A DNA stretch of 64,000 bases from Anaerolineae bacterium (GTDB taxonomy: Bacteria; Chloroflexota; Anaerolineae; JAAEKA01). Below the pieces are notes generated by a model that had not been told where the DNA came from, made no database searches, and saw only the letters and a list, made by a program, of their open reading frames with translations. The stretch covers positions 4,279 to 68,278 of the forward strand of contig JBAQCH010000345.1 of the NCBI GenBank assembly GCA_049294015.1, given 5' to 3'. The translations under genes and the position numbers were made by a program. How positions within the stretch are numbered: position 1 is the first letter of the stretch; each line of letters begins with the position of its first letter. Shown in pieces: positions 1 through 64,000 of the stretch.

Positions 1-2
1 GC

Positions 3-174
3 AACCTGCTGGGCTTTTACGGCGCAACACCCATCACCCGTCCTGCTGCCTACACCTTCAGCAACGGCACGACGGATCGCACCATCAACTGCGACAGCAC
101 CACCGTGGCCGAGCTGGCCGACGTGGTCTACACCCTATGGAGCGACCTCAGGAACCTGGGGCTGCTGCAATAGA
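3..174 (+). CDS. 3' end (C-terminal ~57 aa) of an upstream gene that starts outside the window
   Basis: Frame 3 is open from the window edge to TAG at 172-174 (…TFSNGTTDRTINCDSTTVAELADVVYTLWSDLRNLGLLQ*). No function is recognisable. Confidence 0.3.
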
Positions 175-856
175 ACCTCGAAGGGGGATAGCCTTGCTAC
201 AACGAGTATTGATCATCAGCCCTGACATGGGGCTGGACGTACAGGATGAGATCATCAACGCCGCCTCCGGCTTCGCGCCCAAGATCCTGGCCAACACCGT
301 CACGCGCCAGCGCGCGCTGGAGGAGATCGCCAGCGGCCGGTACGATGTCATCCACTTCATCACCCACGGCAAAGAACACGTCCTCGAGGTCAGCGATGGC
401 ATCGTCGAGGAAGACATGCTGGAACACGCGGTCTGCACCGCCAACAACGTCAAGGTGCTCTTTCTGAACGCCTGCCGGAGCGCCCATGCCGCGACGACCG
501 TGTACAACAACACCAACGTGGCCTACTCCATCGGCTGGCCGGACGACGTCGAGAACAGGGTGGCGTTGACCTGGGCCAGGCTCTTCTTCGAGGCGCTGCG
601 CATGGCGCCTGAGGATATCAAGCGGGCGGTCACGACGGCCAACGAGGCCGTGGTCAAGAGCTACCGTATCGACCCGGATCAACTGCCCCTGGTGCTCAAC
701 GGCCGGGTGAGCCAGATCCTGAAGGAGAACCAGCGTCTCCGCCAGGAGTTGGAGCGCCGGGGCGTCGTCCGGCTGCCCCTCTGGATGGTGGCAGCCAATC
801 TGGCGCTGATCGCGCTATTGCTGGTCAACCTGCTGATCCTGGCCTTGACCCATTAG
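137..856 (+). CDS. Small caspase/CHAT-like (His-Cys dyad) protein with a C-terminal transmembrane anchor. A TTG at 194, preceded by a GGGGGA RBS, is an alternative start.
   Basis: HFITHG…LFLNACRS resembles the caspase-fold His…Cys catalytic dyad. The C-terminal hydrophobic helix is LWMVAANLALIALLLVNLLILAL. Composition is protein-like. Confidence 0.4.
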   Translation: MERPQEPGAAAIEPRRGIALLQRVLIISPDMGLDVQDEIINAASGFAPKILANTVTRQRALEEIASGRYDVIHFITHGKEHVLEVSDGIVEEDMLEHAVCTANNVKVLFLNACRSAHAATTVYNNTNVAYSIGWPDDVENRVALTWARLFFEALRMAPEDIKRAVTTANEAVVKSYRIDPDQLPLVLNGRVSQILKENQRLRQELERRGVVRLPLWMVAANLALIALLLVNLLILALTH

Positions 857-869
857 AGGAGGGAGACCT

Positions 870-3800
870 ATGAGACCTTGCTTCATCCGAGCGCTGGCCG
901 CCGCCGCGCTGGCGCTGCTGGCGCTGGCGGCCTGTGTGCTCAGGCCCGAACAACCCGACACCTTTCCTGTGCGCGCGGTGATCACGCCCGGCGCACCGGC
1001 CACGCCGTACGCGGGCGCCCAGCTCGACTACGGCGGCCTGTACCAGTTCTTCGACGTCGCCGGTAGCGCGCCGTCGCCCTACCAGGACGGCAGCCACCAG
1101 GTCATCCCCTGGTATCTGTTGGAACCCACACGGGGCACCTACGACTGGACTGAGCTGGACGAGTACGTGGCCGACCGCGCGGGGTATGGCCTGCACATCG
1201 GCCTGGGCTTCAACACGGTGGACTACTCGCCCTACCACTGCGCCAGCGTGGGCGGTAGCCAGTGCTGGGCCGGCGACGACCGGGAGGATCGCATCTGGCT
1301 GCCGGCCGACATGCTGCGGCCGCAGGACCAGAACGTGACCTACGTGGTCTGCCCGCTGGACAGCACCTACCCGCGCCACCGCCTGCCCAAGTATTGGAGC
1401 AGTCAGTATCTGTCAGCCTACGAGGATTTTGTTTACGCGCTGGCCGCGCACATCGACAGCACGCCTGCGCTTGCCAACAACATCGACTGGATCGAGCTGC
1501 CCATCGGCGTCTACGGCGAGCTCAACCCAGGCGCGGGCCAGGACAGGGCCTGTCTGCAGGAGCTGGGGCTGACGCAAGACTTGTGGGAGGCGACGGTCGA
1601 GCAGATGATCGATATCTGGGTGGACGCGTTCGCCGGCACCGGGATCGACCTGAGCTTCCAGGGCACCAACTTCTACCTGGACAAGGGCAACCGCCAGCGC
1701 ATGAACGACTACGCGGCCGGCCAGGGGCTGGGCTTGCAGCACGCCAAGTGGCATCCGGACTGGGAGGACATGGCTGTGGCCTGTGCGTCCTGCTGGTCGC
1801 AAGGCAAGGGCATGGTGGACGCGCCGCTGCGCTGGGAGAACCAGACCATGTTCGCCATCGAGTATCCTGATCCACCGCTGTGGGGGGAGGGCAGCCGCAC
1901 GACGCTCAACCACGCCGAGGAGGACTACTGGAACATGGCAGCCTTCCTCGATCTCAAGGGCGACGTCTACAAGGCGCGCCTCTACCCGCGCGGGACGCTC
2001 GCGCGCCTGACGACCGAGAATCCCTACGTGCAGGGTATGATGCAGACGCTGCGCGACCTGGCCGGCAAGGACGAGCAGAGCGCGCCCTACGCGATTACCT
2101 GGATGCGGGAGACGGAGTGGGACTGGTGGCCCAAGTGCAACAACTTCGACTTCTACCTCTACGCCAGCACCGCCCAGGAGCCGCGCGTGGGATCGAGCTG
2201 TCCTGGCCTGAGCGCGCTGACGACCGATGGCCAGGCTGTCGCGGTCTACAACCTGGACGCGACCTATGCCCCCGGCCTCTGCCCCAACGACCGCGTCTAC
2301 AGCGCGACCTGCGATCCACGCTACCGCTATGCCCGCCAGACCGCGGCCGGCCAGCCCTACATCTACCTGGACGTCGATCCCAGGTATCGCTACGGCACAG
2401 GCGTCAACGCCACCGTCTCCATCGACTACCTGGACGTGGGCACGGACGAGATTAGGTTTCAGTGGCACAACGGCAGCGCGGTGCAGACGGAGAGCAGGGC
2501 CAAGACCAACACGCGCCAGTGGCGCACCTGGACGCTTGTTCTGGCCAACATGGACCTGACCGACCGCTTTGTATCCGGCGCCTCCGCCTGGGACTTCCGT
2601 CTCTGGGACGGCGGCGACGGCGTCGAGACCATCCACAGCGTCAAGTTCCAGCCTGCTAACGGCGGGACGCCAGCGGCTCCCACGGCCACGCCGACGGCGA
2701 CGGCCACCCCTGCGCCGGCGGCCACACCCTGGCGCGTGCGCGTCGATCCCGCCAGTCACACTTGGGAGGATGCCCTGATCTGGCTGACCAGACCCGATAC
2801 CATCTATGCCTCCCTGCCCACCTATTCGCTGCGGGCCAACAGCGACCAGGCATACCCCGTACCCGTCTACAACACCACCGTCGCCAGCCTGCTGGTTGAG
2901 GTGCCGTTCAGCCTGCCGCCCAACACGACGCTCAACCGCGCCACGCTGTATCTGACCCCGACCGGCGGCTATCTGCCCGACGCCATGACCCTGGTGTTGC
3001 GGCCGGTGGTCGCGGAGTGGGCGTTGCCGTCGTGGCGCTATCGCATCAATCCCGATCCTGGTGTGGGCGGCGCAGCTGTCCCCTGGGCCACGCCCGGGGC
3101 CTATGGCGTGGACGATGTGGGCGCGTCCTTCGGCTCGGTGCGGATCACGGCTGACGACATCGCCGCTTCTCTCCCTATCGAGCTGGACGTGGGCGGCGCG
3201 GTGCAGGCGGGGGGCGGGCTGGCGCTCAAGATCGAGCCGTGGTGTACGCCCAGCCCATCAACGGGGCGCTGCGAGGGCTTTGCCTACTTCGCCGGGAGCG
3301 CCAACCAGAACCTGGGCATCCGGCCCTACCTGGAGCTGGATGTGATCAGCAACACGCCGCCCACGGCCACACCCACAGCCACGCGCACGCCGACGCCGGT
3401 GAGCGTACCGCCGGGAACGGCTACACCGACGGCCACGCCTGGCGGGCCAACCCGCACACCCACCCCCTACCCGCCCAGCTTGCGGCAGGGACTGGTGATC
3501 AACGAGGTGTGCTCCAATCCGGTGACGACCGACAACGTGCCTGACGGGGAGATATCGGGCGACAGCGCGGTGGAGCTGTTCAACTCCAGCAGCGAGCCGC
3601 TGGACCTGTCACTGTACCGGCTGTGCGTCAACACCACCTGCCTGTGGCTGGAGGGAACCACCCAGCCCTTGGGTTACAAGGTCTGGTATCAGCAGTGGGA
3701 CGGTTTGGGCTTCATCGAGGGCGGCGCCAACACCGTTCGCTTGTATCGGGCGGGGGAGTCTCCGCTGGTGTTGGTGGACACGCTGGCTATTCAGAGCCAA

Positions 3801-3899
3801 ACCCCTGATCACTGTTGGGCCGCGGTGACGGATGCCTCGCCGGTGTATGTGGAGAAGTATCCTCCAACGTTGGGCAGAGGCAATAACTGGTTCGAGTAA
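870..3899 (+). CDS. Secreted lipoprotein: TIM-barrel glycoside-hydrolase-like N-terminal domain (GH42/GH5-like W..LEP..G.YDW..LD motif), Pro/Thr-rich linkers and a C-terminal lamin-tail domain (LTD)
   Basis: Lipoprotein signal MRPCFIRALAAAALALLALAAC. WYLLEPTRGTYDWTELDEYV resembles GH TIM-barrel N-termini. PT linkers occur twice (TPAAPTATPTATATPAPAATP). The C-terminal LVINEV…VELFNSSSEPLDLSLYRL matches the LTD signature. Confidence 0.6.
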   Translation: MRPCFIRALAAAALALLALAACVLRPEQPDTFPVRAVITPGAPATPYAGAQLDYGGLYQFFDVAGSAPSPYQDGSHQVIPWYLLEPTRGTYDWTELDEYVADRAGYGLHIGLGFNTVDYSPYHCASVGGSQCWAGDDREDRIWLPADMLRPQDQNVTYVVCPLDSTYPRHRLPKYWSSQYLSAYEDFVYALAAHIDSTPALANNIDWIELPIGVYGELNPGAGQDRACLQELGLTQDLWEATVEQMIDIWVDAFAGTGIDLSFQGTNFYLDKGNRQRMNDYAAGQGLGLQHAKWHPDWEDMAVACASCWSQGKGMVDAPLRWENQTMFAIEYPDPPLWGEGSRTTLNHAEEDYWNMAAFLDLKGDVYKARLYPRGTLARLTTENPYVQGMMQTLRDLAGKDEQSAPYAITWMRETEWDWWPKCNNFDFYLYASTAQEPRVGSSCPGLSALTTDGQAVAVYNLDATYAPGLCPNDRVYSATCDPRYRYARQTAAGQPYIYLDVDPRYRYGTGVNATVSIDYLDVGTDEIRFQWHNGSAVQTESRAKTNTRQWRTWTLVLANMDLTDRFVSGASAWDFRLWDGGDGVETIHSVKFQPANGGTPAAPTATPTATATPAPAATPWRVRVDPASHTWEDALIWLTRPDTIYASLPTYSLRANSDQAYPVPVYNTTVASLLVEVPFSLPPNTTLNRATLYLTPTGGYLPDAMTLVLRPVVAEWALPSWRYRINPDPGVGGAAVPWATPGAYGVDDVGASFGSVRITADDIAASLPIELDVGGAVQAGGGLALKIEPWCTPSPSTGRCEGFAYFAGSANQNLGIRPYLELDVISNTPPTATPTATRTPTPVSVPPGTATPTATPGGPTRTPTPYPPSLRQGLVINEVCSNPVTTDNVPDGEISGDSAVELFNSSSEPLDLSLYRLCVNTTCLWLEGTTQPLGYKVWYQQWDGLGFIEGGANTVRLYRAGESPLVLVDTLAIQSQTPDHCWAAVTDASPVYVEKYPPTLGRGNNWFE

Positions 3900-3900
3900 A

Positions 3901-3938
3901 CACAGGGCGCTTCGTGCGAAGCGCCCTGTGTCATTCTG
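3901..3938 (+). terminator. Intrinsic terminator after the lipoprotein gene
   Basis: A perfect 13-bp stem, CACAGGGCGCTTC-gtgc-GAAGCGCCCTGTG, lies 2 nt after the stop and is followed by TCATTCTG. Confidence 0.6.
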
Positions 3939-4211
3939 CGCCGATCTCGTAACCACCGCTCAGTGCGGGCGACTGCCTCAGCTTTTTCACCACCTGCTGC
4001 GCCCGAACTGCATCGAGCTGCAAAGCTATCGCTGGATCAGAGTGCCACAGCGGCAACTGAGCAACCAGACGACGCAGGTATAGCTTGCGGCCCTTGCTGA
4101 TGCAGTAGATTACCATTGAGTACCCAGCCTCTCATGTCATCGGGAGCGCCCGCGCTCGCAGCCTGCCCGTGAGGGCATGATACAGCCAACCCTGCGCGAT
4201 GGCAAACCAAC

Positions 4212-4230
4212 CCCGGAACCCGGTTCCGGG
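4212..4230. repeat. Palindromic REP-like element CCCGGAACC-C-GGTTCCGGG, a member of a GGAACC(N1-3)GGTTCC family that recurs across the window
   Basis: Perfect inverted repeat. Related copies lie at 28501-28540, 31193-31209, 35090-35130, 35833-35846, 41533-41594, 42521-42560, 44713-44727 and 47467-47482. Confidence 0.45.
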
Positions 4231-4279
4231 CCTGCTTCCCCTCTTTCCCAACAAAATCCCAAAAACATGAGCTAGATCA

Positions 4280-4308
4280 TTGGCACCTGCGCCAAAATCG
4301 TGTACAAT
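4280..4308 (+). promoter_or_regulatory. Sigma70-like promoter TTGGCA-17 nt-TACAAT (TG immediately upstream of the -10) for the helicase/defence block
   Basis: -35 TTGGCA at 4280-4285, a 17-nt spacer, and -10 TACAAT at 4303-4308 preceded by TG. It lies ~170 nt upstream of the 4481 start. The RBS is AAGGACCGCTAGATG. Confidence 0.45.
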
Positions 4309-4480
4309 GTCACACGTAGTTCCACCATCGGGTCCGGGAGTTGCGGGCGGGACTTGGTCCCCCCTCTATCCCGCTACAGTCGGGCGTTCATACCGCTTGA
4401 CCCGCTCTTGCACCGACAGAATCTTACGCAAGTCGTGCAAGCCCATCACCGACTTGTGACCAACCACCAAGGACCGCTAG

Positions 4481-8113
<3,633 letters not shown>

Positions 8114-8171
8114 CAGGTTGCTCAACAGTCGTTGCATCAAACCCATCGATGGTCAACAAGGAGAACGAAGC

Positions 8172-8813
8172 ATGTCCATTATCTGCAAACTGAGAGGACA
8201 CGACCTTGGCGACTGGCAATATCAGTCCGGGTCTGAGCGCTGTAACGCCAGCAGGTCCTGTCGCCGTTGCGACTTTGTCGAGCGAACCACTCCCCAGCAT
8301 GTCTGGAGTGAGTGGAGTCACACTGAGAGTGATCGATGCAAGCAAAGCAGAACGTGCGAAAAGTGTGCAAATCAGGAAGAACGCACGGTACACGTTTGGG
8401 GTCCACCTGAGTATGTAGAGGAGCGTGCTTGCACGCAGCAACGAGCGTGCCTTTCCTGCTCAGCAACAGAGCGCATGGGAGAACAACACGATTGGGGAGA
8501 GTGGACCTACCAACCCGGAGAGCCTTGTAAGGCAAGCCGAATATGTAGCCGATGTGAGTCGGCAGACGTCACAGAAACCCACTCTTTCAAGTTCCAATAC
8601 GCGTTTAGAGGTGTTGATCCGAGCACTCACCGATTAGCTCACCAGCTATTCTACGTGTGCTCACGGTGCAACGCAAAGAAAACGAACTGGGAGCCGCATG
8701 ACTGGGAGGTGAAAGAGGTGAAAAGAAGAGCCGATGGTAGTGTAATTGACGAGCGTGTTTACTGTGCGGTATGCGGCGCATGGGACTGGGGAAAAGAAGT
8801 GGCTGGGAGCTGA
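8172..8813 (+). CDS. Novel Cys/Trp-rich tandem-repeat zinc-ribbon protein, ~7 copies of a C-x4-C-x2-C…H-x-W-x-E-W module. Function unknown.
   Basis: An AAGGAG RBS lies 9 nt upstream of ATG 8172. Repeats include CNASRSCRRCDFVERTTPQHVWSEWSH, CKQSRTCEKCANQEERTVHVWGPPEY, CTQQRACLSCSATERMGEQHDWGEWTY and CKASRICSRCESADVTETH. G+C is lower than in the flanking genes. Confidence 0.55.
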   Translation: MSIICKLRGHDLGDWQYQSGSERCNASRSCRRCDFVERTTPQHVWSEWSHTESDRCKQSRTCEKCANQEERTVHVWGPPEYVEERACTQQRACLSCSATERMGEQHDWGEWTYQPGEPCKASRICSRCESADVTETHSFKFQYAFRGVDPSTHRLAHQLFYVCSRCNAKKTNWEPHDWEVKEVKRRADGSVIDERVYCAVCGAWDWGKEVAGS

Positions 8814-8908
8814 CGACGAGTTTACTCGCTACGCGCCCAGGGGGTTCCGGCCAAACCCGATCCTAACGAAATAACCAAGCCCGACCCTGTCGACCCTTAG
8901 CGTAGGAC

Positions 8909-11695
<2,787 letters not shown>

Positions 11696-11737
11696 GCACA
11701 ACACTCGATGATCGCCGCAATGATCAGGAGATGAAAC

Positions 11738-14700
11738 ATGGGTGAAGTCGACCTGGCAATAGAAAGTGCCAAAAACCTGCGTCACAGCATAGAGGTCCAT
11801 GGGGGATCGGTCATGCTGGCAGAAGACCGGATGACGTTTTTCGATGACTACGACGCCCTGCGGAACATGCGCCACTACGCTCCTGACGACTACTGGAATC
11901 TGATCAGTCAAAAACCAGGTTTCGAGCGCGAACTCATCGAAGCTCGCAACCTGTTGGCAGCAGCGCAGAGCGATCTACGCAAGACCTTGGATTTCTTGCG
12001 CAAGCAGACTGATCTCTTACCACAACAGGTCAACGACATCGCCCATCTATTGGATGACTATGACCATTCGGGCGCTCAATTCAGGGCACGGGTGGAGGAA
12101 GCTGCTGCTCGTCGGGCTATGGAGGCATCGATCGCAGCAGCACGCGCCAATTGGCAGCGCACGCGCAGTTCGGCGGCGCGCGTGCAGTTGATTGCAGTGC
12201 TGACCCAGTACCAGAGGTGGAACGATCTGCTGCCCCTGGCGTTGGAGGATGTCCAGAACGCGCCCAATGATCGCCGGGCCAGGCAGTTGCTTGCCTCGGT
12301 GTATGAACATCTGGGAAAGCGCGACGATCTTCTGGCATTGCTCAAGCAGGACCTGGCCAGCGCGCCGGGGGACGCCGCGCTCCGGCGCAGGATAGCCGAG
12401 CTCTTGGTGCAGATGGGGCGTTACGATGAGGCAATTGGCCAGTTGCAGCAGGACATGGCTGCGCCCAGACCGGAGCCATGGGCGGCTGACTTGATGCTTC
12501 AAGCGCTGGAACGCGCTAAGAAGACCGATGCCCTGATCCTGTTTCTGCAAGGCCAGATGCAGGCTAATCCTTCGGATCCTCGCCGGCGACAGAAGCTGGA
12601 GACCGTGCTCGAGCAAGAGGCGCGATGGGGCGACTTGATTCCTCTCCTGGAACAAGACCTGCAAACAAGTCCGGGCAATAGCGCGCTGCGCGAGCGGTTG
12701 GCTGTCAGCTATCGCAAGAGTGGGAGGCTCGACGATCTGCTGAACCATCATCTGTTGCCTGCCGCCAAGCAAGCTCCCGCTGAGTTCCCACCCAAACAGG
12801 CCGTGGTAGAGGCGCTTCTGGATGGACAGCGCGATACCGATGTGCTCGGTTACATCAAGCAAGAGCTGGCTGCTTCTCAGACAGGCGCAGGGTTTCTGTC
12901 CAGGTTCGTCGCCGTTCTGGCGAAGCGGAAAAGGTCCGATCTGGTCGAGCCATTGGCGATGTCTTGTCTGCCGTCGAGCCTTGGACGGATGGACGCCTAC
13001 ATGGAGATTGCACGCGGCTATCGTCAGAACGACGAGGTAAAGGCAGCGCTGGCCTTCCTGGACGCCATGGGCCAACGCTTCCCTGACGACAAAACTGTCG
13101 GGGATCTTCCCGCCGCGTTTCTGGTCGAATCGTTGGAGACAGCATCCTCAACGACGCGCTCGTTCGTGTTGAAACAGCTTTACGCTCGACCCGACAAGAC
13201 TCGCGCAGTCGTTGCGCTTAACGAGTTGTTCGCAAAGACGAACGACGTGAACGTGCAGCTTGACGTGTTGGCTGCACTGGTGGAAATCCAGAAGGCTCAG
13301 GCGCTGCCCTTCCTCAAAGCTTCACTTAGCCATAGCTCCAAGGAGGTGCGTCGCGAGGCCGCCAAGGCTCTTGGCCAGCTCGGCGACAAGCGCGCCAAGC
13401 GACCGTTGCGGCGGCAGCTCAAGGTCGAGCAGGATGCCTCGGTCAAGGTTGCACTCAAGGATGCTTTGCATCAGATCGATCCGAAGGCCAAGGAACATCC
13501 ACCGCTGACGGCTAGCTCGGTCGTCAAAGCCATGATTGGAGGGGGCTTGCTGGGAGCTATATGGGGATGGGTGCAGACATTCTTCTGGATCAGTCCGGGA
13601 CTATCGGATGGTTCGATCACCTTGATCTTGGGCGCTATTTCTGGGGCAGTCATCTTTGGCTTTCCGATTAGTGTCGTGCGGCCAAGCAAGAGCCAGGACG
13701 ATGGATGCTTGACTCTTTTCGGTGGCGGAGCTGTGACCGGTGGCGTTGTTGGAATCGCAATGATCTTGCTCATGCCAATTCTGATTGGATCCTCCATGCT
13801 CTCGTTCGGCTATATTAACGATAATGTCACGATCATCATGAGCGCAGCGATGGCCGCAGTGCTTTCAGTGCTTGGCGTCATCGTCTTCAAAACCAAGCGC
13901 TTTTGGATCTTGCCGGTGACTGGTCTGCTTCTGGTGGCAGTGGTCATTCTCCCGGTCATTCTCCCGGTGGCCGGTTGGACCAGCCGCATGGCCGACGTAA
14001 TCGCTCAGGGAAGAGCAGGTCTAGCTGCCATGTTCGATAAGACGTCGAACAGTTCGCAAAACGAGGAGATGGTAGTAGCTACGAACACAGCCACTCCTAT
14101 GGTGGAAGCTACGCGTTCGGACTCACCAACGCCACAGCCAACGCTAACCGTACCCGCTGGCGTCCCGGCGACTGCCCAGAGCGCCAAAGTGATGAGCGTC
14201 ACTGACGGTCGCGCAATCCGGGTGGAGCTTGTCGATGGCACGGCCACCGTTCGCTATGCTGGCCTGCTCATTCCGACAGGTGACACCCCGGGCGCCGCTG
14301 CCGCCGCGCAGGCAAACCGCGATCTCCTTCACAACCAGTCGGTTTGGCTCGAAACGACAAATCCCGTCCCAGCAGGCGCAGACGTCGAAGCCCAAATCTG
14401 GCTGGCCGCTGGAACGTTGGCCAATCTGCAGCTTGTCGAAATGGGCTACGCGCTACCTGATCCTACGCTGGAAGATGAAAGCGCTGCATCGCGACTACAG
14501 CAGGCGGCCCGTGAGGCATGGGAGGCGCAAGCGGGTTTCTGGGCCGGCGGCACGGATGTCGCGCCCTGGGCAGCGGTGGTGGTTGACACCGCTAACATCC
14601 GCCAGGGACCAGGTACTGATCGTCCGGTGGCTGGAAAGGCTACCCGCAGCGACATCTTCGTGATCAATGGGCGCAACGCCAACGGCGATTGGATCCTGGT

Positions 14701-14791
14701 CCAAACCTCTGCGGAGACAACAGCCTGGCTTTTTGCGGAGCTTGTGCAAACAACAGTGCCGGTAGCGACCATTCCGGTCGTCACGAACTAG
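11738..14791 (+). CDS. Multidomain membrane protein: N-terminal TPR-like ~40-aa repeats plus HEAT (PBS-lyase-type) repeats, a central block of ~5 transmembrane helices, then a C-terminal SNase (thermonuclease)-like domain followed by a bacterial SH3 (SH3b) domain
   Basis: Repeats DLLALLKQDLASAPGDAALRRRIAELLVQMGRYDEA and DLIPLLEQDLQTSPGNSALRERLAVSYRKSGRLDDL. HEAT segment EVRREAAKALGQLGDKRAKRPL. Hydrophobic helices span aa ~600-740. VTDGRAIRVELVDGTATVRYAGLLIPTGDTPGAAAAAQANRDLL…QLVEMGYA follows the SNase pattern V.DGDT…VRLIGID.PE, but Gly sits where the catalytic Glu is expected. ANIRQGPGTDRPVAGKA…GDWILV matches SH3b. Confidence 0.55.
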   Translation: MGEVDLAIESAKNLRHSIEVHGGSVMLAEDRMTFFDDYDALRNMRHYAPDDYWNLISQKPGFERELIEARNLLAAAQSDLRKTLDFLRKQTDLLPQQVNDIAHLLDDYDHSGAQFRARVEEAAARRAMEASIAAARANWQRTRSSAARVQLIAVLTQYQRWNDLLPLALEDVQNAPNDRRARQLLASVYEHLGKRDDLLALLKQDLASAPGDAALRRRIAELLVQMGRYDEAIGQLQQDMAAPRPEPWAADLMLQALERAKKTDALILFLQGQMQANPSDPRRRQKLETVLEQEARWGDLIPLLEQDLQTSPGNSALRERLAVSYRKSGRLDDLLNHHLLPAAKQAPAEFPPKQAVVEALLDGQRDTDVLGYIKQELAASQTGAGFLSRFVAVLAKRKRSDLVEPLAMSCLPSSLGRMDAYMEIARGYRQNDEVKAALAFLDAMGQRFPDDKTVGDLPAAFLVESLETASSTTRSFVLKQLYARPDKTRAVVALNELFAKTNDVNVQLDVLAALVEIQKAQALPFLKASLSHSSKEVRREAAKALGQLGDKRAKRPLRRQLKVEQDASVKVALKDALHQIDPKAKEHPPLTASSVVKAMIGGGLLGAIWGWVQTFFWISPGLSDGSITLILGAISGAVIFGFPISVVRPSKSQDDGCLTLFGGGAVTGGVVGIAMILLMPILIGSSMLSFGYINDNVTIIMSAAMAAVLSVLGVIVFKTKRFWILPVTGLLLVAVVILPVILPVAGWTSRMADVIAQGRAGLAAMFDKTSNSSQNEEMVVATNTATPMVEATRSDSPTPQPTLTVPAGVPATAQSAKVMSVTDGRAIRVELVDGTATVRYAGLLIPTGDTPGAAAAAQANRDLLHNQSVWLETTNPVPAGADVEAQIWLAAGTLANLQLVEMGYALPDPTLEDESAASRLQQAAREAWEAQAGFWAGGTDVAPWAAVVVDTANIRQGPGTDRPVAGKATRSDIFVINGRNANGDWILVQTSAETTAWLFAELVQTTVPVATIPVVTN

Positions 14792-14811
14792 ACGCATGAC
14801 GAGAGATCACC

Positions 14812-15852
14812 ATGGCACATCAGTCAACGAGCAAGGAGGAATGGGCAACAGCAGCAGCCGAGAATGCTGCTACCTTGAGACACGAGATCAACCGTCTGAA
14901 GTCGGATTACGGTCCATCCTTGATGTCTGGACGCGATTATGCTGGTTTCTTTGCTCATGCCAAGCAAATCTCTGAGTTGTTCAAGGCGCTTAAGCCTTTG
15001 AAGTGGGAAGTAAGGGAAGAGCTATGGTCAGATTTCAATCAAACCTGCGATGAAGTACGCCGAGCCAGCGATAGTGAGCAGGAGAATCGTCGTTACAGGT
15101 CTGCGGAGGTCAAAGAGGTGGCGCTTCGTCTTATAAGGGTCGCCACTACATCGGCGGAAGTAGCTGCTGATCGTGACGATGTTCAGAGAGCGAGAGATGC
15201 CTTCAACGAGGCTCACGATTGGCTCCGTGAGCACGCGGGCGAGTTGTTGAGAAACGACGCGAAATTGTGCTGGGATCAGTTTCACGACGGAAAACGCACG
15301 CTTGGCTTTCGAATCGAGCAGCTTCAGGACTGGGCCTATAAAGAGGCGCGTCAAGCGATCCAAGAAGCACGCCGTGCTCTGGGTCGTGACGACCCATTCG
15401 CAGCCCTCAAGGAGATCAAAGCTGCGCAACACAGTTGTAAGGGCCTTTATTTGCGCAAGGATCAAAGCGAAGAGATACGCAGCGAATTCACCGAAATCTG
15501 GGAACAAGCTCAAGAGAACATTGATGAGTATCGTCGTGAGCAGGCCAGAAGACATGAAGAGTATCTCGAACGTCAAGCTGAGAGAGAGAGAAAGCATCAG
15601 GAATGGGTCAGGCGGCAACAGGAGCATATTGAACGATGGTCAAGCAAGGTTGATCGGCTCGAGCAAGTTATCCGAAGCCTGGAGGACCAAATCAGCGATT
15701 TGGAGTATAAGCGTTCCACAGCTCGGAACCGCGACTTTGCTGAGAACTGCGCAGATTGGATCCGCGAAAAACATGCGAAGATCGCTGATATCGAGGAGAC
15801 AATTCGCGACTTAAACAATCGCATCCGAGATGTTCAGCATCAAATCCACTAG
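14812..15852 (+). CDS. Coiled-coil protein of unknown function, Glu/Arg/Gln-rich, probably co-transcribed with 11738..14791
   Basis: It starts 21 nt after the preceding stop. Long heptad-like charged segments appear (EYRREQARRHEEYLERQAERERKHQEWVRRQQEHIERW). Confidence 0.5.
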   Translation: MAHQSTSKEEWATAAAENAATLRHEINRLKSDYGPSLMSGRDYAGFFAHAKQISELFKALKPLKWEVREELWSDFNQTCDEVRRASDSEQENRRYRSAEVKEVALRLIRVATTSAEVAADRDDVQRARDAFNEAHDWLREHAGELLRNDAKLCWDQFHDGKRTLGFRIEQLQDWAYKEARQAIQEARRALGRDDPFAALKEIKAAQHSCKGLYLRKDQSEEIRSEFTEIWEQAQENIDEYRREQARRHEEYLERQAERERKHQEWVRRQQEHIERWSSKVDRLEQVIRSLEDQISDLEYKRSTARNRDFAENCADWIREKHAKIADIEETIRDLNNRIRDVQHQIH

Positions 15853-16013
15853 CGGACAGGAGGTAGATATGACATATTGATTCTAAGCATTGAGTTTTCC
15901 GGCTCGTCGACATGTGGATGCCCCACATCATGGTTGACGCAGGAGATAAGGTGCGCTACAAGCGCAGCCGTCCAGTCGCCAACTAACCCATCAGCAAACA
16001 GGAGAGTTGAACC

Positions 16014-17525
16014 GTGAAGATCAAGCTCATTTCCATCGTGCTCGTGTCAGCCTTTCTGGCAGCGCTAGCAGGCTGCGTTGCCCCGCCCGCGTCAGCTCCC
16101 CCTTCTCCACAAGGGGAGACCACAGAATCTGCAGCTGTCGTTTCTACTGAGAGCGCCACGGGCCAGGAACCAGTGAGAATCACTTTTTGGGAGTGGTTTG
16201 GCGGCGCGTGGGGCGATTTCTTTGAGGAGGAAGCCCAGAGATTTCACGCCGCACATCCAGATGTTGTCGTAGAAGTGTCCCATTTTCCTGACCAAAGCGC
16301 CTATCGTGAAGTGCTCGCGCTCGCTTTCGAGTCAGGTAGCGCGCCGGACACATTCCTAAGGCGCCACACATTCAGCCAGGTTTTCGAGAACGGGTGGGCT
16401 CAGTCAATCGATCCTTGGTTAACGCCAGAGTGGCTGGCGAAGTTTCCTGAGGCTTCGTTTGTTGAGACCAAGAACGTCTGGGATGGAAGAACCTACGCGT
16501 TTCCCGTAACGGCGCTCAAGTTAGATCGAGTAATCTACGTGAACGAGGACATGTTCCGGGCCGCTGGCCTGACTGATGCAGAGGGCAACATCACGGTACC
16601 TGAGACCTGGGATGATCTGAGGTCAATGGCAAAGAAGATCACTGAAACGGGCAACGGAGCCTACTATGGCATCGGAATCGGCATCAAAGATCCTCGCCAG
16701 ATGAGTTGGTGGTTCGATCTGGCGGACCTTGCGGGAGCTTCAGGTACTTACGAATTTGACTATCGAACTGGTGCCTACAATTTTGGCACCGACCCTGCTT
16801 TTTCCCGCGTAATCGAGCTCCTGCTTGGCATGAAGGCTGACGGAAGTGTCTATCCCTATGAAAGCACACTGGATGACAGTAATTTATACACTGGGTTTGG
16901 TCAAGGTCAGTACGCGATGTTTTTGAGTGGTTCTTGGACAGCGAGTAATCTGGAACGGGACTTTCCCGAGCTGAAAAACTACCGCATTATTCCGCTTCCG
17001 ATTCCAGACGAAGGACGCCAAGGGGGGTTACCGTACACACCGGGCAGTGGGCAGTACTACATGTCGGCAACGACCCAGTATCCTGATGAAGCCTGGCTGT
17101 GGCTGGATTGGATATCTTCACGTGGATTTCATGAGCGCATGGTCTCCAAGGCATTGGATTACTCTGTATACCCCGACCTAAACACTGCCGACCTAATGAC
17201 TGATCCAATCCAGCGCCAAGCCTACGATGCCTTGTTCCAGTACCTTGTTTCGTTACCATCACCTACAGTTCGCAATCCTGAGACGACCGCAGTGATACCG
17301 GGTCCTGTGATTCCGGATACCGGCGATGTCTTGGTGGGGATTTATACCGGGCAGATCAAGGACTGGGAAAATGCGTTACTAGACCTCGATGCGAGGAAGC
17401 AAGCCGCTTTTGATGCAGCCATCGAGAAAGCTCAAAGCGAAGGCGCTGATGTCAGCATTGAGGACTTCGTCTTTCCGGATTGGAACCCCATGGAAAACTA
17501 CATAACGGTGCCAGAAGGTCCATGA
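16014..17525 (+). CDS. ABC transporter extracellular solute-binding lipoprotein (family-1 sugar SBP)
   Basis: GTG start with an AGGAG RBS. Lipobox LAALAGC. Typical SBP composition. Two permease genes lie downstream. Confidence 0.8.
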   Translation: MKIKLISIVLVSAFLAALAGCVAPPASAPPSPQGETTESAAVVSTESATGQEPVRITFWEWFGGAWGDFFEEEAQRFHAAHPDVVVEVSHFPDQSAYREVLALAFESGSAPDTFLRRHTFSQVFENGWAQSIDPWLTPEWLAKFPEASFVETKNVWDGRTYAFPVTALKLDRVIYVNEDMFRAAGLTDAEGNITVPETWDDLRSMAKKITETGNGAYYGIGIGIKDPRQMSWWFDLADLAGASGTYEFDYRTGAYNFGTDPAFSRVIELLLGMKADGSVYPYESTLDDSNLYTGFGQGQYAMFLSGSWTASNLERDFPELKNYRIIPLPIPDEGRQGGLPYTPGSGQYYMSATTQYPDEAWLWLDWISSRGFHERMVSKALDYSVYPDLNTADLMTDPIQRQAYDALFQYLVSLPSPTVRNPETTAVIPGPVIPDTGDVLVGIYTGQIKDWENALLDLDARKQAAFDAAIEKAQSEGADVSIEDFVFPDWNPMENYITVPEGP

Positions 17526-17670
17526 GGAGACTTCACCCACCGTGCAGGGCCGGAACATCGGCGTGATGATGAAGCCAGATCCTAACTAGACCTGGATCGT
17601 CGAGAGAGTATGGAAAGTGACTAGGCGGCTGGAATGCTTCTGCCGCCTGGTCACTTCCAGTGGAGTCACA

Positions 17671-18582
17671 ATGATATCTGCTGCCACAGCGAGAATCCGA
17701 CGGAATCTCTGGGTGTATGTGTTTATTGCGCCGATGTTGTTGCTCTTTGTTTTGTTTACATTGTATCCGGTCTTTGGATCCTTTCGCTACACGCTGTACG
17801 ACTGGAATGGCATCGGTGAACCAAGGCGTTACGTCGGCATCACCAACTTCTTTGATACATTCAGGGATCCCTGGTTTTGGAATGCATTCAAGAACACTCT
17901 GATCTATACGTTGGTGCTCGTTCCCATTCAACTTGCGATCGCTTTAGTGATGGCCGTTATCCTTGACCGACCTTGGCTCCGAGCCAGATACGTGTACCGT
18001 GCAGCCTTCATTGCTCCCATAGTCACTTCATCAGCAATAGTAGGCATCATCATCACTCTCCTGGTAACGACAGCCAATCGGGGCGTCAACCAGCTCGTAC
18101 TCAATTTCGGTCTCTTGACGAGGCCATTTGATTGGCTGGGTGATGCGAGAACCGCCATGCCTATCCTCATTGGTACAGGGATATGGATCGGACTGGGATA
18201 CCCGATCATCTACTTCCTGGCCGCCCTACAGTCGATTGATAAACAGTTATATGATGCGGCGAAAGTTGATGGTGCAGGCATTTGGGCCAGCTTCCGCCAC
18301 GTCACTGTTCCTCAAATCCTGCCTGTTGGCGTTGTGGTTGCGTTGCTGGTCGCGCTAAGTAGTCTGAGGGTCTTCGACATTGTGCAAGTGATGACCAAAG
18401 GTGGCCCGTATTTTGCCACGGATGTAGTCAGCACATATGTGTATCGATACACTTTTGCAACGGACTTGGCTGATCCAAACGTCGGACGGGCATCAGCAGC
18501 GGCCTTCCTGGTGAGTCTGTTGATTGGTGCAGTGACCGTGCTTGAAGTAGGAATGATCCGCAGAATCCGTGCGCAGAAATGA
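17671..18582 (+). CDS. ABC sugar transporter permease (MalF/UgpA-like)
   Basis: ATG at 17671 with a GGAG RBS. Six or more transmembrane helices. ABC-permease EAA-like loop AAKVDGAGIWASFRHVTVP. The longer ORF start at 17617 is unlikely. Confidence 0.75.
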   Translation: MISAATARIRRNLWVYVFIAPMLLLFVLFTLYPVFGSFRYTLYDWNGIGEPRRYVGITNFFDTFRDPWFWNAFKNTLIYTLVLVPIQLAIALVMAVILDRPWLRARYVYRAAFIAPIVTSSAIVGIIITLLVTTANRGVNQLVLNFGLLTRPFDWLGDARTAMPILIGTGIWIGLGYPIIYFLAALQSIDKQLYDAAKVDGAGIWASFRHVTVPQILPVGVVVALLVALSSLRVFDIVQVMTKGGPYFATDVVSTYVYRYTFATDLADPNVGRASAAAFLVSLLIGAVTVLEVGMIRRIRAQK

Positions 18583-18600
18583 GTGAAGGAGCGTGCTTCA

Positions 18601-19443
18601 ATGCTTCCGTATTCAAAACCAGTCAGGATTTCGAGGTTTGTTCTCTATGCCGTACTATCTATTGTGGCCTTCCTTTACACCTATCCGTTTCTCTGGATGG
18701 TATCCGGATCCTTCAAAAAGCCTGGTGAATTCTACGAGCAAGGCCTTCGGCTAGTCGTCGACAACCCGAACTGGCAGAACTTCCTAAGCGTGTGGAACAC
18801 TGTCGGCTTCGATATCTACTTCCGCAACACCGTAGTTGTTGCCGTTGTGACCACTCTGCTAGTCCTGCTCTTTACGTCCATGGCTGGCTATGTTATTGCT
18901 CGTCACGAGTTTCCTGGTCGCAGACTCGTTGTAGGTTGCCTCCTGGTGACGATCTTCCTTCCCAGGGGATACACAATCGTACCTATTTTTGAACTGATCA
19001 AAGACTTAGGGCTCTTGAATACACTTTGGGCGGTAATCTTGGTCAGCACTGGAACCAGCATGGTTTTCAATACCTTTCTTTTTGCAGGCTACTTCTTGAC
19101 CTTACCCAAGGAACTGGAAGAGGCTGCTCTTCTTGACGGCGCAAACCTTCCACAGATCTATGGGAGAGTCGCCATACCTTTTGCTCGGCCAATGATCGCA
19201 ACTGTCGCTCTATTCGAGTTCATCGAGCACTGGAATAGCTTCTTCATTCCCTTGGTTTTCACCCTTGGCCGGCCAGATCTGCGAACGTTAGCAGTTGGTA
19301 TGTATGCCTTTGTCGGGCAGCACCACACTCAATGGACGCTTATTTGTGCAGCTGCTACTATCTCACTTCTACCTATCGCCATACTGTTTATGATATTGCA
19401 GCGTCAGATCATTGACGGCATTGCGGGTGCAATTCATGGGTGA
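18601..19443 (+). CDS. ABC sugar transporter permease (MalG/UgpE-like)
   Basis: ATG at 18601 with a GAAGGAG RBS 9 nt upstream. EAA motif EEAALLDGANLPQIYGRVAIP. Confidence 0.75.
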   Translation: MLPYSKPVRISRFVLYAVLSIVAFLYTYPFLWMVSGSFKKPGEFYEQGLRLVVDNPNWQNFLSVWNTVGFDIYFRNTVVVAVVTTLLVLLFTSMAGYVIARHEFPGRRLVVGCLLVTIFLPRGYTIVPIFELIKDLGLLNTLWAVILVSTGTSMVFNTFLFAGYFLTLPKELEEAALLDGANLPQIYGRVAIPFARPMIATVALFEFIEHWNSFFIPLVFTLGRPDLRTLAVGMYAFVGQHHTQWTLICAAATISLLPIAILFMILQRQIIDGIAGAIHG

Positions 19444-19503
19444 TCCTACGCAGACTGGAATTCAGTCATTCTCTGACCATAGCCTGATGAATCGGAGTAA
19501 TCA

Positions 19504-22500
19504 ATGGCGCTAACCAATCGTGACCGCGTCGGCAAGGCGCTTGAGCTACTGCAGCAGGGTCTTCGCCCCTACGTCCAGCGCGAGATGGAGGCGGAGTATC
19601 GTTCAGCCTGGCTGAAGCAGGCCGCTTACAGCCTGCACAAGGACGAGGGCTGGGCCGACAGCGACCCGTTTCTGGACGCCCAGGCGCTGCTAGTCATCAT
19701 GTGGGACCAGTGGAATAGCGTCTTCAAGGAGACCTTAGGCTTCGCCGAGCGCGCCATCGTCAGTGAACTACGCGAGGCGCGCAACACTTGGGCGCATCAG
19801 GCTCCGTTCACCACCGACGACGCCTACCGCGCCCTGGACAGCATCGCCCGCCTTTTGACCGCGATCTCAGCGCCCGAAGCCCAAGAGGTCGAGCGCCAAA
19901 AGCAGGAGCTGCTGCGCCTCAAATTCGAGGAGCAGGCCCGCCACGAGCGCCGCAAAGCTGCCATCGCGCCCACCGAGGGCCGGCCCAGCGGCAGCCTCCT
20001 CCCCTGGCGCGAGGTGGTGACGCCCCATCCCGACGTGGCCTCGGGCCGCTACCTGCAGGCCGAGTTTGCGGCCGACCTGTGGCAGGTCTACATGGGCGAA
20101 GGCGCCGGCGAGTACCGCGACCCGCTCCAGTTCTTCGAGCGCACTTTCATCACCGATGGCCTGCGCCGGCTGCTGGTCAACGCGCTGCGCCGCCTGGACG
20201 GCCAGAACGCCGACCCCGTGATCGAGCTACAGACCAACTTCGGCGGCGGCAAGACCCACTCCATGCTGGCCCTGTTCCACCTGTTTTCTGGCGCTCCCGT
20301 AGGCCGTCTCGCCGGCGTCGAGCCGCTGGTGCGCGAGGCCGGCGCCGCGCCGCCGCCGACCGTTCACCGGGCCGTGCTGGTGGGCAACAAGATTTCGCCC
20401 GGCCAGCCCAGCCGCAAGCCGGACGGCACGGTGGTCCACACGCTGTGGGGCGAACTGGCCTGGCAGTTGGGCGGGGCCGAGGCCTATGCCCTGCTGGCCG
20501 ACGACGACCGCAACGCCACCAACCCTGGCGACCCACTGCGTCTGCTGTTCAACCGCTACGCCCCTTGCCTCCTCCTGGTCGACGAGTGGGTGGCCTACGC
20601 CCGCCAGTTGCACGACCGGGCCGATCTGCCGGGCGGCTGCTTCGACACCCACTTCACCTTTGCCCAGACCCTGACCGAGGCCGCCAAAGCTGCCGATCGC
20701 TGCCTGTTGGTGGTCTCCATGCCCGCCAGCGAGATCGAGATGGGCGGCGAGCGCGGCAAGGTCGCGCTGGACCGGCTCAAGAACGCTATCGGCCGGCTGG
20801 AGTCGCCCTGGCGGCCGGCCAGCGCTGAAGAGGGCTTCGAGATCGTGCGCCGCCGCCTGTTCCAGCCGCTGACCGACACCAGCAAGTTCGCCGCGCGCGA
20901 CCTGGTGGTGGGCAGCTTTGCCCGCATGTACCGCGAACAGCCGCAGGACTTCCCGGCCGAGACGCGCGAGGGCGCGTACGAGCGGAGGATGCAGGCGGCC
21001 TATCCCATCCACCCGGAGTTGTTCGACCGGCTGTATAGCGAGTGGTCCAGCCTGGAGAAGTTTCAGCGCACGAGAGGCGTACTGCGCCTGATGGCCGCGG
21101 TGATCCACGCCCTGTGGGAGCGCGGCGACAGCAATCTGCTGATCCTGCCGGCCACCGTGCCCATCGACGACGCCAACGTCCAAGCCGAACTGACCCGCTA
21201 CCTGGACGACAACTGGGTACCCGTGATCGAGCGGGACGTGGACGGCCCGGCCAGCCTGCCCCTCAAGCTGGATCGCGACAACCCGACCCTGGGTCGCTTC
21301 TCGGCCAGCCGCCGCGTGGCGCGCACCATCTACCTGGGATCGGCCCCCACTGCCAAGGCCAGCAACCCCGGCATCGACGACCGGAGCATTCGCCTGGGCT
21401 GTGCGCAGCCGGGCGAGAACGTGGCCGCCTTCGGCGATGCGCTGCGCCGCCTGACCGACAACGCCACCCACCTCTACGTGGATCGCAGCCGCTACTGGTA
21501 CAACACCCAGCCCAGCGTCGGTCGCCTGGCCCAGGACCGCGCCGCGCAGATGGATCGCGAAGATCACATCTGGCCGGAACTCAAGCGTCGGCTGCGCGCA
21601 GACCGCCAGCGTGGAGAGTTCAGCGCCGTCCATGCCGCGCCTGACTCCAGCGGCGACGTCCCTGACGAGATGACGACGCGTCTGGTGATCTTGGGACCGG
21701 GCTACCCGCACACACGGCGCGATCCCGCCAGCAAAGCACTGTCCGAAGCTAGGAGCATCCTGGCCTGGCGCGGCAGTGCGCCGCGGCTGTATCAGAACAT
21801 GGTGGTCTTCTTGGCCCCGGACAGTAACCGGCTGCCGGAGCTAGAAGACGCCATCCGCCATTACCTGGCGTGGAAGTCCATCGACGACGAGAAGGACACC
21901 CTGAACCTGGATACCTTCCAGCGCAACCAGGCCAAGACCAAGCACGAGCAGGCCGACCAGACGGTCAACGCTCGCATCAAGGAGGCCTACGTCTGGTTGC
22001 TCTCGCCGCACCAAGAGGATCCCCAAGACCCGCAAACGCTCAACATCGACGAGGCCAAGCTGGCGGGGCAGGACAGCCTGGCGGTGCAGGCCAGCCGCAA
22101 GCTCAAGAACGAGGACTGGCTGAGCACCGAGTTCGGCGGCGTGCCGCTGCGCATGGCGATGGATCGCTACAACCTGTGGCAGGGCGCCGAGCGCGTCCTC
22201 CTGCGCCAATTGTGGGAGTACTTTGCCCGCTACCCCTACCTGCCCCGCCTGTGCGCCCAAGACGTGCTGCTGGGAGCGGTGCAGAACGGCGTCGGTCAGA
22301 TTACCTGGCACGAGAACTTCGCTTACGCGGCCGGCTGGGACGACAGCCGCCAACGCTACCTGGGGCTGCGGGCGGGAGAGAACACCAGCGTGCTGCTGGA
22401 CGGCCAGAGCCTGCTGGTCAAACCGGCGGCCGCCCAGCGCCAGATCGACGCCGACCGTCAGGAGCAGGAGAAACGCACGCCACCGCCGGGAGGTGAGGGC

Positions 22501-22812
22501 ACAGGTACGACCGTGAGGACGCCGCCGCCTGGTGGAGAAACACCACCGCCGCCCGATCCTCAGCCACCTGTCGTTAGGCATCGCCGTTTCCACGGTTCGG
22601 TCAAGCTGGACACATTACGACTGTCATCCCAGGCCGGCGCTGTCCACGAGGCCGTCGTCCAGCATCTGCAAAGCCTGGTGGGAGCGGAGGTGCAGGTCAC
22701 GCTGGAAATCCAGGCCTACCTGCCTGATGGCGCGCCGGAGAATGTGGTGCGGACGGTGACTGAGAATGCGCGGACGCTGAGGTTCGAGGGCTTTGGGTTT
22801 GAGGACACGTAA
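19504..22812 (+). CDS. DUF499-family protein: N-terminal Swt1-like HEPN domain plus P-loop ATPase, the ATPase component of the helicase-methylase-ATPase defence triad
   Basis: HEPN Rx4H motif REARNTWAHQ. Walker A TNFGGGKTHS. The overall ~1100-aa architecture is typical of DUF499. GGAG RBS before ATG 19504. Confidence 0.8.
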   Translation: MALTNRDRVGKALELLQQGLRPYVQREMEAEYRSAWLKQAAYSLHKDEGWADSDPFLDAQALLVIMWDQWNSVFKETLGFAERAIVSELREARNTWAHQAPFTTDDAYRALDSIARLLTAISAPEAQEVERQKQELLRLKFEEQARHERRKAAIAPTEGRPSGSLLPWREVVTPHPDVASGRYLQAEFAADLWQVYMGEGAGEYRDPLQFFERTFITDGLRRLLVNALRRLDGQNADPVIELQTNFGGGKTHSMLALFHLFSGAPVGRLAGVEPLVREAGAAPPPTVHRAVLVGNKISPGQPSRKPDGTVVHTLWGELAWQLGGAEAYALLADDDRNATNPGDPLRLLFNRYAPCLLLVDEWVAYARQLHDRADLPGGCFDTHFTFAQTLTEAAKAADRCLLVVSMPASEIEMGGERGKVALDRLKNAIGRLESPWRPASAEEGFEIVRRRLFQPLTDTSKFAARDLVVGSFARMYREQPQDFPAETREGAYERRMQAAYPIHPELFDRLYSEWSSLEKFQRTRGVLRLMAAVIHALWERGDSNLLILPATVPIDDANVQAELTRYLDDNWVPVIERDVDGPASLPLKLDRDNPTLGRFSASRRVARTIYLGSAPTAKASNPGIDDRSIRLGCAQPGENVAAFGDALRRLTDNATHLYVDRSRYWYNTQPSVGRLAQDRAAQMDREDHIWPELKRRLRADRQRGEFSAVHAAPDSSGDVPDEMTTRLVILGPGYPHTRRDPASKALSEARSILAWRGSAPRLYQNMVVFLAPDSNRLPELEDAIRHYLAWKSIDDEKDTLNLDTFQRNQAKTKHEQADQTVNARIKEAYVWLLSPHQEDPQDPQTLNIDEAKLAGQDSLAVQASRKLKNEDWLSTEFGGVPLRMAMDRYNLWQGAERVLLRQLWEYFARYPYLPRLCAQDVLLGAVQNGVGQITWHENFAYAAGWDDSRQRYLGLRAGENTSVLLDGQSLLVKPAAAQRQIDADRQEQEKRTPPPGGEGTGTTVRTPPPGGETPPPPDPQPPVVRHRRFHGSVKLDTLRLSSQAGAVHEAVVQHLQSLVGAEVQVTLEIQAYLPDGAPENVVRTVTENARTLRFEGFGFEDT

Positions 22813-23020
22813 GACAGAGCGACAACCTGTTCTGTGGTCAATCAACATGCTTGCAGTTATGATCACAATGGCATGATTGGGAGAACCTCACTTTCTCTCA
22901 CTGTGTCTAGGGCCGTTACCTGTTTCGTAGGCTTAGCCATCGCTGATAGTCTGGTCTACAAGAAGTGCAGTACGCTGACAAGCACTGGCACAACCAGGTG
23001 TCTGGAGTCTGAGGTTCGAG

Positions 23021-23602
23021 ATGAACGATTTTCGCTCATTGCATTTGGATGAAATAAGAAGGGACCTTTTTTTGAGAGGGTATAGTGGCACAGAAGTGAA
23101 CGAACTGTTGGATTTCCCGATTCTGCTAATTCCTGGTCCCGTTACGCCTCTCGATCTGGATGAACCCATCCAACAACTGACAAACCACATTGCCTTCCTC
23201 TCGAAGGATTTGTCAAGTGAGGGAGTCACAAACGTGGTAGCTGTTCGAAGAGATGTCCCCAAGCATTATGTCGAAGAGCGTCACGCTCATGTTGACTTGG
23301 GAACAATTGTGGTTAGTCTCATAAGCTTGCAGCAATTAGATGGCTTTGCAAATATCGCTCAGATTCTCGACTTTTTTCTTAACCTGATGAAGCTGAGGTT
23401 CAGTGAAGGACGAACAACAGACCTCACTCCGAGTGTTACGTTTGACCTGCAAGTTCATAACGGGGATAAGGTAGTCAGCTGGCATGTTGAAGGTCCTGCC
23501 AATGACCTAATCAAAATGACCACCCCCGCGCGTATTGCTGCCATAACCGCCGGCCTGAAGGAAACCTCCAAAGATGACTATACTCGATGCTCAGATACTT
23601 GA
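23021..23602 (+). CDS. Hypothetical protein, first gene of an AT-richer cassette
   Basis: Protein-like composition and no recognisable motifs. The region is visibly lower in G+C than its flanks. Confidence 0.45.
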   Translation: MNDFRSLHLDEIRRDLFLRGYSGTEVNELLDFPILLIPGPVTPLDLDEPIQQLTNHIAFLSKDLSSEGVTNVVAVRRDVPKHYVEERHAHVDLGTIVVSLISLQQLDGFANIAQILDFFLNLMKLRFSEGRTTDLTPSVTFDLQVHNGDKVVSWHVEGPANDLIKMTTPARIAAITAGLKETSKDDYTRCSDT

Positions 23603-24905
23603 TGAACTTCACGAAATCCTGGATGCCTCGAACCGGCACTATATTGAGGGAACTCGCATCTGGAACGGATTTGGGTTGGACAATCCGCAATTCGCTAGCG
23701 ATGCGGCCTACGCTGCTTTGATCCAGTATCAACGGGCAGTTGATCTGATTGATCTTGGCAGGTTTTCCCGTTTGCCACAAGAAGTGATGAATAGGGTTCT
23801 TGCATTTCGCGAACAGGTATTAGCCCAGGTCGCTACCATGAAGTTCTACGCAGCAGGAGATAGGGAGGATTGTGAGGAGAGACTGAAGCACGCTAATGAC
23901 GCGGTTACACATTTGAGAAACGCTATTGGGCGGTTGGAAATGTCAAGGTCAATCGACGAGAGTCACTTGTTCAGTTTGCAGACCGATCTTTTGCATTGCG
24001 AAGGCTGTCAAGCCAATATGCTGGCAAAAAGGGCTTCAAGAAACGGTGAGTATGCGGATGCGATTCGGTTTTACCAATACGGCGAGTCCAAGTACTTGAC
24101 ACTGATGGACCTGTGCGAGTCTCGTGCACCAGAACTGGCCGCCGTCCGATCGAGATTCGACGAACCACCTGACCTAAATTGGAACTCAGAAACCACAGTT
24201 GATAATTCCGGCATCCGTTTTCGAGCGAGGATTCTGCATACACAAGGGCAACCCTCAATCCTGTCCGATCATGACAAGTATCTTCGCGCGGTAGCGAATT
24301 ACTATTCGAATGCGGGCAGTAGAAGCAATCTTGAAGCGTTTGAGATTCTATCGAAGGAAAGATTGCCGCAAGCCGCAGAGGACAAACTGGCCAACGCTGT
24401 TGATTGTATCTATCGCGCTATGGAAGCGTTTCCTGCCAATCTTGAGTTTCACCGTGACCTTGTGGCTGCGTGGAGGGCACGAGGAGAGCTTTTTGGTTGT
24501 CCATTTATCGAGACTGAAGTGGCCGTGCATACCAGGTGCCCAATCGCGATCAAGTATTTAGTCGGTGAATGGTATGTTAGTCCAACGCTCGAATATGACT
24601 CGTTGTTATGCAACGTATGCGGTAAGGATATTCTGGAGTGTTCGCATTTTCCAGGACAGGTAGTGGATGGTACCACGGTCGCATACCAAAGAGCCAATCC
24701 ACGTATCTCCTCGGTTAGCCTTGTAGACATTCCCGAAGACCCCCGATGTGTGATCGAATGGATAAGTCTACCTAAAGACTACTTACCTCCCAGACCCAAG
24801 CCCGATAGTCAGTGGCGCTGCTTCATGTGTCAAGTAGAAACAGCCAACGGCATGCTGGTGGGTCCGCCAACTGAACTCCCGTCAAGAGAATTGTCCGTCT
24901 CTTAA
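23574..24905 (+). CDS. Hypothetical protein with a C-terminal Cys-rich (zinc-ribbon-like) region
   Basis: CNVCGKDILECSH…CFMCQ near the C-terminus. It overlaps the upstream gene by 29 nt. Lower G+C. Confidence 0.5.
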   Translation: MTILDAQILDELHEILDASNRHYIEGTRIWNGFGLDNPQFASDAAYAALIQYQRAVDLIDLGRFSRLPQEVMNRVLAFREQVLAQVATMKFYAAGDREDCEERLKHANDAVTHLRNAIGRLEMSRSIDESHLFSLQTDLLHCEGCQANMLAKRASRNGEYADAIRFYQYGESKYLTLMDLCESRAPELAAVRSRFDEPPDLNWNSETTVDNSGIRFRARILHTQGQPSILSDHDKYLRAVANYYSNAGSRSNLEAFEILSKERLPQAAEDKLANAVDCIYRAMEAFPANLEFHRDLVAAWRARGELFGCPFIETEVAVHTRCPIAIKYLVGEWYVSPTLEYDSLLCNVCGKDILECSHFPGQVVDGTTVAYQRANPRISSVSLVDIPEDPRCVIEWISLPKDYLPPRPKPDSQWRCFMCQVETANGMLVGPPTELPSRELSVS

Positions 24906-25384
24906 GGTTGTGATGCCCTCTTCTGCATCGTGCTGTACACCGTTGGCGTAGCAGAAACAGTCATTTCGGCCACCGGCATACTCGCCATTCCGATCAACCG
25001 CGCCTCACCCACCACTTCCAACCCCAGCACGCCATGCCCCCGATCTACTGACCGGTCAGCCTACCGCCCCGGCGCGCCACTTCCTTGCCAGTCTTGGTGT
25101 TACAATCACAACTCCAAGCCCTCGTATGCAAGCGGGCTGGCACGAGGTGCGGATTCTTGGGGACCGAATGTGATGGGGTATTGCGCGGGCGGTGGAAGAG
25201 TGGTATGATGATCATGAGTGTCTGCAAACCGCGGTGAGCCACGCAGGTTTCGGCACGACGCCCCGCATACGAAAGAAAGCGGAATTGCGAGTTGGCGGGA
25301 AATGACGACCGGCATTACCTCCAATCACGTAGTTAGGCGGTCCTCCTTTCTCCAGATAAGATCTTTGCGCAAGGAGAAGATTCC

Positions 25385-25933
25385 ATGCAGTTTCTGGCAG
25401 ATCCTGATTTTTGGAGCACATTGTCCTCAGCAGCAACAATTCTAGGTTTTGCGGTTGTGATTTACACGGCTGTAGTGGCTTTGGGTCAGCTAAAGGAGAT
25501 GACCAGGGCGAGGCATCTGGAAGCTATGTTGCAGGTGTACGAAATGATTGGCTCAGAAGAGGCCCGAAAACATAGGAGATTCATCTATACTGAACTCGAG
25601 TCGAAACCAGAGGAGTTAACCCCCTCCGAGCGCAAACATGTAGAACAAGTAAGCGTTACTTTTGACCGTATCGGGAAATTGGTTGAGTCAGGCTTAATAC
25701 CAAGAGACGAACTGCTAGAGAGCCACTGTGAGGTCATTATTAGGTCTTGGAAAAAACTAGAACCATACATTCTGTACCATCGACATATAGTGGGCGGACG
25801 CCATGCACAATACTTTGAACATCTAGCCGCAACCGCTCAAGAATATCATTCAAGACATTTCCCCGGCCAAGCTCTCAATATTGTTGATCTATGGCCGGGT
25901 GCAGTTGCATCCGATGAGACCAGCGCCGCCTAA
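25385..25933 (+). CDS. Hypothetical membrane-anchored protein with a single N-terminal transmembrane helix
   Basis: AAGGAGAAG RBS. Transmembrane segment TILGFAVVIYTAVVALG, then a soluble helical domain. Lower G+C. Confidence 0.5.
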   Translation: MQFLADPDFWSTLSSAATILGFAVVIYTAVVALGQLKEMTRARHLEAMLQVYEMIGSEEARKHRRFIYTELESKPEELTPSERKHVEQVSVTFDRIGKLVESGLIPRDELLESHCEVIIRSWKKLEPYILYHRHIVGGRHAQYFEHLAATAQEYHSRHFPGQALNIVDLWPGAVASDETSAA

Positions 25934-26089
25934 CATTGTTTGGAGCCGACGCCCACCCTTGCGCTCATAACCACCCTGTCATGCTCGCAATGGTGCCAGT
26001 GATTCGAGCGTGTCTTGCTAGCGGGGCGGGTGAGCGCGGCTCACACCAACCGTTAGATGCAGGTCACATTGTGTCTCCCCTCCCCAACT

Positions 26090-26260
26090 TCCCCGTGCAT
26101 CCGGCGCGCTGATGTGGAGGTGCACTGCAGCCTTGAGGCGGCTGGCGATGCGGCCGTGGTACTGGCTGAACTCGCGCTCCGTCTAGTTGGACGTGACCAC
26201 CGTGGGCAGGTCGTGGTTGACGCGGTAGTTGATCAGCTGGTAGAGCTTCTCCCGCGCCCA
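26090..26260 (-). pseudogene. Fragment A of a DnaC/helicase-loader-like C-terminus with an internal stop (W to *), just downstream of the DnaB-DnaC gene
   Basis: Minus strand reads …REKLYQLINYRVNHDLPTVVTSN*TEREFSQYHGRIASRLKAAVHLHISAPDARG. It is ~85-90% nucleotide-similar to 50600-50790 and 51481-51660. It is homologous to the C-terminus of the loader domain of 26329..28527 (LYDLLDQRMAL…). Confidence 0.4.
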
Positions 26261-26328
26261 GGCCGGCGAAGCAGGCACTACAACGAGATGCGCTTCGACT
26301 GGCACCGGAACCCGGTGCAGCGATTTCG

Positions 26329-28527
26329 CTAGAACCTCGCCTCTTCCTCCCACACCGGCAGCGCGCTGAAATCCACCAGCACTGGCCGGCCGCGCTTCAG
26401 GCCCCTCTGGGCTGTGGCTACCCCTAGATGTCCATGCTGAGCTAGCTGTTGTGCAAACTCCGCCGGCAACTGGTTCAGCACCAGCAGCACTGGCCCCTGC
26501 CGGCCGCCGGTCAGCGCCATTCGCTGGTCCAGCAGATCATACAGATAGCCCACGCTCCACTCGGTAGTGCCCTTGTCGGGATCGTCCAGGATCAATACCG
26601 GTGCCTGGGTCTGCTGCCACACCTCCGCCTCGCGTCCGTTGCCATTGAAGGTGCCCTTGATCTCGCGCATGTAGCTGCGCCAGTTGAGCCACACGGCTGG
26701 CATGCCGTGCTCCAGGATCAGCGCGCGCTGCACGATGCGCGCGAGCAAGGTCTTGCCGCGGCCACTGGGGCCGAAGAAGATGGCGAAGCGGCCCTCCAGC
26801 AGGGCCGACGCCACCTGCTCCTGCGCCTGCTGCAACACCGCCGCCCGCGCGCCAACGGCCAGGAAGTCGGTGACCACAGGCGGCGTCGCGCCGTTGCGGC
26901 TCTTAGCCAGCGCAGACAGCTCGCGCAGCACCGCTTCATCCAGCCGCTGGCTGCTGGCCAGGGCCTGCCCCACCTGGGTCACCAGGCGTTTGGGATCGCC
27001 CTCCATCTGCTTGACCTGCGCGCGGCCCTGCTGCAAGACCAGCTCCAGTCCCAGCGGGTGTAGCTGCCAGTCGGCCCAGGTGTAGGGAAGCGCCTCACAC
27101 TGGCGCAGCAGCTCCAGCCGGTGTGCGCGGCGGTCGGCCTCGCCGAAGATCAGCGGCTCCGGCGTGAACTGGGAGTAGCGCGGGTTCCAGCCCACCGGGA
27201 AGTCGCCGATCTGGCCGTTGCGCGCCTTGGCCAGGATCAGCGTGGCCCGGTTGACGTCGGCCTCGGGCACGAACTGGCTCTCCCGGTGGATGAAGACGAT
27301 CACCGACGCGTCCTTCTCCCACTGGCTCGATCCTTCCAGGTCGGACATCCTGGGCCGCTTGTCCGCGCGCTTGTCGACCTCGCGGTTGAGCTGCGCCACC
27401 ACGATCACTGCGATGTGTAGCTCCTTGGCCAGCGCCTTGAGTTGGCGCGAGATGTACGCCAGCTCCTGAGTGCGGTTCTCTGTGCGCAGGCCGGCTGTCA
27501 GGAGCTGCACGTAGTCCACGACCACGAACTGGATGGCGTGGCGCAGGTGCAGGCGCTTGACGCGCGCGGCCAGATCGGCCATGGTCAGGCTGGCCGAGTC
27601 GTCGACCAGCAGGTTGTCGGTGCTGGCCCGGGCGCGCGCCGCGTCCAGCGCCTGCCAGTCCTGGATGTCGCCCAGCCTGATCTGGATGGCGGTGTAGCCC
27701 GACTCGGGCGCGAGAATGCGCTCGCCCACCTGGGTGTCCTGCATCTCCAGCGAGAAGACCGCGCCGCGCGCGCCGGTCTTGGCCGCCTGGTGCGCGATGC
27801 CCAGCGCCAGCGCGGTCTTACCGCCGCCCGGGGGCGCGGCCAGCACGATGACGTCCGAAGGCCACATGCCGCCGGTGCGCCGGTCCAGCTCGGGGATGCC
27901 GAAGGGGATGGAGACTTCGTGCCCCTCCGCGCGCAGCCGCGCGTGTTCCCTGGCCTGGGCCACGGTGTCGTTCAACACTGCGGTCAGCGTCTTGGCCCTG
28001 CGCTCTCCCTTGCGCTGGACTGCCGTCTCCACCAACTCCACAGCGCCGGCGCAAAGCCGGTCGATGCTCTTGACTTCGTAGACCGACTGGGCAATCTGGC
28101 CGGCCGCGCGCAGCAGCCGGCGAGCCACCGCGCGCTCCTCCACGATGCGCGCGTAGTGCGTCGCATGGATGGCCGTGGGCACGGCGTTGATCAAGTCCAT
28201 GACGTAGGCCGGCCCGCCCGCTTCGTCCAACTGCCGGCGGCGTTCCAGCTCGTCGGTGACGGTGAGGAAATCGGCCTTCGAGTCCTTGCCGTTCAGGTCC
28301 AGGATGGCCTGGTAGATCCAGCCATGTTTCTGCAGATGGAAGTCGTCAGCGGCCAGCAGCTCGGCGACCTCCACCACGGCGTCGGGATCGATGAGGATGG
28401 ACCCAAGCACAGCCTGCTCTGCCTCGACGTTGGCAGGGATTGGGGGTTCGTTGGGATTCGGTTCGTACACGCAGGGACCTCTTGGCACGCAGGTGAGATT
28501 TCCGGGAACCGGTTCCGACAGGCTCAA
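26329..28527 (-). CDS. Replicative helicase DnaB fused to a DnaC/IstB-like AAA+ helicase-loader domain. Start uncertain: TTG at 28527 or GTG near 28468.
   Basis: DnaB N-terminus PANVEAEQAVLGSILIDPDAV. RecA-like Walker A AAPPGGGKTALALG. DnaB C-terminus ILAKARNGQIG. A second P-loop domain FFGPSGRGKTLLA…VLILDD follows. Confidence 0.75.
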   Translation of the reverse strand: MSLSEPVPGNLTCVPRGPCVYEPNPNEPPIPANVEAEQAVLGSILIDPDAVVEVAELLAADDFHLQKHGWIYQAILDLNGKDSKADFLTVTDELERRRQLDEAGGPAYVMDLINAVPTAIHATHYARIVEERAVARRLLRAAGQIAQSVYEVKSIDRLCAGAVELVETAVQRKGERRAKTLTAVLNDTVAQAREHARLRAEGHEVSIPFGIPELDRRTGGMWPSDVIVLAAPPGGGKTALALGIAHQAAKTGARGAVFSLEMQDTQVGERILAPESGYTAIQIRLGDIQDWQALDAARARASTDNLLVDDSASLTMADLAARVKRLHLRHAIQFVVVDYVQLLTAGLRTENRTQELAYISRQLKALAKELHIAVIVVAQLNREVDKRADKRPRMSDLEGSSQWEKDASVIVFIHRESQFVPEADVNRATLILAKARNGQIGDFPVGWNPRYSQFTPEPLIFGEADRRAHRLELLRQCEALPYTWADWQLHPLGLELVLQQGRAQVKQMEGDPKRLVTQVGQALASSQRLDEAVLRELSALAKSRNGATPPVVTDFLAVGARAAVLQQAQEQVASALLEGRFAIFFGPSGRGKTLLARIVQRALILEHGMPAVWLNWRSYMREIKGTFNGNGREAEVWQQTQAPVLILDDPDKGTTEWSVGYLYDLLDQRMALTGGRQGPVLLVLNQLPAEFAQQLAQHGHLGVATAQRGLKRGRPVLVDFSALPVWEEEARF

Positions 28528-28540
28528 CCCAAGGGTTTCG
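28501..28540. repeat. ~40-nt composite hairpin element GGAACCGGTTCCGACAGGCTCAACCCAAGGGTTTCG, one of four copies
   Basis: Near-identical copies lie at 35090-35130, 42521-42560 and, inverted, 41557-41594. Each contains the palindromes CGGAACCGGTT(T)CG and AACC-N4-GGTT. Confidence 0.5.
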
Positions 28541-28559
28541 CGACCGTGCGCCGCAGGCG

Positions 28560-28985
28560 CTACAGAGCCAGAGCGACCAGGTCAGCCCAGCGCTCGCCAG
28601 TTTCCTCGCCCCAGTGGTGTCGGGACGCCAGCGCAGTCCCGCTGCCGTCGTAGTCGCGTTCGCAGTCATCGCAGGTATTGAGCCAGGAAGATGCCAGTTC
28701 CAGCCGCGCGCCGCACAGGCAGCGCGCGATAGCAGGATAGCGGATGGTGCGCCGCTCGCATATCACGCCGTCGAAGATGATGGCGCGGCCGCTTCTTCCC
28801 TGGCCTGTGCAGCACATGCGCAAGCTTTCCAGTCCATCCGGGTGCAGAGTTGCTTCGTCCACGTTGCCAGACGCGTCGCAAGGAAAGGCCCAGCCGCAGC
28901 CAGGCGCATCGGCCAAGGAAAAGGACAGCCGGTATTCCTCGATGTTTTCCAGGCGCGCGTCTTCAATGATTGACAGTGCCATCAT
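28560..28985 (-). CDS. Hypothetical phage-module protein
   Basis: Start MMALSII is coupled to the upstream stop (ATGATGG overlap). Confidence 0.4.
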   Translation of the reverse strand: MMALSIIEDARLENIEEYRLSFSLADAPGCGWAFPCDASGNVDEATLHPDGLESLRMCCTGQGRSGRAIIFDGVICERRTIRYPAIARCLCGARLELASSWLNTCDDCERDYDGSGTALASRHHWGEETGERWADLVALAL

Positions 28986-29440
28986 GCCTCCTTGTCGTAC
29001 CAGTGGATGACGCCAGGCGTCGCCATCAAGCCTTGCAGCCACGCATCCCTTTGCCGGATCGCCGCAGCGCGCTCAGCCTCGATCCTCTCATCGGTCACGC
29101 CTGCGTAGTAGTCCGGTTTCTTGGCCAGCTCTTCCTCGATGATCTGGTCGGCCAGCAGCGGATACTTCGCTTTGACCCTGCGGGCCAGACGCTTCTGGCG
29201 CACCGCTGCCAGCGCTTTCTGGCTCAGCGGCTTGATAGGCGCTTCGATGGGACACCAGGAGATGACCCAGCCACTGCCAATCACGTGCAACTCAGCCAGC
29301 TCAGCGGGACATCCGCCCCAACCGTAGTTGGGGTGTTCCACAGGGAAGAAGACCTCAGCGCGCACGCGTGGCAGTCCATCGCGGGGTGTGGTGTAGGGAT
29401 TGGACCAGCGCAGCGACCAGACGCTGCCAAGGACAGTCAT
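28982..29440 (-). CDS. Hypothetical phage-module protein
   Basis: Protein-like composition in the leftward operon. No motifs. Confidence 0.4.
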   Translation of the reverse strand: MTVLGSVWSLRWSNPYTTPRDGLPRVRAEVFFPVEHPNYGWGGCPAELAELHVIGSGWVISWCPIEAPIKPLSQKALAAVRQKRLARRVKAKYPLLADQIIEEELAKKPDYYAGVTDERIEAERAAAIRQRDAWLQGLMATPGVIHWYDKEA

Positions 29441-29461
29441 GGGTGGTCTCCTGTGCGGCTT

Positions 29462-31177
29462 TCACTGCACGATGGGCGCCACGCGCGCCAGGAGGGCGTC
29501 CATCAGGACGGGCGGGTTGGCGTTGCCGATCTGCCTCACCTGATCGCGCTGGCTGCCCAGGATCACATAGTCCCGGGGAAACGACTGCGCCAGCTTGCAC
29601 TCGGCCGCGGTCAACATGCGGAACAGGCAGTCCTCCAGCGCCGGCCGCTGGGGAGATACGATCAGGCTGTGCCGGTCCACCGTCGTGACTGTGGGCAGCG
29701 CCTTTTCGACAGGCTGCGGCACAGAATGGCTGTAGTAGGACATCACCAGGGCGTGGTGCAGGCCGCCAGCCGTGACTGTGCCCAGCGGCCCGTCGACTCC
29801 GATGGCTGTCTGGTGGTTGCGCAGCTGCGCCAGGAAGGGCACAGCCAGCAGCCCGTGCTGGATGGCCGTCACCTGGGTGCTGAGCGGCTGGTCTGCGCCG
29901 GTGGTCTTGAAGTGGTCTGCGCCGTCCACGTTGCGCATGGCGACCACAGCCGGCGTGGCCAGCAGCCATTGCTGGATGCCAGCAGCCACCTGGGTGGGCA
30001 GCGGACCCTCGACTGGCTGCACCTGGTAGTGATCGCGGTTGGCGTCGCGCATGGAGACGATGGCCGGCACAACCACGCCCAGGTTCTGGCGGGCAGTCTG
30101 AGCCGGCAGCTCGCGGGTGACCTCGCGCGCCGGATGGCTGTTGTCGCCGTGGTCGGTGTAGACGACGAAGGGGCTGACCACCAGGCCCACAGACTGGGTG
30201 GCCGCCTGGGTCGGCATTACTCCACAAACATGCCGCACACGTTGGGCCGGGCTGTTTGTCTGGCTGATGTTGACGGTGAAGGCATCCCAGAACTTGTCCA
30301 AACCGGCCTGGATGCGTTCCATGGTGCGAGGCTTGAGCGGCCGCTGGCGGTCGCCAATGCGCTGCATGGGCAAACGCCAGTCGATCACGTTGGCCGCAGC
30401 GTAGTAGTATGGCGTCACCACGTTGGCGCACATAGGGCAGCGGTAGACATACTGGCCGCGTTCGCCCCAGCGGCCCCAGCGGCTGCCTGGCTTCTTCCAG
30501 GATTGGACGGCTTCGATCTCGACGCCGCAGTGTTGGCAAGGCGCCAGCGGCCGGAAGTCCAGATCGGGCTTGGGCAGGCCCTTGCGCCAGAGCACCACGA
30601 ACATGCGGTCGCGGGACTGAGGCACGAAGTCGCCCACAGCCAGGCCAGCGTGGGGACGCATGTGGGCAAACATGGCGTTGATGTAGACCACCTGCCACTC
30701 ATAACCCAGCTTGTGCAGCGCGCGCAGCCACTCTGGGAACAGCCGCCACTTGCGGAAGTCCACCACGTTCTCGACGATGATGGCGTTGTAGCGATGCACC
30801 TCGGCGAAGCGCACCACATCCCAGGCAGTGGCGCGCGAGCGTTCGGCGGCCGGGTCGAACTGGACGTTGCCGAACAGATCGGCCTGCGCCTCACGCTTCT
30901 TGCCGCTGGCCAGGCTATGATTAATGCACTCAGGGCTAGTGATCAGCACGTCGGTGCGGCCGTAGCGGGCCGGATCAACCTTGCCCACGTCAGCGCAGTC
31001 GTGGAAGGTATCAGGGAAATTGGCGCTGTGGCTTTCCACGGCCAACTGCCAGTGGTTGACGGCGTACACGACGCGCAGACCGCGCCGGGCCGCGCCAGCA
31101 GACGAGCCGCCTGCGCCGCAGAACTGGTCGAAGACCGTGGGGGTGACGTTGCCGCCGAACTGACGAATGTGTGTCAT
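29462..31177 (-). CDS. DNA (cytosine-5)-methyltransferase with an enlarged variable region built from ~5 degenerate ~40-aa repeats (candidate multi-TRD)
   Basis: Motif I FDQFCGAGGSSAG. Motif IV-like ITSPECINHSLASGKK. Motif ENV IIVENV. C-terminal QIGNANPP. Repeats LPAQTARQNLGVVVPAIVSMRD, LPTQVAAGIQQWLLATPAVVAMRN and LSTQVTAIQHGLLAVPFLAQLRN. Confidence 0.8.
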   Translation of the reverse strand: MTHIRQFGGNVTPTVFDQFCGAGGSSAGAARRGLRVVYAVNHWQLAVESHSANFPDTFHDCADVGKVDPARYGRTDVLITSPECINHSLASGKKREAQADLFGNVQFDPAAERSRATAWDVVRFAEVHRYNAIIVENVVDFRKWRLFPEWLRALHKLGYEWQVVYINAMFAHMRPHAGLAVGDFVPQSRDRMFVVLWRKGLPKPDLDFRPLAPCQHCGVEIEAVQSWKKPGSRWGRWGERGQYVYRCPMCANVVTPYYYAAANVIDWRLPMQRIGDRQRPLKPRTMERIQAGLDKFWDAFTVNISQTNSPAQRVRHVCGVMPTQAATQSVGLVVSPFVVYTDHGDNSHPAREVTRELPAQTARQNLGVVVPAIVSMRDANRDHYQVQPVEGPLPTQVAAGIQQWLLATPAVVAMRNVDGADHFKTTGADQPLSTQVTAIQHGLLAVPFLAQLRNHQTAIGVDGPLGTVTAGGLHHALVMSYYSHSVPQPVEKALPTVTTVDRHSLIVSPQRPALEDCLFRMLTAAECKLAQSFPRDYVILGSQRDQVRQIGNANPPVLMDALLARVAPIVQ

Positions 31178-31503
31178 TGGTCGTTGTGTGTCCCGGAACC
31201 CGGTTCCGGCTGTGCGTCCTGGGCAGCGCGTCCATCACCGCCCATCGCCGCGTCGCGCGCCAGCCGCTCGTTTTCCATGCGCCGCGCGAGAGGCGGCTTG
31301 CCGAACATGAGGCCCAGCGTCCAGCTTGCCGGGTAGCGGTTGGGCGTCATGCCCAGGGCCGTCAGAGCCGCCATCGCGCCGGCAAAGAAATCAGCCTCGT
31401 TCATGCCGGGCTGGGCCTTCATGCGCTGTAAGCCGATCTCTTCCACCTGCTCGACGACCTGGCGGTAGAAGGTCTTGTCGTCCCAGTCGATGGTCATAAT
31501 CAT
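31174..31503 (-). CDS. Hypothetical protein whose C-terminus overlaps a GGAACCCGGTTCC palindrome
   Basis: Protein-like composition. Confidence 0.4.
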   Translation of the reverse strand: MIMTIDWDDKTFYRQVVEQVEEIGLQRMKAQPGMNEADFFAGAMAALTALGMTPNRYPASWTLGLMFGKPPLARRMENERLARDAAMGGDGRAAQDAQPEPGSGTHNDQ

Positions 31504-31548
31504 CTCCTCGCGGTGCTCAGAACAGCGTTGACTGCTGTGGCCTGGTCT

Positions 31549-33159
31549 TCAGTCCCACCGATCCAGCCGATAGTCGAGGCTGCGTCCCGCGCTCCAGACG
31601 CGCAGCGTGGCGTTCCATGCGTTGTCGCCCTTGGTCAGCATCACGCCTGCCGCGTGCGGCTCGTTCATGCCCTGGATGCTGGCGCTGCGCGAGTAGGCCT
31701 CGATCACCGAACGGATGCCGTGAAACTCGGCCTTCAGTATCTCTGGGAAGATGGCAGCGCCGGCCTGCCTGCTCTCGCGCGCGCCGGCGATGACGAACAT
31801 CACACCAGCGCCCTGGTGCTCGAAGCCGCCGTTCCACATGGATGGCTTGAGCGTGATGGCTTCCACGTCATGGAACTGGCCGCCGCGCAGGCCAAACGAA
31901 GCGGCCGTCGAGCCGCCGTGCCAGAAATACCACGACACTGGGTTGCGCGCGTCCGCGCGGTCCCATTGCAGGATCGGCGGCGCGTCAGGATGCACAGCCG
32001 TCACCAGCGCCACGTAGGAACCTCGGTCGGGCGCCAGGATCTGGATGCGCTCAGCAGTCGGCAGCACGGTGCGCTGGAACTTCTCCCAAGTCATGGTCTG
32101 CGCCGGGATGCGGATGTTGGTCGCCGGCTGAGCAGGCTTCGGCTTCAGGTGGCCAAACACGCCATCGGCCGGCGCATCGTTCTTCTTGGGCGCCGGCCGC
32201 CAGAGCGCCTGCAGCTCGTCCACGCGGCAGAAGCGCCGCAAGAGCGAACCCTCTGCATGAAGCTGTTGCACCGTCTTCTCGGCCGCGGCAATCGCGCCGG
32301 CCGTCGGCGCGGCCTGCGGGCGCTGGTAGCGCAGGGGGTGCATCTTGGCAGCGAAGCGACTGGCGACCTCTTCGAACCTCATGCCGGCGGCGATGTCCTC
32401 CAGCAGCGTGCCGATCATGCTGCTGCGCGGGTGGCAGAAACCGGCTGGCGCAGTGGCCACCGCGCGCCACACCACGTTGGCCTTGCGCGGGCCGTGGGCT
32501 ACGGCGCGCGCGCCGTGCAGGGCGTGCAGCCATTCCGCTTGCCCCAGCACCTTCTCGCTGCGGTACAGCGCGTCAGTCTGGAGCAGGGCCAGCGCCATCT
32601 CCAGGTGGATCTGCGTGATCTCGCCCAGCGCGCGCGTCACAGCTTGGAAGTCCTCGCGCTTCTCGGCCATCGCCTGGCCGGCCGTCTGCGTGGCGCGCTG
32701 GAACACCATGCTCGCAGCCGGCTGCACGGCGAAGTGACGCCACACGCCGGTCTCAGGCGTTCCCCACACAGGGTTGGACGCCAGGAACACGCCTGTCACC
32801 CTGGCGCGGCGCACCAGCTTCGCCATGGCGGCCAGGGCCGGTTTGTAGGCGTCCGGCGCATCGTCCTCGTCCCAGATGGCCGATTTGGTTGCGCCTTCCT
32901 CATCGATGGTCACCAGGCTGCCGAAGCGCTCGATGAACTGGCGGCACGCATGGCAATTGTGGTACTGCCGAACGTCAGGGTCGGCGAAGCTGCCCAGGTA
33001 GGCGTCCCACAGCCCTTCAGCGTCGGTCGTGAACAGCGGCTGCGCGCCGCCCGCGCAGTTGGCCAGGAAGCGCGCGTTCACGCGGGCCAGGAAGTCGTTG
33101 TAGCCGTCGTCGTCGTGGTTGCCGTGGGCTACTGCGGTTGCCGATACTTGAGTGCTCAT
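31549..33159 (-). CDS. Large hypothetical phage-associated protein, family not recognised
   Basis: Normal composition (…YHNCHACRQFIERFG…). The overlapping + strand ORF is Arg-rich antisense. Confidence 0.5.
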   Translation of the reverse strand: MSTQVSATAVAHGNHDDDGYNDFLARVNARFLANCAGGAQPLFTTDAEGLWDAYLGSFADPDVRQYHNCHACRQFIERFGSLVTIDEEGATKSAIWDEDDAPDAYKPALAAMAKLVRRARVTGVFLASNPVWGTPETGVWRHFAVQPAASMVFQRATQTAGQAMAEKREDFQAVTRALGEITQIHLEMALALLQTDALYRSEKVLGQAEWLHALHGARAVAHGPRKANVVWRAVATAPAGFCHPRSSMIGTLLEDIAAGMRFEEVASRFAAKMHPLRYQRPQAAPTAGAIAAAEKTVQQLHAEGSLLRRFCRVDELQALWRPAPKKNDAPADGVFGHLKPKPAQPATNIRIPAQTMTWEKFQRTVLPTAERIQILAPDRGSYVALVTAVHPDAPPILQWDRADARNPVSWYFWHGGSTAASFGLRGGQFHDVEAITLKPSMWNGGFEHQGAGVMFVIAGARESRQAGAAIFPEILKAEFHGIRSVIEAYSRSASIQGMNEPHAAGVMLTKGDNAWNATLRVWSAGRSLDYRLDRWD

Positions 33160-33416
33160 GATTGCTCCTTACTGAATGGGTGGTACTGCTCGTCGTAGCA
33201 GTCCTGGCAGATGAAAACCCAGCCGGCCGCGCGGTGCTCGGCGAACCGCATGGTACGTCGGCTGTGCCAGCGGCCGCAGGATGGGCAGCGATGAGGCAGG
33301 AAGCCTCTCAGCCGCCACCACCAGTTGCGGACGCGCCAGGGTTGTAGTGCATAGCCGGCCAGGACGCCCAGCGTGAAGGTCAGAACCGGGGTGTAGGGAT
33401 CGATCATGTGTCGCAT
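33156..33416 (-). CDS. Small membrane protein with a Cys4 zinc-finger
   Basis: A transmembrane helix, then CPSCGRW…CQDCY. Confidence 0.4.
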   Translation of the reverse strand: MRHMIDPYTPVLTFTLGVLAGYALQPWRVRNWWWRLRGFLPHRCPSCGRWHSRRTMRFAEHRAAGWVFICQDCYDEQYHPFSKEQS

Positions 33417-33428
33417 TCCTCGTCTTGA

Positions 33429-33650
33429 TCAGAATGGCGGCTCGCTGTTGCGCGCTGCCAGCACTTGCTTGCGTTCCACCTCTAAGCGCTCGTCCTGCCA
33501 CCGCTCGTACTCGATCATCACGCGTGCCACGTTGGCGCACGCATCGGCGATCTGGGCGAACGCGATGCGATCTGGCATCAAGTAGCGCATTGTGTTGCCG
33601 GCGTTGTCGCAGTAGTCGGCTGCTTGTTTCAACAGCTTCTCGATGTCCAT
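33429..33650 (-). CDS. Hypothetical small protein
   Basis: Protein-like composition. Confidence 0.35.
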   Translation of the reverse strand: MDIEKLLKQAADYCDNAGNTMRYLMPDRIAFAQIADACANVARVMIEYERWQDERLEVERKQVLAARNSEPPF

Positions 33651-33673
33651 CGGTTTCTCCGGTACTACGATGG

Positions 33674-34015
33674 TCAGAACGGCAACCCGCGCGGGCAGAT
33701 AGGGCAGAACACGCCATCAGCGCACTGCACCGCGCACTGGGCGCAGACCGGCCTGCCGCAGTGGTCGCAGGTGGTGTGGACGCCGGCGACAGCCACCTTG
33801 CCGCACAGGGCGCAGGTGCGGTTGGCCGCCAGTTGGCGGTTCAGCTCATCCGCGGCCCAGAGCAGAAGGTGAGTGTCCGTGATTTCCATCATACATCTGT
33901 AGTCTTCCGACAGATTTCGTGGAGGTTTGCAGGCAAAACACCACACGTCACCGTCGTATGGCGACACCTGCCAATGGCGTTCATCATGCCGGCAAACCGT
34001 GTTTCTGCGTTCCAT
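33674..34015 (-). CDS. Cys-rich zinc-binding small protein
   Basis: CFACK…CALCGK…CDHCGRPVCAQCAVQC…CPICP. Confidence 0.4.
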   Translation of the reverse strand: MERRNTVCRHDERHWQVSPYDGDVWCFACKPPRNLSEDYRCMMEITDTHLLLWAADELNRQLAANRTCALCGKVAVAGVHTTCDHCGRPVCAQCAVQCADGVFCPICPRGLPF

Positions 34016-34021
34016 CGTCTC

Positions 34022-34231
34022 TTAGTCGCTGGGCCGCTCGTCCAGGCCCCAATCAGGATCAGCCGGCTGAGGCTCGCTCACCCGCTCGGCCGCATAGCAG
34101 TCGTTGCACAGCGTGGCGCCTTCCCACAGCGGCAGCTCGGGACCGGCATAGTTGGCCTCGGCCATGTTGATCTCGTCGCCGCAGCGGTCGCAGATGGTGG
34201 TGCGATCGGTGTCGTCGAAAGGCGGTCTCAT
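34022..34231 (-). CDS. Zinc-ribbon small protein
   Basis: CDRCGDE…CNDCY. Confidence 0.4.
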   Translation of the reverse strand: MRPPFDDTDRTTICDRCGDEINMAEANYAGPELPLWEGATLCNDCYAAERVSEPQPADPDWGLDERPSD

Positions 34232-34234
34232 GGT

Positions 34235-34612
34235 TCACACTTCCTTGGCTCTACCGCCAGCACGGATGGTCAGGGTACCAGCGATCTCGCGCTCAGTGCG
34301 GTACGACGCCAGCAACAAAGCCAAGCTTGGCATGGCAACTTTCAGCTTGTCCAGGCCCTTGGCGTCATAGCTGGAACGGATGCTGGGTGCGGTCACATAG
34401 GCCACGCCGACAGCGGTCTCCAGGCGATCCGCGCCGATCTCGGCCAGCACGTCGGCGAGGACCTGCTTGGCGCTGGAGCGGATCACGTCCAGCTCGGCGA
34501 TGCGCTCGCCCATCTCCAGGTAGATCGTCATAGCCTCGGCCGCGGCTTCAGCAGGCTGCAGATCGCGGTCGTAGATGGTGGCTAGCTGCTCCAGGGCGGT
34601 CTGTGCGTCCAA
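34235..34612 (-). CDS. Hypothetical protein
   Basis: A GCGCC-N3-GGCGCTAC hairpin motif lies ~30 nt upstream. Confidence 0.45.
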   Translation of the reverse strand: MDAQTALEQLATIYDRDLQPAEAAAEAMTIYLEMGERIAELDVIRSSAKQVLADVLAEIGADRLETAVGVAYVTAPSIRSSYDAKGLDKLKVAMPSLALLLASYRTEREIAGTLTIRAGGRAKEV

Positions 34613-34699
34613 TGGGTACTCCTTATTGTCGTCTTGCCAGTCATGCGCCGTAGGCGCTACGTGGAGGATCAGCCAATCTCGCAGCCGAAGTCAGTGAAG

Positions 34700-35035
34700 C
34701 TACTTGGCGCCGAATGACTCGCCGTCGGTCGGATCGATGTCGCCCATCCAGTCATCGCCCAGATCGTCGAGATAGAGCAGATCACGTTGGGCTGCGACGC
34801 GTGCATCATCGAAGTGCTCGGAAGCCGTTGCCTCCCGCCGCCACGTCCAGGCCAGCGGTGGCTGCGCAGGGGCCACGACACCGATCAGCTCGAAGACCAT
34901 GAACCGATCGTTCTGTTTGCGGGCCAGCCACTCAGCCTCGGCCTTGGCCGCGTCCAAGCTGCCGTGCGTCACCGTCACCTGGGTTGGCAGCTTGTCCCGG
35001 CAGATGATGTACTGAGCTTGAAGTTGAGTAGACAT
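34700..35035 (-). CDS. Hypothetical protein
   Basis: Protein-like composition. Confidence 0.45.
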   Translation of the reverse strand: MSTQLQAQYIICRDKLPTQVTVTHGSLDAAKAEAEWLARKQNDRFMVFELIGVVAPAQPPLAWTWRREATASEHFDDARVAAQRDLLYLDDLGDDWMGDIDPTDGESFGAK

Positions 35036-35116
35036 TTGACGTTCCTTTCCGTTGTCGCTATCATAATGCGCCGCAGGCGCTACTGCTGGTCCGGAACCGG
35101 TTTCGGCAGGCTCAAC

Positions 35117-35818
35117 CTAAAGGTTCCGAGATTGCGCGCCGCAGGCGCTGCTGTGTTGAAACAAGATCACGCTTTCGTAGTCCACCCTGGCGTCGCGGTT
35201 CTGGCCAAAGCGCATGCCGGGACAGTCGATGTGAACATGCTCCAGCACCCGGAAGCCCAGGCCTTCCAGCGCCTCGATGTGCCAGTCTGTCACCGGCTGC
35301 ACGACGCCGCGGCGGATGTGATCCTTGATGTTCAAGACAAACAGCCCGCCTGGCTCCAGCACCCGCCGCGCTTCCGTCCAGGCCGCCAGATGAAACGACC
35401 TGTACTTCGGTCCCCAGGGCAAGGCGCCGCCGTTGTCCGGGTGCAGCTCGCGCGCCAGCTCGCTGGCGTAGGTCTTGCGCTTGTGCCGATCACGCAGCAA
35501 TTTATCACAGAGGCGATTCCCATATGGTGGGCTCGTAACCAGGGCGTCGAAGTAGCCATCGGGCCAGGGTAGATGCAGCGCGTTGCCCAGCGTGGTGCGC
35601 GGGTGCTGCTCTGCCCATTCGCGCTCGATCTCGACTCCGGACACCTCGGCGTCGGGCAGCCAGTGGTTGAGCAGGAACACCTTGCCGGTGCCGGCGAACG
35701 GATCGAGGATGCGCTGCCTGCCCTTGAGCATGCGCGCAAACGTGACCAGCAGGGCGTCGGTGTACTTGGCTGGGTGTTTTCGCTTCTCGGTGGGCAGGGC
35801 AAACAGTGCAGTGTCCAT
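35117..35818 (-). CDS. N6-adenine/N4-cytosine DNA methyltransferase (SPPY motif, motif I before IV)
   Basis: DPFAGTGKV is motif I. LVTSPPYGN is motif IV. Confidence 0.75.
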   Translation of the reverse strand: MDTALFALPTEKRKHPAKYTDALLVTFARMLKGRQRILDPFAGTGKVFLLNHWLPDAEVSGVEIEREWAEQHPRTTLGNALHLPWPDGYFDALVTSPPYGNRLCDKLLRDRHKRKTYASELARELHPDNGGALPWGPKYRSFHLAAWTEARRVLEPGGLFVLNIKDHIRRGVVQPVTDWHIEALEGLGFRVLEHVHIDCPGMRFGQNRDARVDYESVILFQHSSACGAQSRNL

Positions 35819-35822
35819 GGGC

Positions 35823-38120
35823 TCAGTTCCCTCGGAACCGGTTCCGCAGCATGTCGCCCAGGAAGGTGACGCGGCGCACGCGCTCCTCGTTCTGGACGTA
35901 GGTCTGCAAGGCCGACTGAGCCGAGATCAGCACACAGTAGGTCTTGGCCCTGGTCAGCCCGGTGTAGGCCAGCTGGCGCAGCATGAAGTCAGGGCGGGTG
36001 GTGGGAAGGGCCAGCACCACGTGGCCATGCTCGCTGCCTTGGCTTTTGTGGACGGACAGCGCATAAGCCAGCTTGAGATAGCCCAGGTCCTCGCGCGTGT
36101 AGGTGGTGACGTCCGGCTCGCCGTCGAACTGCACGTCGAGTACCGGTGGCAGCTCGTCGTCGCCCTCTTCCCTGCGCCGGATATCCATTCCGCGCTCTTC
36201 CTCGTCGCTGGCCACCCACTGCACCATGCCCACCATGCCGTTGAGCACAGTCTGGCCGCGAAGATCGTAGACGTTTCGGGTGTGGATCACCTTGTCGCCC
36301 GGCTTGAAGGGACAGCCCTTGAGCGGGAACGGCCCAGGGTTGTAGCGCTCCTGCAGGCGCAGGTTGAGCGCGTGCTGGCCCCAGGGATGGTTGTTCAAGG
36401 GTGTCAGCACCTGGATGTCGTGGATGGACAAGCCGCAAGCGATAAGATCGCTTACCCACCGCAAGAGATGTGTGGGCAATGATGCATTGCTGCTTGCATA
36501 CTCGATCTCGATGTCGTCGTAGCCCGACAGATCAGGCACCAGGCCGCGGTTGAAGCTGTGGGCCGCCACGATGATGCCGGAATGCTTGCCCTGGCGGTGG
36601 ATGACTGTGAGGCGCGCGACAGGTACCACACCGCTGTGGATCAGCTGGAAGAAGGGTTCGCCCGCGCCCACCGGCGGCAGCTGATCCACGTCGCCCACGA
36701 AGATCAGCCGCGTTCGGTCGTTGCACGCCTTGACGATCCGGCGCATGAGGGCCGCATCGATCATCGAGGCTTCGTCGATGGTCACTGCATCAGTCTGGAA
36801 GCTGTACCTGGCCTCTTCATCGCCGAAGATGCCCAGGGTGCGGTGGATGGTGGCGGCCGGCAGCCCGGTGGCCTCGGTCATGCGCCGCGCAGCCTTGCCG
36901 GTGGGCGCGCACAACGTCAAGCTCAGGCCATGCGCCTGCATGATGTTGCAGATGGTGCGCAACACTGTCGTCTTGCCCACGCCGGGCGCGCCGGTGATCA
37001 CCACCAGCCGATGGGCCAGCGCCAGCCGCACCGCCTCTACCTGATCGGGCGAGAGGGCGAAGTCGCTGTATTCGTCCAGGCAGCGGCGAATGGTTTCCCA
37101 GTCGCCCACCGCCGCGCCAGGGTTCTGAAGCATCCGCGCGATGCCGGCCGCAGTCTCTTCCTCGATCTCGAAGTAGGGTGCCAGGTACAGCCACTCGCCT
37201 TGTAAGAGCAGGTAGTCGTCCTCGTAGCGCGCCCGCACCTTCTGCTCGAAGCCGTCCAGGCGGGGCCTGGCCAGCTGGCGCGCGCGCTGAAGGGCATCGG
37301 TCTCAGCCAGCGCCATGTGCCCTTGGGTGTAGGCCTCGCGCAGCACCTCCCGCACAGCCGCGCCATAGCGCCGCGCGTCGTCGTGATCGATCTTTGCCTT
37401 GCCCGGCCAGGCCAGCGCCGCGATCTCGTCCGCGCGCTGCCAGGTGACGCCATTGATCACTGTGAGCAGGTAAGGGTTGTCGTTGATGATCTGCACCAGC
37501 CGCTCGCCGAAGCGCTGGTAGGCTTCCCTGGCCTGGCGCGTCGTCAGCCCCGCGCGCACCGAAGCAAGCGCGGCCTGCGCCCAGTGCCGCTGCGCTTTCC
37601 ACGACTCCACGATCCAGTAGCAGTTCTTGGGGCCGATGCCCGACACTACCCGCAGCTTGTTGGGATCGTCCAGCGCCTCGTCCAGCCGCGCGAAGGTTGC
37701 CGCACCGAAGGCCTGGGCGATGCGCTGGGCCATGGCGACCTTGACGCCCTTCAAGAAGCCGCTGGCCAGCAGCACTTGCAGGGCGCTGGCCTGGTCAGTG
37801 AGCATCACGCTGGACGCCTTGAACTGCCGGCCATAGTGCGGGTGATCCACCCACTGGCCGGCCACTGTTACCTGCGCGCCTGGGGCCAGGAACATGGCCG
37901 TACCCACCAGCGGGATCTCGCCCTTGCCGCGGCGCAGCGTGGCCACGAAGAAGCCGGTGGCGGGATCGCGGTAGCCGACCGCCACGATCTCGCCGGTGAT
38001 GACCGGCTCGTCGGGAAGGGCGTCGCTGGGCGCCGGGCCTGGCCCATAGCTCACCGTCCAGGTGGGCGCTGGCTCCAGCAGCTCCAGCAGGTTGTCTGGG
38101 TCGGGTGTGTAGAACATCAT
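35823..38120 (-). CDS. RecD/RecD2-like SF1 DNA helicase
   Basis: Walker A VITGAPGVGKTTV. IDEASMID. FVGDVDQLPPVGAG. LTRAK near the C-terminus. The last codons, RNRFRGN, are encoded by a GGAACCGGTTCC palindrome. Confidence 0.8.
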   Translation of the reverse strand: MMFYTPDPDNLLELLEPAPTWTVSYGPGPAPSDALPDEPVITGEIVAVGYRDPATGFFVATLRRGKGEIPLVGTAMFLAPGAQVTVAGQWVDHPHYGRQFKASSVMLTDQASALQVLLASGFLKGVKVAMAQRIAQAFGAATFARLDEALDDPNKLRVVSGIGPKNCYWIVESWKAQRHWAQAALASVRAGLTTRQAREAYQRFGERLVQIINDNPYLLTVINGVTWQRADEIAALAWPGKAKIDHDDARRYGAAVREVLREAYTQGHMALAETDALQRARQLARPRLDGFEQKVRARYEDDYLLLQGEWLYLAPYFEIEEETAAGIARMLQNPGAAVGDWETIRRCLDEYSDFALSPDQVEAVRLALAHRLVVITGAPGVGKTTVLRTICNIMQAHGLSLTLCAPTGKAARRMTEATGLPAATIHRTLGIFGDEEARYSFQTDAVTIDEASMIDAALMRRIVKACNDRTRLIFVGDVDQLPPVGAGEPFFQLIHSGVVPVARLTVIHRQGKHSGIIVAAHSFNRGLVPDLSGYDDIEIEYASSNASLPTHLLRWVSDLIACGLSIHDIQVLTPLNNHPWGQHALNLRLQERYNPGPFPLKGCPFKPGDKVIHTRNVYDLRGQTVLNGMVGMVQWVASDEEERGMDIRRREEGDDELPPVLDVQFDGEPDVTTYTREDLGYLKLAYALSVHKSQGSEHGHVVLALPTTRPDFMLRQLAYTGLTRAKTYCVLISAQSALQTYVQNEERVRRVTFLGDMLRNRFRGN

Positions 38121-39313
38121 GAGATTACCACGTTCTCCCAGCCGCGCGGCACATATTTGCGCTTCAGGGCCTCGTAGCTGTCTGGGTCTTCCTCTTCCGG
38201 AACGGGCGGAGGTTGCTCGTGGGCGCGTAGCCGCTTGACCAGGTAGCCCACCGGGCGCGCCATGTCCTGGGTGGCCAGGTACGCGATCCAGCCGTCAACC
38301 ATCGCCCGGTCGACGCCGTTGCGGGACAGCTCGGATAGCGCGGGCTCCGCAACGCCGAATTCCCTTAGGGCCTGATAGACATCCGGTTTCACAGTTCCCT
38401 TGGCAGCAGGAGAAGCGCGGGGATCGGGCTGCACGCGCGTGCGCGAAGAAGTGCCCGGCAGCGCCTTGCCCAACCCACTGCTCCTGGGATCGGGCTGCCC
38501 GCGCGCGCGCGAAGAAGTGCTGCTGCTGCTGTTTTTCACAGAAGAATCTTGATTCTTAGATTCTCTGCCATTACTTCTCTGAGCAGCAGAAGCAGCAGAC
38601 GCGCGCGCGACGCGCGCGCGCGTTGGCGGCGCGTTGGCGGCATCACTGTCGCCGTTGCGCTGTTTCGTGACATCCGCGCCGGAGTCGTTGTCAGCGTTGC
38701 GCTGTTTCGTGACATCCGCGCCGGAGTCGTTGTCACCATTTCGTTGTTTCGTGACATCCGCGCCGGAGTCATTGTCAGCGTTGCGCTGTTTCGTGACATC
38801 CTTGCCGGCATCACTGTCAGCGTTTCGCTGTTTTGTGACATCCTTGCCGGCATCGTTGTCGCTTGAATCCGCTATGATGCCGGGATCGGCCGGTGTGACT
38901 GGGGCAGCGGCAGGCGCCAATCCAGTCAGAGCGTCATCGACGCGGATCAGCCCTTTAGCGGTTCGCTCATAACCAGGAGGTGGAGCAAACATGCTGGGCG
39001 TTTCGCGTGCGTAACGACTGATCAGCTCTTGATTCTTGAAGAACAATACCGGCTGATCGCTGTCGGGGTCGTGATAAAGGACAACCAGATCGGCGGCAAC
39101 CCACTCCTGGATCAGGTCGGCCATAATGTTTACCAGATCGGAGGCGCACAAGGGTGCTACCTGTGCCATTAGCAGCAGAGGCTCGCCAAGAATCAGCCTA
39201 TCTCTGTCCAGGTGGGGGATGGTCATCATGTAGACCGCCTTAGCCTGCCAGGAGAGGCGGTTCAGGGCTTTGTCGGTGGTTATGGTCTTGCTCAAGAATC
39301 GTCCAGTGGTCAT
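38117..39313 (-). CDS. Phage-module protein with five 14-aa tandem repeats (ADVTKQRN[AG]DNDSG) and a Ser-rich region, possibly an origin/DNA-binding factor
   Basis: Five 42-bp tandem repeats, a ~60-bp duplicated Ser/Arg segment, and an alternating (CG)n tract. Structured N- and C-terminal domains. Confidence 0.55.
   Translation of the reverse strand: MTTGRFLSKTITTDKALNRLSWQAKAVYMMTIPHLDRDRLILGEPLLLMAQVAPLCASDLVNIMADLIQEWVAADLVVLYHDPDSDQPVLFFKNQELISRYARETPSMFAPPPGYERTAKGLIRVDDALTGLAPAAAPVTPADPGIIADSSDNDAGKDVTKQRNADSDAGKDVTKQRNADNDSGADVTKQRNGDNDSGADVTKQRNADNDSGADVTKQRNGDSDAANAPPTRARVARASAASAAQRSNGRESKNQDSSVKNSSSSTSSRARGQPDPRSSGLGKALPGTSSRTRVQPDPRASPAAKGTVKPDVYQALREFGVAEPALSELSRNGVDRAMVDGWIAYLATQDMARPVGYLVKRLRAHEQPPPVPEEEDPDSYEALKRKYVPRGWENVVIS
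38648..38857. repeat. Five tandem 42-bp repeats inside gene 38117..39313
   Basis: gtc[ga]c[cg][ga]tt[gt]cg[ct]tgttt[ct]gtgacatcc[gt][ct]gccgg[ac][ga]tc[ga][ct]t, five times. Confidence 0.7.
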
Positions 39314-39434
39314 GCAGCACCTCAGAACCAGAGGCCGTCATCACTGGGCGTGACGGGGCCGCAGATATCGGTTGTGATCCAGTCAAGCAAGGCGGTGATC
39401 AGTCGTCGCACGGGTGTTCGCCTCTGGTCGCTTG

Positions 39435-39815
39435 TCATGAGTCGACCTCCAGCAAGCACCCTCCGAGCCAGTTGATGTCGTCAGTGATGGCACTCAGAGT
39501 GCGCATGACCTGATCAACCCACAAGTAGGCGGATGACTTCAGGGTGTTGCGGATGTACTCTCGTTCATCGCGGCGCCCGAGTTGCCGTGCCGATTCAAGT
39601 TGCTCGTGAAATCTCCCGGCCAGATAGGTCAGGTCGCACGAATGGCCATTGACTGTAATCGCGACAGCATCAATCTCACAGATGTCTTCATCGATGCTTG
39701 GCGCGTCTTTGGCCAACATGACAACCACCAGCCACTGTTCCAGCTTGCTCAAGTCGTCGAAGGGGCGTCCATTGATGGTTGTCATGGTGTTCTCCTCGTA
39801 CGCCGATTCGCCCAC
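39435..39815 (-). CDS. Hypothetical protein
   Basis: Protein-like composition. Confidence 0.4.
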   Translation of the reverse strand: MGESAYEENTMTTINGRPFDDLSKLEQWLVVVMLAKDAPSIDEDICEIDAVAITVNGHSCDLTYLAGRFHEQLESARQLGRRDEREYIRNTLKSSAYLWVDQVMRTLSAITDDINWLGGCLLEVDS

Positions 39816-39952
39816 AGCATCTGCCGAAACATCCCGTAGGTCATGGGACTGCTGTTGCGGCCGGCGCGCAGCCGATACCAGCGGTAGCGCAGACGGGTGA
39901 GCAGGGTGTCAGGGACTTTGGACGTCATAGGAAGCTCCTTCGGTGGCGGCTC

Positions 39953-40180
39953 TCAGCGCTCCGCAAAGGAGAAGGTGTCGCGCGCGCGGAAGGCACACAG
40001 ACAGGTGGTGCAGGTCACGCTGGCGACAAAGGCGTTCAGCCCGGCCCGAATAGCCGTGGGCCGCAGCGCTGCGCCGCAGAAGGGACAGGAGGGCAGTTCC
40101 ATGGCCATCAGCTCCTCCGAGCTGACGTTGTCCAGGATGAACAGCCGCTCCTTACCTGTAGGCGTGATCGCGTCGCTCAT
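39953..40180 (-). CDS. Zinc-ribbon small protein
   Basis: CPFCGA…CTTCLC. Confidence 0.35.
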   Translation of the reverse strand: MSDAITPTGKERLFILDNVSSEELMAMELPSCPFCGAALRPTAIRAGLNAFVASVTCTTCLCAFRARDTFSFAER

Positions 40181-40523
40181 GGAGCAGCTCCCGGGCCAGC
40201 CCTACCTGCCGGTCCATGTCCGCCGCGGCCTGGCTGCGGGCGATGTCCATGTCAGGGCGTAGGGCCTCCCAGGCCGCGACCAGGGCGCGCAGCCGCCCTG
40301 CCGTCTGGTTCGCAGCCTCCGGCAGGCGGATGCCGCGCGCCACGCCGGGATCGCGCTGGATGGCGCCCGCTTCAGCCAGGCGGACGAGATCCCTGGTCAG
40401 CGTATGCAAGGCGCACAGGCCCAGGGCATGGATGTCTCGCACGCTGGGCGCATAGCCTTTGCTGGCGATGTGCTGTTCGATAAAGGCCAGGATGGCCTGC
40501 TGTCGGTCGTTCAGGTCTAGCAT
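40152..40523 (-). CDS. LexA-like winged-HTH DNA-binding domain protein lacking the S24 peptidase domain, i.e. a non-cleavable LexA paralogue
   Basis: MLDLNDRQQAILAFIEQHIASKGYAPSVRDIHALGLCALHTLTRDLVRLAEAGAIQRDPGVARGIRL aligns to the LexA N-terminal domain. The real start is ATG 40523, overlapping the upstream stop. No Ser-Lys dyad region. Confidence 0.6.
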   Translation of the reverse strand: MLDLNDRQQAILAFIEQHIASKGYAPSVRDIHALGLCALHTLTRDLVRLAEAGAIQRDPGVARGIRLPEAANQTAGRLRALVAAWEALRPDMDIARSQAAADMDRQVGLARELLHERRDHAYR

Positions 40524-41506
40524 CAAATGGTCTCCTCGACGATCTGCGCCAGGTAGGTTGAGATGATCTCCTGCATGCCTTTGCCTTCTTTGAGCAAGGT
40601 GCGGATGCGCTGGATGATCTCGCGGAAGTAGGCGAAGTCCACGCCGGTGAGCTGTTCTTCCCAGACGCGCGGGTCGTCCCAGTCCAGTCTGGCCAGCTGC
40701 AAGCTCAGCACCAGCAGGTGGCCCGCGTGAGGCCGGGTGAAGCCGCGCTGCACGAACTTGAAGGCGCGCAACAGCGCGGCCAGCGGATACTGCGAACCCA
40801 CGTAGCGCAGCTCGCGCGCCAGCAGGCATTCCAGGGCCTCGGTGTTGGTCACCAGCCCATCCTGGAAAGTCCAGTAGTTGGTGACGTGCGCCCAGTCGAA
40901 GCTCTTGTGGATCTCGGCCGGGTCGCCACTGAAGCGCAGGATCACCTGCACCGGTGGCAGCTTGCGGTTCTCGCGCGCCAGGGTGATGGCGTTGCCGGAC
41001 AGGGCCACCGGCCAGTAGTCCTTGTCCTTGCCGTAGTCCGAGCGCCGGTCGACGCCGAAGATCACCTGGGCATACTCGGCGGCCCGCTCGGGATCGCTGT
41101 CGGTGAAGGCTTCGAAGTAGTGATACTGCGCGTCGCCTGAGTGCTCGGTGAGGACGCCGGCGCTCTTCACCATCACCGCCACGTGGTCGCCGCGCGCTAC
41201 CACCTGCACCTGGCTCAGGATCGGATTGCCTTCCAGGGTGGCAGGCGGCGCGGCGATGAACTGGCGCACGTAGTGCTCGGCGATCCGCCTGGCTGTGGCG
41301 CTGTCGCGGAAGTAGACGTCCCAGTCGTTGACCGCCTCGCCCAGGAACAGGTTGGCGATCGCACCGCCGGTCAGGATCAGGTCGTCGGTGACGGACTGTT
41401 GCAGATCCTGAGGCAGGGATGCTACCCAGCCTTCCATGGCCTTGCGGCAGACGCGTTCGATGGTCTTGGTCTTCATGTTTGGTTCTCCTTGGCTGAAGTT
41501 TGCCAA
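40523..41506 (-). CDS. Polymerase-beta-fold nucleotidyltransferase-like protein
   Basis: LTGGAIANLFLGEAVNDWDVYF follows the NTase signature G[GS]x9-13DxD. It is translationally coupled to the LexA-like gene. Confidence 0.45.
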   Translation of the reverse strand: MANFSQGEPNMKTKTIERVCRKAMEGWVASLPQDLQQSVTDDLILTGGAIANLFLGEAVNDWDVYFRDSATARRIAEHYVRQFIAAPPATLEGNPILSQVQVVARGDHVAVMVKSAGVLTEHSGDAQYHYFEAFTDSDPERAAEYAQVIFGVDRRSDYGKDKDYWPVALSGNAITLARENRKLPPVQVILRFSGDPAEIHKSFDWAHVTNYWTFQDGLVTNTEALECLLARELRYVGSQYPLAALLRAFKFVQRGFTRPHAGHLLVLSLQLARLDWDDPRVWEEQLTGVDFAYFREIIQRIRTLLKEGKGMQEIISTYLAQIVEETI

Positions 41507-41532
41507 GGATGCGCCCGCCAGGGCGCTACACT

Positions 41533-41594
41533 GGGAACCGGTTCCGGTGTGGCGCGCGGAACCCTTGGGTTGAGCCTGTCGAAACCGGTTCCGG
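41533..41594. repeat. GGGAACCGGTTCCG palindrome plus an inverted copy of the ~40-nt composite hairpin element
   Basis: ctgGGAACCGGTTCCGgtgtggcgcgCGGAACCCTTGGGTTGAGCCTGTCGAAACCGGTTCCGG. Confidence 0.5.
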
Positions 41595-41596
41595 CG

Positions 41597-41788
41597 CTAG
41601 CCCTCGTCGCCTTCGAAGGGCGACTCATCGGTAATGCCCAGCAGCCACTCGATGCCGATGCGCACGCCCTGCTCGTAGGTCATGCCGGGGTACTGGGATC
41701 GGCCCTCGTCCTCGGCGTCGGCGCACCGGTTGAGCACGTCGTCGATCTCCGCTTCATCGCGGGCCATCTGATAGGTGTTACGGTACAT
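41597..41788 (-). CDS. Hypothetical small protein
   Basis: Protein-like composition. Confidence 0.35.
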   Translation of the reverse strand: MYRNTYQMARDEAEIDDVLNRCADAEDEGRSQYPGMTYEQGVRIGIEWLLGITDESPFEGDEG

Positions 41789-41849
41789 GGGAGTTCTCCT
41801 TTCAGGGATCAGACTGGATCGAAGCCTTCGATGGTGATCAGAGGCGCGC

Positions 41850-42503
41850 TCATGCGTGCCCTTCCGCAGCAGGCTGCACCAGCGAGGCCAGCTCAGGCGG
41901 GATTTCGAGCGCGTGCCGGCTGCCGGTCAGCATGCCTACGATCACGGCCAGCTCGATGGCGCCGAGCAGCGGGTCCGGGTCTTCCAGCAGCAGGCTGGGA
42001 TACATGGCTACCAGACTGAGCGCGATCGCAGCCTGCACACTTCTCAGCTGCTCTTCCCGGATGATGGGCGCGAACAGGCTCTTGTGGTAGGCCGAGGCGA
42101 CCGATCCGAGCACAATCACTCGCACCTGGCCTTCCCCCAGCCTGGCTGCTCCTTCCTTGAGCACGTCGGCGATGGGTTTGTCGGGCATGGGAGACTTCCT
42201 TTCGGGTGGGATTAGGATGGACTTGTCATCCGTGGATCGCAGGCGCCGATTTGGCGCATCGAGAACAACTGGCAGCGTTGCTTGCAGGTCAGGGTTGCAT
42301 TCGTAGCAGCAGCCTGAATGGCACGCTGGATGGCACAGGTTGTGCGTCCGAGGGTATCGATCTGCGCGGCCGAGACCCAGACGGATGAGCTCTGCCAGAC
42401 AGTCGGGTGTGAGACAGCGATGGTAGTCGAAGCCCCACATGGGCTCGCCACAGACGAAGCAGGGCGTCCCTTCGAGTTCCTTGAGTGTCAGTTCCTCAAA
42501 CAC
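41850..42503 (-). CDS. Hypothetical protein with an N-terminal Cys-rich zinc-finger. Start is ambiguous: GTG 42503 with an AAGGTAAGGA RBS, or internal ATG 42188 with a GGAAG RBS.
   Basis: One open frame. CFVCGEPMWGFDYHRCLTPDC…CHPACHSGCCYEC. Confidence 0.4.
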   Translation of the reverse strand: MFEELTLKELEGTPCFVCGEPMWGFDYHRCLTPDCLAELIRLGLGRADRYPRTHNLCHPACHSGCCYECNPDLQATLPVVLDAPNRRLRSTDDKSILIPPERKSPMPDKPIADVLKEGAARLGEGQVRVIVLGSVASAYHKSLFAPIIREEQLRSVQAAIALSLVAMYPSLLLEDPDPLLGAIELAVIVGMLTGSRHALEIPPELASLVQPAAEGHA

Positions 42504-42541
42504 TTGGGCATCCTTACCTTTCGGAACCGGTTTCGACAGGC

Positions 42542-42811
42542 TCAACCTGAAGGTTCCGAAAACAACAGAGGCTGCACCCAGCCAGCCGGGTTTTTGTTGG
42601 GTGCTGCGGCTGCGGCCGAGCAGCGCCCGTAGCCGGGCACGACCTCCATCGCCAGCCGGTCCCGATCTGGGTGCGGCTGGCCGCCGTACGTGTCGTGGCC
42701 GCTGGGTCGCTTGCACGGCGTGCCAACGGCCGCGCGGCACACCGGGCACTCGACTTCCAGAGCAGGATCGCGCGGCCACTGCCGGCCGCAGAGAGAGCAC
42801 TTGATGGCCAT
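42542..42811 (-). CDS. Zinc-finger small protein whose C-terminus overlaps a composite hairpin element
   Basis: CSLCGRQW…CPVCRAAVGTPCK. Confidence 0.35.
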   Translation of the reverse strand: MAIKCSLCGRQWPRDPALEVECPVCRAAVGTPCKRPSGHDTYGGQPHPDRDRLAMEVVPGYGRCSAAAAAPNKNPAGWVQPLLFSEPSG

Positions 42812-42814
42812 GGC

Positions 42815-43050
42815 CTACGGCCGATACACCAGCCCGGCTTGGGCAAAGCTGGGAAAGAGCGCCACGGCCGCCTCCTCGGGCAGCTTGTCGCCGCTGGCGA
42901 GGACCTCGTCGTCAGTCCAGTAGCTGAAGCCCTTGTAGGCTGCCCAGTCGTTGTCGAAGCCGCGCGTGGCGCAGACCTTGATCAGTACCGCATCGCCCGG
43001 CCCTAACAGGCCCGGTCCCTCGCGGTAGTAGGCAGAGTAGGGAATGATCA
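42815..43050 (-). CDS. Hypothetical small protein (GTG start)
   Basis: GTGA overlap with the upstream stop. Confidence 0.35.
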
Positions 43051-43221
43051 CGCCGCGTCCTCCTTGATCTTCAGGCAGACGGTGCAGCGCCAGCCCGGCT
43101 TGGGCTTGCGCATCGCGTTGTGGACCCGCATGTTCTGGCCATAGCGCTCGTCCTGGAAGGCGTGCTGGCAGGTGCAGCGCATGACGCGCGTGTTGGGAGT
43201 GGATGTCTTCTCTTTGGGCAT
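43047..43221 (-). CDS. 57-aa zinc-ribbon protein, below the ORF-track cutoff
   Basis: Hand translation gives MPKEKTSTPNTRVMRCTCQHAFQDERYGQNMRVHNAMRKPKPGWRCTVCLKIKEDAA. Confidence 0.4.
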
Positions 43222-43236
43222 GGGTCGCCTTCCTTC

Positions 43237-44262
43237 CTACACGCTGAACCTGCTGGCAAGCTCGCCGGGGTCGTCCAGAGGGATGCCCTTTTCCACCAGC
43301 ATCCTGTCCTCGGCCGGGTCCAACCAGATCACCAGCCAGGGATCGCCGAACTTCGAGTAGGCGCGCCTGGCTCGCTCGTATACCAGCTCCGGCGGATGGA
43401 TCACCACCTTGCCTGGCTCAATGCGCCGCTCGCGCGCCACGCCGATGGGCGCCAGGGCCAGGATCGCTTGTTCCTTGTTGATGCCGGTTGTACGGAGGAT
43501 TGCATCCACCGCGGCCGCATAGTCGGCCGGGTCTGCGCCGGCGTCAGCCCAGCGCTGGCTGCTGACGGCCACCGCGCGCACCAGCTTGGTGCTCCAGCCG
43601 TCGATCTCGTCCAAGGTGAACCTGTCCCTCAGCATCGGCCAGGACACCAGCCAGAAGACTGCGCAGGTGCGGATGAAGCGAAACTCCCAAGTGTCCCGGC
43701 TGGGCCTCACGCCTTCGGGCCAGGCGTCCAGCACCATCTCCCGGATCTCTCGCGCCCGCATTTCCCAGCTGTCCTGATCGGACTGGTTGGCCAGGTTGCG
43801 CAGCACCAAGAGACGCACGCTGCGGAAGATGGTGACCATCAAGAGCTCGTCCACCACCAGGCGGCTGGCGATGGCGACCTCCAGCCCGCGGGTGGTCAGC
43901 CGTCGCTCCCATTCATGTCTTGCCAGCAGTCCCAGCGGTTCTTCGAGGGCAAGGCCGCACTGGGAACACATCGTCTGTCCCGGCTCGATCAGCTCGCCGC
44001 AGGCAGCACAGACCGCGGCCGCGCCCTGGCAGTAGAAGGCGTAGAAGAAGGCCGGCTGCGCCTGGATGGCTCGCTCGATGGCCGCGTCGTCAGCTGTCTC
44101 GTGCAGTCCCAGCAAGGCCAGCGCGCGCCGCCGGCAGTGGCCGTGCCGGCCGCGCTCAGGGCTGAGGAAGCAGTTCTCTGTGATCAGGCCCAGGGTGGCG
44201 ATGGTCGCCGTCTGCTGGCGCATGTCTTGCACCGAGCCGGACAGGATGATGTCACGCGTCAC
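43237..44262 (-). CDS. Hypothetical phage-module protein
   Basis: Normal composition. The + strand ORF 43120..44541 is antisense. Confidence 0.5.
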   Translation of the reverse strand: MTRDIILSGSVQDMRQQTATIATLGLITENCFLSPERGRHGHCRRRALALLGLHETADDAAIERAIQAQPAFFYAFYCQGAAAVCAACGELIEPGQTMCSQCGLALEEPLGLLARHEWERRLTTRGLEVAIASRLVVDELLMVTIFRSVRLLVLRNLANQSDQDSWEMRAREIREMVLDAWPEGVRPSRDTWEFRFIRTCAVFWLVSWPMLRDRFTLDEIDGWSTKLVRAVAVSSQRWADAGADPADYAAAVDAILRTTGINKEQAILALAPIGVARERRIEPGKVVIHPPELVYERARRAYSKFGDPWLVIWLDPAEDRMLVEKGIPLDDPGELASRFSV

Positions 44263-44674
44263 GAGGCATGTACCTTTCCAGCAGTTTGTCTCTGGTGCGC
44301 AAGGGAATGTCAGGGTCTTCTTTCAACAGCCGGGCGATGCGCTCAGGCGTCGGTTGTGGCAGCCAGCCCAGCCGGGCCAGTTCCTCGCTCAGGTCCGCCT
44401 GCAGCAGCCAAGACTCGACGAAGGCCAGTTCGGCGCGCGGCAGCTCGTCGAAGGAACGCACTCGCCGTCGATAGCCCTCGCCGTCGGAAAGGGCATAGCC
44501 GGCCAGGTCCAGCCGCGCGGCCCGGACGAGCCGGCCCTTGAAACCGGCCAGGTCGCTGGTTGGCATAAGGCGCTTGATGCGCTCGTCGATGCGATCTATG
44601 GCCACGCTCAGTTCCTCAGCTTCCGGGAAGGTGAACCATCCGTGCTGCGCACGCAGGTCGTTCAGGCTCTTCAT
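44252..44674 (-). CDS. Hypothetical protein
   Basis: Overlaps the next gene by 11 nt. Confidence 0.45.
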   Translation of the reverse strand: MKSLNDLRAQHGWFTFPEAEELSVAIDRIDERIKRLMPTSDLAGFKGRLVRAARLDLAGYALSDGEGYRRRVRSFDELPRAELAFVESWLLQADLSEELARLGWLPQPTPERIARLLKEDPDIPLRTRDKLLERYMPRDA

Positions 44675-44731
44675 GGCAATGGGTGCGAGTCGAATTCTGA
44701 CAGAAGCTCATCCGGAACCCGGTTCCGCGAT

Positions 44732-45994
44732 CTAGCGCGCGGCGTAGCTGACGATCACCCTCGCAGCCACCTGGGCCACTGCGTCCACGTGCGCGGCCGT
44801 GGCGTCGTCCGTGCCATACTCGACGTGCGCCGCCTCGTGCAGCCAGGTGGCGACAGCATCCTTGAGGTCGTCCAGCACCGAGATGTCCAGCGCAATGCGG
44901 CCTTCCAGCGCCTGGCCCAGGATGCTGGGCGGCAGCATGTAGGGCTGCACCTCATGCTGGATGCCGGCCCGCTGCGACAGCCGCCGCACCAGGTCCAGCA
45001 CCCGGCGCTGCGCCGCGCTCAGCCGGCTCTTGGGATAGAGGGTGGACGCCCGGCCGGACAGCGCAGCCAGCTCCTCGCGGTCGGTGCCGATGATCTCCTT
45101 GGCTGTCTCTTCCAGGCCCCATTGCAGATGCACAGGCTTCAGGCCGCGGTACTCGGCCTCGCGCTGCGTCACCGCGTCGGTAGCCACCACCGCGCGGCTG
45201 CCAAAGGCCTGGCGCAGGGCCGCGGCCTGGGCCTTGGGCGCCTGCACGTCACGGAAGGCCATGTGGGTGTCCGCCTCAGCCTGCCGGTCGGCCACGGCCT
45301 GCCAGAAGCGGGCGAGCAGCTCTTGGTTCGCGACGTTGGCCCACAGCCGGCCGATCTCGCGGCTGGCCTGCCAGGCGTCGGCCAGCTGGCGGTCCTCGGC
45401 CAGCTTGAGGTTGAGGTTGTAGCCGAAGGCGCAGGACGTTCCGTAGGGCCGCGCGGGGCCGATCCAGAGGCCCTTGACGTAGAACTGCGGCTCAGCCTCC
45501 TCCAGGATCATGCGGCCGGCCTCGTCGGTGAACAGCACGCGCTCATCTCCCGGCCGGATCACGCGCTCCTGCCACAGCTCGCCCGCGTAGGCCAGCTCGT
45601 AGCGAGAGCCGTCGAAGAACGCGCCCTCGTCCCAACACACCTCCATCACCTGCTGGCCGTACAGGTCAGCCCAGCGCGCGTGCAGGCCGTGGAACTCGCC
45701 CGAGGTGAGGCTGAAAGGCACACCCTCGCGCAAGAGCACCAGCCAGCCCAGCTTGGTGCCCTCGCCGAACTGGCCGCGCTGCTGTTCGGTCTTGTCTGAG
45801 CCGCCCAAGAGCAGGTGGCGCAGGGCCATGTGCGCGCCGCGGCCTTCGATGACCGTCTTGCCATCGGCCTGTTCGACGGTCCAGGTTTGGAACAAGTCGA
45901 GGAACTCCTGCCAGATGCATTCCCGGAAGGCGTCCCACAACTGCCACTGGGCGCGGTAGTCGCGCGTGATTGGGTAGATGATGCTCGGCATAGT
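44732..45994 (-). CDS. Hypothetical protein carrying a HEAAH (HExxH-like) motif near the C-terminus
   Basis: Start MPSIIYP with a GAGGAGG RBS. WLHEAAHVEYGTDDATAAH. Confidence 0.5.
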   Translation of the reverse strand, partial: TMPSIIYPITRDYRAQWQLWDAFRECIWQEFLDLFQTWTVEQADGKTVIEGRGAHMALRHLLLGGSDKTEQQRGQFGEGTKLGWLVLLREGVPFSLTSGEFHGLHARWADLYGQQVMEVCWDEGAFFDGSRYELAYAGELWQERVIRPGDERVLFTDEAGRMILEEAEPQFYVKGLWIGPARPYGTSCAFGYNLNLKLAEDRQLADAWQASREIGRLWANVANQELLARFWQAVADRQAEADTHMAFRDVQAPKAQAAALRQAFGSRAVVATDAVTQREAEYRGLKPVHLQWGLEETAKEIIGTDREELAALSGRASTLYPKSRLSAAQRRVLDLVRRLSQRAGIQHEVQPYMLPPSILGQALEGRIALDISVLDDLKDAVATWLHEAAHVEYGTDDATAAHVDAVAQVAARVIVSYAAR

Positions 45995-46150
45995 GCAAAC
46001 CTCCTCAGTCAGATTTGGCTCGCACTGCGCCTTCGGCGCTACGTGGCAGGTCATGGCTAGGTGTGCAGGCAACATCAGAGCGTAGGGCAGGTGTTGGACA
46101 GGCGCGGCTGCGCCGATTTGCAGAAATAGAACGTTTGGGCTATAACAGGT

Positions 46151-46381
46151 TCATCTGCTTTTCGCCTTGCCAGCGGGCGGCGGCTGGTCTTGCTGATCAG
46201 ACAGCAGCTCAACCGCCGCCTCCGGAAAGGCCTCTGAAAACTTGGCCCAAAAAGTGCCGGACACATGCTCGCGGGCCAGCGCTCGGCTCACCGAGGTGCG
46301 CAGGTAGCCGATCCGATTTGCCACCACTTGCTGCGTCAGATGGTGGGTGACGATCCACTGTTTGATCCGGGCGCTTCGCAT
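46151..46381 (-). CDS. Cro-like XRE-family HTH regulator, first gene of the leftward operon
   Basis: HLTQQVVANRIGYLRTSVSRAL is the HTH. AAGGAG RBS. It is divergent from the cI-like gene. Confidence 0.6.
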   Translation of the reverse strand: MRSARIKQWIVTHHLTQQVVANRIGYLRTSVSRALAREHVSGTFWAKFSEAFPEAAVELLSDQQDQPPPAGKAKSR

Positions 46382-46411
46382 ATAGGCTCCTTAGCAGAGG
46401 TCAGATTTCTT

Positions 46412-46425
46412 AGAACGCATGTTCT
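46412..46425. promoter_or_regulatory. Candidate LexA (Cheo-type GAAC-N4-GTTC) SOS box AGAACGCATGTTCT within the leftward early promoter
   Basis: Inverted repeat AGAAC-GCAT-GTTCT. It sits between the -10 and the RBS of the cro-like gene. Confidence 0.45.
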
Positions 46426-46432
46426 GTTGAAA

Positions 46433-46461
46433 ACTATATCATGGCTGAATCTGTCCGTCAA
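46433..46461 (-). promoter_or_regulatory. Leftward sigma70-like promoter TTGACG-17 nt-TATAGT for the cro-like/early operon
   Basis: On the minus strand, TTGACGgacagattcagccatgaTATAGT is followed 7 nt later by the SOS-like box. Confidence 0.45.
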
Positions 46462-46561
46462 TACCCCCTGTCGCGCAACTGAAACATATTGGTCAACCAA
46501 TTTTTCGGCGTAGAACTGAAATAGATTTGAAGACGAGATTCGGGCTGATCGCCTGCGCCTG

Positions 46562-47056
46562 TTGATGAAGGAAAAGCGCCTTTTCACCGCTGGACTGTTG
46601 GCCCTGCTGCGCTGCACGGATGGCAATGAACGCGTTAACCGGCCTACCCTATCCAAGTTGGTCAACGGCAGCTACGGCGCTACGCCCTCGGTTAACGTGG
46701 TGCGCGGCCTGGCGCAGGCCCTGAACGCCACGGCAGACTACCTGCTAGGGCTATCCGACGAGCCACAGCCTGGCGCGATGGCCTTCCTCCGTCGCTATGG
46801 GCTGGCCGACGAGGAACAACTGCTGAGCTTGCTGGCGGAGCGCAACGCGGAGATGGCTAAGATCATGCGCGCCGTCCGTGACATCCCCGATGAGGAACAG
46901 GAAGTGATCTTGCAGCATCTTATGAACGATCTTCTCTTCATTCGGCACATGGCGGCCGAGCGCGCGGCGGCACAAGCCAACAGTGGCGCCAACCGCCGAG
47001 ACCCGCCTGCCAACAGCCCACTATACCTATCTTGGGATACCGACGATGACCACTGA
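46562..47056 (+). CDS. cI-like XRE-family HTH regulator without an S24 peptidase domain
   Basis: LSKLVNGSYGATPSVNVVRGLAQALNATADYLLGLSD is the HTH. No Ser/Lys peptidase region. Confidence 0.55.
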   Translation: MMKEKRLFTAGLLALLRCTDGNERVNRPTLSKLVNGSYGATPSVNVVRGLAQALNATADYLLGLSDEPQPGAMAFLRRYGLADEEQLLSLLAERNAEMAKIMRAVRDIPDEEQEVILQHLMNDLLFIRHMAAERAAAQANSGANRRDPPANSPLYLSWDTDDDH

Positions 47057-47447
47057 AACACCTGATACTCCTGGCAGCCGGCTGCGCAAGGCGCGCGAGC
47101 GCCTGGGATTGCAGCAGATCGAACTGGGCAGGAAGCTGGGCGTGTCCGGCTCCTACATCTCCCGCATCGAACGCGACGTGGTGAAGATCCAGCCTATGGT
47201 GCTGCGCCTGGCCGAGGCGCTGGACGTGAGCGTGGACTACCTGTTGGTCTTACGCGACACACCGCAGCGCGACGCCACAGGGACTGCGCTCTACGAGTCC
47301 ACCCAGGACGAGCTGGTGGCCATACGCCTTCTGCGCATGGTCATCGACGGGCTGCCGCCGGAAGATCGCGTGCGGCTGATCCACTACCTGATCAAGCAGG
47401 CTGGCATCTACAAAGAAACCTTCCAAGCGACGCGCGACAGAGACTGA
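47046..47447 (+). CDS. XRE-family HTH regulator
   Basis: LRKARERLGLQQIELGRKLGVSGSYISRIERDVVKIQPMVLRLAEALDVSVDYLL. Start taken at MTTETP. Confidence 0.55.
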   Translation: MTTETPDTPGSRLRKARERLGLQQIELGRKLGVSGSYISRIERDVVKIQPMVLRLAEALDVSVDYLLVLRDTPQRDATGTALYESTQDELVAIRLLRMVIDGLPPEDRVRLIHYLIKQAGIYKETFQATRDRD

Positions 47448-47629
47448 CGCTTCACTTGGCTGGGCCCAGAACCCGGTTCCGGCCTGCCGCCGGCTGCATC
47501 CAGCCCGCCTGCGCACGCCGTAGAGCCTGTTCCGATGACGATGGGAGGGCGCCCTAGTGACCTTCCACGCTGTCTTTGTTTCACGACGTAACTTGATCGA
47601 TTATCAAAGTAGTTATATAATCCTATCTG

Positions 47630-47944
47630 ATGAAACCGTTGCGATTTATTGGCTCAAGTCTGGATGATTTGCGTGACTTCCCTGCCGAGGCGCGTAGGCA
47701 GGTAGGTTTCGAGCTCTATGCCGTGCAGCGCGGGTTGGAGCCAACGGACTGGAGGTCAATGCACGAGGTTGGGCCAGGTGTCCGCGAGATCCGCATTCAC
47801 GTTCTTGGTGAATGGCGTGTGCTCTACGTGGCCAGGTTTGCCGGGGCCATCTACGTGCTACATGCCTTTCGCAAGAAGACGCAGAAAACACGGCGTGAGG
47901 ACATCGAACTTGCGCGCCAGCGCTGTCGTCAGATCGAGGAGTGA
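47630..47944 (+). CDS. RelE-superfamily Gp49/HigB-like toxin, copy 1
   Basis: MKPLRFIGSSLDDLRDFPAEARRQVGFELYAVQRGLEP…YVLHAFRKKTQKT. Paired with the HTH gene 4 nt downstream. Confidence 0.6.
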   Translation: MKPLRFIGSSLDDLRDFPAEARRQVGFELYAVQRGLEPTDWRSMHEVGPGVREIRIHVLGEWRVLYVARFAGAIYVLHAFRKKTQKTRREDIELARQRCRQIEE

Positions 47945-47947
47945 ACC

Positions 47948-48244
47948 ATGAGTGAGATGATCATCGAGTCCAGCGGCAATGTCTTTTCGGATCTTGGATT
48001 TGAACCTGGGGAAGCAGCGATTCTGCAGATGCGGGCCAAACTGATGAGCGACCTCCGCATGCGTATCGAGGCCAGCGGCATGACGCAGACGGAGGCGGCG
48101 CACAAGCTGGGCATTGCCCAATCGCGTGTGTCTGACCTGATGCGCGGCAAGTGGGAGAAGTTTAGCCTGGAAATGCTGATCACTCTGGAGGCGCGGTTGG
48201 GGCGCCAGGTGCATCTCGAATTCGCCGCCGCTGCAGCTAACTGA
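47948..48244 (+). CDS. HTH (XRE) antitoxin partner of the Gp49-like toxin, copy 1
   Basis: TQTEAAHKLGIAQSRVSDLMRGKWEKFSLEMLITLEARLG. Confidence 0.6.
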   Translation: MSEMIIESSGNVFSDLGFEPGEAAILQMRAKLMSDLRMRIEASGMTQTEAAHKLGIAQSRVSDLMRGKWEKFSLEMLITLEARLGRQVHLEFAAAAAN

Positions 48245-48258
48245 GACGCGCAGCAGCT

Positions 48259-48582
48259 TTGACCGAGGTTAAAACAGTGGCTGCCGAGCAAGATGTTCAG
48301 CGAATTGTCCCCATCGTCCGAATACCCGGCGTGCATGGCGGCCGTCCCGTGTTGCGCGACACCGGGGTGAGCGTGCAGACCATCGTGGAGCAGTCGCAGC
48401 TAGGTCGCTCCCCGCAGCAGATCGTCGAAGACTTCGAGGATGTACTGACCCTGGCGCAGGTCCACGACGCGCTCAGCTACTATCACGAGCACCCGACCGA
48501 GGTCGATCAATTCATCGCCCAGAACCGCGAGGCGCTGTGGCAGGGATCCCCGGTAACGGCACCTGCCTGCCCTCAGAGTTGA
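48259..48582 (+). CDS. DUF433-like antitoxin-type protein
   Basis: IVRIPGVHGGRPVLRDTGVSVQTIVEQSQLGRSPQQIVEDF follows the DUF433 pattern. Confidence 0.5.
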   Translation: MTEVKTVAAEQDVQRIVPIVRIPGVHGGRPVLRDTGVSVQTIVEQSQLGRSPQQIVEDFEDVLTLAQVHDALSYYHEHPTEVDQFIAQNREALWQGSPVTAPACPQS

Positions 48583-48699
48583 CGCGCCCGATGAAAACAT
48601 GATTGTGGTGGATTAGCAACGGGAGTTCACGGAGTGTGGCAGTTTCTTCCCATTTGACACACACCGCGAGCACGACGACGGCATCGGCGCAGGGACGAT

Positions 48700-49137
48700 A
48701 TGAGGCTTGCCATGACGCTAAAACCGATCAAGAGTGAAGAGGATTACGCAGCAGCGTTGCAGGAGATCGAGCAGCTCTGGGATGCCGAGCCAGGCACGCC
48801 GGAGAGCGACACGCTGGAGATTTTGATCACGTTGGTCGAAGCTTATGAGCGGGGGCGCTACGACCTTCCCTCTCCTGATCCGATTGCTGCGTTGGAGTAC
48901 TTCATGGAGAGCCGCGCTTGGACGCGCAAGCAATTGGAGCCCTACATCGGCAGTCGCGGCCGCGTTTCGGAGATTCTCAGCCGCAAGCGGCCACTGACGT
49001 TGGCGATGATCCGTCGTCTAGAACAGGCCACTGGGATCCCGGGTTCGGTGCTCATCCAGCCCTATGAGACCGAACACGGCCATTCCGGCGTGACATCGCG
49101 CAATCTCTCACGCGTCAGCCAACTTGCTACCAGGTAA
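48700..49137 (+). CDS. HigA-like HTH antitoxin, E. coli HigA type, apparently orphan
   Basis: SRGRVSEILSRKRPLTLAMIRRLEQATGIPGSVLI matches the C-terminal HTH of E. coli HigA. Confidence 0.55.
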   Translation: MRLAMTLKPIKSEEDYAAALQEIEQLWDAEPGTPESDTLEILITLVEAYERGRYDLPSPDPIAALEYFMESRAWTRKQLEPYIGSRGRVSEILSRKRPLTLAMIRRLEQATGIPGSVLIQPYETEHGHSGVTSRNLSRVSQLATR

Positions 49138-49199
49138 GCTGTTTTCGACCGCCCTGAGACCGCCGCCGTTGTCGGTCTAGCCGCTGCAATGAAGATGAT

Positions 49200-49469
49200 A
49201 TGGCCCTGAACGATCTGCCCAGCGATATGGAACGGCTAGAGGAAGAACTTCGCCACTTCGAGGCTAGGTTCGGTATGAAGTCCCAAGATTTCCACGACGC
49301 CATGCGGCGCGGCGACCTGGGGGAATTCGACGCGCTGGACGACTACCGCATGGAGTTTGTCGAGTGGCTTGCACTCTACAAGACGCGGGCCAGCCTGGAT
49401 GAGAGGTATCGCCGCTTGGCCGGCCCAATGACGCCATCAGACGCTCCCTCGTGGGATGCTGCTGGCTAG
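49200..49469 (+). CDS. Hypothetical small acidic protein
   Basis: Protein-like composition. It overlaps the higA stop region. Confidence 0.35.
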   Translation: MALNDLPSDMERLEEELRHFEARFGMKSQDFHDAMRRGDLGEFDALDDYRMEFVEWLALYKTRASLDERYRRLAGPMTPSDAPSWDAAG

Positions 49470-49783
49470 GCAGGAACAGCCAGCGGTTGTATGCGCATCA
49501 GGTCCGCCTGGCTGCGTCGCTCCGACTCCCAGAGGTCCCTGGCCTGCTGAGCGTTGAGCCAGAACGCAGCCGAGTTGCCGAACAGGCGGGACAGGCGCAG
49601 CGCCATCAGCGGCGTGACCGCCCGCTCCTCGCGCAACAGCTCGTGAACGGTCTGGCGCGACACACCCAACGCCGTAGCCAGCGCACTGGTCGTCAATCCG
49701 TAATCCGGCATGAAGTCCTCGCGCAACATCTCGCCCGGATGCGTCGGTGGGATCTGTCGTGGTTCTGTGTTCGCGATGGCCAT
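49466..49783 (-). CDS. higA: HigA-family HTH antitoxin
   Basis: EMLREDFMPDYGLTTSALATALGVSRQTVHELLREERAVTPLMALRLSRLFGNSAAFWLNAQ. Confidence 0.65.
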   Translation of the reverse strand: MAIANTEPRQIPPTHPGEMLREDFMPDYGLTTSALATALGVSRQTVHELLREERAVTPLMALRLSRLFGNSAAFWLNAQQARDLWESERRSQADLMRIQPLAVPA

Positions 49784-49795
49784 CGTTCTTACACC

Positions 49796-50077
49796 TCAGT
49801 GATAGTCCGCAATCTCAACATCGTAGGCATCACCAGCCACGAAACGAAAGCAGATGCGCCATTGGTCGTTGATCGAGATGGCGTATTGCCCTTCCCGATC
49901 ATCCTTCAGGGCATGAAGGCGGTTGCTCGGCGGTACTTTGAGATCGCTCAATTCGCTTGCCAGGTCGATGTACTCCAATCTTCGCACGGCTCGCTTCACC
50001 AGGTCAGGCGGCAGTCGCCTTGACTTGCCGGTGACGTAGAGTTGTTGCGTTTCTCGATCGGCAAACGTTTTGATCAT
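49796..50077 (-). CDS. higB: HigB-family (RelE/ParE-fold) toxin
   Basis: MIKTFADRETQQLYVTGKSRRLPPDLVKRAVRRLEYIDLA… is the classic HigB N-terminus. It lies upstream of higA. Confidence 0.65.
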   Translation of the reverse strand: MIKTFADRETQQLYVTGKSRRLPPDLVKRAVRRLEYIDLASELSDLKVPPSNRLHALKDDREGQYAISINDQWRICFRFVAGDAYDVEIADYH

Positions 50078-50313
50078 GGAATGATTGTAACGCGTCACGT
50101 GACAGTTGTCAAGCTGCAAAGCTGTCCAATGTCGGGCGCAGCGGAAAGAAGATGCCCACCAATCTGCGGCCTATCCGACCACGTTGACCACATGTTTGAC
50201 AGGAAGAAAGCAGGCGAGTACAATCTGCGTCAGGCCCAGTTAATGGTGCCAGAAGGCGGCCAACACCCACCAAGGGACTATCGTGCTTGAGAGGTGCCCG
50301 CCCAACCAGTGAA

Positions 50314-50329
50314 CCACTATATATAGTGG
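50314..50329. repeat. Perfect 16-bp palindrome CCACTATATATAGTGG beside a tRNA fragment
   Basis: ACTACAT(A/C)T arm-like repeats lie nearby at 50348-50356 (+), 50440-50448 (inverted) and 50470-50476 (+). Confidence 0.5.
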
Positions 50330-50383
50330 TTGTCTAACCAAATAGACACTACATATGGGCATATTGCTTGGACAACTGAACTT

Positions 50384-50433
50384 AGGGCTTCATAATCCCT
50401 AGGTCGGTGGTTCGAGCCCACCCGTCGCCACCA
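50384..50433 (+). tRNA. tRNA-Met(CAU) 3' portion only (anticodon arm, variable loop, T-arm, acceptor 3' strand, CCA). There is no matching 5' half, consistent with an att-site scar.
   Basis: AGGGC-TTCATAA-TCCCT, AGGTC, GGTGG-TTCGAGC-CCACC, CGTCGCC-A-CCA. The upstream sequence cannot pair with CGTCGCC. Confidence 0.5.
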
Positions 50434-50483
50434 AGCACAATATGTAGTAGTCCGAAAATCCAGGCGCATACTACATCTAGTGG

Positions 50484-50513
50484 CTCCCGCTGCAAAGCGG
50501 GAGTTCGTTTTTT
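50484..50513 (+). terminator. Intrinsic terminator, an 8-bp stem CTCCCGCT-GCAA-AGCGGGAG followed by TTCGTTTTTT
   Basis: Classic GC stem plus T-tract, 50 nt after the tRNA 3' end. Confidence 0.65.
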
Positions 50514-50599
50514 CGCCTGCCAACAGAAAGAAGTGCGCGCCTGGGAGAGCAACGCCTACATCCCGACGCAGGAGCGGGGCCTCTCCTCGTCCTGCGTCA

Positions 50600-50790
50600 G
50601 TAGCTCGGTGCTGGTTTTGTGCGCCTGGCCGAACACTACCTGCCCACGATGGTCGCATCCAACTGGACGGAGCGCGAGTTCAGCCAGTATCACAGCCGCA
50701 TCGCCAGCCGCCTCAAGGCCGCGGTGCATGTCCACATTAGCGCGCCGGATGCGCGGGGAAAGATTGGGAGAGGAGGATCGCCATGACCAA
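50600..50790 (+). pseudogene. Fragment B of the DnaC/loader-like C-terminus
   Basis: EHYLPTMVASNWTEREFSQYHSRIASRLKAAVHVHISAPDARGKIGRG. No upstream part and no start. Confidence 0.4.
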
Positions 50791-50825
50791 TGCCCGGCTC
50801 GCCTTGTCGATCGAGCGGCGCGGTC

Positions 50826-51119
50826 CTATGCGACTGCTCCGGCAAACTCCAAGATCACCTGGCGTCCCATGCGAGCTTCCAGGGTGACCAGCATCTCAAG
50901 ACTGAACTTCTCCCACTTGCCGCGCATCAAGTCAGACACGCGCGACTGGCCGACGCCCAGCCGTTGCGCAGCTTCAGTCTGCGTCATGCCGCTGGCCGTG
51001 ATGCGTTCCCGCAGATCGTTCATCAGCTTGGCCCGCATCTGCAAGATCGCTGCCTCGCCAGGCTCAAACCCCAGATCAGTGAAGACATTGCCGCTGGACT
51101 CGATGATCACCTCATTCAT
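50826..51119 (-). CDS. HTH antitoxin, inverted copy 2
   Basis: ~90% identical to 47948..48244. Confidence 0.6.
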   Translation of the reverse strand: MNEVIIESSGNVFTDLGFEPGEAAILQMRAKLMNDLRERITASGMTQTEAAQRLGVGQSRVSDLMRGKWEKFSLEMLVTLEARMGRQVILEFAGAVA

Positions 51120-51122
51120 GAC

Positions 51123-51437
51123 TCACTCCTCAATCTGCCGAAAGCGCTGGCGCGCCAACTCAATATCCTCACGCCGCGTCTTCTGTGTCTTCTTGCGAAA
51201 TGCGTGCAACACGTAGATGGCGTCGGCAAACCGGGCGACGTACAGCACGCGCCATTCGCCCAACACGTGGACACGAATCTCCCGAACACCGGATCCGACC
51301 TCGTGCATCGGCCGCCAGTCCGAAGGCTCTAGCCCGCGTTGGACAGCATAGAGTTCGAAGCCGACCTGCCGCCGCGCCTCGGCAGGAAAGTCGCGCAGGT
51401 CATCCAGGCTAGAGCCGACAAAGCGCAGCGGTTTCAT
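51123..51437 (-). CDS. Gp49/HigB-like toxin, inverted copy 2
   Basis: ~95% identical to 47630..47944. The same promoter stretch, TATCAAAGTAGTTATATAAT, sits upstream. Confidence 0.6.
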   Translation of the reverse strand: MKPLRFVGSSLDDLRDFPAEARRQVGFELYAVQRGLEPSDWRPMHEVGSGVREIRVHVLGEWRVLYVARFADAIYVLHAFRKKTQKTRREDIELARQRFRQIEE

Positions 51438-51480
51438 TACGTCTGATTATATAACTACTTTGATAAGGGGCCAAGTTACA

Positions 51481-51660
51481 CGATTACCGCGTGCAGCAAT
51501 GCACCACGACCTGCCCACGGTGGTTACATCCAACTGGACGGAGCGCGAGTTCAGCGAGTATCACAGCCGCATCGCCAGCCGCCTCAGGGCCGCGGTGCAT
51601 GTCCACATTAGCGTGCCGGATGCGCGGGGGAAGATTGGGAGAGGAGCCGTGTTGTGAGCT
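51481..51660 (+). pseudogene. Fragment C of the DnaC/loader-like C-terminus
   Basis: …NHDLPTVVTSNWTEREFSEYHSRIASRLRAAVHVHISVPDARGKIGRGAVL*. Confidence 0.4.
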
Positions 51661-51811
51661 ACCCCTGCATCTGCCTTATCTGTCTTGCCCGCCAAGGCGC
51701 GCCTGCAGGCGGCAAACTGGTCAACCAGGAGATCGGAGTCCTGTCAGGATGCAAAAAAGTGAATAATCCAAATACCGAAGGAAACCCACCACCCACCAAG
51801 GAGCAACCACC

Positions 51812-52051
51812 ATGCCACGCGAAAAACAGGGCGCCCAGACGGCCACCATCGCCGAGACCATAGCCGCCGCGCTGATGGACCCCACCGCCGTCCAGATACA
51901 GCCGCAGAGGGAGTTGCGCCCAAAAAGCCAGACGATCCGCAGCCGGGAGGAGCAACTGCGGATCGTCGCCACAAAAGTGGCCTGCTGCCGGCAGTCAGGA
52001 CCGCGACCGGATCCCGAACCTGCCAGTGTGGGTGTGCCTACGGATGATTGA
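51812..52051 (+). CDS. Hypothetical small protein
   Basis: AAGGAG RBS 7 nt upstream. No motifs. Confidence 0.3.
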   Translation: MPREKQGAQTATIAETIAAALMDPTAVQIQPQRELRPKSQTIRSREEQLRIVATKVACCRQSGPRPDPEPASVGVPTDD

Positions 52052-52066
52052 TCACCACATCCGCCC

Positions 52067-53293
52067 TTAAGGCTGGCTGCTGGCCTGCGCCGTCGGCAGC
52101 AATGTGGTGGTCGTCACGATGTAGCCCGCGCTGGTGCTGCTGATGACCAACTCGAAGCCGGCCACGTTGCGCTGACCGGCGGCCGGGTCGGGCAAGTACA
52201 GCACGCGCGCCTCCTCGAAGCTGGCGCCTGCCGTGGGATCGAGCGATATGCCGCTGATCTGAGCCTGGAGGCCCAACGACGCAGCGGTCATCTGCACAGT
52301 GTCCACCGTGACACCAGCCTGGCCAGCGTTGATGCCATTGGCGGCCAGATTCCAGCCGGCCGCGCCTAAGGTGGCGCTGCCATCGACCAGAGCGAAAGAG
52401 GGCTGGCCGGTCGCCCGATCGTAGGTAACGACTAGCTGACCGCCAGCCTGCGCCAGGTCGCCAGCGTTGAGCTCGATGGTCGTCGTGCCGCCGACCGGGG
52501 CCGTGCTGGCCGCGCTGGGGCCAGGAACGGCGATAACGTTGTTGGACAGCTTGACCGCATTGCCCAGTTGGAACTGCTGGCCAACCCACGTCAGCGACTG
52601 CCACTGCGGTTGGCCGCTGGCGTTGCTGAACCCGTCGAGGCGGAGGCCGATGCCTGCTTCCGGCAGCACCACCTGCGCCGTGTCGACGGCGATCACGCCG
52701 TCCGTCGTGCTCAGACCGCCAACAGCGACCTTGGCCGGCCCCACCGCCACCTGCGCGTTGCCGTCGGCCACGGCCAGCCCAGCCTGGCCTGCCAGGCCGT
52801 CATAGCGGAACAACACATCGGCGCCGGCCTGCACCTCCGGACTGGGATGCACATCGATACGCGTCGACAGGTCGGTGCTGAAGTTGGTTGCTGGGCCCTG
52901 CACCACGACCTGGGTATCGGCAATCGTCAGCGCGTCGCTCTCGCGCGGTCCCACCTGGTTCACGGTGATGGCGTCCCAGCCGTAGGAGCTGTCGCGCAGG
53001 TTGAAGGTGAAGCCGTCGACGGTGGCAGTGGCGTTGAGCGCCGGCAGGTCGACTTGGGCGCCATCTACCACCAACATGTTGTTACGAGTGCTCAGCCCCT
53101 GCCCCAACCATAACGAGAAGACGCCGGGAACAGAGATGACGTTTCTGTCCGAGCCAGCAGGCGCGTTCGGATCCTGCTGGGTTGTGTTGGTCTGAGCGTG
53201 ATCCGCCGCCGCTACCACCAACGGCGACCCCATCGCCAGCAACCCCGCCAGCAGCAGCGCCAGGCAGAGCGTCGTCCATCGTGAGCGTTCCAT
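52067..53293 (-). CDS. Secreted Gly/Val/Ala-rich beta-repeat protein (adhesin/beta-helix-like), unknown function
   Basis: Signal peptide MERSRWTTLCLALLLAGLLAMGSPLVVAAA. Repetitive beta-strand-like composition. Confidence 0.5.
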   Translation of the reverse strand: MERSRWTTLCLALLLAGLLAMGSPLVVAAADHAQTNTTQQDPNAPAGSDRNVISVPGVFSLWLGQGLSTRNNMLVVDGAQVDLPALNATATVDGFTFNLRDSSYGWDAITVNQVGPRESDALTIADTQVVVQGPATNFSTDLSTRIDVHPSPEVQAGADVLFRYDGLAGQAGLAVADGNAQVAVGPAKVAVGGLSTTDGVIAVDTAQVVLPEAGIGLRLDGFSNASGQPQWQSLTWVGQQFQLGNAVKLSNNVIAVPGPSAASTAPVGGTTTIELNAGDLAQAGGQLVVTYDRATGQPSFALVDGSATLGAAGWNLAANGINAGQAGVTVDTVQMTAASLGLQAQISGISLDPTAGASFEEARVLYLPDPAAGQRNVAGFELVISSTSAGYIVTTTTLLPTAQASSQP

Positions 53294-53457
53294 ATGAGAC
53301 CTTCCTTTCGCCTGTGTCTTAGCCCTGACGTGGGGGGCCGATACCCATTACCCCTGTGTGTCGTATGCGTTGAAGAGAACGATTGTCACGCACCTATCAT
53401 ACCACGACATGATCGGCCTGTAAAGCATGATTCCGCCATCTTAGCCGCTCCCAAGGA

Positions 53458-55833
53458 TCATGCCACTCGCACGGCGCTGGCAAAAACACGCTGCTGGCCA
53501 ACCTCGGCCACAGCGCCGATGACCTCAAACGCAGCGCTGAGCGGCAAATCCACCGACGAGGTTCCAACCATCACATGAACCTGGCCGGGCTCGACGATCC
53601 AGCGCATGTCGCGATCGAGAAACGCTAGCTGGTTGACGGCCAGATCAAAGGTGACGGTGCGTCTTTCGCCCGGCGCCAGGTGAACACGACAGAAGCCCAT
53701 CAGTTCCTTGAGCGGTCGCGTCATACTGGCGGCCGCGTTGCGAACGTAGAGCTGCACCACCTCGTCGCCAGCGATGCTGCCGCTGTTGGTCACATCCACT
53801 TGGACAGCTACAGTCTGGCCGGCCTCGGCTGCCGACCGATCGAGCCGCAAGTCGGATAGCTCGAAGGTCGTATAGCTCAGCCCGAAGCCAAAGGGATAAA
53901 GCGGCTCGTTGCTCAGGTCGACATAGGTCGTCTTCCAGTGCGAGCGCCCGCCCGACGGCTTGTGCCCGTAGTAGATCGGCACCTGCCCGACGGAGCGCGG
54001 GAAGGTCATAGGCAGCTTGCCGCCCGGATTGACTACGCCAAAAAGCACGTCTGCCAGCGCGCCGCCGCCTTCTTCGCCCGGCAGCCAGGCCTCCACGATG
54101 GCCGGGACGTGTTCAGCGATCCAGGTAATCGACAGCGGCCGGCCGTTGACCAGCACGACGACGGTCGGCGTCCCGGTGGCGGCCACCGCCTCCACCAGCT
54201 CCTGCTGGACGCCAGGCAGGCCCAAATCAGCGCGGTCGCGCGCCTCGCCGCTGGTGCAGTCGTCGGTCAGGCCCGACTTGTCGCCCACGACGACGATGGC
54301 CACGTCCGCTTGCCGAGCAGCCTCGACGGCCGGGGCAAAGCCAGCGCGGCGGTCGCTGTTGACGTCGCATCCCTGCGCAAAATGCACGATGGTCCCGGAA
54401 GACACGGCTGCCTGGATCGCCTCCAGCACCGAGGCGATCGGGACGAAGTCCTCCACGATTTCGATATCATTTGCAATGGCTGCGCCGAAGGCGTTGTCCT
54501 TCTCGCGCGCCTCGATCAGCGTTTCGACGTGGCAGATATAGGTGTAGTCGCCGACCAGGTTGCGGGACACGCCGGCATTGGGTCCGATGACCGCCAGCGA
54601 GCCGACCTCTTTGGCCAGCGGCAGCAGGTTGTCTTGGTTCTTGAGCAATACGATTGACTGCTGGCCGATGCGGCGCGCCAGGCCGCGCTGCGCTACAGTG
54701 TCGAATTGCGCCGCCGCCCCGTCTTGATCAACATAGGGGTTCTCGAACAGCCCCAACTGGAACTTAGTGCGCAACACCCGGGCGACACTCTGATCGATCA
54801 GCGCCACGTCCAGCTTGCCCTGCTCGACCTGGTGGCGCAGCGGCTCGCCGTAGCAGTTGGTGCTGGGCAATTCTACGTCGATGCCGGCCTGCAAGGCCAT
54901 CCGAGCCGAAGCGCCTTTGTCCGTGGTAATCAGATGGGCCAATTGAAGCTGGTCGACCGCGAAGTAGTCGGATACGACAAGCCCGTCGAAGCCCCACTGC
55001 TCGCGCAGGATCTCCGTCAGCAGCTCGTAAGAGGCAGCGCACGGCACGCCGTCCAGCTCATTGTAGCCGTTCATGACGCTGTAGAGGTCCGCCTCGCGCA
55101 CCGCAGCCTCGAAGGGGCGCAGGAACACCTCGCGCAGCTCGCGCGGCGGGATGTGCGCCGGGTTCCAGTTGAGCCCACCGTCGGTCAGGCCATAGCCCAC
55201 AAAGTGCTTGCCGGTGGCGATGACACCCTGGCGCCAATCCTCCGTCTGCAAGCCACGCACATAGGCGACGCCCATGCTGGCAACCAGGTAGGCATCTTCG
55301 CCGAAGGTCTCCTCGACGCGGCCCCAGCGCGGGTCACGCACCACATCCAACACCGGGGAAAGGCCTTGGTGCGCGCCGACGGCCCGCATCTGCGTGCGCA
55401 CCACCTCGGCCATGGCAGCCGCCAGCTCCGGCTGCCAGGTGCTGGCCAGGCCGATGATCTGCGGAAACACGGTCGCGCCGCGCGCCATGTAGCCGGCGCA
55501 GCACTCCTCATGTACCATCGCCGGAATGCCCAGCCGGGTCTGCTCGACCAGGAAACGCTGGATGGCGTTGGCGGCGGCCGCGCTTTCGGCCGGCCGCAGG
55601 TTGCTGGCCCCGCCGATGCGGGTAATCTGGCCGATGCCATGATGCATCAGGTGGCTGGCGCGCTCCGGGTCCGCCAGCTCGTAGATCCAGGCGCTGCCGA
55701 GCTGGGCGATCTTCTCGTCAAGCGTCATGCGCGCCAGCAAGTCTGCCACGCGGACGTCAACGGGTTGCGAAGGGTCTCGATAGATACCGGAGGTGAATTG
55801 GTGTTCAGCTTTGGATTGGAAATGGGTACTCAA
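53458..55833 (-). CDS. Glycoside hydrolase family 3 beta-glucosidase (BglX-like)
   Basis: GFDGLVVSDYFAVDQL is the GH3 SDW/Y nucleophile motif. The N-terminal (beta/alpha)8, alpha/beta sandwich and C-terminal FnIII-like region are typical at 791 aa. Confidence 0.85.
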   Translation of the reverse strand: MSTHFQSKAEHQFTSGIYRDPSQPVDVRVADLLARMTLDEKIAQLGSAWIYELADPERASHLMHHGIGQITRIGGASNLRPAESAAAANAIQRFLVEQTRLGIPAMVHEECCAGYMARGATVFPQIIGLASTWQPELAAAMAEVVRTQMRAVGAHQGLSPVLDVVRDPRWGRVEETFGEDAYLVASMGVAYVRGLQTEDWRQGVIATGKHFVGYGLTDGGLNWNPAHIPPRELREVFLRPFEAAVREADLYSVMNGYNELDGVPCAASYELLTEILREQWGFDGLVVSDYFAVDQLQLAHLITTDKGASARMALQAGIDVELPSTNCYGEPLRHQVEQGKLDVALIDQSVARVLRTKFQLGLFENPYVDQDGAAAQFDTVAQRGLARRIGQQSIVLLKNQDNLLPLAKEVGSLAVIGPNAGVSRNLVGDYTYICHVETLIEAREKDNAFGAAIANDIEIVEDFVPIASVLEAIQAAVSSGTIVHFAQGCDVNSDRRAGFAPAVEAARQADVAIVVVGDKSGLTDDCTSGEARDRADLGLPGVQQELVEAVAATGTPTVVVLVNGRPLSITWIAEHVPAIVEAWLPGEEGGGALADVLFGVVNPGGKLPMTFPRSVGQVPIYYGHKPSGGRSHWKTTYVDLSNEPLYPFGFGLSYTTFELSDLRLDRSAAEAGQTVAVQVDVTNSGSIAGDEVVQLYVRNAAASMTRPLKELMGFCRVHLAPGERRTVTFDLAVNQLAFLDRDMRWIVEPGQVHVMVGTSSVDLPLSAAFEVIGAVAEVGQQRVFASAVRVA

Positions 55834-55838
55834 GGTCT

Positions 55839-56684
55839 CTATTCCTTCACTGCGCCCATCGCGATACCGTTGACGATGAATCTTGAAAAGATGAGGTAGA
55901 TGACGATGATTGGCACAATCGTCACAGCCAGCCCCAGGTAGATCGCGCCGTATTCGGTGCGATAGACGTCGCCGCGCATCAACTGCACCAACATGGGGAG
56001 CGTGTACTTCTTGATGGAAGAGATCAAGATGAACGCGTTGAAGAAGTTGTTCCAGGCGGCCACAAAAGCGAAGATTCCCAGCGTAACGGCGCCTGGAACC
56101 GCGATGGGCATCATGATGCGATGGAAGATGCCAAACTCACCGGCCCCGTCGACGCGGCCAGCATCGATCAGATCGCGCACAACCACCGATTCAAAATACT
56201 GTTTGCCGAAAAACACGGCGCCGGCCGAAGCAATCACCGGCAGAATGAGCGACGCGTAGTTGTCCGTCAGCCCTAATCTCGACATGTACTGATAGAAGCC
56301 AATAATCGAGAGCTGCATCGGTATCAGCACCAGCAGGATGATGAAGCTGGTGAAGACCTGTTTTCCCCTGAAGTCATACACGACGATGCCGTAGGCCGTC
56401 AGCAAAGAGAAGTACACGGCCAGCACAGTCGAACACACGGCCACGAAGAGACTATTAGTGAAGCCACGCCCGAGGTTCAAGCCTCTTCCCTCCAAAATGC
56501 CGTAATTATTGAGCAAGTTCGTGCTGGGCAGCGCGCTGAGTCCTTGCTGAATCTCCACGGTCGAGCGGGTGGCATTCACCAGTACCAGCCAAATGGGAAT
56601 GACGGTGACAATCGCCAGAACGACGAGGAAGATATAGATCAATGCACGTGAGATCGTGAGGGTTGCTCCATGGTTGGCTTTCAT
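55839..56684 (-). CDS. ABC sugar transporter permease (MalG-like)
   Basis: Six transmembrane helices. EAA-like loop DAGRVDGAGEFGIFHRIMMP. Confidence 0.8.
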   Translation of the reverse strand: MKANHGATLTISRALIYIFLVVLAIVTVIPIWLVLVNATRSTVEIQQGLSALPSTNLLNNYGILEGRGLNLGRGFTNSLFVAVCSTVLAVYFSLLTAYGIVVYDFRGKQVFTSFIILLVLIPMQLSIIGFYQYMSRLGLTDNYASLILPVIASAGAVFFGKQYFESVVVRDLIDAGRVDGAGEFGIFHRIMMPIAVPGAVTLGIFAFVAAWNNFFNAFILISSIKKYTLPMLVQLMRGDVYRTEYGAIYLGLAVTIVPIIVIYLIFSRFIVNGIAMGAVKE

Positions 56685-56726
56685 CTTGACGTCTCCTTAA
56701 GTCAGAGCAGTTTGGCGGCTCGTGCC

Positions 56727-57680
56727 CTAATTCTTCTCTCGCAGAAAGTAGAAAATGCCCAAAGCAATCACCGATGTCATGATAAAGACCAGAACTCCGA
56801 CAGACGAAGCGGCCCCGATGTGGCCCTGAGCGCTGCTAAATTTCAGGTACATCAGCATGTTGTTCGTCAGGATCGAACTACTTGGCGAGCCCCTGCCGTC
56901 GGTGAGCAGAAAAGGAATGTCAAACATCTGCATACCGCCGACCAGCGATGTCACGAAGACGTAGATCAGAATGGGCTTCAGCAAGGGCACCGTGATCCAG
57001 CGGAACATCTTCCCCTCATCGGCGCCATCGATCATAGCTGATTCGTAGAGGGAGACGGAGATCGAAGTCATGCCGGCCATGATGAGAATGATGGTCGCGC
57101 CAAACCACATCCACCATTGAATGAAGATCACCAGACCGCGGGCAACGGTCTGATTCTGCAGCCACTGCACCGGTTCCGCCATTATTCCGGAGCGAACCAG
57201 GGCTTGATTGACGGGGCCAAAGAAGGAGAACAAGCTAAAGAACAGCGCGGCGATCGCCGCCGGCATCAGCAGATTCGGCAGATAGAAGATAGCTCGCCAG
57301 ACGCCCACCGATCTGATTTTCAACCGAATGCTCGTGAACCAGACTGACAGCAACAAAGCAATGCCAATCTGTGGAAGGAAATTCAAAATCCACAGCAGCC
57401 AGGTATTGCCAATGGCCTTCATGAACTGGGGCGTGGCAAACAAGCGCGTGTAGTTCTGCAGGCCGACAAAATCACCTGCGCCGCCCATCAAGGTTGTATC
57501 GGTGAAACTGAGGCGAAAGGTGTTGTAAACCGGATAAAGGCCAAACACCAAGAAGGCAATGATGAAGGGGGCGATGAAAAGATATCCGTAATAGTCCTTC
57601 TTGAACCTGAAACCTGTCTTGTGGCTATTGGTTGCGGCCATGTTCGCCTCCTTAATAGCCTGAGCCAGCATAGTTCTCAC
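56727..57680 (-). CDS. ABC sugar transporter permease (MalF-like)
   Basis: Transmembrane helices. SAMIDGADEGKMFRWITVP. Confidence 0.8.
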   Translation of the reverse strand: MRTMLAQAIKEANMAATNSHKTGFRFKKDYYGYLFIAPFIIAFLVFGLYPVYNTFRLSFTDTTLMGGAGDFVGLQNYTRLFATPQFMKAIGNTWLLWILNFLPQIGIALLLSVWFTSIRLKIRSVGVWRAIFYLPNLLMPAAIAALFFSLFSFFGPVNQALVRSGIMAEPVQWLQNQTVARGLVIFIQWWMWFGATIILIMAGMTSISVSLYESAMIDGADEGKMFRWITVPLLKPILIYVFVTSLVGGMQMFDIPFLLTDGRGSPSSSILTNNMLMYLKFSSAQGHIGAASSVGVLVFIMTSVIALGIFYFLREKN

Positions 57681-57707
57681 TATGCTGGCTCAGGGTGTTC
57701 CAACGGG

Positions 57708-59162
57708 TTAGTTGACGATCAGGTCAGGGAAGTCGATGGCCAGGTTCTCTTTCCACGTGGCCCACATCTGCTCCTCGGTGATAGCGCCGTTGAGGTATTG
57801 GTTGAGCGGGTCGTTCATCGCACGCTGAATGGCATCGTCCGAACCCTGCATCAGTTTGGCATTGACGGAAGGCGCCGCCTCGGCAAAGCCGGCGTAGGAA
57901 TTCTGCCCGGCCAGGAAGGCGCTGAGTTCGGAATTGTCAAAGGAGGGGATGATCTTCTCCACAACCACCTGGCTGGAGACGAAGTCGCCGGGGGCCTGCA
58001 TTTGGTCAGCAGGAACCGCCGGGTCGATGGCTTTCAGAAATTCGTTGGTGTAGACACCGGTTGCCCAGTTGGTCAGGTTTTCCTGGTCCAACGTCGCAAA
58101 CTCGATGAATTTCTTGGCCAGATCCATCTTGGCGCTGCCTTTCAGCACACCCAGCCAGGTGCCGCCCCACTGATAGGGCAGCGGCCCGGTGATGACGCCC
58201 CAGTCGCCGCTGGTATCGCTGCTGCCATCGGCCGACTTCGCATTGGGGGCCAACACGTAGGGCAGGCCCCAGGTGGGCAGGAAGTAGGAGAAGACCTTCT
58301 TGGGATTGCCTTCGGCGTCGACCAGGCTATCGTTCATGCCGGCGAACCAGCCCTCTTGCCATTGCGTCGCCTGGGCCTCATAGCCCTCGTCGCGGAAGAG
58401 CTTGGCGATCTCGACGTACTTGTTGACCATGGGGTCGACAGTCAGCGTATTGTCGACAACCCAAGGCTGCTCGCGATTGGCAAAGAAGGGGTTCTGGAAG
58501 TCACCGCTGGATGCGACCATGTAGGTATCGCCGCCCGACTTCTCTTTGACCACCGCCGCGGCTGCCGTGTATTTGTCGAAATCAGAAAGCAGCGCCTGGA
58601 TCTCGGCCGGATCGTCGGTGCCGAAGTATTCCTTGGCCAGGCTGCGGCGATAGAACAGGGCGCCTGGAGTTGCCTGGTAGGCAAAGGCCTTGGTCACGCC
58701 CTCATTGCTGCCGACGTCGAGGACAAAGGGGTAGGTCTGGGCCGCTTCCGCAACGGGTAGCAGCTCGCCCAGGTCGGCCAGCATGTCGGATTCGACGAAT
58801 TGCTTGACGAAGGCCGCTTCGAGAGCGATGATGTCGGGGGCATCCGCCGTGCCGAGCGCAGCCTTAAGCTTCGTCTGGTACTCGCCGTTGGTCATCGGGA
58901 TCATGGTGTACTTGATGTCGACGCCGGGATTCTTCCCTTCGTAGGCAATGGCCATGGTCATGATTTCGTTGGTGAAGGACCAGACGTTCAGTACCTCTGT
59001 ACCAGCCGGCGCGGGCGCGGCAGGCGCTTCGGCAGCAGGCGCTGCGGTTGCATCGGCGGCGGGCGCCGCGGCCGGCTCAGTCGGCTGCGCAGGCGCAGGA
59101 CAGGCAGCCAAGACCATGGCTACCAGCATCAACAGTACCAATAAGCGAGAATGGGTCTTCAT
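57708..59162 (-). CDS. ABC transporter solute-binding lipoprotein (oligosaccharide)
   Basis: Lipobox VLAAC. Pro/Ala-rich linker, then an SBP fold. Confidence 0.8.
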   Translation of the reverse strand: MKTHSRLLVLLMLVAMVLAACPAPAQPTEPAAAPAADATAAPAAEAPAAPAPAGTEVLNVWSFTNEIMTMAIAYEGKNPGVDIKYTMIPMTNGEYQTKLKAALGTADAPDIIALEAAFVKQFVESDMLADLGELLPVAEAAQTYPFVLDVGSNEGVTKAFAYQATPGALFYRRSLAKEYFGTDDPAEIQALLSDFDKYTAAAAVVKEKSGGDTYMVASSGDFQNPFFANREQPWVVDNTLTVDPMVNKYVEIAKLFRDEGYEAQATQWQEGWFAGMNDSLVDAEGNPKKVFSYFLPTWGLPYVLAPNAKSADGSSDTSGDWGVITGPLPYQWGGTWLGVLKGSAKMDLAKKFIEFATLDQENLTNWATGVYTNEFLKAIDPAVPADQMQAPGDFVSSQVVVEKIIPSFDNSELSAFLAGQNSYAGFAEAAPSVNAKLMQGSDDAIQRAMNDPLNQYLNGAITEEQMWATWKENLAIDFPDLIVN

Positions 59163-59302
59163 CGGGTTACTCCTCCTAAAGAGTGTGAAATGTGGAACAT
59201 CGCAAGAGAACCAACAGTGTGAGCAAGTGAAGCTATTTGGATTGGGAATGCCTCCTTGTGTGAGATCGCCGGTACAACATGGTGAACCGGGCTGCCACCT
59301 GG

Positions 59303-60331
59303 CTAACCGGCCGGCGCAATCGGCTGGCAGGAGTTGCGTAGCACCAATTTCGTCGCCAGTTCGCGGTATTCAAATGGCCGTCCCGGATCATCGATGCAGG
59401 CCAGCAGCATCTGCACGGCCTGCCGGCCCATCTCGTGCAGAGGCTGATGCACCGTTGTCAACGCTGGCGAGACACCGGCTGCCTGCGGTACGTCATCGAA
59501 GCCCAGGACGGAAACATCCTGCGGAATGCGCAGACCGACATTGCGAATGGCGTCCATGGCGCCAAAAGCCATCACGTCGTTGGATGCAAATATCGCGCTG
59601 GGCGGATTGGGCAATGCCAGCAGCGCCAGCGCGCCGGCGTGGCCGGCTGGCTGCTGATAGTTCCCCTCGACCACCAGCGCCGGATCCTCGGCCAAGCCGT
59701 GATCCGAAAGCGCCTGGCGATAGCCGAGGAGGCGCGAGCGAGCGGAACCCATCGCCATGTTGCCGGTGATGAAGCCAATGCGCCGATGCCCCAAGCTGAA
59801 GAGATAGCTGGTGCCTTCATAGACGCCCTGGCGGTTGGTGCAACTGACGGCTGGACCCACAGCCGAACCTTCGTAATCGATCAATACATAGGGAAAGCGG
59901 CGCTGAGCCAGAAGCTCGCCATAGGGCTCCACATCGAACGGCAGCACCAGCAGCAGTCCATCGGCCATACCGCCCACGATGGTGGCCACGTACTCTGGCT
60001 CGCGCGCTTGTTGATGGGTCGTGAACAACAGCATTTCGCGATCGGTGCCGGCAATCTCAGCGTCGATGCCGGCCACGATCTCGCCCACATAGCCGGTGCC
60101 CAAATCGCGTACCAGCAGGCCGATCATTTGCGAGCGGCCGGTTCGCAGGCTGCGCGCCTGGCGATTGGCGACGTAGCCCATGCGGTCCAGCGCGGCTGAA
60201 ACCCGCTCCCGCGTTTCCAATTTGACATAGGGATCGTCATTCAGCACGCGCGACACGGTCGCGTAAGACACGCCTGCTGCACGGGCTACGTCGATAATTG
60301 TGACTCGGCTGGAGGTGGCGGTGTGGCTCAT
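59303..60331 (-). CDS. LacI-family transcriptional regulator
   Basis: N-terminal HTH VTIIDVARAAGVSYATVSRVLN plus a periplasmic-binding-protein-like domain. Confidence 0.85.
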   Translation of the reverse strand: MSHTATSSRVTIIDVARAAGVSYATVSRVLNDDPYVKLETRERVSAALDRMGYVANRQARSLRTGRSQMIGLLVRDLGTGYVGEIVAGIDAEIAGTDREMLLFTTHQQAREPEYVATIVGGMADGLLLVLPFDVEPYGELLAQRRFPYVLIDYEGSAVGPAVSCTNRQGVYEGTSYLFSLGHRRIGFITGNMAMGSARSRLLGYRQALSDHGLAEDPALVVEGNYQQPAGHAGALALLALPNPPSAIFASNDVMAFGAMDAIRNVGLRIPQDVSVLGFDDVPQAAGVSPALTTVHQPLHEMGRQAVQMLLACIDDPGRPFEYRELATKLVLRNSCQPIAPAG

Positions 60332-60361
60332 AGGTGAAGAGGGCAGAGATCAATTCCTTCT

Positions 60362-60373
60362 GAAAACGTTTTC
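60362..60373. promoter_or_regulatory. Candidate LacI-type operator, palindrome GAAAACGTTTTC within a tandem 14-bp repeat TTCTGAAAACGTT(T/C)
   Basis: Perfect 12-bp palindrome with a central CG, 31 nt upstream of the LacI start. Direct repeats at 60357-60370 and 60371-60384. Confidence 0.45.
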
Positions 60374-60651
60374 TGAAAACGTTCACAGAAAGAATATCAC
60401 AAGTCTTTGCCTTTGTCAATACCCCCTGCTGGGCCAAATCCATGGAAACCCGAAGGGTCTCAACCCACTTTGAAACACACCCCTCTCAACGGAGTACAGC
60501 GTCAACAAAGTAACTGCGCATCGGCGCCCGGCGCTTTTACGACGATTCGCACATGATGACAAGCGCGGTTCAAGCGCCGGGCGCCTCAATTGCTTCGTTT
60601 ACAGCGTGCTGAGGGCCATCGAATGCTCGACTAGCTGGCTTCCAGGCTGCC

Positions 60652-63600
60652 CTAAACATCGACCGTGACCTGTATCCTCTGCACCCACCCATCACGATCG
60701 AGAATGCGCCGCGAAGTTGCCACATCCAGGCAGCGCCCTGGCACGGTCAGCATTTGTCCGTCAGCACAAGTCACTTCCACTTTCGCTGCGTCACCGTAAA
60801 CATAGATCACTGGTGTTTGGCAAACAGTGAAAGCCAGGGAAGCCGGCGGGAGTGACATGGTTCTTGGGGTGTGGGCTACGTCGACGTAGCTGAACTCGCC
60901 CGCTGAGGACAGGAATTCAGCGCGTTGCAGCAGCGAAGGCGCAAAACACAACGCCCCAGCTTGTATCGACACACCCAGTTCCCCGAAACGCGTCAAGATT
61001 TCCTCTTTGACCTGGCCGGTCATACCTGGCTGGCGAGCGCCATTGCCCCAGGGTGTGTGCGAATAGGGATCGGTAGGGAATGCGCCATACGCGTCAGGCG
61101 ATTTGTTGAAGCTCAGACCTTGCCGGATGTCGTAGTAGGCCGCGGCCAGCGCGGCTGTGGTAGACGCGTCTGCGTTGGCCGCCAGCGCGTGCTGGTAGTA
61201 TTCCTGCGCGGCCAGCAACAGCTTCGACACCATGTGCCAGTAGATGCTGCCCAGCCCCTCGTAGGCGAAGAACGTGCCCGATCGGCCGGTGAACGCGCGA
61301 TGATCGAAGGTAGTCTCGAACAGGTCAAGCATGAAAGCGCGTTCAGCCGTCACCAGCGGCGCGAAGGCTGGTTCCTGGGCCAGCTCGTCCAACGTGCGCG
61401 CCACGTCGTCGGCGTTGCGGAAGTTGCCGTTGAAGTGATAGACGCCGCCGTCATCGCAGAGCAGCAGGCGCCGGTCGTTGGCGGCCGTCAGCGCCGCGAC
61501 CAGCGAAGAAGCGGCAACCGCTGCGGCCGGCGTCTGGTTCTTCTGCAAGAAGCCGGGCAGTTGGCGATTGGGGTAAAGCATGTAGGAATGCTGGTCTGGG
61601 CGATAGAGCTCACTCTGGCGCATGCTGCGCAACACTGCCAGCGCTTCCTCCGGCGTCAACATGCCCGACGACAGCGCAGCAACCTGCCCCTCCAGCATCA
61701 GATAGAGGTGATCGACCGCGGCGCCCTGGTCGTGCAGACGCAGAATGTTGTAGCTGTGGAACATGTCGTCCGGTCGCTGGTTGGCGCGCAGCGTCTGCTC
61801 CACGTAGCGCTGCGCCAAGGCCAGAAAAGCGCGCAGCGTCTGGCAGTCGATCCCGACCTGCACGGCAGGCACGCCGTCCCGATACACGGTGGTTCGATAG
61901 GCTGTAGCCACTGCTCCCAGTTGATCCATGATCGCCCGGCGCGCTTGATCGGTGAAGCCGCCTGCCAAGTGAGACTGGTGGGCGTGCAAGATATCATGCA
62001 CGGCGCCAAACAGATCGGCCACGGCCGGGTTGACGGCCACTGTCTCCGTCTCCTCCTGCGCCAACTGCGCCTGCCAGAAGGCAATGAAGCGACGCAGGTA
62101 GCAGACAGTGACCACCGATAGTCCCTTGCCCACCAGCGCGTTGTTGGCGTCGTTCCATTCGGGGCGCTGCGTGTTCATCCAGATGCCGCCCTCAGGCGCC
62201 AGATTGGTGAGCTTGGCCAGCAGCAGCACCAGCAGCTTCTCGGCCAAGGTCACATGAACAACCGCGCCGTTGGCCGCGCGCAGCAGCCGCCCGTCCGTGC
62301 CCAGAGAGGCCACGGCCGCAGCGATCGCCTCCTCCTGCTGGTAGTCGAACTCGATGGTGTTGTTCCAGTCGGCCAACATCTGCGGGTAGGAGCGCAGCCG
62401 ATAGGGCACGTTGGCGTAGGAGAAAATCGGCCGGTTCCACAAGGCCGGCAGGGCTGCGGGATCGACGTGCGCCGTGATCTCCAGCAGCTTGAGCAGATAG
62501 ATGATCTGGTGGTCGCTCCAGTAGCCGATGTTGGACCAGGGATTATGCGGCTCCGGCGTCTCCCATTCGATGCCGTCGCGCGTGATCCGGTAGGGATTGT
62601 AGCCGTCCACGGTGGTGGCGTTGAGGAACTTGACCACCATACCCTCGACAAAGCGCGGAAAGCTGAGCGCCAGCGGCTCCCAATTCTGGAAGATGTCGCG
62701 CCAGTTGCCCTGATAGTCCAGGCGGGCCGAGCCGTCGGGCTTGGTCACGTTGATGGAGAAGCGGTTCCAGGGGCGGCTGGGGTCGCCGTGACGCCGGCTG
62801 AACGTCAGGGGCAAATACTCGTAGCACAGCCGGATCAGATCGGGCGCGCCGCTGTCGGCAGCGCGGGCATAGAGGTCCTGGATCGAAAGCTTCGACGGCA
62901 AGTTTGCAAACCAATCGGCATGATCTGCCAGCACAGCGCGGTTGCGAACGCGCACGAAGTCGCACAAATCCTCGCGCTCGACCTGGTAGTTGTCGACGAA
63001 AATGCCGCCGCGCATGATGTTGAAGAGGACGTTGGCGAAATGATGAGCGGTGGTTGTCTCCTGAGCGGTAACCTGCAGGCCATCGGCCGAGCCCACGAAG
63101 CGCATCAGATCCTCTGTGCCGCGGGCGATATCTGCGTCGATCTGCGCCTCAAGGGTGGCTCTTTCCCGGCAGAGAGTCTGCATCTGCCGGGAAATGGCAG
63201 CGTGATCTTGATTAACGTCGGCCACAATGTGCCAACGGCGGGCCTGACCGGGTGTCAAGTCGATCGCAGCGACAGCAAAATAGGCGGCCGGCTTGCCGCA
63301 GACGTCCCGTTCGGTCGTGATGGCGCCGCCGCGACGAAAGGCATCGATCTGATCGGAGCAAAGTAAATGACGGACGTCGTCCAGCCCCACCTGCCAGGCC
63401 ACGGTTGCCTTGAGCGACTCGCTGGGCTCGGCGCGGTCGCTCAACGTGGCGCTGAGGGCGAAGATGCCCAGCCCGCTGGCCGGCTCCAGCTCGTTGCGCT
63501 TGTAGGCGTCCAACAGGTTGCTCATGCCGTTCTGCAACTGGCTGGTGGCGCCAAAGGGCAGGATGTTCTGCAGGCCATCGAGCAGCTCGACGCGACACGC

Positions 63601-63993
63601 GTTATCGCCCCGGTTTTCCAGCCAACAGCTTCTGATGAACCCAAAGCGGTCGCCGGTGCGCCACGCCACGCGCATTGCCAACTGCAAGTCGTGGTTGATC
63701 TCCTCGAAGATCAGCTTGTTGCCGTAGACGTTCTTGTACAGGTGGCGTTCGCAGCGATAGACGCCGGCGTAGCGCTCCGAAAAGGGCTCCCACAGGTGGG
63801 TGCGTCCGCTGAGCGTGACCCGCAGGATGGTCTTACTGCCGGTCTGCTCGCCGTGCGCTTGAATTTTATCCACCGTTTCATAAGGAAAAAGCGCCGAGTC
63901 GGCGTTGGTGCGTCCGGCCGTCAATCCACCGTTGCTGGCAATGAACAGCCAGTGGTTCGCGCTGCTGACCAGGCTCATGAAGAAGATAGGCAT
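60652..63993 (-). CDS. Large cytoplasmic glycoside hydrolase/phosphorylase-like protein, family uncertain (possibly an (alpha/alpha)6-barrel type)
   Basis: 1113 aa with no signal peptide. Motifs QRPEWNDANNALVGKG and NATTVDGYNPYRI. Operon context is LacI plus ABC plus GH3. Confidence 0.55.
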   Translation of the reverse strand: MPIFFMSLVSSANHWLFIASNGGLTAGRTNADSALFPYETVDKIQAHGEQTGSKTILRVTLSGRTHLWEPFSERYAGVYRCERHLYKNVYGNKLIFEEINHDLQLAMRVAWRTGDRFGFIRSCWLENRGDNACRVELLDGLQNILPFGATSQLQNGMSNLLDAYKRNELEPASGLGIFALSATLSDRAEPSESLKATVAWQVGLDDVRHLLCSDQIDAFRRGGAITTERDVCGKPAAYFAVAAIDLTPGQARRWHIVADVNQDHAAISRQMQTLCRERATLEAQIDADIARGTEDLMRFVGSADGLQVTAQETTTAHHFANVLFNIMRGGIFVDNYQVEREDLCDFVRVRNRAVLADHADWFANLPSKLSIQDLYARAADSGAPDLIRLCYEYLPLTFSRRHGDPSRPWNRFSINVTKPDGSARLDYQGNWRDIFQNWEPLALSFPRFVEGMVVKFLNATTVDGYNPYRITRDGIEWETPEPHNPWSNIGYWSDHQIIYLLKLLEITAHVDPAALPALWNRPIFSYANVPYRLRSYPQMLADWNNTIEFDYQQEEAIAAAVASLGTDGRLLRAANGAVVHVTLAEKLLVLLLAKLTNLAPEGGIWMNTQRPEWNDANNALVGKGLSVVTVCYLRRFIAFWQAQLAQEETETVAVNPAVADLFGAVHDILHAHQSHLAGGFTDQARRAIMDQLGAVATAYRTTVYRDGVPAVQVGIDCQTLRAFLALAQRYVEQTLRANQRPDDMFHSYNILRLHDQGAAVDHLYLMLEGQVAALSSGMLTPEEALAVLRSMRQSELYRPDQHSYMLYPNRQLPGFLQKNQTPAAAVAASSLVAALTAANDRRLLLCDDGGVYHFNGNFRNADDVARTLDELAQEPAFAPLVTAERAFMLDLFETTFDHRAFTGRSGTFFAYEGLGSIYWHMVSKLLLAAQEYYQHALAANADASTTAALAAAYYDIRQGLSFNKSPDAYGAFPTDPYSHTPWGNGARQPGMTGQVKEEILTRFGELGVSIQAGALCFAPSLLQRAEFLSSAGEFSYVDVAHTPRTMSLPPASLAFTVCQTPVIYVYGDAAKVEVTCADGQMLTVPGRCLDVATSRRILDRDGWVQRIQVTVDV

Positions 63994-64000
63994 CTGGTCG

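What the first reader, a model, noticed from the sequence alone, without database searches (positions are those of the whole stretch)
22813..25935. AT-richer three-gene cassette of unknown function immediately downstream of the DUF499 ATPase
Sequence from ~22.8 to 25.9 kb is conspicuously AT-richer than anything else in the window. It encodes three co-directional proteins with no recognisable domains. They are a 193-aa protein, a 443-aa protein with a C-terminal Cys-cluster, and a 182-aa protein with a single N-terminal transmembrane helix. A ~480-nt ORF-free gap lies before the third gene, which has an AAGGAG RBS. The cassette sits between a defence system and a phage-derived module. That position and the foreign composition make these prime candidates for undescribed defence or counter-defence cargo.
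Basis: seen in the sequence. Interest (0 to 1): 0.65.

Follow-up and report, generated by a model that had tools for sequence, protein, structure and literature searches.

The report
Undescribed two-gene module plus unrelated DUF4760 gene
The AT-rich stretch is real, but it is not a three-gene cassette: it holds a conserved, horizontally moving pair of genes from two undescribed protein families (one with a new zinc-binding domain) and an unrelated single gene of the uncharacterised DUF4760 family, and none of the three has a demonstrated function.

Summary
The three ORFs exist exactly as described: A 23021-23602, B 23574-24905 and C 25385-25933. The 3.1-kb stretch is the lowest-GC stretch of its size in the window (GC 0.50; GC3 0.44-0.50 against 0.82-0.88 in neighbouring genes). 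A second island at 14.8-19.4 kb is almost as AT-rich.

The "three-gene cassette" reading fails.
- A and B are a conserved, abutting or overlapping pair in at least six independent metagenomic lineages.
- C never accompanies them. It is a stand-alone member of Pfam DUF4760.
- None of the three travels with the upstream Hma/DUF499 system.

A and B are rare: 18 and 14 clusters among 5.8 billion. They are the long-form branch of a wider, unannotated pair family of about 270 50%-identity representatives. That family occurs in Planctomycetota, Verrucomicrobiota, Cyanobacteria, Bacteroidota, Latescibacterota and one archaeon, and five members are A-B fusions. B is a TPR-like helical repeat followed by a new beta domain built on an invariant C-x2-C-x6-C-x-H motif.

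There is no match in Pfam, NCBIfam, PADLOC, PHROGs or PDB, and none in phage or plasmid collections.

The pair is AT-richer than its flanks in 15 of 15 loci and often lies among toxin-antitoxin (TA) and defence genes. The best guess is a self-contained conflict (defence or addiction) module. Its function is unproven.

The parts
22813..23020 (+). Intergenic leader between the HmaC stop and gene A (GC 0.50). It contains a sigma-70-like site at 22835-22863 (TGGTCA-17-TATGAT) and GAGG 8-11 nt before the ATG.
   Evidence: The promoter match is a consensus hit only: 2 found against 2.9 expected in shuffles.
23021..23602 (+). Gene A, 193 aa, an undescribed alpha/beta protein. Conserved motifs are DLxLRGY, LLIPGPxT, SKDL, YVEERHAHVDLG and AQILD. 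It is the partner of B.
   Evidence: 18 homologous clusters. The gene lies upstream of, and abuts or overlaps, B in every intact locus. AF2 pLDDT is 84.8. No Pfam, NCBIfam, PADLOC, PHROG or PDB match.
23574..24497 (+). Gene B, N-terminal alpha-solenoid (aa 1-308), TPR/SNAP-like. This is the fast-evolving part: 35-40% mean pairwise identity.
   Evidence: AF2 predicts helices 3-307. Foldseek hits are only to TPR, SNAP and Bro1 repeats, at E 7e-4 to 2e-3.
24498..24848 (+). Gene B, C-terminal Cys-rich beta domain (aa 309-425), the conserved core (61-66% identity). It has about 270 distant relatives.
   Evidence: No Pfam or PDB match.
24609..24647 (+). Invariant C-x2-C-x6-C-x-H knuckle (C346, C349, C356, H358), a presumed zinc site.
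   Evidence: The motif is found in 129 of the 148 family proteins screened (the list includes truncated ones). It is invariant in the 24-sequence domain alignment. Zinc binding is inferred and was not tested.
24906..25384 (.). 479-nt spacer (GC 0.58) separating the A-B pair from gene C. No detectable element.
   Evidence: No Rfam hit at E<=1. Folding z-scores are +0.28 and +0.56. It is not conserved upstream of C homologues. No significant protein-level similarity.
25385..25933 (+). Gene C, 182 aa, a DUF4760 family protein with one N-terminal transmembrane-type helix (aa 16-34 = nt 25430-25486) and its own AAGGAG RBS (25371-25376). It is an independent gene, not part of the A-B module.
   Evidence: Pfam PF15956 at 36.3 bits against a gathering threshold of 25. 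37 homologues. It stands alone in three unrelated contexts.
26075..26217 (-). Right-border landmark: a 143-nt fragment that reads like the 3' end of a DnaC/IstB-type loader gene, with an in-frame stop. It is one of three copies in the window; the others are at 50634-50775 and 51503-51646.
   Evidence: blastn gives 88% identity over 142-144 nt. Alignment, translation. It forms no hairpin.

Best explanation
The region is a patch of horizontally acquired accessory DNA holding two independent units.

UNIT 1: genes A and B
A and B form a self-contained, translationally coupled two-gene module whose products work as one complex.
- B supplies a fast-evolving TPR-like helical repeat. I infer this is the part that recognises a trigger or target.
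- B also supplies a strongly conserved beta domain organised around a CCCH zinc knuckle, with a second Cys4 set in this branch.
- A is a conserved alpha/beta partner carrying an acidic/basic signature (YVEERHAHVDLG; E-x-R in the wider family). I infer that A, together with the zinc domain, forms the constant 'business end'.
- I commit to the reading that this is a conflict module, meaning anti-phage/abortive-infection or addiction type, that moves between genomes on its own.
- It is not a component of the neighbouring Hma/DUF499 restriction-like system.

UNIT 2: gene C
C is a stand-alone membrane-anchored DUF4760 protein with its own ribosome-binding site.

WHAT IS SHOWN
- A-B gene linkage and A-B fusions.
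- Independence of the pair from C and from Hma.
- Foreign composition.
- The domain layout.
- Absence from all libraries of described families that were searched.

WHAT IS INFERRED
- Zinc binding.
- Which part senses and which part acts.
- The conflict function itself.
For: LINKAGE
- An A homologue (43-57% identity) lies directly upstream of the B homologue, from a 6-nt gap to an 11-nt overlap. This holds in L001, L002, L003/4/5/L030, L006 and L029, and in the window.
- The most divergent B (L003, 31%) is paired with the most divergent A (43%).

WIDER FAMILY
- A profile search found 268 representatives at E<=1e-3. Most are 200-320 aa and share only the Cys domain.
- In 10 of 14 genomic loci of the short form, and in L013/L014, an ORF of about 160-180 aa in 9 loci (313 aa in L022; a 155-codon open-frame hit in L020) abuts or overlaps the B-like gene.
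- Those upstream proteins are homologous to A. hhalign gives probability 80%, E 1.4e-5 over 131 columns. Reciprocal HMM hits fall only on the fragment upstream of B among all six-frame fragments of 30 loci (E 5.5e-8 and 6.9e-5).

FUSIONS
- The A-like HMM hits the N-termini of exactly the long B-family proteins P0171, P0142, P0056, P0155 and P0069.
- P0056 has no separate A gene upstream.

MOBILITY
- The A-B pair has lower GC than its flanks in 15 of 15 loci. C is lower in 3 of 3.
- One copy is truncated by an IS3 transposase (L007).

CONTEXT
- L001: Hypoth_Ymh, DUF4238, HATPase_c_3, CHAT/caspase.
- L002: DUF3800, AAA_15/21, NERD.
- L003: MazE/PIN and HigB.
- L006: SIR2_2, DUF2971, nucleotide cyclases.
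- Window: Hma system.
- Short-form loci: R-M methylases, MmeI, Uma2, NB-ARC and a transposase, alongside housekeeping genes.

CONSERVATION PATTERN
- The B N-terminus shows 35-40% identity and the zinc domain 61-66%.
Against: - No functional evidence of any kind exists. No catalytic or pore-forming fold was recognised in A (best Foldseek E 0.22) or in B.
- Many neighbours in the wider family are housekeeping genes such as IDH, PEPCK, G6PD and prenyltransferase. No statistical defence-island enrichment was computed.
- The family is absent from PADLOC, including its candidate (PDC) models.
- The central hydrophobic helix that looks membrane-active in short-form A-like proteins (KD 1.6-2.6) is weak in this A (1.21). 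A membrane-effector mechanism is therefore not supported for this copy.
- Sample sizes are small: about 6 independent long-form loci.
- The A-to-short-form homology is a remote, profile-level call.
Confidence: 0.4

Rival explanations
1. A-B is an accessory pair with a non-conflict role, for example a zinc- or redox-linked regulatory or scaffold protein and its partner used in stress or envelope physiology. It is merely carried on variable DNA.
For: Half or more of the neighbours in short-form loci are ordinary metabolic genes. No toxin, nuclease or pore fold was recognised. TPR plus zinc-knuckle architectures are common in regulators (general knowledge). The pair is absent from phage and plasmid collections.
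Against: The pair has lower GC than its flanks in 15 of 15 loci. Its phyletic distribution is patchy across phyla and one archaeon. One copy is disrupted by an IS. It repeatedly lies next to TA or defence genes in the long-form loci. It is extremely rare for a physiological function: 14-18 clusters in 5.8e9.
Confidence: 0.27
2. A-B is a toxin-antitoxin/addiction pair with no anti-phage role. One product is toxic and the other neutralises it by direct binding.
For: There are two overlapping co-directional genes. The loci lie beside MazE/PIN and HigB/HTH pairs, and the window itself carries HigB-like and Gp49-like pairs. Fusions imply physical interaction.
Against: Neither protein has a DNA-binding antitoxin domain or a known toxin fold. 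Both are large for type II TA (180 and 430 aa). Single-polypeptide fusions of toxin and antitoxin are unusual. In L029, A is intact while B carries a frameshift inside the zinc knuckle, and in L007 B is truncated and A is lost. Neither partner therefore looks strictly required to survive the other, although the frameshift could be an assembly error.
Confidence: 0.2
3. One reading: A, B and C form one three-gene cassette that works together, possibly as an accessory of the adjacent DUF499/Hma system or as phage-derived counter-defence cargo.
For: The three genes are co-directional and share low GC in this one locus. They lie directly downstream of HEPN-HmaC.
Against: C is separated by a 479-nt unconserved spacer and has its own RBS. 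No A-B locus contains a DUF4760 gene, and no DUF4760 locus contains A-B. No other A-B locus has Hma genes. The Hma/'BR type-1' core is described as a tripartite helicase-MTase-ATPase system (PMC12839542). There are no viral, phage or plasmid relatives of B or C.
Confidence: 0.05

Closest known systems
Two-gene sensor/effector anti-phage and abortive-infection modules found in defence islands (generic class; no specific family matches)
   Same: It is a compact, translationally coupled pair with a patchy cross-phylum distribution. It is AT-richer than its host and sits among TA, R-M and defence genes. It combines a variable repeat domain with a conserved core.
   Different: There is no homology to any of the 5027 PADLOC models. 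No recognisable effector domain (nuclease, TIR, SIR2, pore) is present. No phenotype is known.
Pfam DUF4760 (PF15956), for gene C only
   Same: C matches above the gathering threshold across 122 of 141 model positions. All but 3 (fragmentary) of the 37 close homologues carry the same precomputed Pfam assignment.
   Different: The family itself has no known function. The only literature mention found is a listing in a Serratia genomic island (PMC9964261).
TPR / SNAP-like alpha-solenoid proteins, for the B N-terminal domain
   Same: It is an all-helical repeat of about 300 residues. The top Foldseek hits are LGN/Pins TPR, KLC TPR, gamma-SNAP and Bro1. JGI labels two homologues 'TPR repeat protein'.
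   Different: No Pfam TPR model matches even at E 0.1. TM-scores are low (0.16-0.35) and E-values marginal.
Hma / 'BREX-related type-1' DUF499 system (the left neighbour)
   Same: Physical adjacency in this window. Both are accessory, defence-type DNA.
   Different: The composition differs (GC3 0.86 against 0.47-0.50). The linkage is not conserved elsewhere. A, B and C match none of HmaA/B/C.
Small zinc knuckles of the C-x-C/C-x2-C ... C-x-H type (SWIM, HNH-associated zinc fingers)
   Same: The ligand pattern C-x2-C-x6-C-x-H followed by Gly and an aromatic residue resembles these by eye.
   Different: No Pfam zinc-finger, SWIM or HNH model matches. A profile search of PDB gives only chance-level C2H2 hits at E 0.03. 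Here the knuckle sits between long beta strands.

Membership tests
Pfam DUF4760 (gene C) | Score at or above the curated gathering threshold of PF15956 | tested here: met
   36.3 bits against a threshold of 25, E 7.9e-9, residues 28-149. The homologues carry PF15956 as well.
Hma / BR type-1 (DUF499) system, with A, B or C as components | Homology to HmaA helicase, HmaB methylase or HmaC ATPase | tested here: not met
   PADLOC gives 0 families for A, B and C. The neighbouring genes score 1082-1620 bits for HmaC, HmaA and HmaB.
Hma / BR type-1 (DUF499) system, with A, B or C as accessories | Conserved co-occurrence with DUF499 loci | tested here: not met
   None of the other A-B loci (L001-L007, L029, L030) or C loci (L008-L010) contains DUF499 or DUF1156 genes.
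Any described anti-phage defence system (PADLOC-DB v2) | HMM match of A, B or their short-form relatives | tested here: not met
   No hits at E<=0.1 for A, B, C, or for 10 short-form A-like and B-like proteins.
Phage protein families (PHROGs) or phage- or plasmid-borne genes | PHROG match, or presence in viral, phage or plasmid collections | tested here: not met
   Only E 0.07-0.08 noise in PHROGs. No IMG/VR loci. No tblastn hits in INPHARED or PLSDB for B or C. A was not searched there on its own.
TPR repeat proteins (B N-terminus) | Match to a Pfam TPR/Sel1/HEAT repeat model | tested here: not met
   0 Pfam families at E<=0.1.
TPR repeat proteins (B N-terminus) | Alpha-solenoid fold similar to solved TPR structures | tested here: inconclusive
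   Foldseek top hits are TPR, SNAP and Bro1, but at E 7e-4 to 2e-3 and TM 0.16-0.35.
Type II toxin-antitoxin systems | Two small adjacent or overlapping co-transcribed genes | tested here: met
   29-nt overlap here, and from a 6-nt gap to an 11-nt overlap elsewhere. The proteins are larger than is typical.
Type II toxin-antitoxin systems | Recognisable toxin fold, and an antitoxin with a DNA-binding domain | tested here: not met
   No Pfam, NCBIfam or PDB match for either protein.
Type II toxin-antitoxin systems | Toxicity of one partner that is relieved by the other | not testable with these tools
   This needs expression experiments.
Integron cassette / attC array (for the 143-nt repeat at the right border) | Imperfect palindrome that folds as a single-stranded hairpin | tested here: not met
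   ssDNA folding z-scores are +1.05 to +1.63 on both strands of two copies. The repeat reads as a gene 3' end.

The most novel reading that the evidence does not exclude
A-B is the long-form representative of a previously unrecognised two-component immune (abortive-infection-type) system that spans several phyla. The system is built on two new protein families: an A-type partner and a B-type protein whose hallmark is a new CCCH zinc-knuckle beta domain. Variable helical 'sensor' extensions and occasional A-B fusions occur within it.
Probability: 0.3. Interest if true: 0.7.

Novelty: categorically new. Interest (0 to 1): 0.5.

Why it matters
If the A-B pair is a conflict system, it adds a new family with a new zinc-binding domain to the defence/TA repertoire. 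About 270 50%-identity representatives exist in at least six phyla. The family is present in cultivable hosts (Nostoc, Chamaesiphon, Allorhodopirellula), where it can be tested. Two undescribed domain families could be defined now from the alignments made here.

For annotation practice, the result shows two things. Co-directional genes sharing odd composition next to a defence system need not be one unit. And the Hma/DUF499 system in this genome is interrupted by foreign DNA.

'Categorically new' here refers to the absence of any described relative in the libraries searched. It does not refer to a demonstrated new mechanism. Gene C is an ordinary member of a known DUF.

Tried and rejected
- Rfam at gathering threshold and at E<=1, ARAGORN, and RNA folding of the 479-nt gap on both strands found nothing.
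- I asked whether the long gaps upstream of DUF4760 genes hide a conserved leader. They do not align.
- I asked whether the gap or the flanking spacers are decayed copies of genes seen next to A-B elsewhere. Only chance-level tblastn hits were found.
- A 17-nt direct repeat (22772-22788 and 23004-23020) does not bracket the island and is probably chance.
- Terminator and promoter scans were at or below shuffle expectation.
- Foldseek of both AF2 models against PDB, and of B against BFVD, gave only generic helical-repeat hits for B and nothing for A. Low-ranking HincII and bunyavirus-endonuclease hits for A (E 0.2-0.6, TM<0.2) were rejected as noise.
- Profile searches against PDB sequences gave no real hit.
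- Scans for the long-form B in IMG/VR and in GTDB representative genomes found none.
- The idea that the 143-nt border repeat is an attC-like recombination site was rejected because it forms no hairpin.
- A membrane-effector mechanism for this A was considered and set aside because its central segment is only weakly hydrophobic.
Full report
OBSERVATION

The ORF table shows the three plus-strand ORFs as described.
- A is 23021-23602 (193 aa).
- B is 23574-24905 (443 aa). Its ATG lies 29 nt inside A.
- C is 25385-25933 (182 aa).
- The A-B pair and C are separated by 479 nt. AAGGAG lies at 25371-25376, 8 nt before C's ATG.

The composition signal is real.
- The 3,123-nt stretch has GC 0.4995, against 0.618 for the window. 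It ranks lowest of 609 sliding windows of that size.
- Third-position GC is 0.47, 0.50 and 0.44 for A, B and C. It is 0.82-0.88 for HmaA, HmaC, the DnaB-like gene and a GH3 glycosidase.

The claim that this stretch is AT-richer than anything else is overstated.
- The stretch 14.8-19.4 kb holds a 346-aa coiled-coil protein plus an ABC solute-binding protein and two permeases. It reaches GC 0.508, with GC3 of 0.54-0.57.
- Its tetranucleotide profile is close to that of the finding (distance 0.018). The finding is at distance 0.045 from the rest of the window.
- The spacer itself is not AT-rich (GC 0.58).

SOURCE AND SETTING

Exact matches identify the contig as an NCBI MAG, 'Anaerolineae bacterium', genes WA040_19835, _19840 and _19845, on a contig of 69,933 bp.

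To the left lies a helicase-methylase-ATPase restriction-like system.
- HmaA is 4481-8113 (1620 bits). HmaB/DUF1156 is 8909-11695 (1217 bits). A HEPN_Swt1-fused HmaC/DUF499 is 19504-22812 (1082 bits).
- A 2026 survey calls these 'BREX-related type-1' systems. It describes a tripartite core in which the ATPase often carries an N-terminal HEPN (PMC12839542).
- Here the operon is interrupted between HmaB and HmaC by about 7.7 kb. The insert holds a 1017-aa TPR/HEAT/SNase/SH3 protein, the coiled-coil protein and the AT-rich ABC transporter.

To the right lies a DnaB-DnaC-type fusion helicase at 26329-28527 on the minus strand. A RecD-like helicase lies further on. I did not verify that this side is phage-derived.

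THE THREE GENES ARE NOT ONE UNIT

B has only 14 homologous clusters among 5.8 billion, and A has 18.

I read the long contigs that carry B homologues: L001, L002, L003/4/5/L030, L006 and L029.
- Each has a 176-188-aa gene directly upstream, from a 6-nt gap to an 11-nt overlap.
- These upstream proteins align with A at 43-57% identity, with 46 invariant positions.
- An A-family HMM run over every six-frame fragment of all loci picks out exactly those upstream fragments.
- In L007 the pair is cut by an IS3-type transposase. In L029, B carries a frameshift inside the zinc knuckle.

None of these loci has a DUF4760 gene or any Hma gene. The 189-aa gene downstream of B in L003 is unrelated to C.

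C, in turn, matches Pfam DUF4760 above threshold and has 37 close homologues. In L008, L009 and L010 these sit alone among unrelated genes. Long upstream spacers occur in two of those loci but do not align with the window's spacer. The spacer has no Rfam match, no folding signal and no protein-level similarity.

The A-B linkage is established.

WHAT A AND B LOOK LIKE

B:
- AlphaFold2 on the 14-sequence alignment gives pLDDT 79 and pTM 0.78.
- It predicts helices through residue 307, then a beta domain (strands 334-346, 371-384 and 392-400).
- Nine invariant ligand-type residues lie in this region: C309, C322, C346, C349, C356, H358, C392, C416 and C419.
- The helical part matches only TPR, SNAP and Bro1 repeats, and weakly.
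- The helical part is the variable portion (35-40% pairwise identity). The Cys domain shows 61-66%.

A:
- The model has pLDDT 84.8. It is an alpha/beta fold with no significant structural neighbour (best E 0.22).
- Its most conserved motif is YVEERHAHVDLG.

Neither protein matches Pfam, NCBIfam, PADLOC or PHROGs. Profile searches of PDB sequences also found nothing.

A WIDER FAMILY

A profile of B searched against 1.84 billion representatives found 268 proteins at E<=1e-3.
- Only about 11 are full-length.
- The rest are mostly 200-320 aa and share the Cys domain.
- The motif C-x2-C-x(4-8)-C-x-H was found in 129 of the 148 listed proteins examined, a list that includes fragments. It is invariant in a 24-sequence domain alignment.
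- Some members carry a tandem second knuckle.
- Ten of these proteins have no Pfam match.

One short-form subfamily (motif DPRCRIWPW) was located in 14 reference genomes. These are Planctomycetota (including Allorhodopirellula solitaria), Verrucomicrobiota, Cyanobacteria (Nostoc, Chamaesiphon), Latescibacterota, Bacteroidota and a Methanosarcinaceae MAG.
- In 10 of the 14, and in L013/L014, an ORF of about 160-180 aa in 9 loci (313 aa in L022; a 155-codon open-frame hit in L020) abuts or overlaps the B-like gene.
- The other four are partial B-like fragments.
- These upstream proteins are remote homologues of A. hhalign gives probability 80%, E 1.4e-5 over 131 columns.
- The cross-family HMM hits fall only on the fragment upstream of B.
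- Their central segment is strongly hydrophobic (19-mer KD 1.6-2.6 in 8 of 9). In this window's A the figure is 1.21.

Five long B-family proteins (P0171, P0142, P0056, P0155, P0069) carry an A-like N-terminus. P0056 has no separate A gene upstream. These are fusions in the same order as the gene pair. That is the strongest argument that the two products act together.

No Pfam, NCBIfam or PADLOC model covers the short-form proteins either.

MOBILITY AND NEIGHBOURHOODS

The A-B pair (or the fusion) has lower GC than its flanks in 15 of 15 loci. DUF4760 is lower in 3 of 3.

Long-form neighbourhoods are rich in conflict genes:
- L001: Hypoth_Ymh, DUF4238, a HATPase_c_3 protein, CHAT/caspase-TPR proteins.
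- L002: DUF3800, AAA_15/21, NERD.
- L003: MazE/PIN and HigB/HTH.
- L006: SIR2_2, DUF2971, nucleotide cyclases.

Short-form neighbourhoods mix R-M methylases, MmeI, Uma2, NB-ARC, a UvrD helicase and a transposase with plainly housekeeping genes.

There are no relatives of B or C in IMG/VR, INPHARED phages or PLSDB plasmids. The long-form B is also absent from 185,579 GTDB representative genomes, as far as the pattern scan reaches.

INTERPRETATION

Shown:
- A and B are real, conserved genes.
- They form a self-contained pair whose products very likely interact.
- The pair is horizontally mobile and independent of both C and the Hma system.
- Both proteins belong to families that no searched library describes.
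- B carries a new Cys/His domain.

Inferred:
- The Cys/His set binds zinc.
- The variable helical repeat is a recognition surface, and the conserved Cys domain plus A form the constant functional core.
- The module serves genetic conflict (defence/abortive infection, or addiction).

I give the conflict reading 0.4 in total. A pure TA reading gets 0.2, a non-conflict accessory role 0.27, and the original three-gene or Hma-accessory or counter-defence reading 0.05.

VERDICT

- Gene C is an ordinary member of a known but uncharacterised DUF.
- The A-B pair is a genuinely undescribed gene-pair family with a defined signature and testable homologues in cultured bacteria.
- Interest is moderate (0.5). 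The finding is well delimited and novel by every library searched, but it has no functional evidence.

Noticed in passing
window 11738-19443: The Hma/DUF499 ('BR type-1') operon is split. About 7.7 kb lies between HmaB (8909-11695) and HEPN-HmaC (19504-22812). The insert holds a 1017-aa TPR/HEAT + SNase + SH3 protein, a 346-aa coiled-coil protein, and an AT-rich ABC sugar-transporter trio (GC3 0.54-0.57). The trio's tetranucleotide signature resembles the A-B-C island. Either foreign DNA has been inserted into a defence operon, or the nuclease-repeat protein is an auxiliary effector.
   Followed up: partly
window 26075-26217 (-), 50634-50775 (+), 51503-51646 (+): A 143-nt sequence is present three times at about 88% identity. 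It translates to ..DLPTVVTSNWTEREFSQYH(G/S)RIASRLKAAVHxHISAPDARG. By eye this is the C-terminal end of a DnaC/IstB-type AAA+ loader. Copy 1 has an in-frame stop and marks the right border of the AT-rich island. It is not hairpin-forming, so it is not attC-like. It may be duplicated target-gene ends left by integration events.
   Followed up: partly
window 49466-50119 (-) and 50826-51437 (-): There are two toxin-antitoxin-like pairs. One is a HigB-like toxin (56% identical to a PF05015 protein in L003, E 7e-40) with an HTH partner. The other is a Gp49-like protein (E 6e-6 to a PF05973 protein in L010) with an XRE-type partner. Repeat copies 2 and 3 flank the second pair (copy 2 lies between the two pairs).
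   Followed up: partly
window 26329-28527 (-): A single 732-aa ORF combines DnaB N- and C-terminal helicase domains with a C-terminal DnaC/IstB-like AAA+ loader module (PHROG 19 and PHROG 50). This is a helicase-loader fusion.
   Followed up: no
P0056, P0080, P0100, P0112, P0129, P0156, P0165, P0171 (B-family proteins): Some family members carry a tandem second C-x2-C-x(4-5)-C-x-H knuckle, each followed by G-x-x-Y. The zinc knuckle therefore looks like a duplicable mini-unit.
   Followed up: no
L008 5519-6000: The spacer upstream of a DUF4760 gene holds a run of degenerate tandem repeats (GAGAGTCAACG / CTCTCCGAGAGTGA-like units). They are unrelated to the window's spacer.
   Followed up: no
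window 22772-22788 and 23004-23020: A 17-nt direct repeat (12 nt exact, CTGAGGTTCGAG) occurs at the 3' end of HmaC and again immediately before the ATG of gene A. It is probably chance and does not bracket the island.
   Followed up: partly
window 55839-59162 (-): A second ABC sugar-transporter cluster has low overall GC (0.52-0.61) but host-like GC3 (0.72-0.79), unlike the 16.0-19.4 kb cluster. Overall GC alone would therefore mislabel it as foreign.
   Followed up: partly

What the first reader, a model, noticed from the sequence alone, without database searches (positions are those of the whole stretch)
26090..51660. Three dispersed copies of a DnaC-like C-terminal gene fragment mark recombination scars
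A ~170-190-nt segment encoding …LPTVVTSNWTEREFSQYHSRIASRLKAAVHVHISAPDARGKIG occurs three times: 26090-26260 (minus, with a TGG-to-TAG stop), 50600-50790 (+) and 51481-51660 (+). It is a diverged homologue of the C-terminus of the loader domain of the DnaB-DnaC fusion gene. The ORF track shows near-identical alternative-frame translations for copies B and C (50407.. and 51491..). Copy A abuts the 3' end of the fusion gene. Copies B and C bracket the inverted toxin-antitoxin copy next to the tRNA scar. These look like leftovers of related elements that recombined or integrated here repeatedly.
Basis: seen in the sequence. Interest (0 to 1): 0.55.

Follow-up and report, generated by a model that had tools for sequence, protein, structure and literature searches.

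The report
Phage helicase-loader gene remnants flanking cargo
Three leftover pieces of the tail end of a phage-type DNA-helicase-loader gene sit beside toxin-antitoxin and other accessory genes; they are scars of recombination between related prophage-like elements of Anaerolineae bacteria, a real but fairly ordinary feature.

Summary
There are three copies of a ~142-nt segment: A at 26075-26217 on the minus strand, B at 50634-50775 and C at 51503-51646 on the plus strand. B and C are 94% identical, and A is 88% identical to each (E 1e-44 to 1e-58). A carries TAG in place of TGG.

The segment is the 3' end of a DnaC/IstB-type AAA+ helicase-loader gene. I found that gene intact in prophage-like elements of Anaerolineae that use a serine recombinase (L004, L008, L034/P0045; also an IMG/VR contig). 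There it is the last gene of the replication operon, or is followed only by small genes, and it lies just before a variable block of accessory genes on the opposite strand.

Fragments of this 3' end recur in about 30 Chloroflexota contigs, often several per contig in direct orientation. They lie between toxin-antitoxin (TA) and defence genes.

Copy A is a mosaic joint. The closest relative of the DnaB-loader fusion gene (90% nt) lacks it.

B and C still recombine. In a 99.8%-identical strain, 3 of 13 differences fall in B, and all three match C.

An integron attC-like site is rejected (no hairpin). An att-site duplication is not supported.

One point is unexplained: pN/pS is about 0.3 among fragments, including a group with a frameshifting duplication that supplies an ATG.

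Verdict: a new member of a known kind. Interest is modest.

The parts
26054..26265 (-). Copy A: 3' fragment of a DnaC-like loader gene (AWAREKLYQLINYRVNHDLPTVVTSN*TEREF...). The core shared with B and C is 26075-26217. It is dead: TAG replaces TGG and there is a 1-nt deletion near the end.
   Evidence: tblastn with P0045 gives 93% over 59 aa
26266..26328 (-). Junction between the stop codon of the fusion gene and copy A. It holds a short palindrome (caccgggttccggtg) also seen after the fusion-gene 3' end in L020/L021, then a possibly decayed Walker-B stretch (HLVVVPASPA vs LLALDDFGAQSDTA).
   Evidence: The homology of the decayed stretch is judged by eye only.
26329..28527 (-). DnaB helicase (N- and C-terminal domains) fused to a DnaC-like AAA+ domain. 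It is complete and is the last gene of the minus-strand phage-like early/replication operon.
   Evidence: Pfam, PHROG and NCBIfam; homologues of 700-750 aa
25385..25933 (+). Cargo gene after copy A, on the opposite strand (DUF4760), in a low-GC stretch.
25057..25343 (-). Two short conserved non-coding segments (25057-25194 and 25249-25343). In other contigs they lie beyond a different single cargo gene that follows a fragment copy, so they form the far flank of the cargo slot.
50634..50775 (+). Copy B: the reading frame is intact over 47 codons. Upstream sequence is unrelated.
50776..50832 (+). B-type linker after the fragment. It is 90% identical to L001-L003, where it adjoins a different gene on the opposite strand.
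50826..51437 (-). Toxin-antitoxin pair: Gp49/HigB-like toxin 51123-51437 and HTH_37 antitoxin 50826-51119. A promoter-like site lies at 51446-51474.
   Evidence: The unit 'second half of the fragment + this TA pair' is 87% identical over 661 nt in a Caldilineales MAG (L006).
51481..51657 (+). Copy C: a decayed upstream stretch, then an ATG-initiated 52-codon ORF (51499-51657) that ends at the natural stop codon of the loader gene.
51654..51736 (+). 5' part of a small CxxC zinc-ribbon-like gene that follows the loader gene in related elements (start codon overlaps the loader stop).
47588..48216 (+). Second copy of the Gp49/HTH_37 TA pair, 81% identical to 50852-51479 and inverted. No fragment copy flanks it.
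50380..50431 (+). tRNA-like 3' fragment (anticodon-loop-like CAT, T arm, acceptor, CCA), followed by a terminator-like hairpin at 50482-50505. The contig of a 99.8%-identical strain (L010) begins at 50388.
   Evidence: sequence read. Not called by ARAGORN or Rfam.

Best explanation
The three copies are non-functional remnants of the 3' end of a stand-alone DnaC/IstB-type helicase-loader gene. That gene belongs to a family of prophage-like elements of Anaerolineae (Chloroflexota).

In intact elements the order is: serine recombinase, repressor, Cro-like HTH, DUF1064, a 373-aa protein, the loader, small genes. The loader is therefore at or near the end of the replication operon, directly before a slot that holds variable accessory genes on the opposite strand (TA pairs, restriction and defence genes).

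Because the loader's 3' end is the conserved edge of that slot, it travels with the cargo and is retained with it when elements recombine and decay. (Inferred.)

Copy A is the joint where a 'loader 3' end + cargo' block from such an element was joined to a different replication module, the DnaB-loader fusion operon, by illegitimate recombination. (The joint is shown. The mechanism is inferred.)

B plus its TA pair, and C plus the zinc-ribbon gene start, are the cargo-side remains of two further related elements stacked next to a tRNA-like fragment. (Inferred.)

TA addiction plausibly explains why the TA and its immediate flanks persist while the rest is deleted. (Inferred.)

The repeats are still substrates for homologous recombination. 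B and C exchange sequence by gene conversion (shown by strain comparison). As direct repeats they could loop out or re-insert the TA cassette. (Inferred.)
For: - Copies are real and significant.
- The source gene is intact in L004 6169-6999, L008 5329-6195 and P0045/L034, with IstB_IS21 and Bac_DnaA Pfam hits. Its element layout has a large serine recombinase and opposite-strand Mrr and NTPase cargo. An identical gene lies on an IMG/VR viral contig.
- About 30 contigs from Anaerolineae, Anaerolineales and Caldilineales carry fragments. Up to three copies occur per fetched contig, and multi-copy contigs always have them in direct orientation.
- Neighbours of fragments are PIN, Gp49/HTH, DUF5615/DUF433, TumE, AbiEii, DUF4160 and similar genes.
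- The same flanks enclose different cargo genes in different contigs.
- Fusion-gene relatives have the same operon and an opposite-strand defence block. The closest relative with downstream sequence (L038) shows no fragment, and homology stops at 26329.
- Many copies carry stops, frameshifts, truncations or an IS insertion.
- Gene conversion: 3 of 13 window-vs-L010 differences fall in B and all three equal C (P about 0.002 for the clustering).
Against: - Several independent 5' ends of short copies cluster within about 20 nt (reference positions 184-204) with unrelated upstream sequence. Purely random deletion does not predict this clustering. One case is an IS3-family insertion.
- pN/pS among fragments is about 0.25-0.30. 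This holds even in a group that shares a frameshifting 10-nt duplication. Dead sequence should not show this unless variation is imported from intact genes by conversion.
- No remains of a recombinase or of other core genes lie next to B and C, so 'stacked decayed elements' is a reconstruction, not an observation.
Confidence: 0.62

Rival explanations
1. Att-site duplication. Small cargo-carrying integrative elements target the 3' end of the loader gene and bring a replacement 3' end. Each integration leaves a displaced 3' fragment, and repeated integration builds fragment-cargo-fragment arrays.
For: - Direct repeats of a gene's 3' end flank a cargo unit (B-TA-C).
- Arrays are always in direct orientation.
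- 5' boundaries recur near reference positions 124 and 184-204 with unrelated upstream sequence.
- A protein with two tyrosine-recombinase domains follows one copy in L027.
Against: - No recombinase lies next to B and C or next to most copies.
- Boundaries are fuzzy (about 10 nt either way) and no shared core motif was seen.
- In no array is the first copy joined to an intact gene.
- In the intact elements the recombinase sits at the far end, next to a CBS-domain gene.
- One boundary is simply an IS insertion with a 3-bp duplication.
Confidence: 0.13
2. Retained mini-gene. The last ~50 codons of the loader (from sensor-I TSN to the end) are kept as a small protein. In one group a 10-nt duplication provides its start codon. 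It could, for example, interfere with helicase loading of competing phages.
For: - pN/pS is 0.25-0.30 among fragments, including the group with the frameshifting duplication.
- Many copies keep an intact 47-52-codon frame with an ATG or GTG start.
- The fragment is more conserved than the flank after it (0.09 vs 0.17 variability per site).
Against: - Recent changes look neutral: B vs C has 2 synonymous and 6 non-synonymous changes, and close pairs have a ratio of about 1.
- A has a stop and a frameshift. Other copies are truncated at either end or broken.
- Some copies lack a start codon.
- Conversion from intact genes, of the kind seen, can import 'selected-looking' variation.
- No expression evidence exists.
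Confidence: 0.1
3. Integron-like attC recombination sites separating gene cassettes (an attC cluster without an integrase).
For: Repeats of about 140 nt are spaced 0.8-3 kb apart with TA cassettes between them, as in chromosomal integrons.
Against: - Neither strand folds into a hairpin. Folding is weaker than shuffled controls (z +1.1 to +3.3).
- The repeat is plainly a coding remnant, collinear with an intact gene.
- Boundaries vary.
- No intI gene was seen.
Confidence: 0.02

Closest known systems
Mosaic joints and gene remnants in temperate phage genomes (lambdoid-phage style modular exchange by illegitimate or short-homology recombination; from general knowledge)
   Same: A partial gene is left at the boundary where one replication module was joined to another element's downstream block. 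Related elements share the flanks but differ in content.
   Different: The same remnant is spread over many contigs and occurs several times per locus. It is interleaved with TA and defence genes, in Chloroflexota rather than in enterobacterial phages.
Accessory-gene (moron or defence) hotspots flanked by conserved core genes in prophages and satellites (e.g. P2/P4-type hotspots; from general knowledge)
   Same: There is a fixed slot after the last replication gene. It is filled with different opposite-strand cargo in different relatives: Mrr/NTPase, AIPR-DUF4420-Z1-HATPase, DUF4760, TA pairs.
   Different: Pieces of the flanking core gene are themselves duplicated between cargo units. This is not a described feature of those hotspots as far as I know.
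Displaced gene-3'-end repeats at the ends of integrative elements (attL/attR)
   Same: Direct repeats of the 3' end of a gene bound a cargo unit.
   Different: There is no adjacent integrase, no precise core and no intact target gene at the array start.
Integron cassette arrays and Acinetobacter pdif modules carrying TA systems
   Same: Short repeats separate small cassettes, many of them TA pairs.
   Different: The repeat is a coding remnant without attC-like structure. No XerC/D-type or IntI-type site or enzyme was identified.

Membership tests
DnaC/DnaI/IstB-type AAA+ helicase loader (the source gene) | AAA+ core with Walker A, Walker B, sensor I and a C-terminal arginine-containing segment; matches to PF01695 (IstB_IS21) and PF00308 (Bac_DnaA) | tested here: met
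   The intact gene has GCGKT, DLLALDD, TSN and SRL..PDAR. P0045 carries PF01695 and PF00308. NCBIfam hits to the DnaC, DnaI and IstB families are all below their curated cut-offs.
DnaC/DnaI/IstB-type AAA+ helicase loader (the three window copies as functional genes) | A complete ATPase domain | tested here: not met
   Only the last 47-63 codons are present. A also has a stop codon and a frameshift.
Integron attC site | Imperfect palindrome that folds as single-stranded DNA into a hairpin (R''-L''/L'-R') | tested here: not met
   Both strands of all three copies fold less well than shuffled sequences.
Integron attC site | Association with an integron integrase or an attI site | tested here: not met
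   No tyrosine recombinase was found among the window ORFs scanned.
attL/attR duplication of a site-specific integrative element | An identical core at both repeat boundaries and an integrase inside the bounded segment | tested here: not met
   B-TA-C contains only the TA pair. Boundaries in 30 loci are not precise.
Type II toxin-antitoxin, HigB/Gp49 toxin with HTH antitoxin (the bracketed cargo) | Adjacent small toxin (PF05973) and HTH antitoxin (PF13744/PF01381) genes in one operon | tested here: met
   E-values of 1.9e-25 and 8e-18; a second copy gives 9.8e-24 and 2.5e-19. Activity was not tested.
Prophage cargo hotspot bounded by conserved sequence | The same flanks with different intervening genes in related elements | tested here: met
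   The fragment and zinc-ribbon gene start lie on one side and the 25057-25343-like segments on the other. Between them lie DUF4760, an AAT-like gene, a 285-aa gene or a hydrolase in different contigs.

The most novel reading that the evidence does not exclude
The loader-gene 3' end has been co-opted in one of two ways. It may act as a portable homology arm: 'fragment + TA/defence' units loop out between direct repeats and re-insert by homologous recombination into any related element's loader gene. Alternatively it may be a ~52-aa mini-protein under purifying selection (pN/pS about 0.3), given its own ATG by a 10-nt duplication, which interferes with helicase loading.
Probability: 0.12. Interest if true: 0.6.

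Novelty: new member of a known kind. Interest (0 to 1): 0.33.

Why it matters
It identifies a family of temperate, phage-like elements in Anaerolineae, a poorly studied group. These elements have a defined accessory-gene slot after the replication genes. The remnant of the loader gene is a convenient sequence marker for finding TA and defence cargo and old recombination joints in Chloroflexota genomes. The gene-conversion signal shows that such remnants keep reshaping the locus. It does not change current ideas about how phage genomes become mosaic.

Tried and rejected
1. 'No full-length homologue exists.' My first protein search, with a 63-aa query, returned only proteins of 40-110 aa. This was an artefact of the short query. 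The intact gene turned up in fetched loci and in a second search.
2. attC-like recombination site. Rejected by folding.
3. A known RNA. No Rfam match at gathering scores. Only a meaningless weak hit appeared in a permissive scan.
4. A precise site-specific breakpoint. The junction alignments show clustering but no shared core. One cluster member is an IS3-family insertion.
5. The fragment as a constant companion of the DnaB-loader fusion gene. Rejected, because the fusion-gene relatives with downstream sequence (L038, L040-L042) lack it. L039 ends too soon after the gene to tell.
6. Viral-contig search with the fusion protein found nothing.
7. A conserved hairpin in the segment beyond the cargo (25057-25194). 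It is perfect in L013 but not conserved in the window or L028.
8. PADLOC, NCBIfam and Pfam gave nothing for the genes next to C (51812-52051 and 52067-53293) or for 23574-24905.
Full report
**1. Observation**

BLAST of the window against itself finds three and only three copies of a ~142-nt segment:
- A: 26075-26217, minus strand.
- B: 50634-50775, plus strand.
- C: 51503-51646, plus strand.

B and C are 94.4% identical (E 1e-58). A is 88% identical to each (E about 4e-44). A protein-level search finds no fourth copy.

All three translate to ..LPTVVTSNWTEREFSQYHSRIASRLKAAVHVHISAPDARGKIG... A has TAG in place of TGG plus a 1-nt deletion near the end.

A's homology extends 5' to 26265 (AWAREKLYQLINYR), 64 nt after the stop codon of the gene at 26329-28527. 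C's conserved unit runs 51481-51736.

B and C bracket a Gp49/HigB-like toxin (51123-51437, minus) and an HTH_37 antitoxin (50826-51119, minus). This pair is 81% identical to an inverted second copy at 47588-48216.

**2. What the fragment comes from**

The gene next to A encodes a complete DnaB helicase fused to a DnaC-like AAA+ domain. That domain is only a distant relative of the fragment: 25% identity over 145 aa with the intact loader, E 2e-7.

The real source is a separate stand-alone loader gene. A first search with a 63-aa query returned 44 proteins, all 40-110 aa long. That wrongly suggested no intact gene exists. The fetched loci show otherwise:
- L004 6169-6999 (Anaerolineae bacterium clx_CAG2).
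- L008 5329-6195.
- P0045/L034.

Each encodes an intact protein of 225 aa (P0045) up to 276-288 aa (from the first ATG in L004 and L008). It has Walker A (GCGKT), Walker B (DLLALDD), TSN, and the same C-terminus and stop codon as the fragments. P0045 carries PF01695 and PF00308. An identical gene lies on an IMG/VR viral contig.

In these elements the order is as follows:
- a host CBS-domain gene;
- a large serine recombinase;
- an HTH repressor;
- then, divergently: a Cro-like HTH, DUF1064, a 373-aa protein, the loader and a 71-aa gene;
- then opposite-strand cargo: a 309-aa gene, Mrr and a 719-aa NTPase.

The loader thus sits at the conserved edge of a variable cargo slot. A small CxxC zinc-ribbon-like gene whose start overlaps the loader's stop follows it in many loci. 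C retains its first ~80 nt.

**3. The fragment is a dispersed family**

Pattern and protein-guided scans retrieved about 30 contigs, assigned where named to Anaerolineae, Anaerolineales and Caldilineales. One of them (L010) is 99.8% identical to window 50388-57645.

Many contigs hold two or three copies, always in direct orientation.

Copies vary in extent:
- from the Walker-B region onward (reference position 76);
- from about position 124 (like B and C);
- or only the last 60-80 nt.

Many carry stops, frameshifts or internal deletions. One long copy (L028) is split by an IS3-family element with a 3-bp duplication.

The neighbours are overwhelmingly small accessory genes:
- Gp49/HTH pairs;
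- PIN toxins;
- DUF5615/DUF433;
- TumE (a toxin described in PMC10584680, found through);
- AbiEii;
- DUF4160;
- hydrolases and a kinase-like gene.

L033, part of a 315-kb contig, shows fragment-TA-fragment-TA within 1.3 kb.

The unit 'second half of the fragment + the same TA pair as in the window' is 87% identical over 661 nt in a Caldilineales MAG (L006). This indicates horizontal movement of fragment and cargo together.

Beyond the first cargo gene after A lie two short segments (25057-25194 and 25249-25343). The same segments recur beyond different cargo genes in other contigs. So the slot has conserved flanks on both sides.

**4. Copy A is a mosaic joint**

Relatives of the fusion gene (700-750 aa; P0165 is 95% identical) sit in the same kind of operon: HTH_36, a RecD2- or UvrD-type helicase, methylases, then the fusion gene. 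In L038 and L040 opposite-strand cargo follows, for example AIPR-DUF4420-Z1-HATPase in L038.

In L038, nucleotide homology to the window (90%) stops exactly at the stop codon (26329), and no loader fragment follows. Two other contigs (L020/L021) carry only the last ~95 nt of a fusion-type gene. This is followed by the same short palindrome and then the fragment from position 125.

The A junction therefore joins two different replication-module types. It has itself been inherited and further deleted elsewhere.

**5. The repeats are still recombining**

Between the window and L010 there are 13 differences in 7258 nt. Three of them fall inside the 142 nt of copy B. At all three, L010 has the base found in copy C. 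The binomial probability of that clustering is about 0.002. This is a gene-conversion signature between B and C.

**6. Alternatives tested**

- attC-like sites. Neither strand of any copy folds into a hairpin, and folding is weaker than in shuffled sequences. Rejected.
- Known RNA families. None at Rfam gathering scores.
- Site-specific integration into the loader's 3' end. The 5' ends of short copies cluster near positions 184-204 with unrelated upstream sequences, which is suggestive. However, the junctions are not precise and no core motif is shared. No recombinase accompanies them. No array begins with an intact gene. This remains a minority possibility.
- A retained mini-protein. pN/pS is 0.12 between the two intact genes and 0.25-0.30 among fragments. 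This includes a group that shares a 10-nt tandem duplication (ATGCACCCAG), which breaks the full-length frame but supplies an ATG just before ..HNDLPTVVTSNW. Against this, the most recent differences look neutral. B vs C shows 2 synonymous and 6 non-synonymous changes, and close pairs have a ratio of about 1. Conversion from intact genes could also import variation that looks selected. I leave this as unexplained, with low probability of function.

**7. Most likely account**

Shown:
- the copies;
- their origin from a stand-alone loader gene;
- the position of that gene at the edge of a cargo slot;
- the family-wide association with TA and defence cargo;
- the mosaic nature of A;
- conversion between B and C.

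Inferred:
- B+TA and C+zinc-ribbon start are the cargo-side remains of two further related elements.
- TA addiction favours survival of these ends.
- Direct repeats can loop cassettes out and in by homologous recombination.

The tRNA-like fragment at 50380-50431, with its terminator-like hairpin, and the break of contig L010 at 50388 both suggest an island boundary there. No intact tRNA or integrase is in the window.

**8. Novelty**

Gene remnants at phage mosaic joints and cargo hotspots next to core genes are well known. New here are the particular element family in Anaerolineae and the wide spread of one remnant as a repeated marker between TA and defence genes. I rate it a new member of a known kind, with modest interest.

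Noticed in passing
window 4481-22812: Genes of an Hma-type defence system: SNF2 helicase with NOV_C (4481-8113), DUF1156 methylase (8909-11695), and a HEPN_Swt1-DUF499 ATPase matching PADLOC HmaC at 1082 bits (19504-22812). The ATPase is separated from the other two genes by about 7.8 kb of lower-GC DNA with a TPR/HEAT/SH3 protein and two ABC permease genes.
   Followed up: partly
window 28505-28561, 35091-35149, 41555-41594, 42522-42559: Four copies of a ~38-nt intergenic element (CGGAACCGGTTTCGACAGGCTCAACCCAAGGGTTCCG, ends complementary) lie within the phage-like early operon, one of them inverted. It is also present in the related contig L038. A related short palindrome follows the fusion gene's stop codon. 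It may be a regulatory or terminator motif.
   Followed up: partly
window 38634-38860: A 42-nt tandem repeat (5 copies, 89% matches) inside the ORF 38117-39313. That ORF has no Pfam, PHROG or PADLOC match.
   Followed up: partly
window 48700-49137: This 145-aa HTH protein matches only the first 125 of 402 positions of PADLOC PD-Lambda-2_B (E 1.7e-38). It may be a truncated defence gene. A DUF433 antitoxin-like gene lies just upstream (48259-48582), 84% identical at the DNA level to one beside a fragment copy in L033.
   Followed up: no
window 26329-28527 and loci L038-L042: DnaB helicase fused to a DnaC-like AAA+ domain in one 700-750-aa protein. Only eight full-length relatives plus one shorter (561-aa) relative were listed among 5.8 billion proteins. 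Where gene context is available they sit in an operon with a RecD2- or UvrD-type helicase and DNA methylases.
   Followed up: partly
L027 1316-3301: A 661-aa protein with two Phage_integrase and two SAM-like domains (a tandem tyrosine recombinase) lies directly after a fragment copy and a TumE cassette.
   Followed up: no
L009, L011, L013, L014, L018, L019, L028 (e.g. L028 1121-1149): A shared 10-nt tandem duplication (ATGCACCCAG) inside the loader fragment shifts the frame of the full-length gene. It also creates an ATG or GTG directly before the last ~50 codons.
   Followed up: partly

What the first reader, a model, noticed from the sequence alone, without database searches (positions are those of the whole stretch)
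40152..46461. Non-cleavable LexA-DBD paralogue plus a Cheo-type SOS box on the early promoter: candidate SOS wiring of the element
The leftward promoter (TTGACG-17-TATAGT, 46433-46461) that drives the entire ~20-kb minus-strand operon is followed 7 nt downstream by AGAACGCATGTTCT. This fits the GAAC-N4-GTTC LexA box used by Gram-positive and Chloroflexi LexA. The divergent cI-like repressor lacks an S24 autopeptidase domain. The same operon also encodes a 123-aa protein that is clearly the LexA N-terminal winged-HTH domain with the cleavage domain deleted. This suggests that element induction depends on host LexA and the SOS response. The element's LexA-DBD-only protein could act as an uncleavable surrogate repressor or a competitor.
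Basis: partly seen in the sequence, partly recalled or inferred. Interest (0 to 1): 0.65.

Follow-up and report, generated by a model that had tools for sequence, protein, structure and literature searches.

The report
Host LexA box gating mobile element
An integrated mobile element in an Anaerolineae (Chloroflexota) chromosome has a consensus-quality binding site for the host DNA-damage repressor LexA at the start of its 20-kb early operon and also encodes a small LexA-derived DNA-binding protein; the site is well supported, but the same arrangement is already known from Bacillus phage GIL01, so it is an ordinary case in a new phylum.

Summary
The only sigma-70-like promoter of the minus-strand gene array (TTGACG-17-TATAGT, extended -10) is followed 7 nt later by AGAACATGCGTTCT. 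The 40152..40523 protein matches Pfam LexA_DNA_bind over the whole profile (E 1.4e-14).

The key test passed. In 78 Anaerolineae/Chloroflexota lexA upstream regions, GAAC-N4-GTTC is the top dyad (72 of 78 versus 0 of 78 controls). The window site scores above 59% of those operators, and 0 of 300 shuffles of the 64 kb reach its score. The arms are kept just after a -10 element in two diverged lineages whose other non-coding sequence is only 34-54% identical.

The interpretation needs correcting on three points.
- The 123-aa protein is not a recently truncated host LexA. It belongs to a small family with its own C-terminal helix.
- Every base-reading position of its recognition helix differs from the near-invariant host LexA helix, so a surrogate or competitor role is unlikely. 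A GIL01 gp6-like regulator with its own target is more likely.
- It is accessory. A sister lineage keeps the LexA box and lacks the gene.

The element has no virion genes and here only an integrase remnant. Verdict: new member of a known kind (GIL01, CTXphi).

The parts
46456..46461 (-). -35 hexamer TTGACG of the leftward early promoter
   Evidence: Sequence. Only sigma-70-like site in 46000-47600, 10 of 12 matches. Invariant in 7 near-identical copies and in L098.
46433..46438 (-). -10 hexamer TATAGT, preceded by TG (extended -10)
   Evidence: TATA is invariant in all three diverged lineages.
46412..46425 (.). Predicted host LexA operator AGAACATGCGTTCT (plus strand AGAACGCATGTTCT), 7 nt downstream of the -10 and therefore over the expected transcription start
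   Evidence: Scores 24.4 bits on a matrix built from Anaerolineae lexA operators, above 59% of them. 0 of 300 shuffles reach its score. The core GAACGCATGTTC is identical to lexA operators in L028, L038, L042, L045, L050, L051, L054 and L055. The arms are invariant in three lineages while the spacer is free.
46151..46381 (-). First gene of the operon: 76-aa Cro-like HTH protein, with RBS AAGGAG at 46387..46392
   Evidence: ORF and RBS. The identical protein is indexed in 58 blocks of the assembly collection. Only a weak Pfam HTH match. Its role is inferred from position.
46128..46144 (.). Degenerate LexA-like box with a TATAGC motif just after the Cro-like gene (minus strand TATAGCCCAAACGTTCT)
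   Evidence: One perfect half-site plus flank. Conserved as TATAGCTCA(T/C)ATGTTCT in L098 and L101. Function unknown.
46477..46541 (.). Candidate operators for the element's own regulators: direct repeats AACTGAAA-A-ATT (46477-46490 and 46514-46527), palindrome TTGGT-N2-ACCAA (46489-46500), and one arm of an inverted repeat at 46527-46541 (the other arm, 46447-46461, overlaps the -35)
   Evidence: These are lineage-specific, unlike the LexA box. Assignment to the XRE, 163-aa or Cro-like protein is inferred.
46565..47056 (+). Divergent 163-aa gene (weak HTH_3 match, no S24 domain)
   Evidence: Pfam; phrog_8; conserved partner in all copies.
47046..47447 (+). 133-aa XRE/CI-like HTH repressor candidate without an S24 domain, overlapping the 163-aa gene by 11 nt
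   Evidence: HTH_3 E 5.5e-13 and a sub-threshold Phage_CI_repr match (21.8 bits against a cutoff of 22), no Peptidase_S24. PHROG transcriptional regulator and repressor families. Start codon.
44732..45991 (-). 419-aa protein of unknown function (phrog_6077), second gene of the operon. Used to find diverged relatives.
40523..41476 (-). 317-aa gene upstream of the LexA-DBD gene; homologues carry a precomputed Pfam Gad2 (PF26128) hit. Its stop overlaps the next start (TGATG).
   Evidence: precomputed Pfam; phrog_4400, E 1.6e-47; overlap. My own Pfam scan found no hit.
40152..40523 (-). 123-aa LexA-DBD-family protein: LexA-type winged HTH (residues 1-64) plus a roughly 55-residue C-terminal helix with a conserved W-x-x-LRP motif. 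No S24 domain.
   Evidence: PF01726 E 1.4e-14. PDB hits below E = 0.01 are all LexA. Short family. Diverged recognition helix. C-terminal long helix at pLDDT 73-83 in an otherwise low-confidence model. Synteny kept at 43% identity.
39953..40180 (-). 75-aa gene overlapping the 3' end of the LexA-DBD gene; a constant neighbour of that gene
26329..39815 (-). Distal part of the same-strand array: 126-aa and 398-aa proteins, RecD2-like helicase (35823..38120), N6/N4 methylase (35117..35818), 536-aa phrog_1735 protein (31549..33159), C5 methylase (29462..31177), DnaB-AAA fusion helicase (26329..28527)
   Evidence: Pfam and PHROGs. No minus-strand promoter-like site and fewer terminator-like sites than in shuffles.

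Best explanation
The window holds an integrated mobile element of about 21-25 kb in an Anaerolineae (Chloroflexota) chromosome. It carries replication, DNA-modification and probably anti-defence genes.

Proposed mechanism:
- Its roughly 20-kb early operon is read from one strong sigma-70 promoter, and a consensus-grade host LexA operator sits on the transcription start.
- In undamaged cells, dimeric host LexA bound at 46412-46425 blocks transcription. The element's own non-cleavable XRE/163-aa regulators probably act as well, at separate lineage-specific operators around the -35 and the divergent promoter.
- DNA damage activates RecA and LexA cleaves itself, so the block is lifted.
- The operon is then expressed. 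The Cro-like protein is made first and presumably shuts off the divergent repressor genes, followed by the helicases, methylases and the rest.
- The 123-aa protein is a LexA-family winged-HTH protein made only after this derepression. It probably dimerises through its own C-terminal helix and, having a different recognition helix, binds a different DNA site. It would then act as a secondary regulator of the adjacent replication module or of later functions, as gp6 does in Bacillus phage GIL01. It is an accessory part of the circuit.

Shown computationally: the motif type of the host clade, the quality and position of the site, its conservation, domain membership, and recognition-helix divergence.

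Inferred: LexA binding, repression, operon extent, and the roles of the Cro-like, XRE and 123-aa proteins.
For: 1. Host clade: the nearest homologue and two carrier assemblies are 'Anaerolineae bacterium' MAGs.
2. Unbiased dyad scan of 78 Anaerolineae/Chloroflexota lexA upstream regions: GAAC-N4-GTTC is present in 72 and in 0 of 78 controls. It is the top of all 4-mer dyads at spacings 0-12, with consensus (T/C)AGAAC-GNAT-GTTC(G/T)T.
3. The window site scores 24.4 bits, above 59% of the training operators. 0 of 300 dinucleotide-preserving shuffles reach its score. Across 358 kb of related loci, sites above 13 bits occur only at this promoter of each copy.
4. Position: 7 nt after the -10 of the only promoter-like site.
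5. Footprint: L098 has TTGACG-17-TATATT-G-GAACAGACGTTC. L101 has TTGCGC-17-TATACT-7 nt-AGAACGCATGTTCT. All 8 arm positions are invariant, the spacer is free, and the rest of the intergenic region is 34-54% identical, with 23% of columns invariant.
6. The regulators lack S24.
7. The 123-aa protein is a LexA_DNA_bind member. It belongs to a distinct short family, has a diverged recognition helix, and keeps its synteny with the 75-aa, 45-aa and replication genes.
8. Precedent: GIL01 P1 is repressed by host LexA, and its early gene gp6 is a truncated LexA homologue with a different palindromic target that activates the late promoter (PMC6182141).
Against: - No experiment: LexA binding, the transcription start and SOS inducibility are all unmeasured.
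- The lexA promoter of the exact host genome was not retrieved. The motif is established for the clade only.
- The recognition helix of the Cro-like protein (LR[TS]SVSRAL) is conserved across the three lineages. Conservation of the box could therefore also reflect binding by that protein.
- The L098 site scores lower (9.1 bits) because of its flanks and spacer.
- Relative L100 (57% identity, rearranged) has no box.
- No target site for the 123-aa protein was identified. The recurrent GGAACC(N0-1)GGTTCC palindromes also occur in L098, which lacks the gene.
- The structure model is low-confidence at mean pLDDT 66.
- With no virion genes and only an integrase remnant here, what derepression achieves is unclear.
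Confidence: 0.7

Rival explanations
1. The palindrome is the operator of one of the element's own regulators (the 76-aa Cro-like protein autoregulating, or the XRE/163-aa repressor), and its likeness to the LexA box is incidental or mimicry. Host LexA and the SOS response would then play no role, or only a secondary one.
For: The palindrome sits at the start of the Cro-like gene's own promoter. The putative recognition helix of the Cro-like protein is nearly the same in the three lineages that keep the box. The element has its own divergent HTH regulators.
Against: The site matches the host-clade LexA matrix including flanks, better than most real lexA operators. Its variation pattern (invariant GAAC/GTTC arms, free spacer) is that of LexA sites. 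It is a single site, whereas other lineage-specific repeats in the same region are better candidates for the element's own operators. XRE and 163-aa identity falls to 38% between lineages that share the identical 14-mer.
Confidence: 0.12
2. One reading: the 123-aa LexA-DBD protein binds the same GAAC-N4-GTTC boxes as host LexA. It would act as an uncleavable surrogate repressor of the element or as a competitor on host SOS boxes.
For: It is a LexA N-terminal-domain homologue. The wing motif ARGIRL resembles SRGIRL of LexA. It lacks the cleavage domain.
Against: All base-reading positions of helix 3 differ from the nearly invariant host LexA helix, and they vary within the short family. The gene lies 6 kb into the operon that the box controls, so it is not made while the box is occupied. 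That suits a downstream regulator and not a maintenance repressor. Lineage L098/L099 keeps the box without the gene. The GIL01 homologue evolved a different target.
Confidence: 0.1
3. The 123-aa protein is not a transcription regulator. It is a DNA-binding accessory of the replication module, for example an origin-binding or initiator-loading factor.
For: Constant linkage, down to 43% identity, with an overlapping 74-75-aa gene, a roughly 45-aa gene and a large HTH_36-type protein, followed by a RecD2-like helicase. The gene is optional in a lineage that has a different downstream replication set (DUF5131 in L098).
Against: No origin-like iterons were found next to it. Characterised LexA_DNA_bind proteins are transcription factors. 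Position alone does not separate the two roles.
Confidence: 0.2
4. The box is a chance occurrence with no function.
For: A bare GAAC-N4-GTTC is expected 0.54 times per 64 kb.
Against: 0 of 300 shuffles reach the matrix score. The box sits exactly at the only promoter and is retained in diverged lineages.
Confidence: 0.02

Closest known systems
Bacillus thuringiensis tectivirus GIL01: LexA(+gp7)-repressed early promoter P1, plus gp6, a truncated LexA homologue (PMC6182141)
   Same: A host LexA box of the GAAC-N4-GTTC type sits on the promoter of the early or replication operon. An early gene encodes a LexA DNA-binding-domain homologue without the cleavage domain. In GIL01 that homologue has its own DNA specificity, as predicted here from helix 3.
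   Different: GIL01 is a 15-kb linear, non-integrating virus of Firmicutes with no CI/Cro-type switch, and it needs gp7 as LexA co-repressor. The element here is integrated, lacks virion genes, has divergent XRE/Cro-like regulators, and is found in Chloroflexota. Its LexA-like protein carries an extra roughly 55-residue C-terminal helix and is accessory. No gp6-type target or late promoter was found. No gp7 homologue was looked for, and sequence relatedness to gp6 was not tested.
Vibrio cholerae CTXphi: host LexA together with the non-cleavable phage repressor RstR at the divergent rstA/rstR promoters (as summarised in PMC3121763)
   Same: A non-cleavable element repressor and host LexA act at the same divergent control region, so that SOS sensing is delegated to LexA.
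   Different: CTXphi is a filamentous phage, uses the gammaproteobacterial LexA motif, and has no LexA-DBD paralogue. LexA there also activates rstR. No such effect can be judged here.
LexA-controlled antirepressor modules (coliphage 186 Tum, N15 AntC, Salmonella Gifsy GfoA/GftA; PMC3121763)
   Same: Prophages whose repressor is not RecA-cleavable obtain SOS inducibility through a LexA box.
   Different: In those phages the LexA box controls a separate small antirepressor operon outside the immunity region. Here the box is on the main early promoter itself. No antirepressor has been identified, although one among the unknown early genes is not excluded.
Canonical LexA (PF01726 + PF00717) of Anaerolineae
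   Same: Homologous winged-HTH N-terminal domain (about 35-45% identity over some 65-70 residues).
   Different: No S24 peptidase domain and no cleavage site. The recognition helix is different. There is a distinct C-terminal helix. The nearest relatives are short proteins confined to this element family.

Membership tests
Cheo-type LexA operator (SOS box) of Chloroflexota | Matches the motif bound by LexA in this clade (GAAC-N4-GTTC dyad) | tested here: met
   The motif was derived de novo from 78 Anaerolineae/Chloroflexota lexA promoters (72 of 78 versus 0 of 78 controls). The window site is an exact match. The literature agrees for Chloroflexi (PMC4951493).
Cheo-type LexA operator (SOS box) of Chloroflexota | Site quality comparable with bona fide operators, flanks included | tested here: met
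   24.4 bits, above 59% of the training operators. 0 of 300 shuffles of the 64 kb reach its score.
Cheo-type LexA operator (SOS box) of Chloroflexota | Overlaps promoter elements or the transcription start, so that binding represses | tested here: inconclusive
   It lies 7 nt downstream of the only consensus-like -10. The promoter and start site are predicted, not mapped.
Cheo-type LexA operator (SOS box) of Chloroflexota | Conserved at orthologous promoters of diverged relatives | tested here: met
   All 8 arm positions (GAAC/GTTC) are invariant in three lineages, with a free spacer and 34-54% identity elsewhere.
Cheo-type LexA operator (SOS box) of Chloroflexota | Bound by LexA, with the gene induced by DNA damage | not testable with these tools
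   Needs EMSA or footprinting and mitomycin C or UV transcript measurements.
LexA repressor (PF01726 + PF00717) | N-terminal LexA-type winged HTH | tested here: met
   PF01726 E 1.4e-14 over the full profile. PDB hits below E = 0.01 are all LexA.
LexA repressor (PF01726 + PF00717) | C-terminal S24 autopeptidase domain with a cleavage site | tested here: not met
   No Peptidase_S24 hit. The protein ends at residue 123 with a helical tail.
LexA repressor (PF01726 + PF00717) | Recognition helix of the host-clade LexA (ISSTSVV[NS]YxL) | tested here: not met
   The element protein has LCALHTLTRDL at that position.
GIL01 gp6-type truncated LexA homologue | LexA DNA-binding-domain homologue without the cleavage domain, encoded by a mobile element | tested here: met
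   Phage families of such short proteins exist: phrog_362, phrog_3502 and phrog_24920.
GIL01 gp6-type truncated LexA homologue | Encoded in an early operon that host LexA represses | tested here: inconclusive
   Same-strand array downstream of the boxed promoter, with no other promoter-like site. Co-transcription is not shown.
GIL01 gp6-type truncated LexA homologue | Binds its own palindrome at a late promoter and activates it | tested here: inconclusive
   No late promoter or specific target was found. The recurrent GGAACC(N0-1)GGTTCC palindromes do not depend on the gene.
GIL01 gp6-type truncated LexA homologue | Sequence orthology to gp6 | not tested
The extra C-terminal helix argues for an independent derivation.
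Temperate prophage | Virion and lysis genes | tested here: not met
   None in the window. An intact copy has AIPR/DUF4420/Z1/HATPase/Vsr defence genes beyond DnaB.
Temperate prophage | Integrase and attachment-site repeats | tested here: not met
   The window has only a 43-aa integrase remnant at 50506-50634 and no flanking direct repeat of 15 nt or more. Other copies have tyrosine recombinases.
Lambda-CI-type SOS-cleavable repressor | HTH domain fused to an S24 autopeptidase domain | tested here: not met
   The XRE and 163-aa proteins have HTH matches only.

The most novel reading that the evidence does not exclude
The 123-aa protein defines a new LexA-derived regulator class: a LexA wing-helix domain fused to its own dimerisation helix. 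It would work as an SOS-timed second-tier switch in a virion-less replicative island of Chloroflexota. It might read the element-wide GGAACC(N0-1)GGTTCC palindromes, which are GAAC/GTTC dyads with a shortened spacer, at gene junctions. DNA damage would then trigger a programmed burst of helicases, orphan methylases and anti-defence proteins from a non-viral element.
Probability: 0.12. Interest if true: 0.55.

Novelty: new member of a known kind. Interest (0 to 1): 0.35.

Why it matters
The result gives a concrete, testable case of SOS/LexA control of a mobile element in Chloroflexota. No such case was found for this phylum in the held literature. The element family is common in activated-sludge and environmental Anaerolineae; the identical 76-aa protein is indexed in 58 blocks of the assembly collection.

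A by-product is an LexA operator matrix for Anaerolineae built from 49 distinct sites, which can be used to map the SOS regulon of the clade. The work also shows that pairing a LexA box with a truncated LexA homologue, so far described only for Bacillus tectiviruses, has arisen in an unrelated element.

The principle is not new. Delegating damage sensing to host LexA is well known from GIL01, CTXphi, phage 186, N15 and the Gifsy phages.

Tried and rejected
- **Counting bare GAAC-N4-GTTC in the window.** Not significant. Replaced by a matrix from real operators.
- **Seven copies found through the identical 76-aa protein.** The regulatory region is 98% identical, so they say nothing about selection.
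- **IMG/VR scan with the 419-aa protein.** Nothing found.
- **IMG/VR scan with the 536-aa protein.** Nine contigs, but they share only that gene, so they are not relatives of the element.
- **Exact-sequence look-ups of the 447-aa ORF and of DnaB.** Not on record.
- **Cluster look-up for organism names of LexA-like hits.** No names returned.
- **Reading Fernandez de Henestrosa et al. 2002 (PMC135389).** Not held, so it is cited only through PMC4951493.
- **Search for a target of the 123-aa protein.** Perfect palindromes in the intercistronic gaps gave the GGAACC(N0-1)GGTTCC family. It also occurs in L098/L099, which lack the gene, has no Rfam match, and folds inconsistently. It is left unexplained.
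- **AlphaFold model of the 123-aa protein.** It was too poor for a fold search, so none was run.
- **Covariation of box and regulators as a discriminator.** Inconclusive, because the Cro-like recognition helix is conserved.
- **Attachment-site repeats flanking the element.** None of 15 nt or more.

Full report
**1. The observation**

On the minus strand the window reads TTGACG (46461..46456), 17 nt, TATAGT (46438..46433, preceded by TG), TTTCAAC, AGAACATGCGTTCT (46425..46412), then AAGGAG (46392..46387) and the ATG of a 76-aa HTH ORF at 46151..46381.
- The consensus scanner finds this as the only sigma-70-like site in 46000-47600: 10 of 12 positions, extended -10, 0.3 expected.
- It finds no minus-strand promoter-like site in 25000-44999.
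- From 46381 to 26329 all credible genes are on the minus strand with short gaps. One long operon is plausible but unproven.
- The 40152..40523 product matches Pfam LexA_DNA_bind across the full profile (E 1.4e-14) and has no S24 domain. Its PDB sequence hits below E = 0.01 are all LexA repressors.
- The two divergent genes, 46565..47056 (163 aa) and 47046..47447 (XRE), have HTH matches and no S24 domain.

**2. Is the palindrome more than chance?**

As a bare pattern, no: one match against 0.54 expected. The real question is which motif the host's LexA uses.

The nearest homologues of the element's proteins come from 'Anaerolineae bacterium' assemblies. I aligned Chloroflexi-looking full-length LexA proteins. 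I then spent the one genome-collection scan on that alignment and obtained 80 lexA loci, nearly all labelled Anaerolineae, Thermoflexia, Chloroflexia or Chloroflexota.
- An unbiased scan tested all 4-mer dyads at spacings 0-12 over -250..+30. GAAC-N4-GTTC came first: 72 of 78 upstream regions against 0 of 78 size-matched controls. The runner-up reached 24.
- The consensus is (T/C)AGAAC-GNAT-GTTC(G/T)T. The window site, TAGAACGCATGTTCTG on the plus strand, has the same 12-bp core as the lexA operators of eight of these genomes.
- On a matrix from the 49 distinct operators, scored against the window's base composition, it reaches 24.4 bits. That is above 59% of the operators themselves.
- Scored against a uniform background it reaches 22.1 bits, the next best site in the window is 11.0, and 0 of 300 dinucleotide-preserving shuffles of the 64 kb reach it (largest 20.7).
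- The literature agrees that Chloroflexi use a form of the Gram-positive motif (PMC4951493, citing the Dehalococcoides study).

**3. Conservation**

The identical 76-aa protein is indexed in 58 blocks of the assembly collection, and six loci were read. All share the same core gene order in different chromosomal contexts, but their control region is 98% identical and so uninformative. Through the 419-aa protein I found diverged relatives.
- L098/L099 (73% identity) read TTGACG-17-TATATT-G-GAACAGACGTTC.
- L101/L102 (68% identity) read TTGCGC-17-TATACT-CTGCATC-AGAACGCATGTTCT, the same 7-nt offset as the window, followed by a second extended -10.
- Across the three lineages all eight arm positions and the 3' T are invariant and the four spacer positions all vary. 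Only 23% of the other intergenic columns are invariant, with pairwise identity of 34-54%. That is the variation pattern of LexA sites.
- In 358 kb of related loci, sites above 13 bits occur only at this promoter.
- One caveat: the putative recognition helix of the Cro-like protein is also conserved. Binding by that protein cannot be excluded on conservation grounds alone.

**4. The 123-aa protein**

An exhaustive HMMER search of 1.84 billion representatives gave 973 hits.
- The best hits are proteins of 116-145 aa aligned end to end (39-51% identity), sharing the C-terminal W-x-x-LRP helix. True LexA proteins (200-220 aa with S24) appear only at E about 1e-6 to 1e-7.
- A profile of the short family recovers about nine clusters before scores fall to canonical LexA.
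- It is therefore a separate small family, not a fresh truncation of host LexA.
- Aligned with 20 Anaerolineae LexA N-terminal domains, the host recognition helix is nearly invariant (ISSTSVV[N/S]YxL). The element protein has LCALHTLTRDL, and the other family members differ again. The helix numbering uses E. coli and B. subtilis LexA sequences written from memory.
- A different DNA specificity is thus the likely reading, and it argues against the surrogate or competitor idea.
- The gene is translationally coupled to the upstream gene (TGATG) and overlaps a 75-aa gene downstream. This micro-synteny (LexA-DBD, 74-75 aa, about 45 aa, large replication-type protein) holds at 43% identity.
- L098/L099 lack the gene but keep the LexA box, so the gene is accessory.
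- PHROGs already contains families of short LexA-like phage proteins: phrog_362 'transcriptional repressor', phrog_3502 and phrog_24920.
- The AlphaFold model is poor (mean pLDDT 66). Its only usable feature is a single long C-terminal helix at pLDDT 73-83.

**5. What the element is**

The operon encodes:
- the Cro-like protein and several proteins of unknown function;
- a Phage_zn_bind_8 protein;
- a protein whose homologues carry a Gad2 annotation;
- the LexA-DBD protein;
- a RecD2-like helicase, N6/N4 and C5 methylases, a phrog_1735 protein and a DnaB-AAA fusion.

No virion genes occur in the window. In an intact copy on a 293-kb contig, the 10 kb beyond DnaB encode an AIPR/DUF4420/Z1/HATPase/Vsr defence cluster. 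Other copies have tyrosine recombinases near the repressor side. The window has only a 43-aa remnant and no flanking repeats. It is best described as an integrated replicative element, satellite-like or island-like, and this copy is possibly immobilised.

**6. Mechanism**

The best-supported reading has these steps.
- Host LexA bound over the transcription start blocks the early promoter.
- The element's non-cleavable XRE/163-aa regulators act at separate, lineage-specific sites. Candidates are the direct repeats at 46477-46527, TTGGT-N2-ACCAA at 46489-46500, and the inverted repeat overlapping the -35.
- SOS-triggered LexA autocleavage releases the operon.
- The Cro-like protein then presumably silences the divergent genes.
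- The 123-aa protein, made only after derepression, acts at its own unidentified site on the replication module or on later functions.

This mirrors GIL01. There LexA represses P1, and the early protein gp6, a truncated LexA homologue with its own palindromic target, activates the late promoter (PMC6182141). It also resembles CTXphi, where LexA and the non-cleavable RstR share a control region, and the LexA-controlled antirepressor systems (PMC3121763). LexA binding, repression, operon extent and all protein roles are inferred.

**7. Novelty and verdict**

No paper in the held library describes LexA control of a mobile element in Chloroflexota. GIL01 remains the only described pairing of a LexA box with a truncated LexA homologue. 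The principle is established, so this is a new member of a known kind. The LexA operator is well supported computationally (confidence about 0.7 for the overall model) and the interest is modest (0.35).

Noticed in passing
window 47468, 44714, 42523, 41581, 41534, 35834, 35093, 31195, 28505, 26307 (and 4215 outside the element): The palindrome GGAACC(N0-1)GGTTCC recurs at gene junctions of the element. At one mismatch or fewer there are 6 copies against 0.06 expected. Four copies are embedded in a roughly 40-nt composite repeat, CGGAACC-TTNAGG-TTGAGCCTGYCGRAACCGGTTCCG. It also occurs in L003-L008 and L098/L099, has no Rfam match, and folds inconsistently between copies. Function unknown.
   Followed up: partly
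window 46027-46039, 35136-35148, 35068-35080, 34645-34657, 28548-28560: The hairpin or palindrome GCGCC-N3-GGCGC recurs five times upstream of genes in the operon. The copy ahead of the 419-aa gene keeps its stem while the loop varies in L098 and L101.
   Followed up: partly
window 46128-46144: Just after the Cro-like gene there is a conserved TATAGC...GTTCT element. It is a degenerate LexA box with one perfect half-site, and it is kept in L098 and L101. It could be a low-affinity second LexA site or an internal promoter.
   Followed up: partly
L098 14855-16253, L099 5398-6796: A sister lineage of the element (73% identity in the 419-aa protein) lacks the LexA_DNA_bind gene between the Gad2-like gene and the 77-aa/45-aa/HTH_36 genes, yet keeps the LexA box at its early promoter.
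   Followed up: yes
L004 3650-3800: L004 carries a second, paralogous switch-like region. It shares the GTAGAACTGAAATAGATTTGAAG block with the window, then has TTGATT-17-TATACT and a one-mismatch LexA box (TAGCACGCATGTTCTG). It lies upstream of a 44-aa gene and a tyrosine integrase.
   Followed up: partly
window 4481-8113, 8909-11695, 19504-22812: An Hma defence system is present: HmaA helicase, HmaB adenine methylase and HmaC ATPase, all with PADLOC E-values of 0. HmaC is separated from HmaAB by about 7.8 kb that includes a TPR/HEAT/SH3 protein and an ABC sugar-transporter operon. HmaC also carries an N-terminal HEPN_Swt1 domain.
   Followed up: partly
window 38653-38860: There are five tandem copies of a 42-nt unit (89% matches) inside the 398-aa gene next to the RecD2-like helicase. 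They encode a repeated DVTKQRNxDxDxGx peptide. Homologues of this protein in other copies carry HTH_36, which my scan did not detect here.
   Followed up: partly
window 40523-41476: Homologues of the gene upstream of the LexA-DBD gene carry a precomputed Pfam Gad2 (PF26128) hit, while my own Pfam and PADLOC scans of the window protein found nothing. It matches phrog_4400 at E 1.6e-47.
   Followed up: partly
window 31549-33159; L089-L097: The 536-aa protein (phrog_1735, E 6e-116, unknown function) is 60-76% identical to genes on nine IMG/VR viral contigs that share nothing else with the element. It behaves as a freely exchanged cargo gene.
   Followed up: partly
window 47630-48582 and 50506-50634: Right of the control region lie a HigB(Gp49)/HigA(HTH_37) toxin-antitoxin pair and a DUF433 gene. 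Further right is a 43-aa remnant of a tyrosine integrase. Homology to other copies is mosaic between 47.5 and 51.1 kb.
   Followed up: partly
L105 and L106 (contig Ga0209573_1000067, 158440-180665 and 11647-33872): Two loci with the same 92% DnaB match and identical ORF coordinates, each at least 22 kb, lie on one 293-kb metagenome contig about 147 kb apart. Each covers the distal part of the element plus an AIPR/DUF4420/Z1/HATPase_c_3/Vsr defence cluster. This is either a real duplication or an assembly artefact.
   Followed up: no
L005 16702-16721: One copy of the element has a second exact GAAC-N4-GTTC (GAACGAATGTTC, 10.5 bits) in the gap upstream of a variant 299-aa gene in the replication region.
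   Followed up: no

What the first reader, a model, noticed from the sequence alone, without database searches (positions are those of the whole stretch)
50314..50513. tRNA-Met(CAU) 3'-half with arm-type repeats and native terminator: attachment-site scar of an integrative element
The sequence 50384-50433 folds as anticodon arm (CAU), variable loop AGGTC, T-arm GGTGG-TTCGAGC-CCACC and acceptor 3' strand plus encoded CCA. The preceding 40 nt cannot form the D-arm or the complementary acceptor strand (GGCGACG is absent). Around it lie ACTACAT(A/C)T direct and inverted repeats and a perfect 16-bp palindrome, arranged like integrase arm sites. A textbook intrinsic terminator follows. This is the expected attR-type remnant for an element integrated at the 3' end of a tRNA-Met gene. 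The intact tRNA copy (attL) and the integrase are not in this window.
Basis: partly seen in the sequence, partly recalled or inferred. Interest (0 to 1): 0.55.

Follow-up and report, generated by a model that had tools for sequence, protein, structure and literature searches.

The report
tRNA-Met attachment site between mobile elements
This is an ordinary attachment-site junction left by mobile elements that insert into a methionine tRNA gene in Chloroflexota bacteria, and both of its flanks, including the 'terminator', come from such elements rather than from the host.

Summary
The described sequence features are all present. Window 50384-50433 is 100% identical to positions 27-76 of intact elongator tRNA-Met(CAU) genes of Anaerolineae/Caldilineales MAGs. 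No tRNA is called anywhere in the window.

The site belongs to a conserved ~390-bp attachment module of a Chloroflexota integrative-element family.
- **Left arm (P):** a promoter, a 16-bp palindrome and ACTACATAT. It is contiguous with a cargo element that is 92-93% identical to elements in two other MAGs.
- **The 28 nt before the core:** these look like a decayed tRNA 5' half. Related elements carry a whole tRNA at exactly this position.
- **Right arm (P'):** ATATGTAGT, ACTACATCTAGTGG and the hairpin terminator. This arm is not the tRNA's native flank. It recurs 3' of intact tRNA-Met genes in other genomes, directly upstream of a tyrosine integrase gene.
- **Integrase:** only codons 68-110 of that gene survive in the window (50506-50634).

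Chimeric D-loop/T-loop tRNA types occur only at such junctions, which places the crossover between the D loop and the T loop.

Best reading: this is the right-end junction of the left-hand element, fused to the fossil left arm of an older, decayed element, as in a tandem or nested array. The intact tRNA and a working integrase are not in the window. It is a new member of a well-known kind and of low interest.

The parts
44339..50195 (.). Right-hand portion of the left-hand integrative element. It carries a 447-aa protein gene, XRE regulators, toxin-antitoxin modules (Gp49/HTH_37, DUF433, HigB/HigA) and the start of the left (P) arm.
   Evidence: 92-93% nt identity to DNA lying left of the P arm in L030 and L057. 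Logan contigs L001-L004 link HigBA to the P arm.
50196..50224 (+). Sigma-70-type promoter TTGACA-17-TACAAT on the P arm, reading towards the tRNA-derived segment.
   Evidence: 11 of 12 matches. It is conserved in L003, L030, L057, L059 and L095.
50314..50329 (.). Perfect palindrome CCACTATATATAGTGG, made of two inverted copies of the ACTAYATNTAGTGG motif. It is a candidate protein-binding site of the P arm.
   Evidence: CCACTA-N4-6-TAGTGG is conserved in L003, L030, L057, L094 and L095.
50348..50356 (+). ACTACATAT, the last 9 nt of the P arm. In related elements it abuts position 1 of a full tRNA.
   Evidence: L030 and L057 have AATAGATACTACATAT directly 5' of an intact tRNA-Met.
50357..50383 (+). 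Probable decayed tRNA 5' half, corresponding to tRNA positions 1-27.
   Evidence: It has the same length as in L030 and L057, which carry an intact 5' half there. The comparison spans 28 nt (50357-50384, tRNA positions 1-28): 12 of 28 are identical and 11 of 16 mismatches are transitions, P = 0.004. The same decayed version occurs in L003/L004, L094, L095 and L096.
50384..50433 (+). tRNA-Met(CAU) 3' portion (from the 3' end of the D stem, through the anticodon and T arms, to the encoded CCA). This is the attachment core.
   Evidence: 100% identical over 50 nt to intact tRNA-Met in L016 and L068. ARAGORN calls those genes tRNA-Met. No tRNA is called here.
50440..50448 (-). Inverted copy of ACTACATAT, the first conserved motif of the right (P') arm.
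   Evidence: CAATATGTAGT lies 6-10 nt 3' of the tRNA in L008, L024, L030, L041, L056, L070, L073 and L080.
50470..50483 (+). ACTACATCTAGTGG motif of the P' arm, overlapping the foot of the terminator stem.
   Evidence: It is conserved as ACTRYATSTAGTGGCTCCCG in L024, L056, L059, L073 and L080.
50482..50515 (+). Hairpin plus T-run (intrinsic terminator) belonging to the element's P' arm, not to the host tRNA locus.
   Evidence: The homologous hairpin GGCTCCCG...CGGGAG plus T-run follows the tRNA in L024, L030, L056, L059, L073, L080 and L094-L096. Sites without this arm have a different hairpin.
50506..50634 (+). Tyrosine-integrase pseudogene remnant. Only codons 68-110 of a ~324-aa integrase remain.
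   Evidence: tblastn with the L080 integrase gives 27/43 identical, E = 1e-7. That integrase scores PF00589 at E = 3.5e-36. DNA homology to L080 and L096 is shown.
50634..50775 (+). Repeat D1, copy B. It starts exactly where the integrase homology ends and so marks the breakpoint that truncated the integrase gene.

Best explanation
The site is an attachment junction of a family of tyrosine-integrase integrative elements that target the elongator tRNA-Met(CAU) gene of Chloroflexota (Anaerolineae/Caldilineae).

The family's attachment module is built on a captured tRNA gene:
- a left arm (P) with a promoter, a palindrome and ACTACATAT;
- the tRNA;
- a right arm (P') with ATATGTAGT, ACTACATSTAGTGG and a terminator hairpin;
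- the integrase gene directly after the right arm.

Integration crosses over inside the tRNA, between the D loop and the T loop, most likely at the invariant anticodon stem-loop. After integration the left junction is host promoter, chimeric tRNA, element terminator, then integrase. The right junction is element promoter, the element's tRNA 5' part, the host's 3' part, then the host flank. The element's 3' half must stay perfect because it rebuilds the host tRNA. In this lineage the element's 5' half was free to decay.

In the window, the P arm and the decayed 5' half belong to the large element on the left. The perfect 3' core, the P' arm and the 43-codon integrase stub belong to an older, decayed element that already occupied the tRNA gene. 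The site is therefore the right-end junction (attR) of the left element, formed by insertion into a tRNA whose 3' flank was already element-derived. This is a tandem or nested array.

Shown: sequence homologies, arm conservation, the integrase remnant and the chimeric tRNA types.
Inferred: the order of events, protein binding to the repeats, and the exact crossover point.
For: - The core is identical to intact tRNA-Met genes.
- The P' arm with its terminator is conserved 3' of intact tRNA-Met in five other loci and is followed by a PF00589 integrase.
- An integrase remnant sits at 50506-50634.
- The P arm is conserved, and the left-hand element is 92-93% identical to L030 and L057.
- L057 has a P arm, an intact tRNA and a downstream flank without the P' arm. 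L024, L073 and L080 have the initiator tRNA, tRNA-Met, the P' arm and the integrase.
- The two common tRNA types are GCGGTTA/AAGT (50 loci) and GCGGCCA/GAGC (12 loci). Recombinant combinations occur only at loci carrying a P or P' arm: L024, L057 and L080.
- The identical P arm with the decayed 5' half is joined to a different P' type plus intact int1 and int2 in L094 and L096. It is joined to the window-type P' in L095, which lies on the same 294-kb contig as L096.
- Tandem arrays and anticodon-centred attP sites are common in tDNA islands (PMC4383910).
Against: - No intact tRNA-Met and no integrase homologue lie in the 50 kb to the left, so the left element's other end is unseen.
- The window-type P' arm was never seen next to an intact integrase (window, L095, L056), so calling it an older element is an inference.
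- Homology of the 28-nt decayed 5' half is statistically modest. 12 of 28 matches gives a binomial P of about 0.02, and 6% of window 28-mers match as well.
- The source genome itself was not found in the genome collection, so a second core copy in the same genome is untested.
Confidence: 0.6

Rival explanations
1. It is an unrecombined attP of a single element. On this reading P, core, P' and integrase are the element's own circular-form junction. The element then sits in this replicon by some other route, or the region is episomal, and its integrase was later destroyed by deletion.
For: - The order cargo, P, core, P', integrase is exactly the attP order seen with an intact integrase in L094 and L096.
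- Window 4214-4406 is homologous to DNA lying 3.6 kb beyond the integrase in L096 and just after the P' arm in L030. This suggests a circular permutation.
- No attL was found in the window.
Against: - The same P arm is joined to two different P' types: the L080 type in L094 and L096, and the window type in the window and L095. At least one of these arrangements must join different elements.
- The integrase stub is only 63% identical to the int1 that goes with this P arm elsewhere.
- DNA to the right (GH3 glycosidase, ABC permease) looks like host metabolism.
Confidence: 0.25
2. It is a simple attR scar: element on the left, displaced host tRNA 3' half, then the host's native terminator and host DNA.
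For: - The left flank is a mobile element.
- The 3' half is a perfect tRNA.
- A terminator follows it.
Against: - The 80-nt right flank including the terminator is homologous to the element arm that precedes integrase genes in other genomes.
- An integrase fragment follows it in the window.
- Sites without that arm carry a different hairpin.
Confidence: 0.1
3. It is a functional tRNA-like or split-tRNA RNA gene, for example a 3'-half RNA transcribed from the 50196 promoter to the 50513 terminator with a role of its own.
For: - A conserved promoter and terminator bracket a ~280-nt unit.
- The predicted fold is more stable than shuffles, z = -4.85.
Against: - The predicted fold is dominated by the palindromes and the terminator and does not form the T arm.
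- The L003/L004 variant has two substitutions that break the anticodon stem, with no compensation.
- There is no Rfam or ARAGORN hit.
- The promoter and terminator are fully explained by serving the two tRNA copies after integration.
Confidence: 0.04

Closest known systems
tDNA-targeting genomic islands and prophages with anticodon-centred attP (Islander class 'A'; Williams 2002 sublocation scheme, cited in PMC4383910)
   Same: - A tyrosine integrase lies adjacent to the attachment site.
- The attP carries the 3' part of the target tRNA, so integration regenerates the gene.
- A displaced tRNA fragment marks the island's far end.
- Tandem arrays occur at one tDNA.
   Different: - In this family the attP is built on a whole tRNA gene with its own promoter and terminator, and the 5' half has decayed in this lineage.
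- The window copy has element arms on both sides and only an integrase stub.
- The hosts are uncultured Chloroflexota.
Haemophilus phage HP1-type attachment sites with long attP/attB identity spanning whole tRNA genes (from my own knowledge, not checked here)
   Same: The element carries far more tRNA sequence than the crossover needs, so full-length tRNA copies appear at both junctions (as in L024 and L057).
   Different: The integrase is unrelated, the target tRNA is different, and no phage structural genes were detected here.
Integrase-less or integrase-decayed islands in tandem arrays
   Same: The attachment site is retained while the integrase is truncated (window, L059) or absent (L030). 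An intact integrase is present in a neighbouring copy (L080, L096).
   Different: Mobilisation in trans is only an inference here. No excision product was observed.

Membership tests
tDNA island end (displaced tRNA fragment, Islander definition) | An end fragment (3') of a tRNA gene, not internal to it and not itself a full tRNA | tested here: met
   50384-50433 equals tRNA positions 27-76 at 100% identity. No tRNA is called.
tDNA island end (displaced tRNA fragment, Islander definition) | A cognate full-length tRNA gene in the same replicon, in the same orientation, upstream of the 3' fragment | tested here: inconclusive
   None is present in window 1-50383. The rest of the replicon is not available, and the source genome is not in the genome collection.
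tDNA island end (displaced tRNA fragment, Islander definition) | An integrase gene between the tDNA and the fragment | tested here: inconclusive
   tblastn with three family integrases finds nothing left of the site within the window. The island may extend beyond the window start.
tDNA island end (displaced tRNA fragment, Islander definition) | Host (non-element) DNA on the far side of the fragment | tested here: not met
   The right flank is the conserved element P' arm plus an integrase remnant.
attP-type module of this Chloroflexota element family (P, tRNA core, P', integrase) | Both conserved arms flank the tRNA-derived core | tested here: met
   Alignments with L030, L057, L059, L003 and L094-L096.
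attP-type module of this Chloroflexota element family (P, tRNA core, P', integrase) | An intact tyrosine integrase gene directly after the P' arm | tested here: not met
   Only codons 68-110 remain. The gene is intact in L080, L094 and L096.
attP-type module of this Chloroflexota element family (P, tRNA core, P', integrase) | Site-specific crossover within the tRNA | tested here: inconclusive
   Chimeric D-loop/T-loop types occur only at arm-bearing loci, which places the crossover between about positions 21 and 56. The exact overlap is unknown and there is no biochemical test.
Functional tRNA gene | A cloverleaf with a paired acceptor stem and a D arm | tested here: not met
   ARAGORN and Rfam are negative. 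By my own reading of the sequence, the 5' strand GGGCATA pairs at only 4 of 7 positions with CGTCGCC.

The most novel reading that the evidence does not exclude
The attachment module may be more than a recombination site. The conserved P-arm promoter, palindrome, (pseudo-)tRNA and terminator lie directly upstream of the integrase only in the circular or tandem configuration. They could act as a switch that couples integrase expression to the excised state. Alternatively they could produce a tRNA-like regulatory RNA. Integrase-less copies such as the window's would then be mobilised in trans by intact neighbours in the array.
Probability: 0.12. Interest if true: 0.4.

Novelty: new member of a known kind. 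Interest (0 to 1): 0.2.

Why it matters
It adds a documented tRNA-Met-targeting integrative-element family to the mobile elements known from uncultured Chloroflexota (Anaerolineae/Caldilineae). These elements carry defence systems (Hma) and toxin-antitoxin modules between orders at more than 90% nucleotide identity. The conserved arms give a practical marker for delimiting such islands in MAGs. The site also shows how a "native terminator" next to a tRNA fragment can itself be element-derived. It does not change any concept: tRNA-gene attachment sites, displaced fragments and tandem arrays are textbook.

Tried and rejected
- **ARAGORN and Rfam** (gathering threshold, and permissive E-value on 48.5-51.5 kb) found no tRNA, intron or tmRNA. 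An intron-split or permuted tRNA is therefore rejected.
- **Second core copy in the window:** none, even with up to 3 mismatches.
- **Logan contig ends inside the core.** I first read these as evidence of a repeat in the same genome. On inspection the contigs stop exactly before the polymorphic T-loop base. This is explained by k-mers shared with other tRNA-Met genes in the community, so I do not count it as evidence.
- **Extending the window leftwards** by exact-protein look-up gave only 2.2 kb more and no integrase.
- **IMG/VR scans** with the 447-aa cargo protein and with the P' motif found nothing. The INPHARED phage search with the att region found nothing. PHROGs gave no structural phage genes. 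I therefore do not call the element a prophage.
- **RNA folding of the promoter-to-terminator unit** gave no tRNA-like structure.
- **Repeat D1** shows no structure, no Pfam family and no plasmid homologue. Its nature remains unknown.
- **Left-end genes of L080** (int2, 472 aa, helicase) have no homologues in the window.
- **Not run:** the large protein searches and structure prediction. They would not change the verdict.

Full report
**1. Observation**

- A tRNA 3' portion lies at 50384-50433. It has anticodon CAT at 50391-50393, variable loop AGGTC, T arm GGTGG/TTCGAGC/CCACC, acceptor 3' strand CGTCGCC, a discriminator A and an encoded CCA.
- The complementary acceptor strand GGCGACG is absent upstream.
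- The palindrome CCACTATATATAGTGG lies at 50314-50329.
- ACTACATAT lies at 50348-50356 (+) and 50440-50448 (-), and ACTACATCT at 50470-50478 (+).
- A hairpin plus T-run lies at 50482-50515.

ARAGORN finds no tRNA in the 64-kb window. Rfam finds nothing at gathering or permissive thresholds. The 23-nt core is unique in the window. The longer motif ACTACATNTAGTGG occurs five times against 0.3 expected, and four of the five lie within the finding.

**2. Which tRNA it comes from**

A scan of one genome per species for the T-arm and acceptor part gave 87 loci, nearly all from Caldilineaceae/Anaerolineae MAGs. Most are intact genes that ARAGORN calls tRNA-Met. Their sequence is GGCGACGTAGCTCAGGCGG(TT/CC)AGAGCGAGGGCTTCATAATCCCTAGGTCGGTGGTTC(A/G)AG(T/C)CCACCCGTCGCCA. 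They usually sit about 45 nt downstream of a second, 73-nt CAU tRNA that I take to be the initiator from its sequence (ARAGORN labels both genes tRNA-Met).

The window is 100% identical to L016 and L068 over 50384-50433, that is from position 27 to the CCA. The window's own genome is not among the species representatives.

**3. Both flanks are mobile-element arms**

*Downstream arm.* The segment ...CAATATGTAGT-N20-ACTACAT(S)TAGTGGCTCCCG-loop-CGGGAG-T-run recurs immediately 3' of intact tRNA-Met genes in L024, L073 and L080, where the initiator tRNA lies upstream. It also occurs in L059, L030 and L056. In L080 and L073 it is followed within about 30 nt by a 324-aa ORF, and in L059 by a truncated integrase start. 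The L080 ORF scores PF00589 (Phage_integrase) at E = 3.5e-36. A second, divergently oriented tyrosine recombinase lies next to it.

Loci without this arm carry a different hairpin after the tRNA (L016, L069, L057). The "textbook terminator" is therefore part of the element's right arm (P'), not the tRNA's native terminator.

*Integrase remnant.* tblastn of the L080 integrase against the window hits 50506-50634, covering codons 68-110 (27/43 identical, E = 1e-7). Nothing else in the window matches. The integrase next to the site is a 43-codon stub. Codons 1-67 are missing, and the homology ends exactly where repeat D1 begins at 50634.

*Upstream arm.* Window 50131-50356 aligns with the DNA directly 5' of intact tRNA-Met in L030 and L057. 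The alignment includes the promoter TTGACA-17-TACAAT at 50196-50224, the palindrome CCACTA-N-TAGTGG, and AATAGAYACTACATAT abutting tRNA position 1.

Further left, window 44339-47516 is 92-93% identical to L030 (Anaerolinea sp. CH3) and L057 (Caldilineales DTUCFX11). Variable toxin-antitoxin cargo lies between (Pfam). The left side is thus the right end of a horizontally mobile element. Lower GC over 46-52 kb agrees with this.

**4. The 28 nt before the core**

In L030 and L057 the interval between ACTACATAT and A27 holds an intact tRNA 5' half. In the window the interval has exactly the same length. 12 of 28 positions are identical, and 11 of the 16 mismatches are transitions (P = 0.004), mostly GC to AT.

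The same degenerate version is present in Logan contigs L003/L004 and in JGI contigs L094-L096. I read it as a decayed tRNA 5' half inherited within one element lineage. The raw identity is only modestly significant: the binomial P is about 0.02, and 6% of window 28-mers match as well. Positional homology carries most of the weight.

**5. How the family works**

DTUCFX11 has both junction types.
- L024 has the initiator tRNA, tRNA-Met, and then the P' arm.
- L057 has the P arm, an intact tRNA, and then a flank without the P' arm.

Across all loci two tRNA types dominate: D loop GCGGTTA with T loop AAGT (50 loci), and GCGGCCA with GAGC (12 loci). The recombinant combinations occur only at loci carrying a P or P' arm, namely L024, L057 and L080. 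This is what site-specific crossover between the D loop and the T loop predicts. The invariant, partly symmetric anticodon stem-loop is the natural candidate for the crossover. That corresponds to the anticodon-centred class that accounts for 2083 of 3919 Islander islands (PMC4383910).

Two consequences follow.
- The element's terminator serves the regenerated tRNA at the left junction, and the element's promoter serves the copy at the right junction. This explains why both are conserved.
- The element's 3' half must remain perfect while its 5' half need not. This explains the asymmetry seen in the window.

**6. What the window copy is**

It has P on the left and P' on the right, which is the attP order. 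Two JGI contigs (L094, L096) show the identical P arm and decayed half joined to the L080-type P' arm and intact int1 and int2. L095 lies on the same 294-kb contig as L096 and shows the same P arm joined to the window-type P' arm. One P arm with two different partners, twice on one chromosomal contig, points to tandem or nested arrays. Such arrays are known at tDNAs (125 cases in Islander).

The window's integrase stub is only 63% identical to the int1 that accompanies this P arm elsewhere. The DNA beyond it turns into host-like genes, a GH3 glycosidase and an ABC permease. My best reading, at about 0.6 confidence, has three steps.
1. An older element integrated at tRNA-Met and decayed, leaving its P' arm and an integrase stub.
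2. The large left-hand element then inserted into that tRNA.
3. The site is therefore the left-hand element's attR, and the intact tRNA and a working integrase lie further left, outside the window.

The main rival, at about 0.25, is an unrecombined attP of a single immobilised element. Window 4214-4406 is homologous to DNA just beyond the int region in L096 and just beyond the P' arm in L030, which gives that rival some support.

**7. Comparison and novelty**

This works like, and belongs with, the classical tDNA-targeting islands. It meets the "displaced 3' fragment" and "mobile DNA on the 5' side" criteria. It fails the "host DNA on the far side" criterion. The "cognate tRNA plus integrase" criteria cannot be decided from the window.

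No hits were found in IMG/VR, INPHARED or PLSDB, and no phage structural genes were detected. The element family itself appears undescribed, but its mechanism is standard. I score it as a new member of a known kind, with interest 0.2.

Noticed in passing
window 4481-22812: A complete Hma defence system is present: HmaA 4481-8113, HmaB 8909-11695, HmaC 19504-22812, each PADLOC E = 0. It is split by a 7.8-kb lower-GC block at 11738-19443. That block encodes a TPR/HEAT/SH3 protein of 1017 aa and ABC sugar-transporter parts.
   Followed up: partly
window 26081-26218 (-), 50634-50775 (+), 51505-51646 (+): A 142-nt repeat, D1, occurs in three copies at 80-94% identity with sharp ends. One copy starts exactly where the integrase remnant ends. 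Two direct copies flank a Gp49/HTH_37 toxin-antitoxin pair. The inverted copy sits at a GC jump 3' of the DnaB-like gene. D1 has no RNA structure, no Pfam family and no plasmid hit. Its nature is unknown.
   Followed up: partly
window 47588-48227 and 50840-51479: A 640-nt inverted duplication (81%) of a Gp49-toxin/HTH_37-antitoxin pair brackets the att site. A homologous pair lies about 0.8 kb downstream of tRNA-Met in L016.
   Followed up: partly
window 50084-50224: Two divergent promoter matches with identical hexamers and spacing, TTGACA-17-TACAAT (11 of 12 to the consensus), sit back to back. One reads into the att module and the other towards higB.
   Followed up: no
window 4214-4406; L096 (reverse) 3618-3810; L030 +209..+331 after its tRNA: A conserved ~130-190-nt non-coding module contains a TACAAT box and a GGGAGTTGCGGGCGGGACT...AGTCCCCCCTC hairpin. 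It lies upstream of different cargo operons in three elements. It may be a shared promoter and leader, or a small RNA.
   Followed up: partly
window 26329-28527 (-): A 732-aa protein fuses a DnaB-like replicative helicase to a C-terminal DnaC-like/AAA loader domain. With a RecD2-like helicase (35823-38120) and a protein containing a LexA DNA-binding domain (40152-40829), it suggests that the element replicates autonomously.
   Followed up: no
L067 6736-6822; L011; L079: Other Caldilineaceae genomes carry damaged extra copies of this tRNA-Met. L067 has a 12-nt insertion in the D arm, and L011 and L079 have D-arm substitutions or deletions. L011 and L079 lie in genomes that also hold an intact copy (L027, L042). 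This suggests that further element families duplicate the same tRNA.
   Followed up: no
L059 (tRNA-Met 1536-1612, initiator tRNA 3020-3094): In this MAG the usual 45-nt spacer between the initiator tRNA and tRNA-Met is replaced by 1.4 kb ending in a P-like arm. The integrase after the P' arm is frameshifted after about 14 codons. This is another decayed array member.
   Followed up: partly
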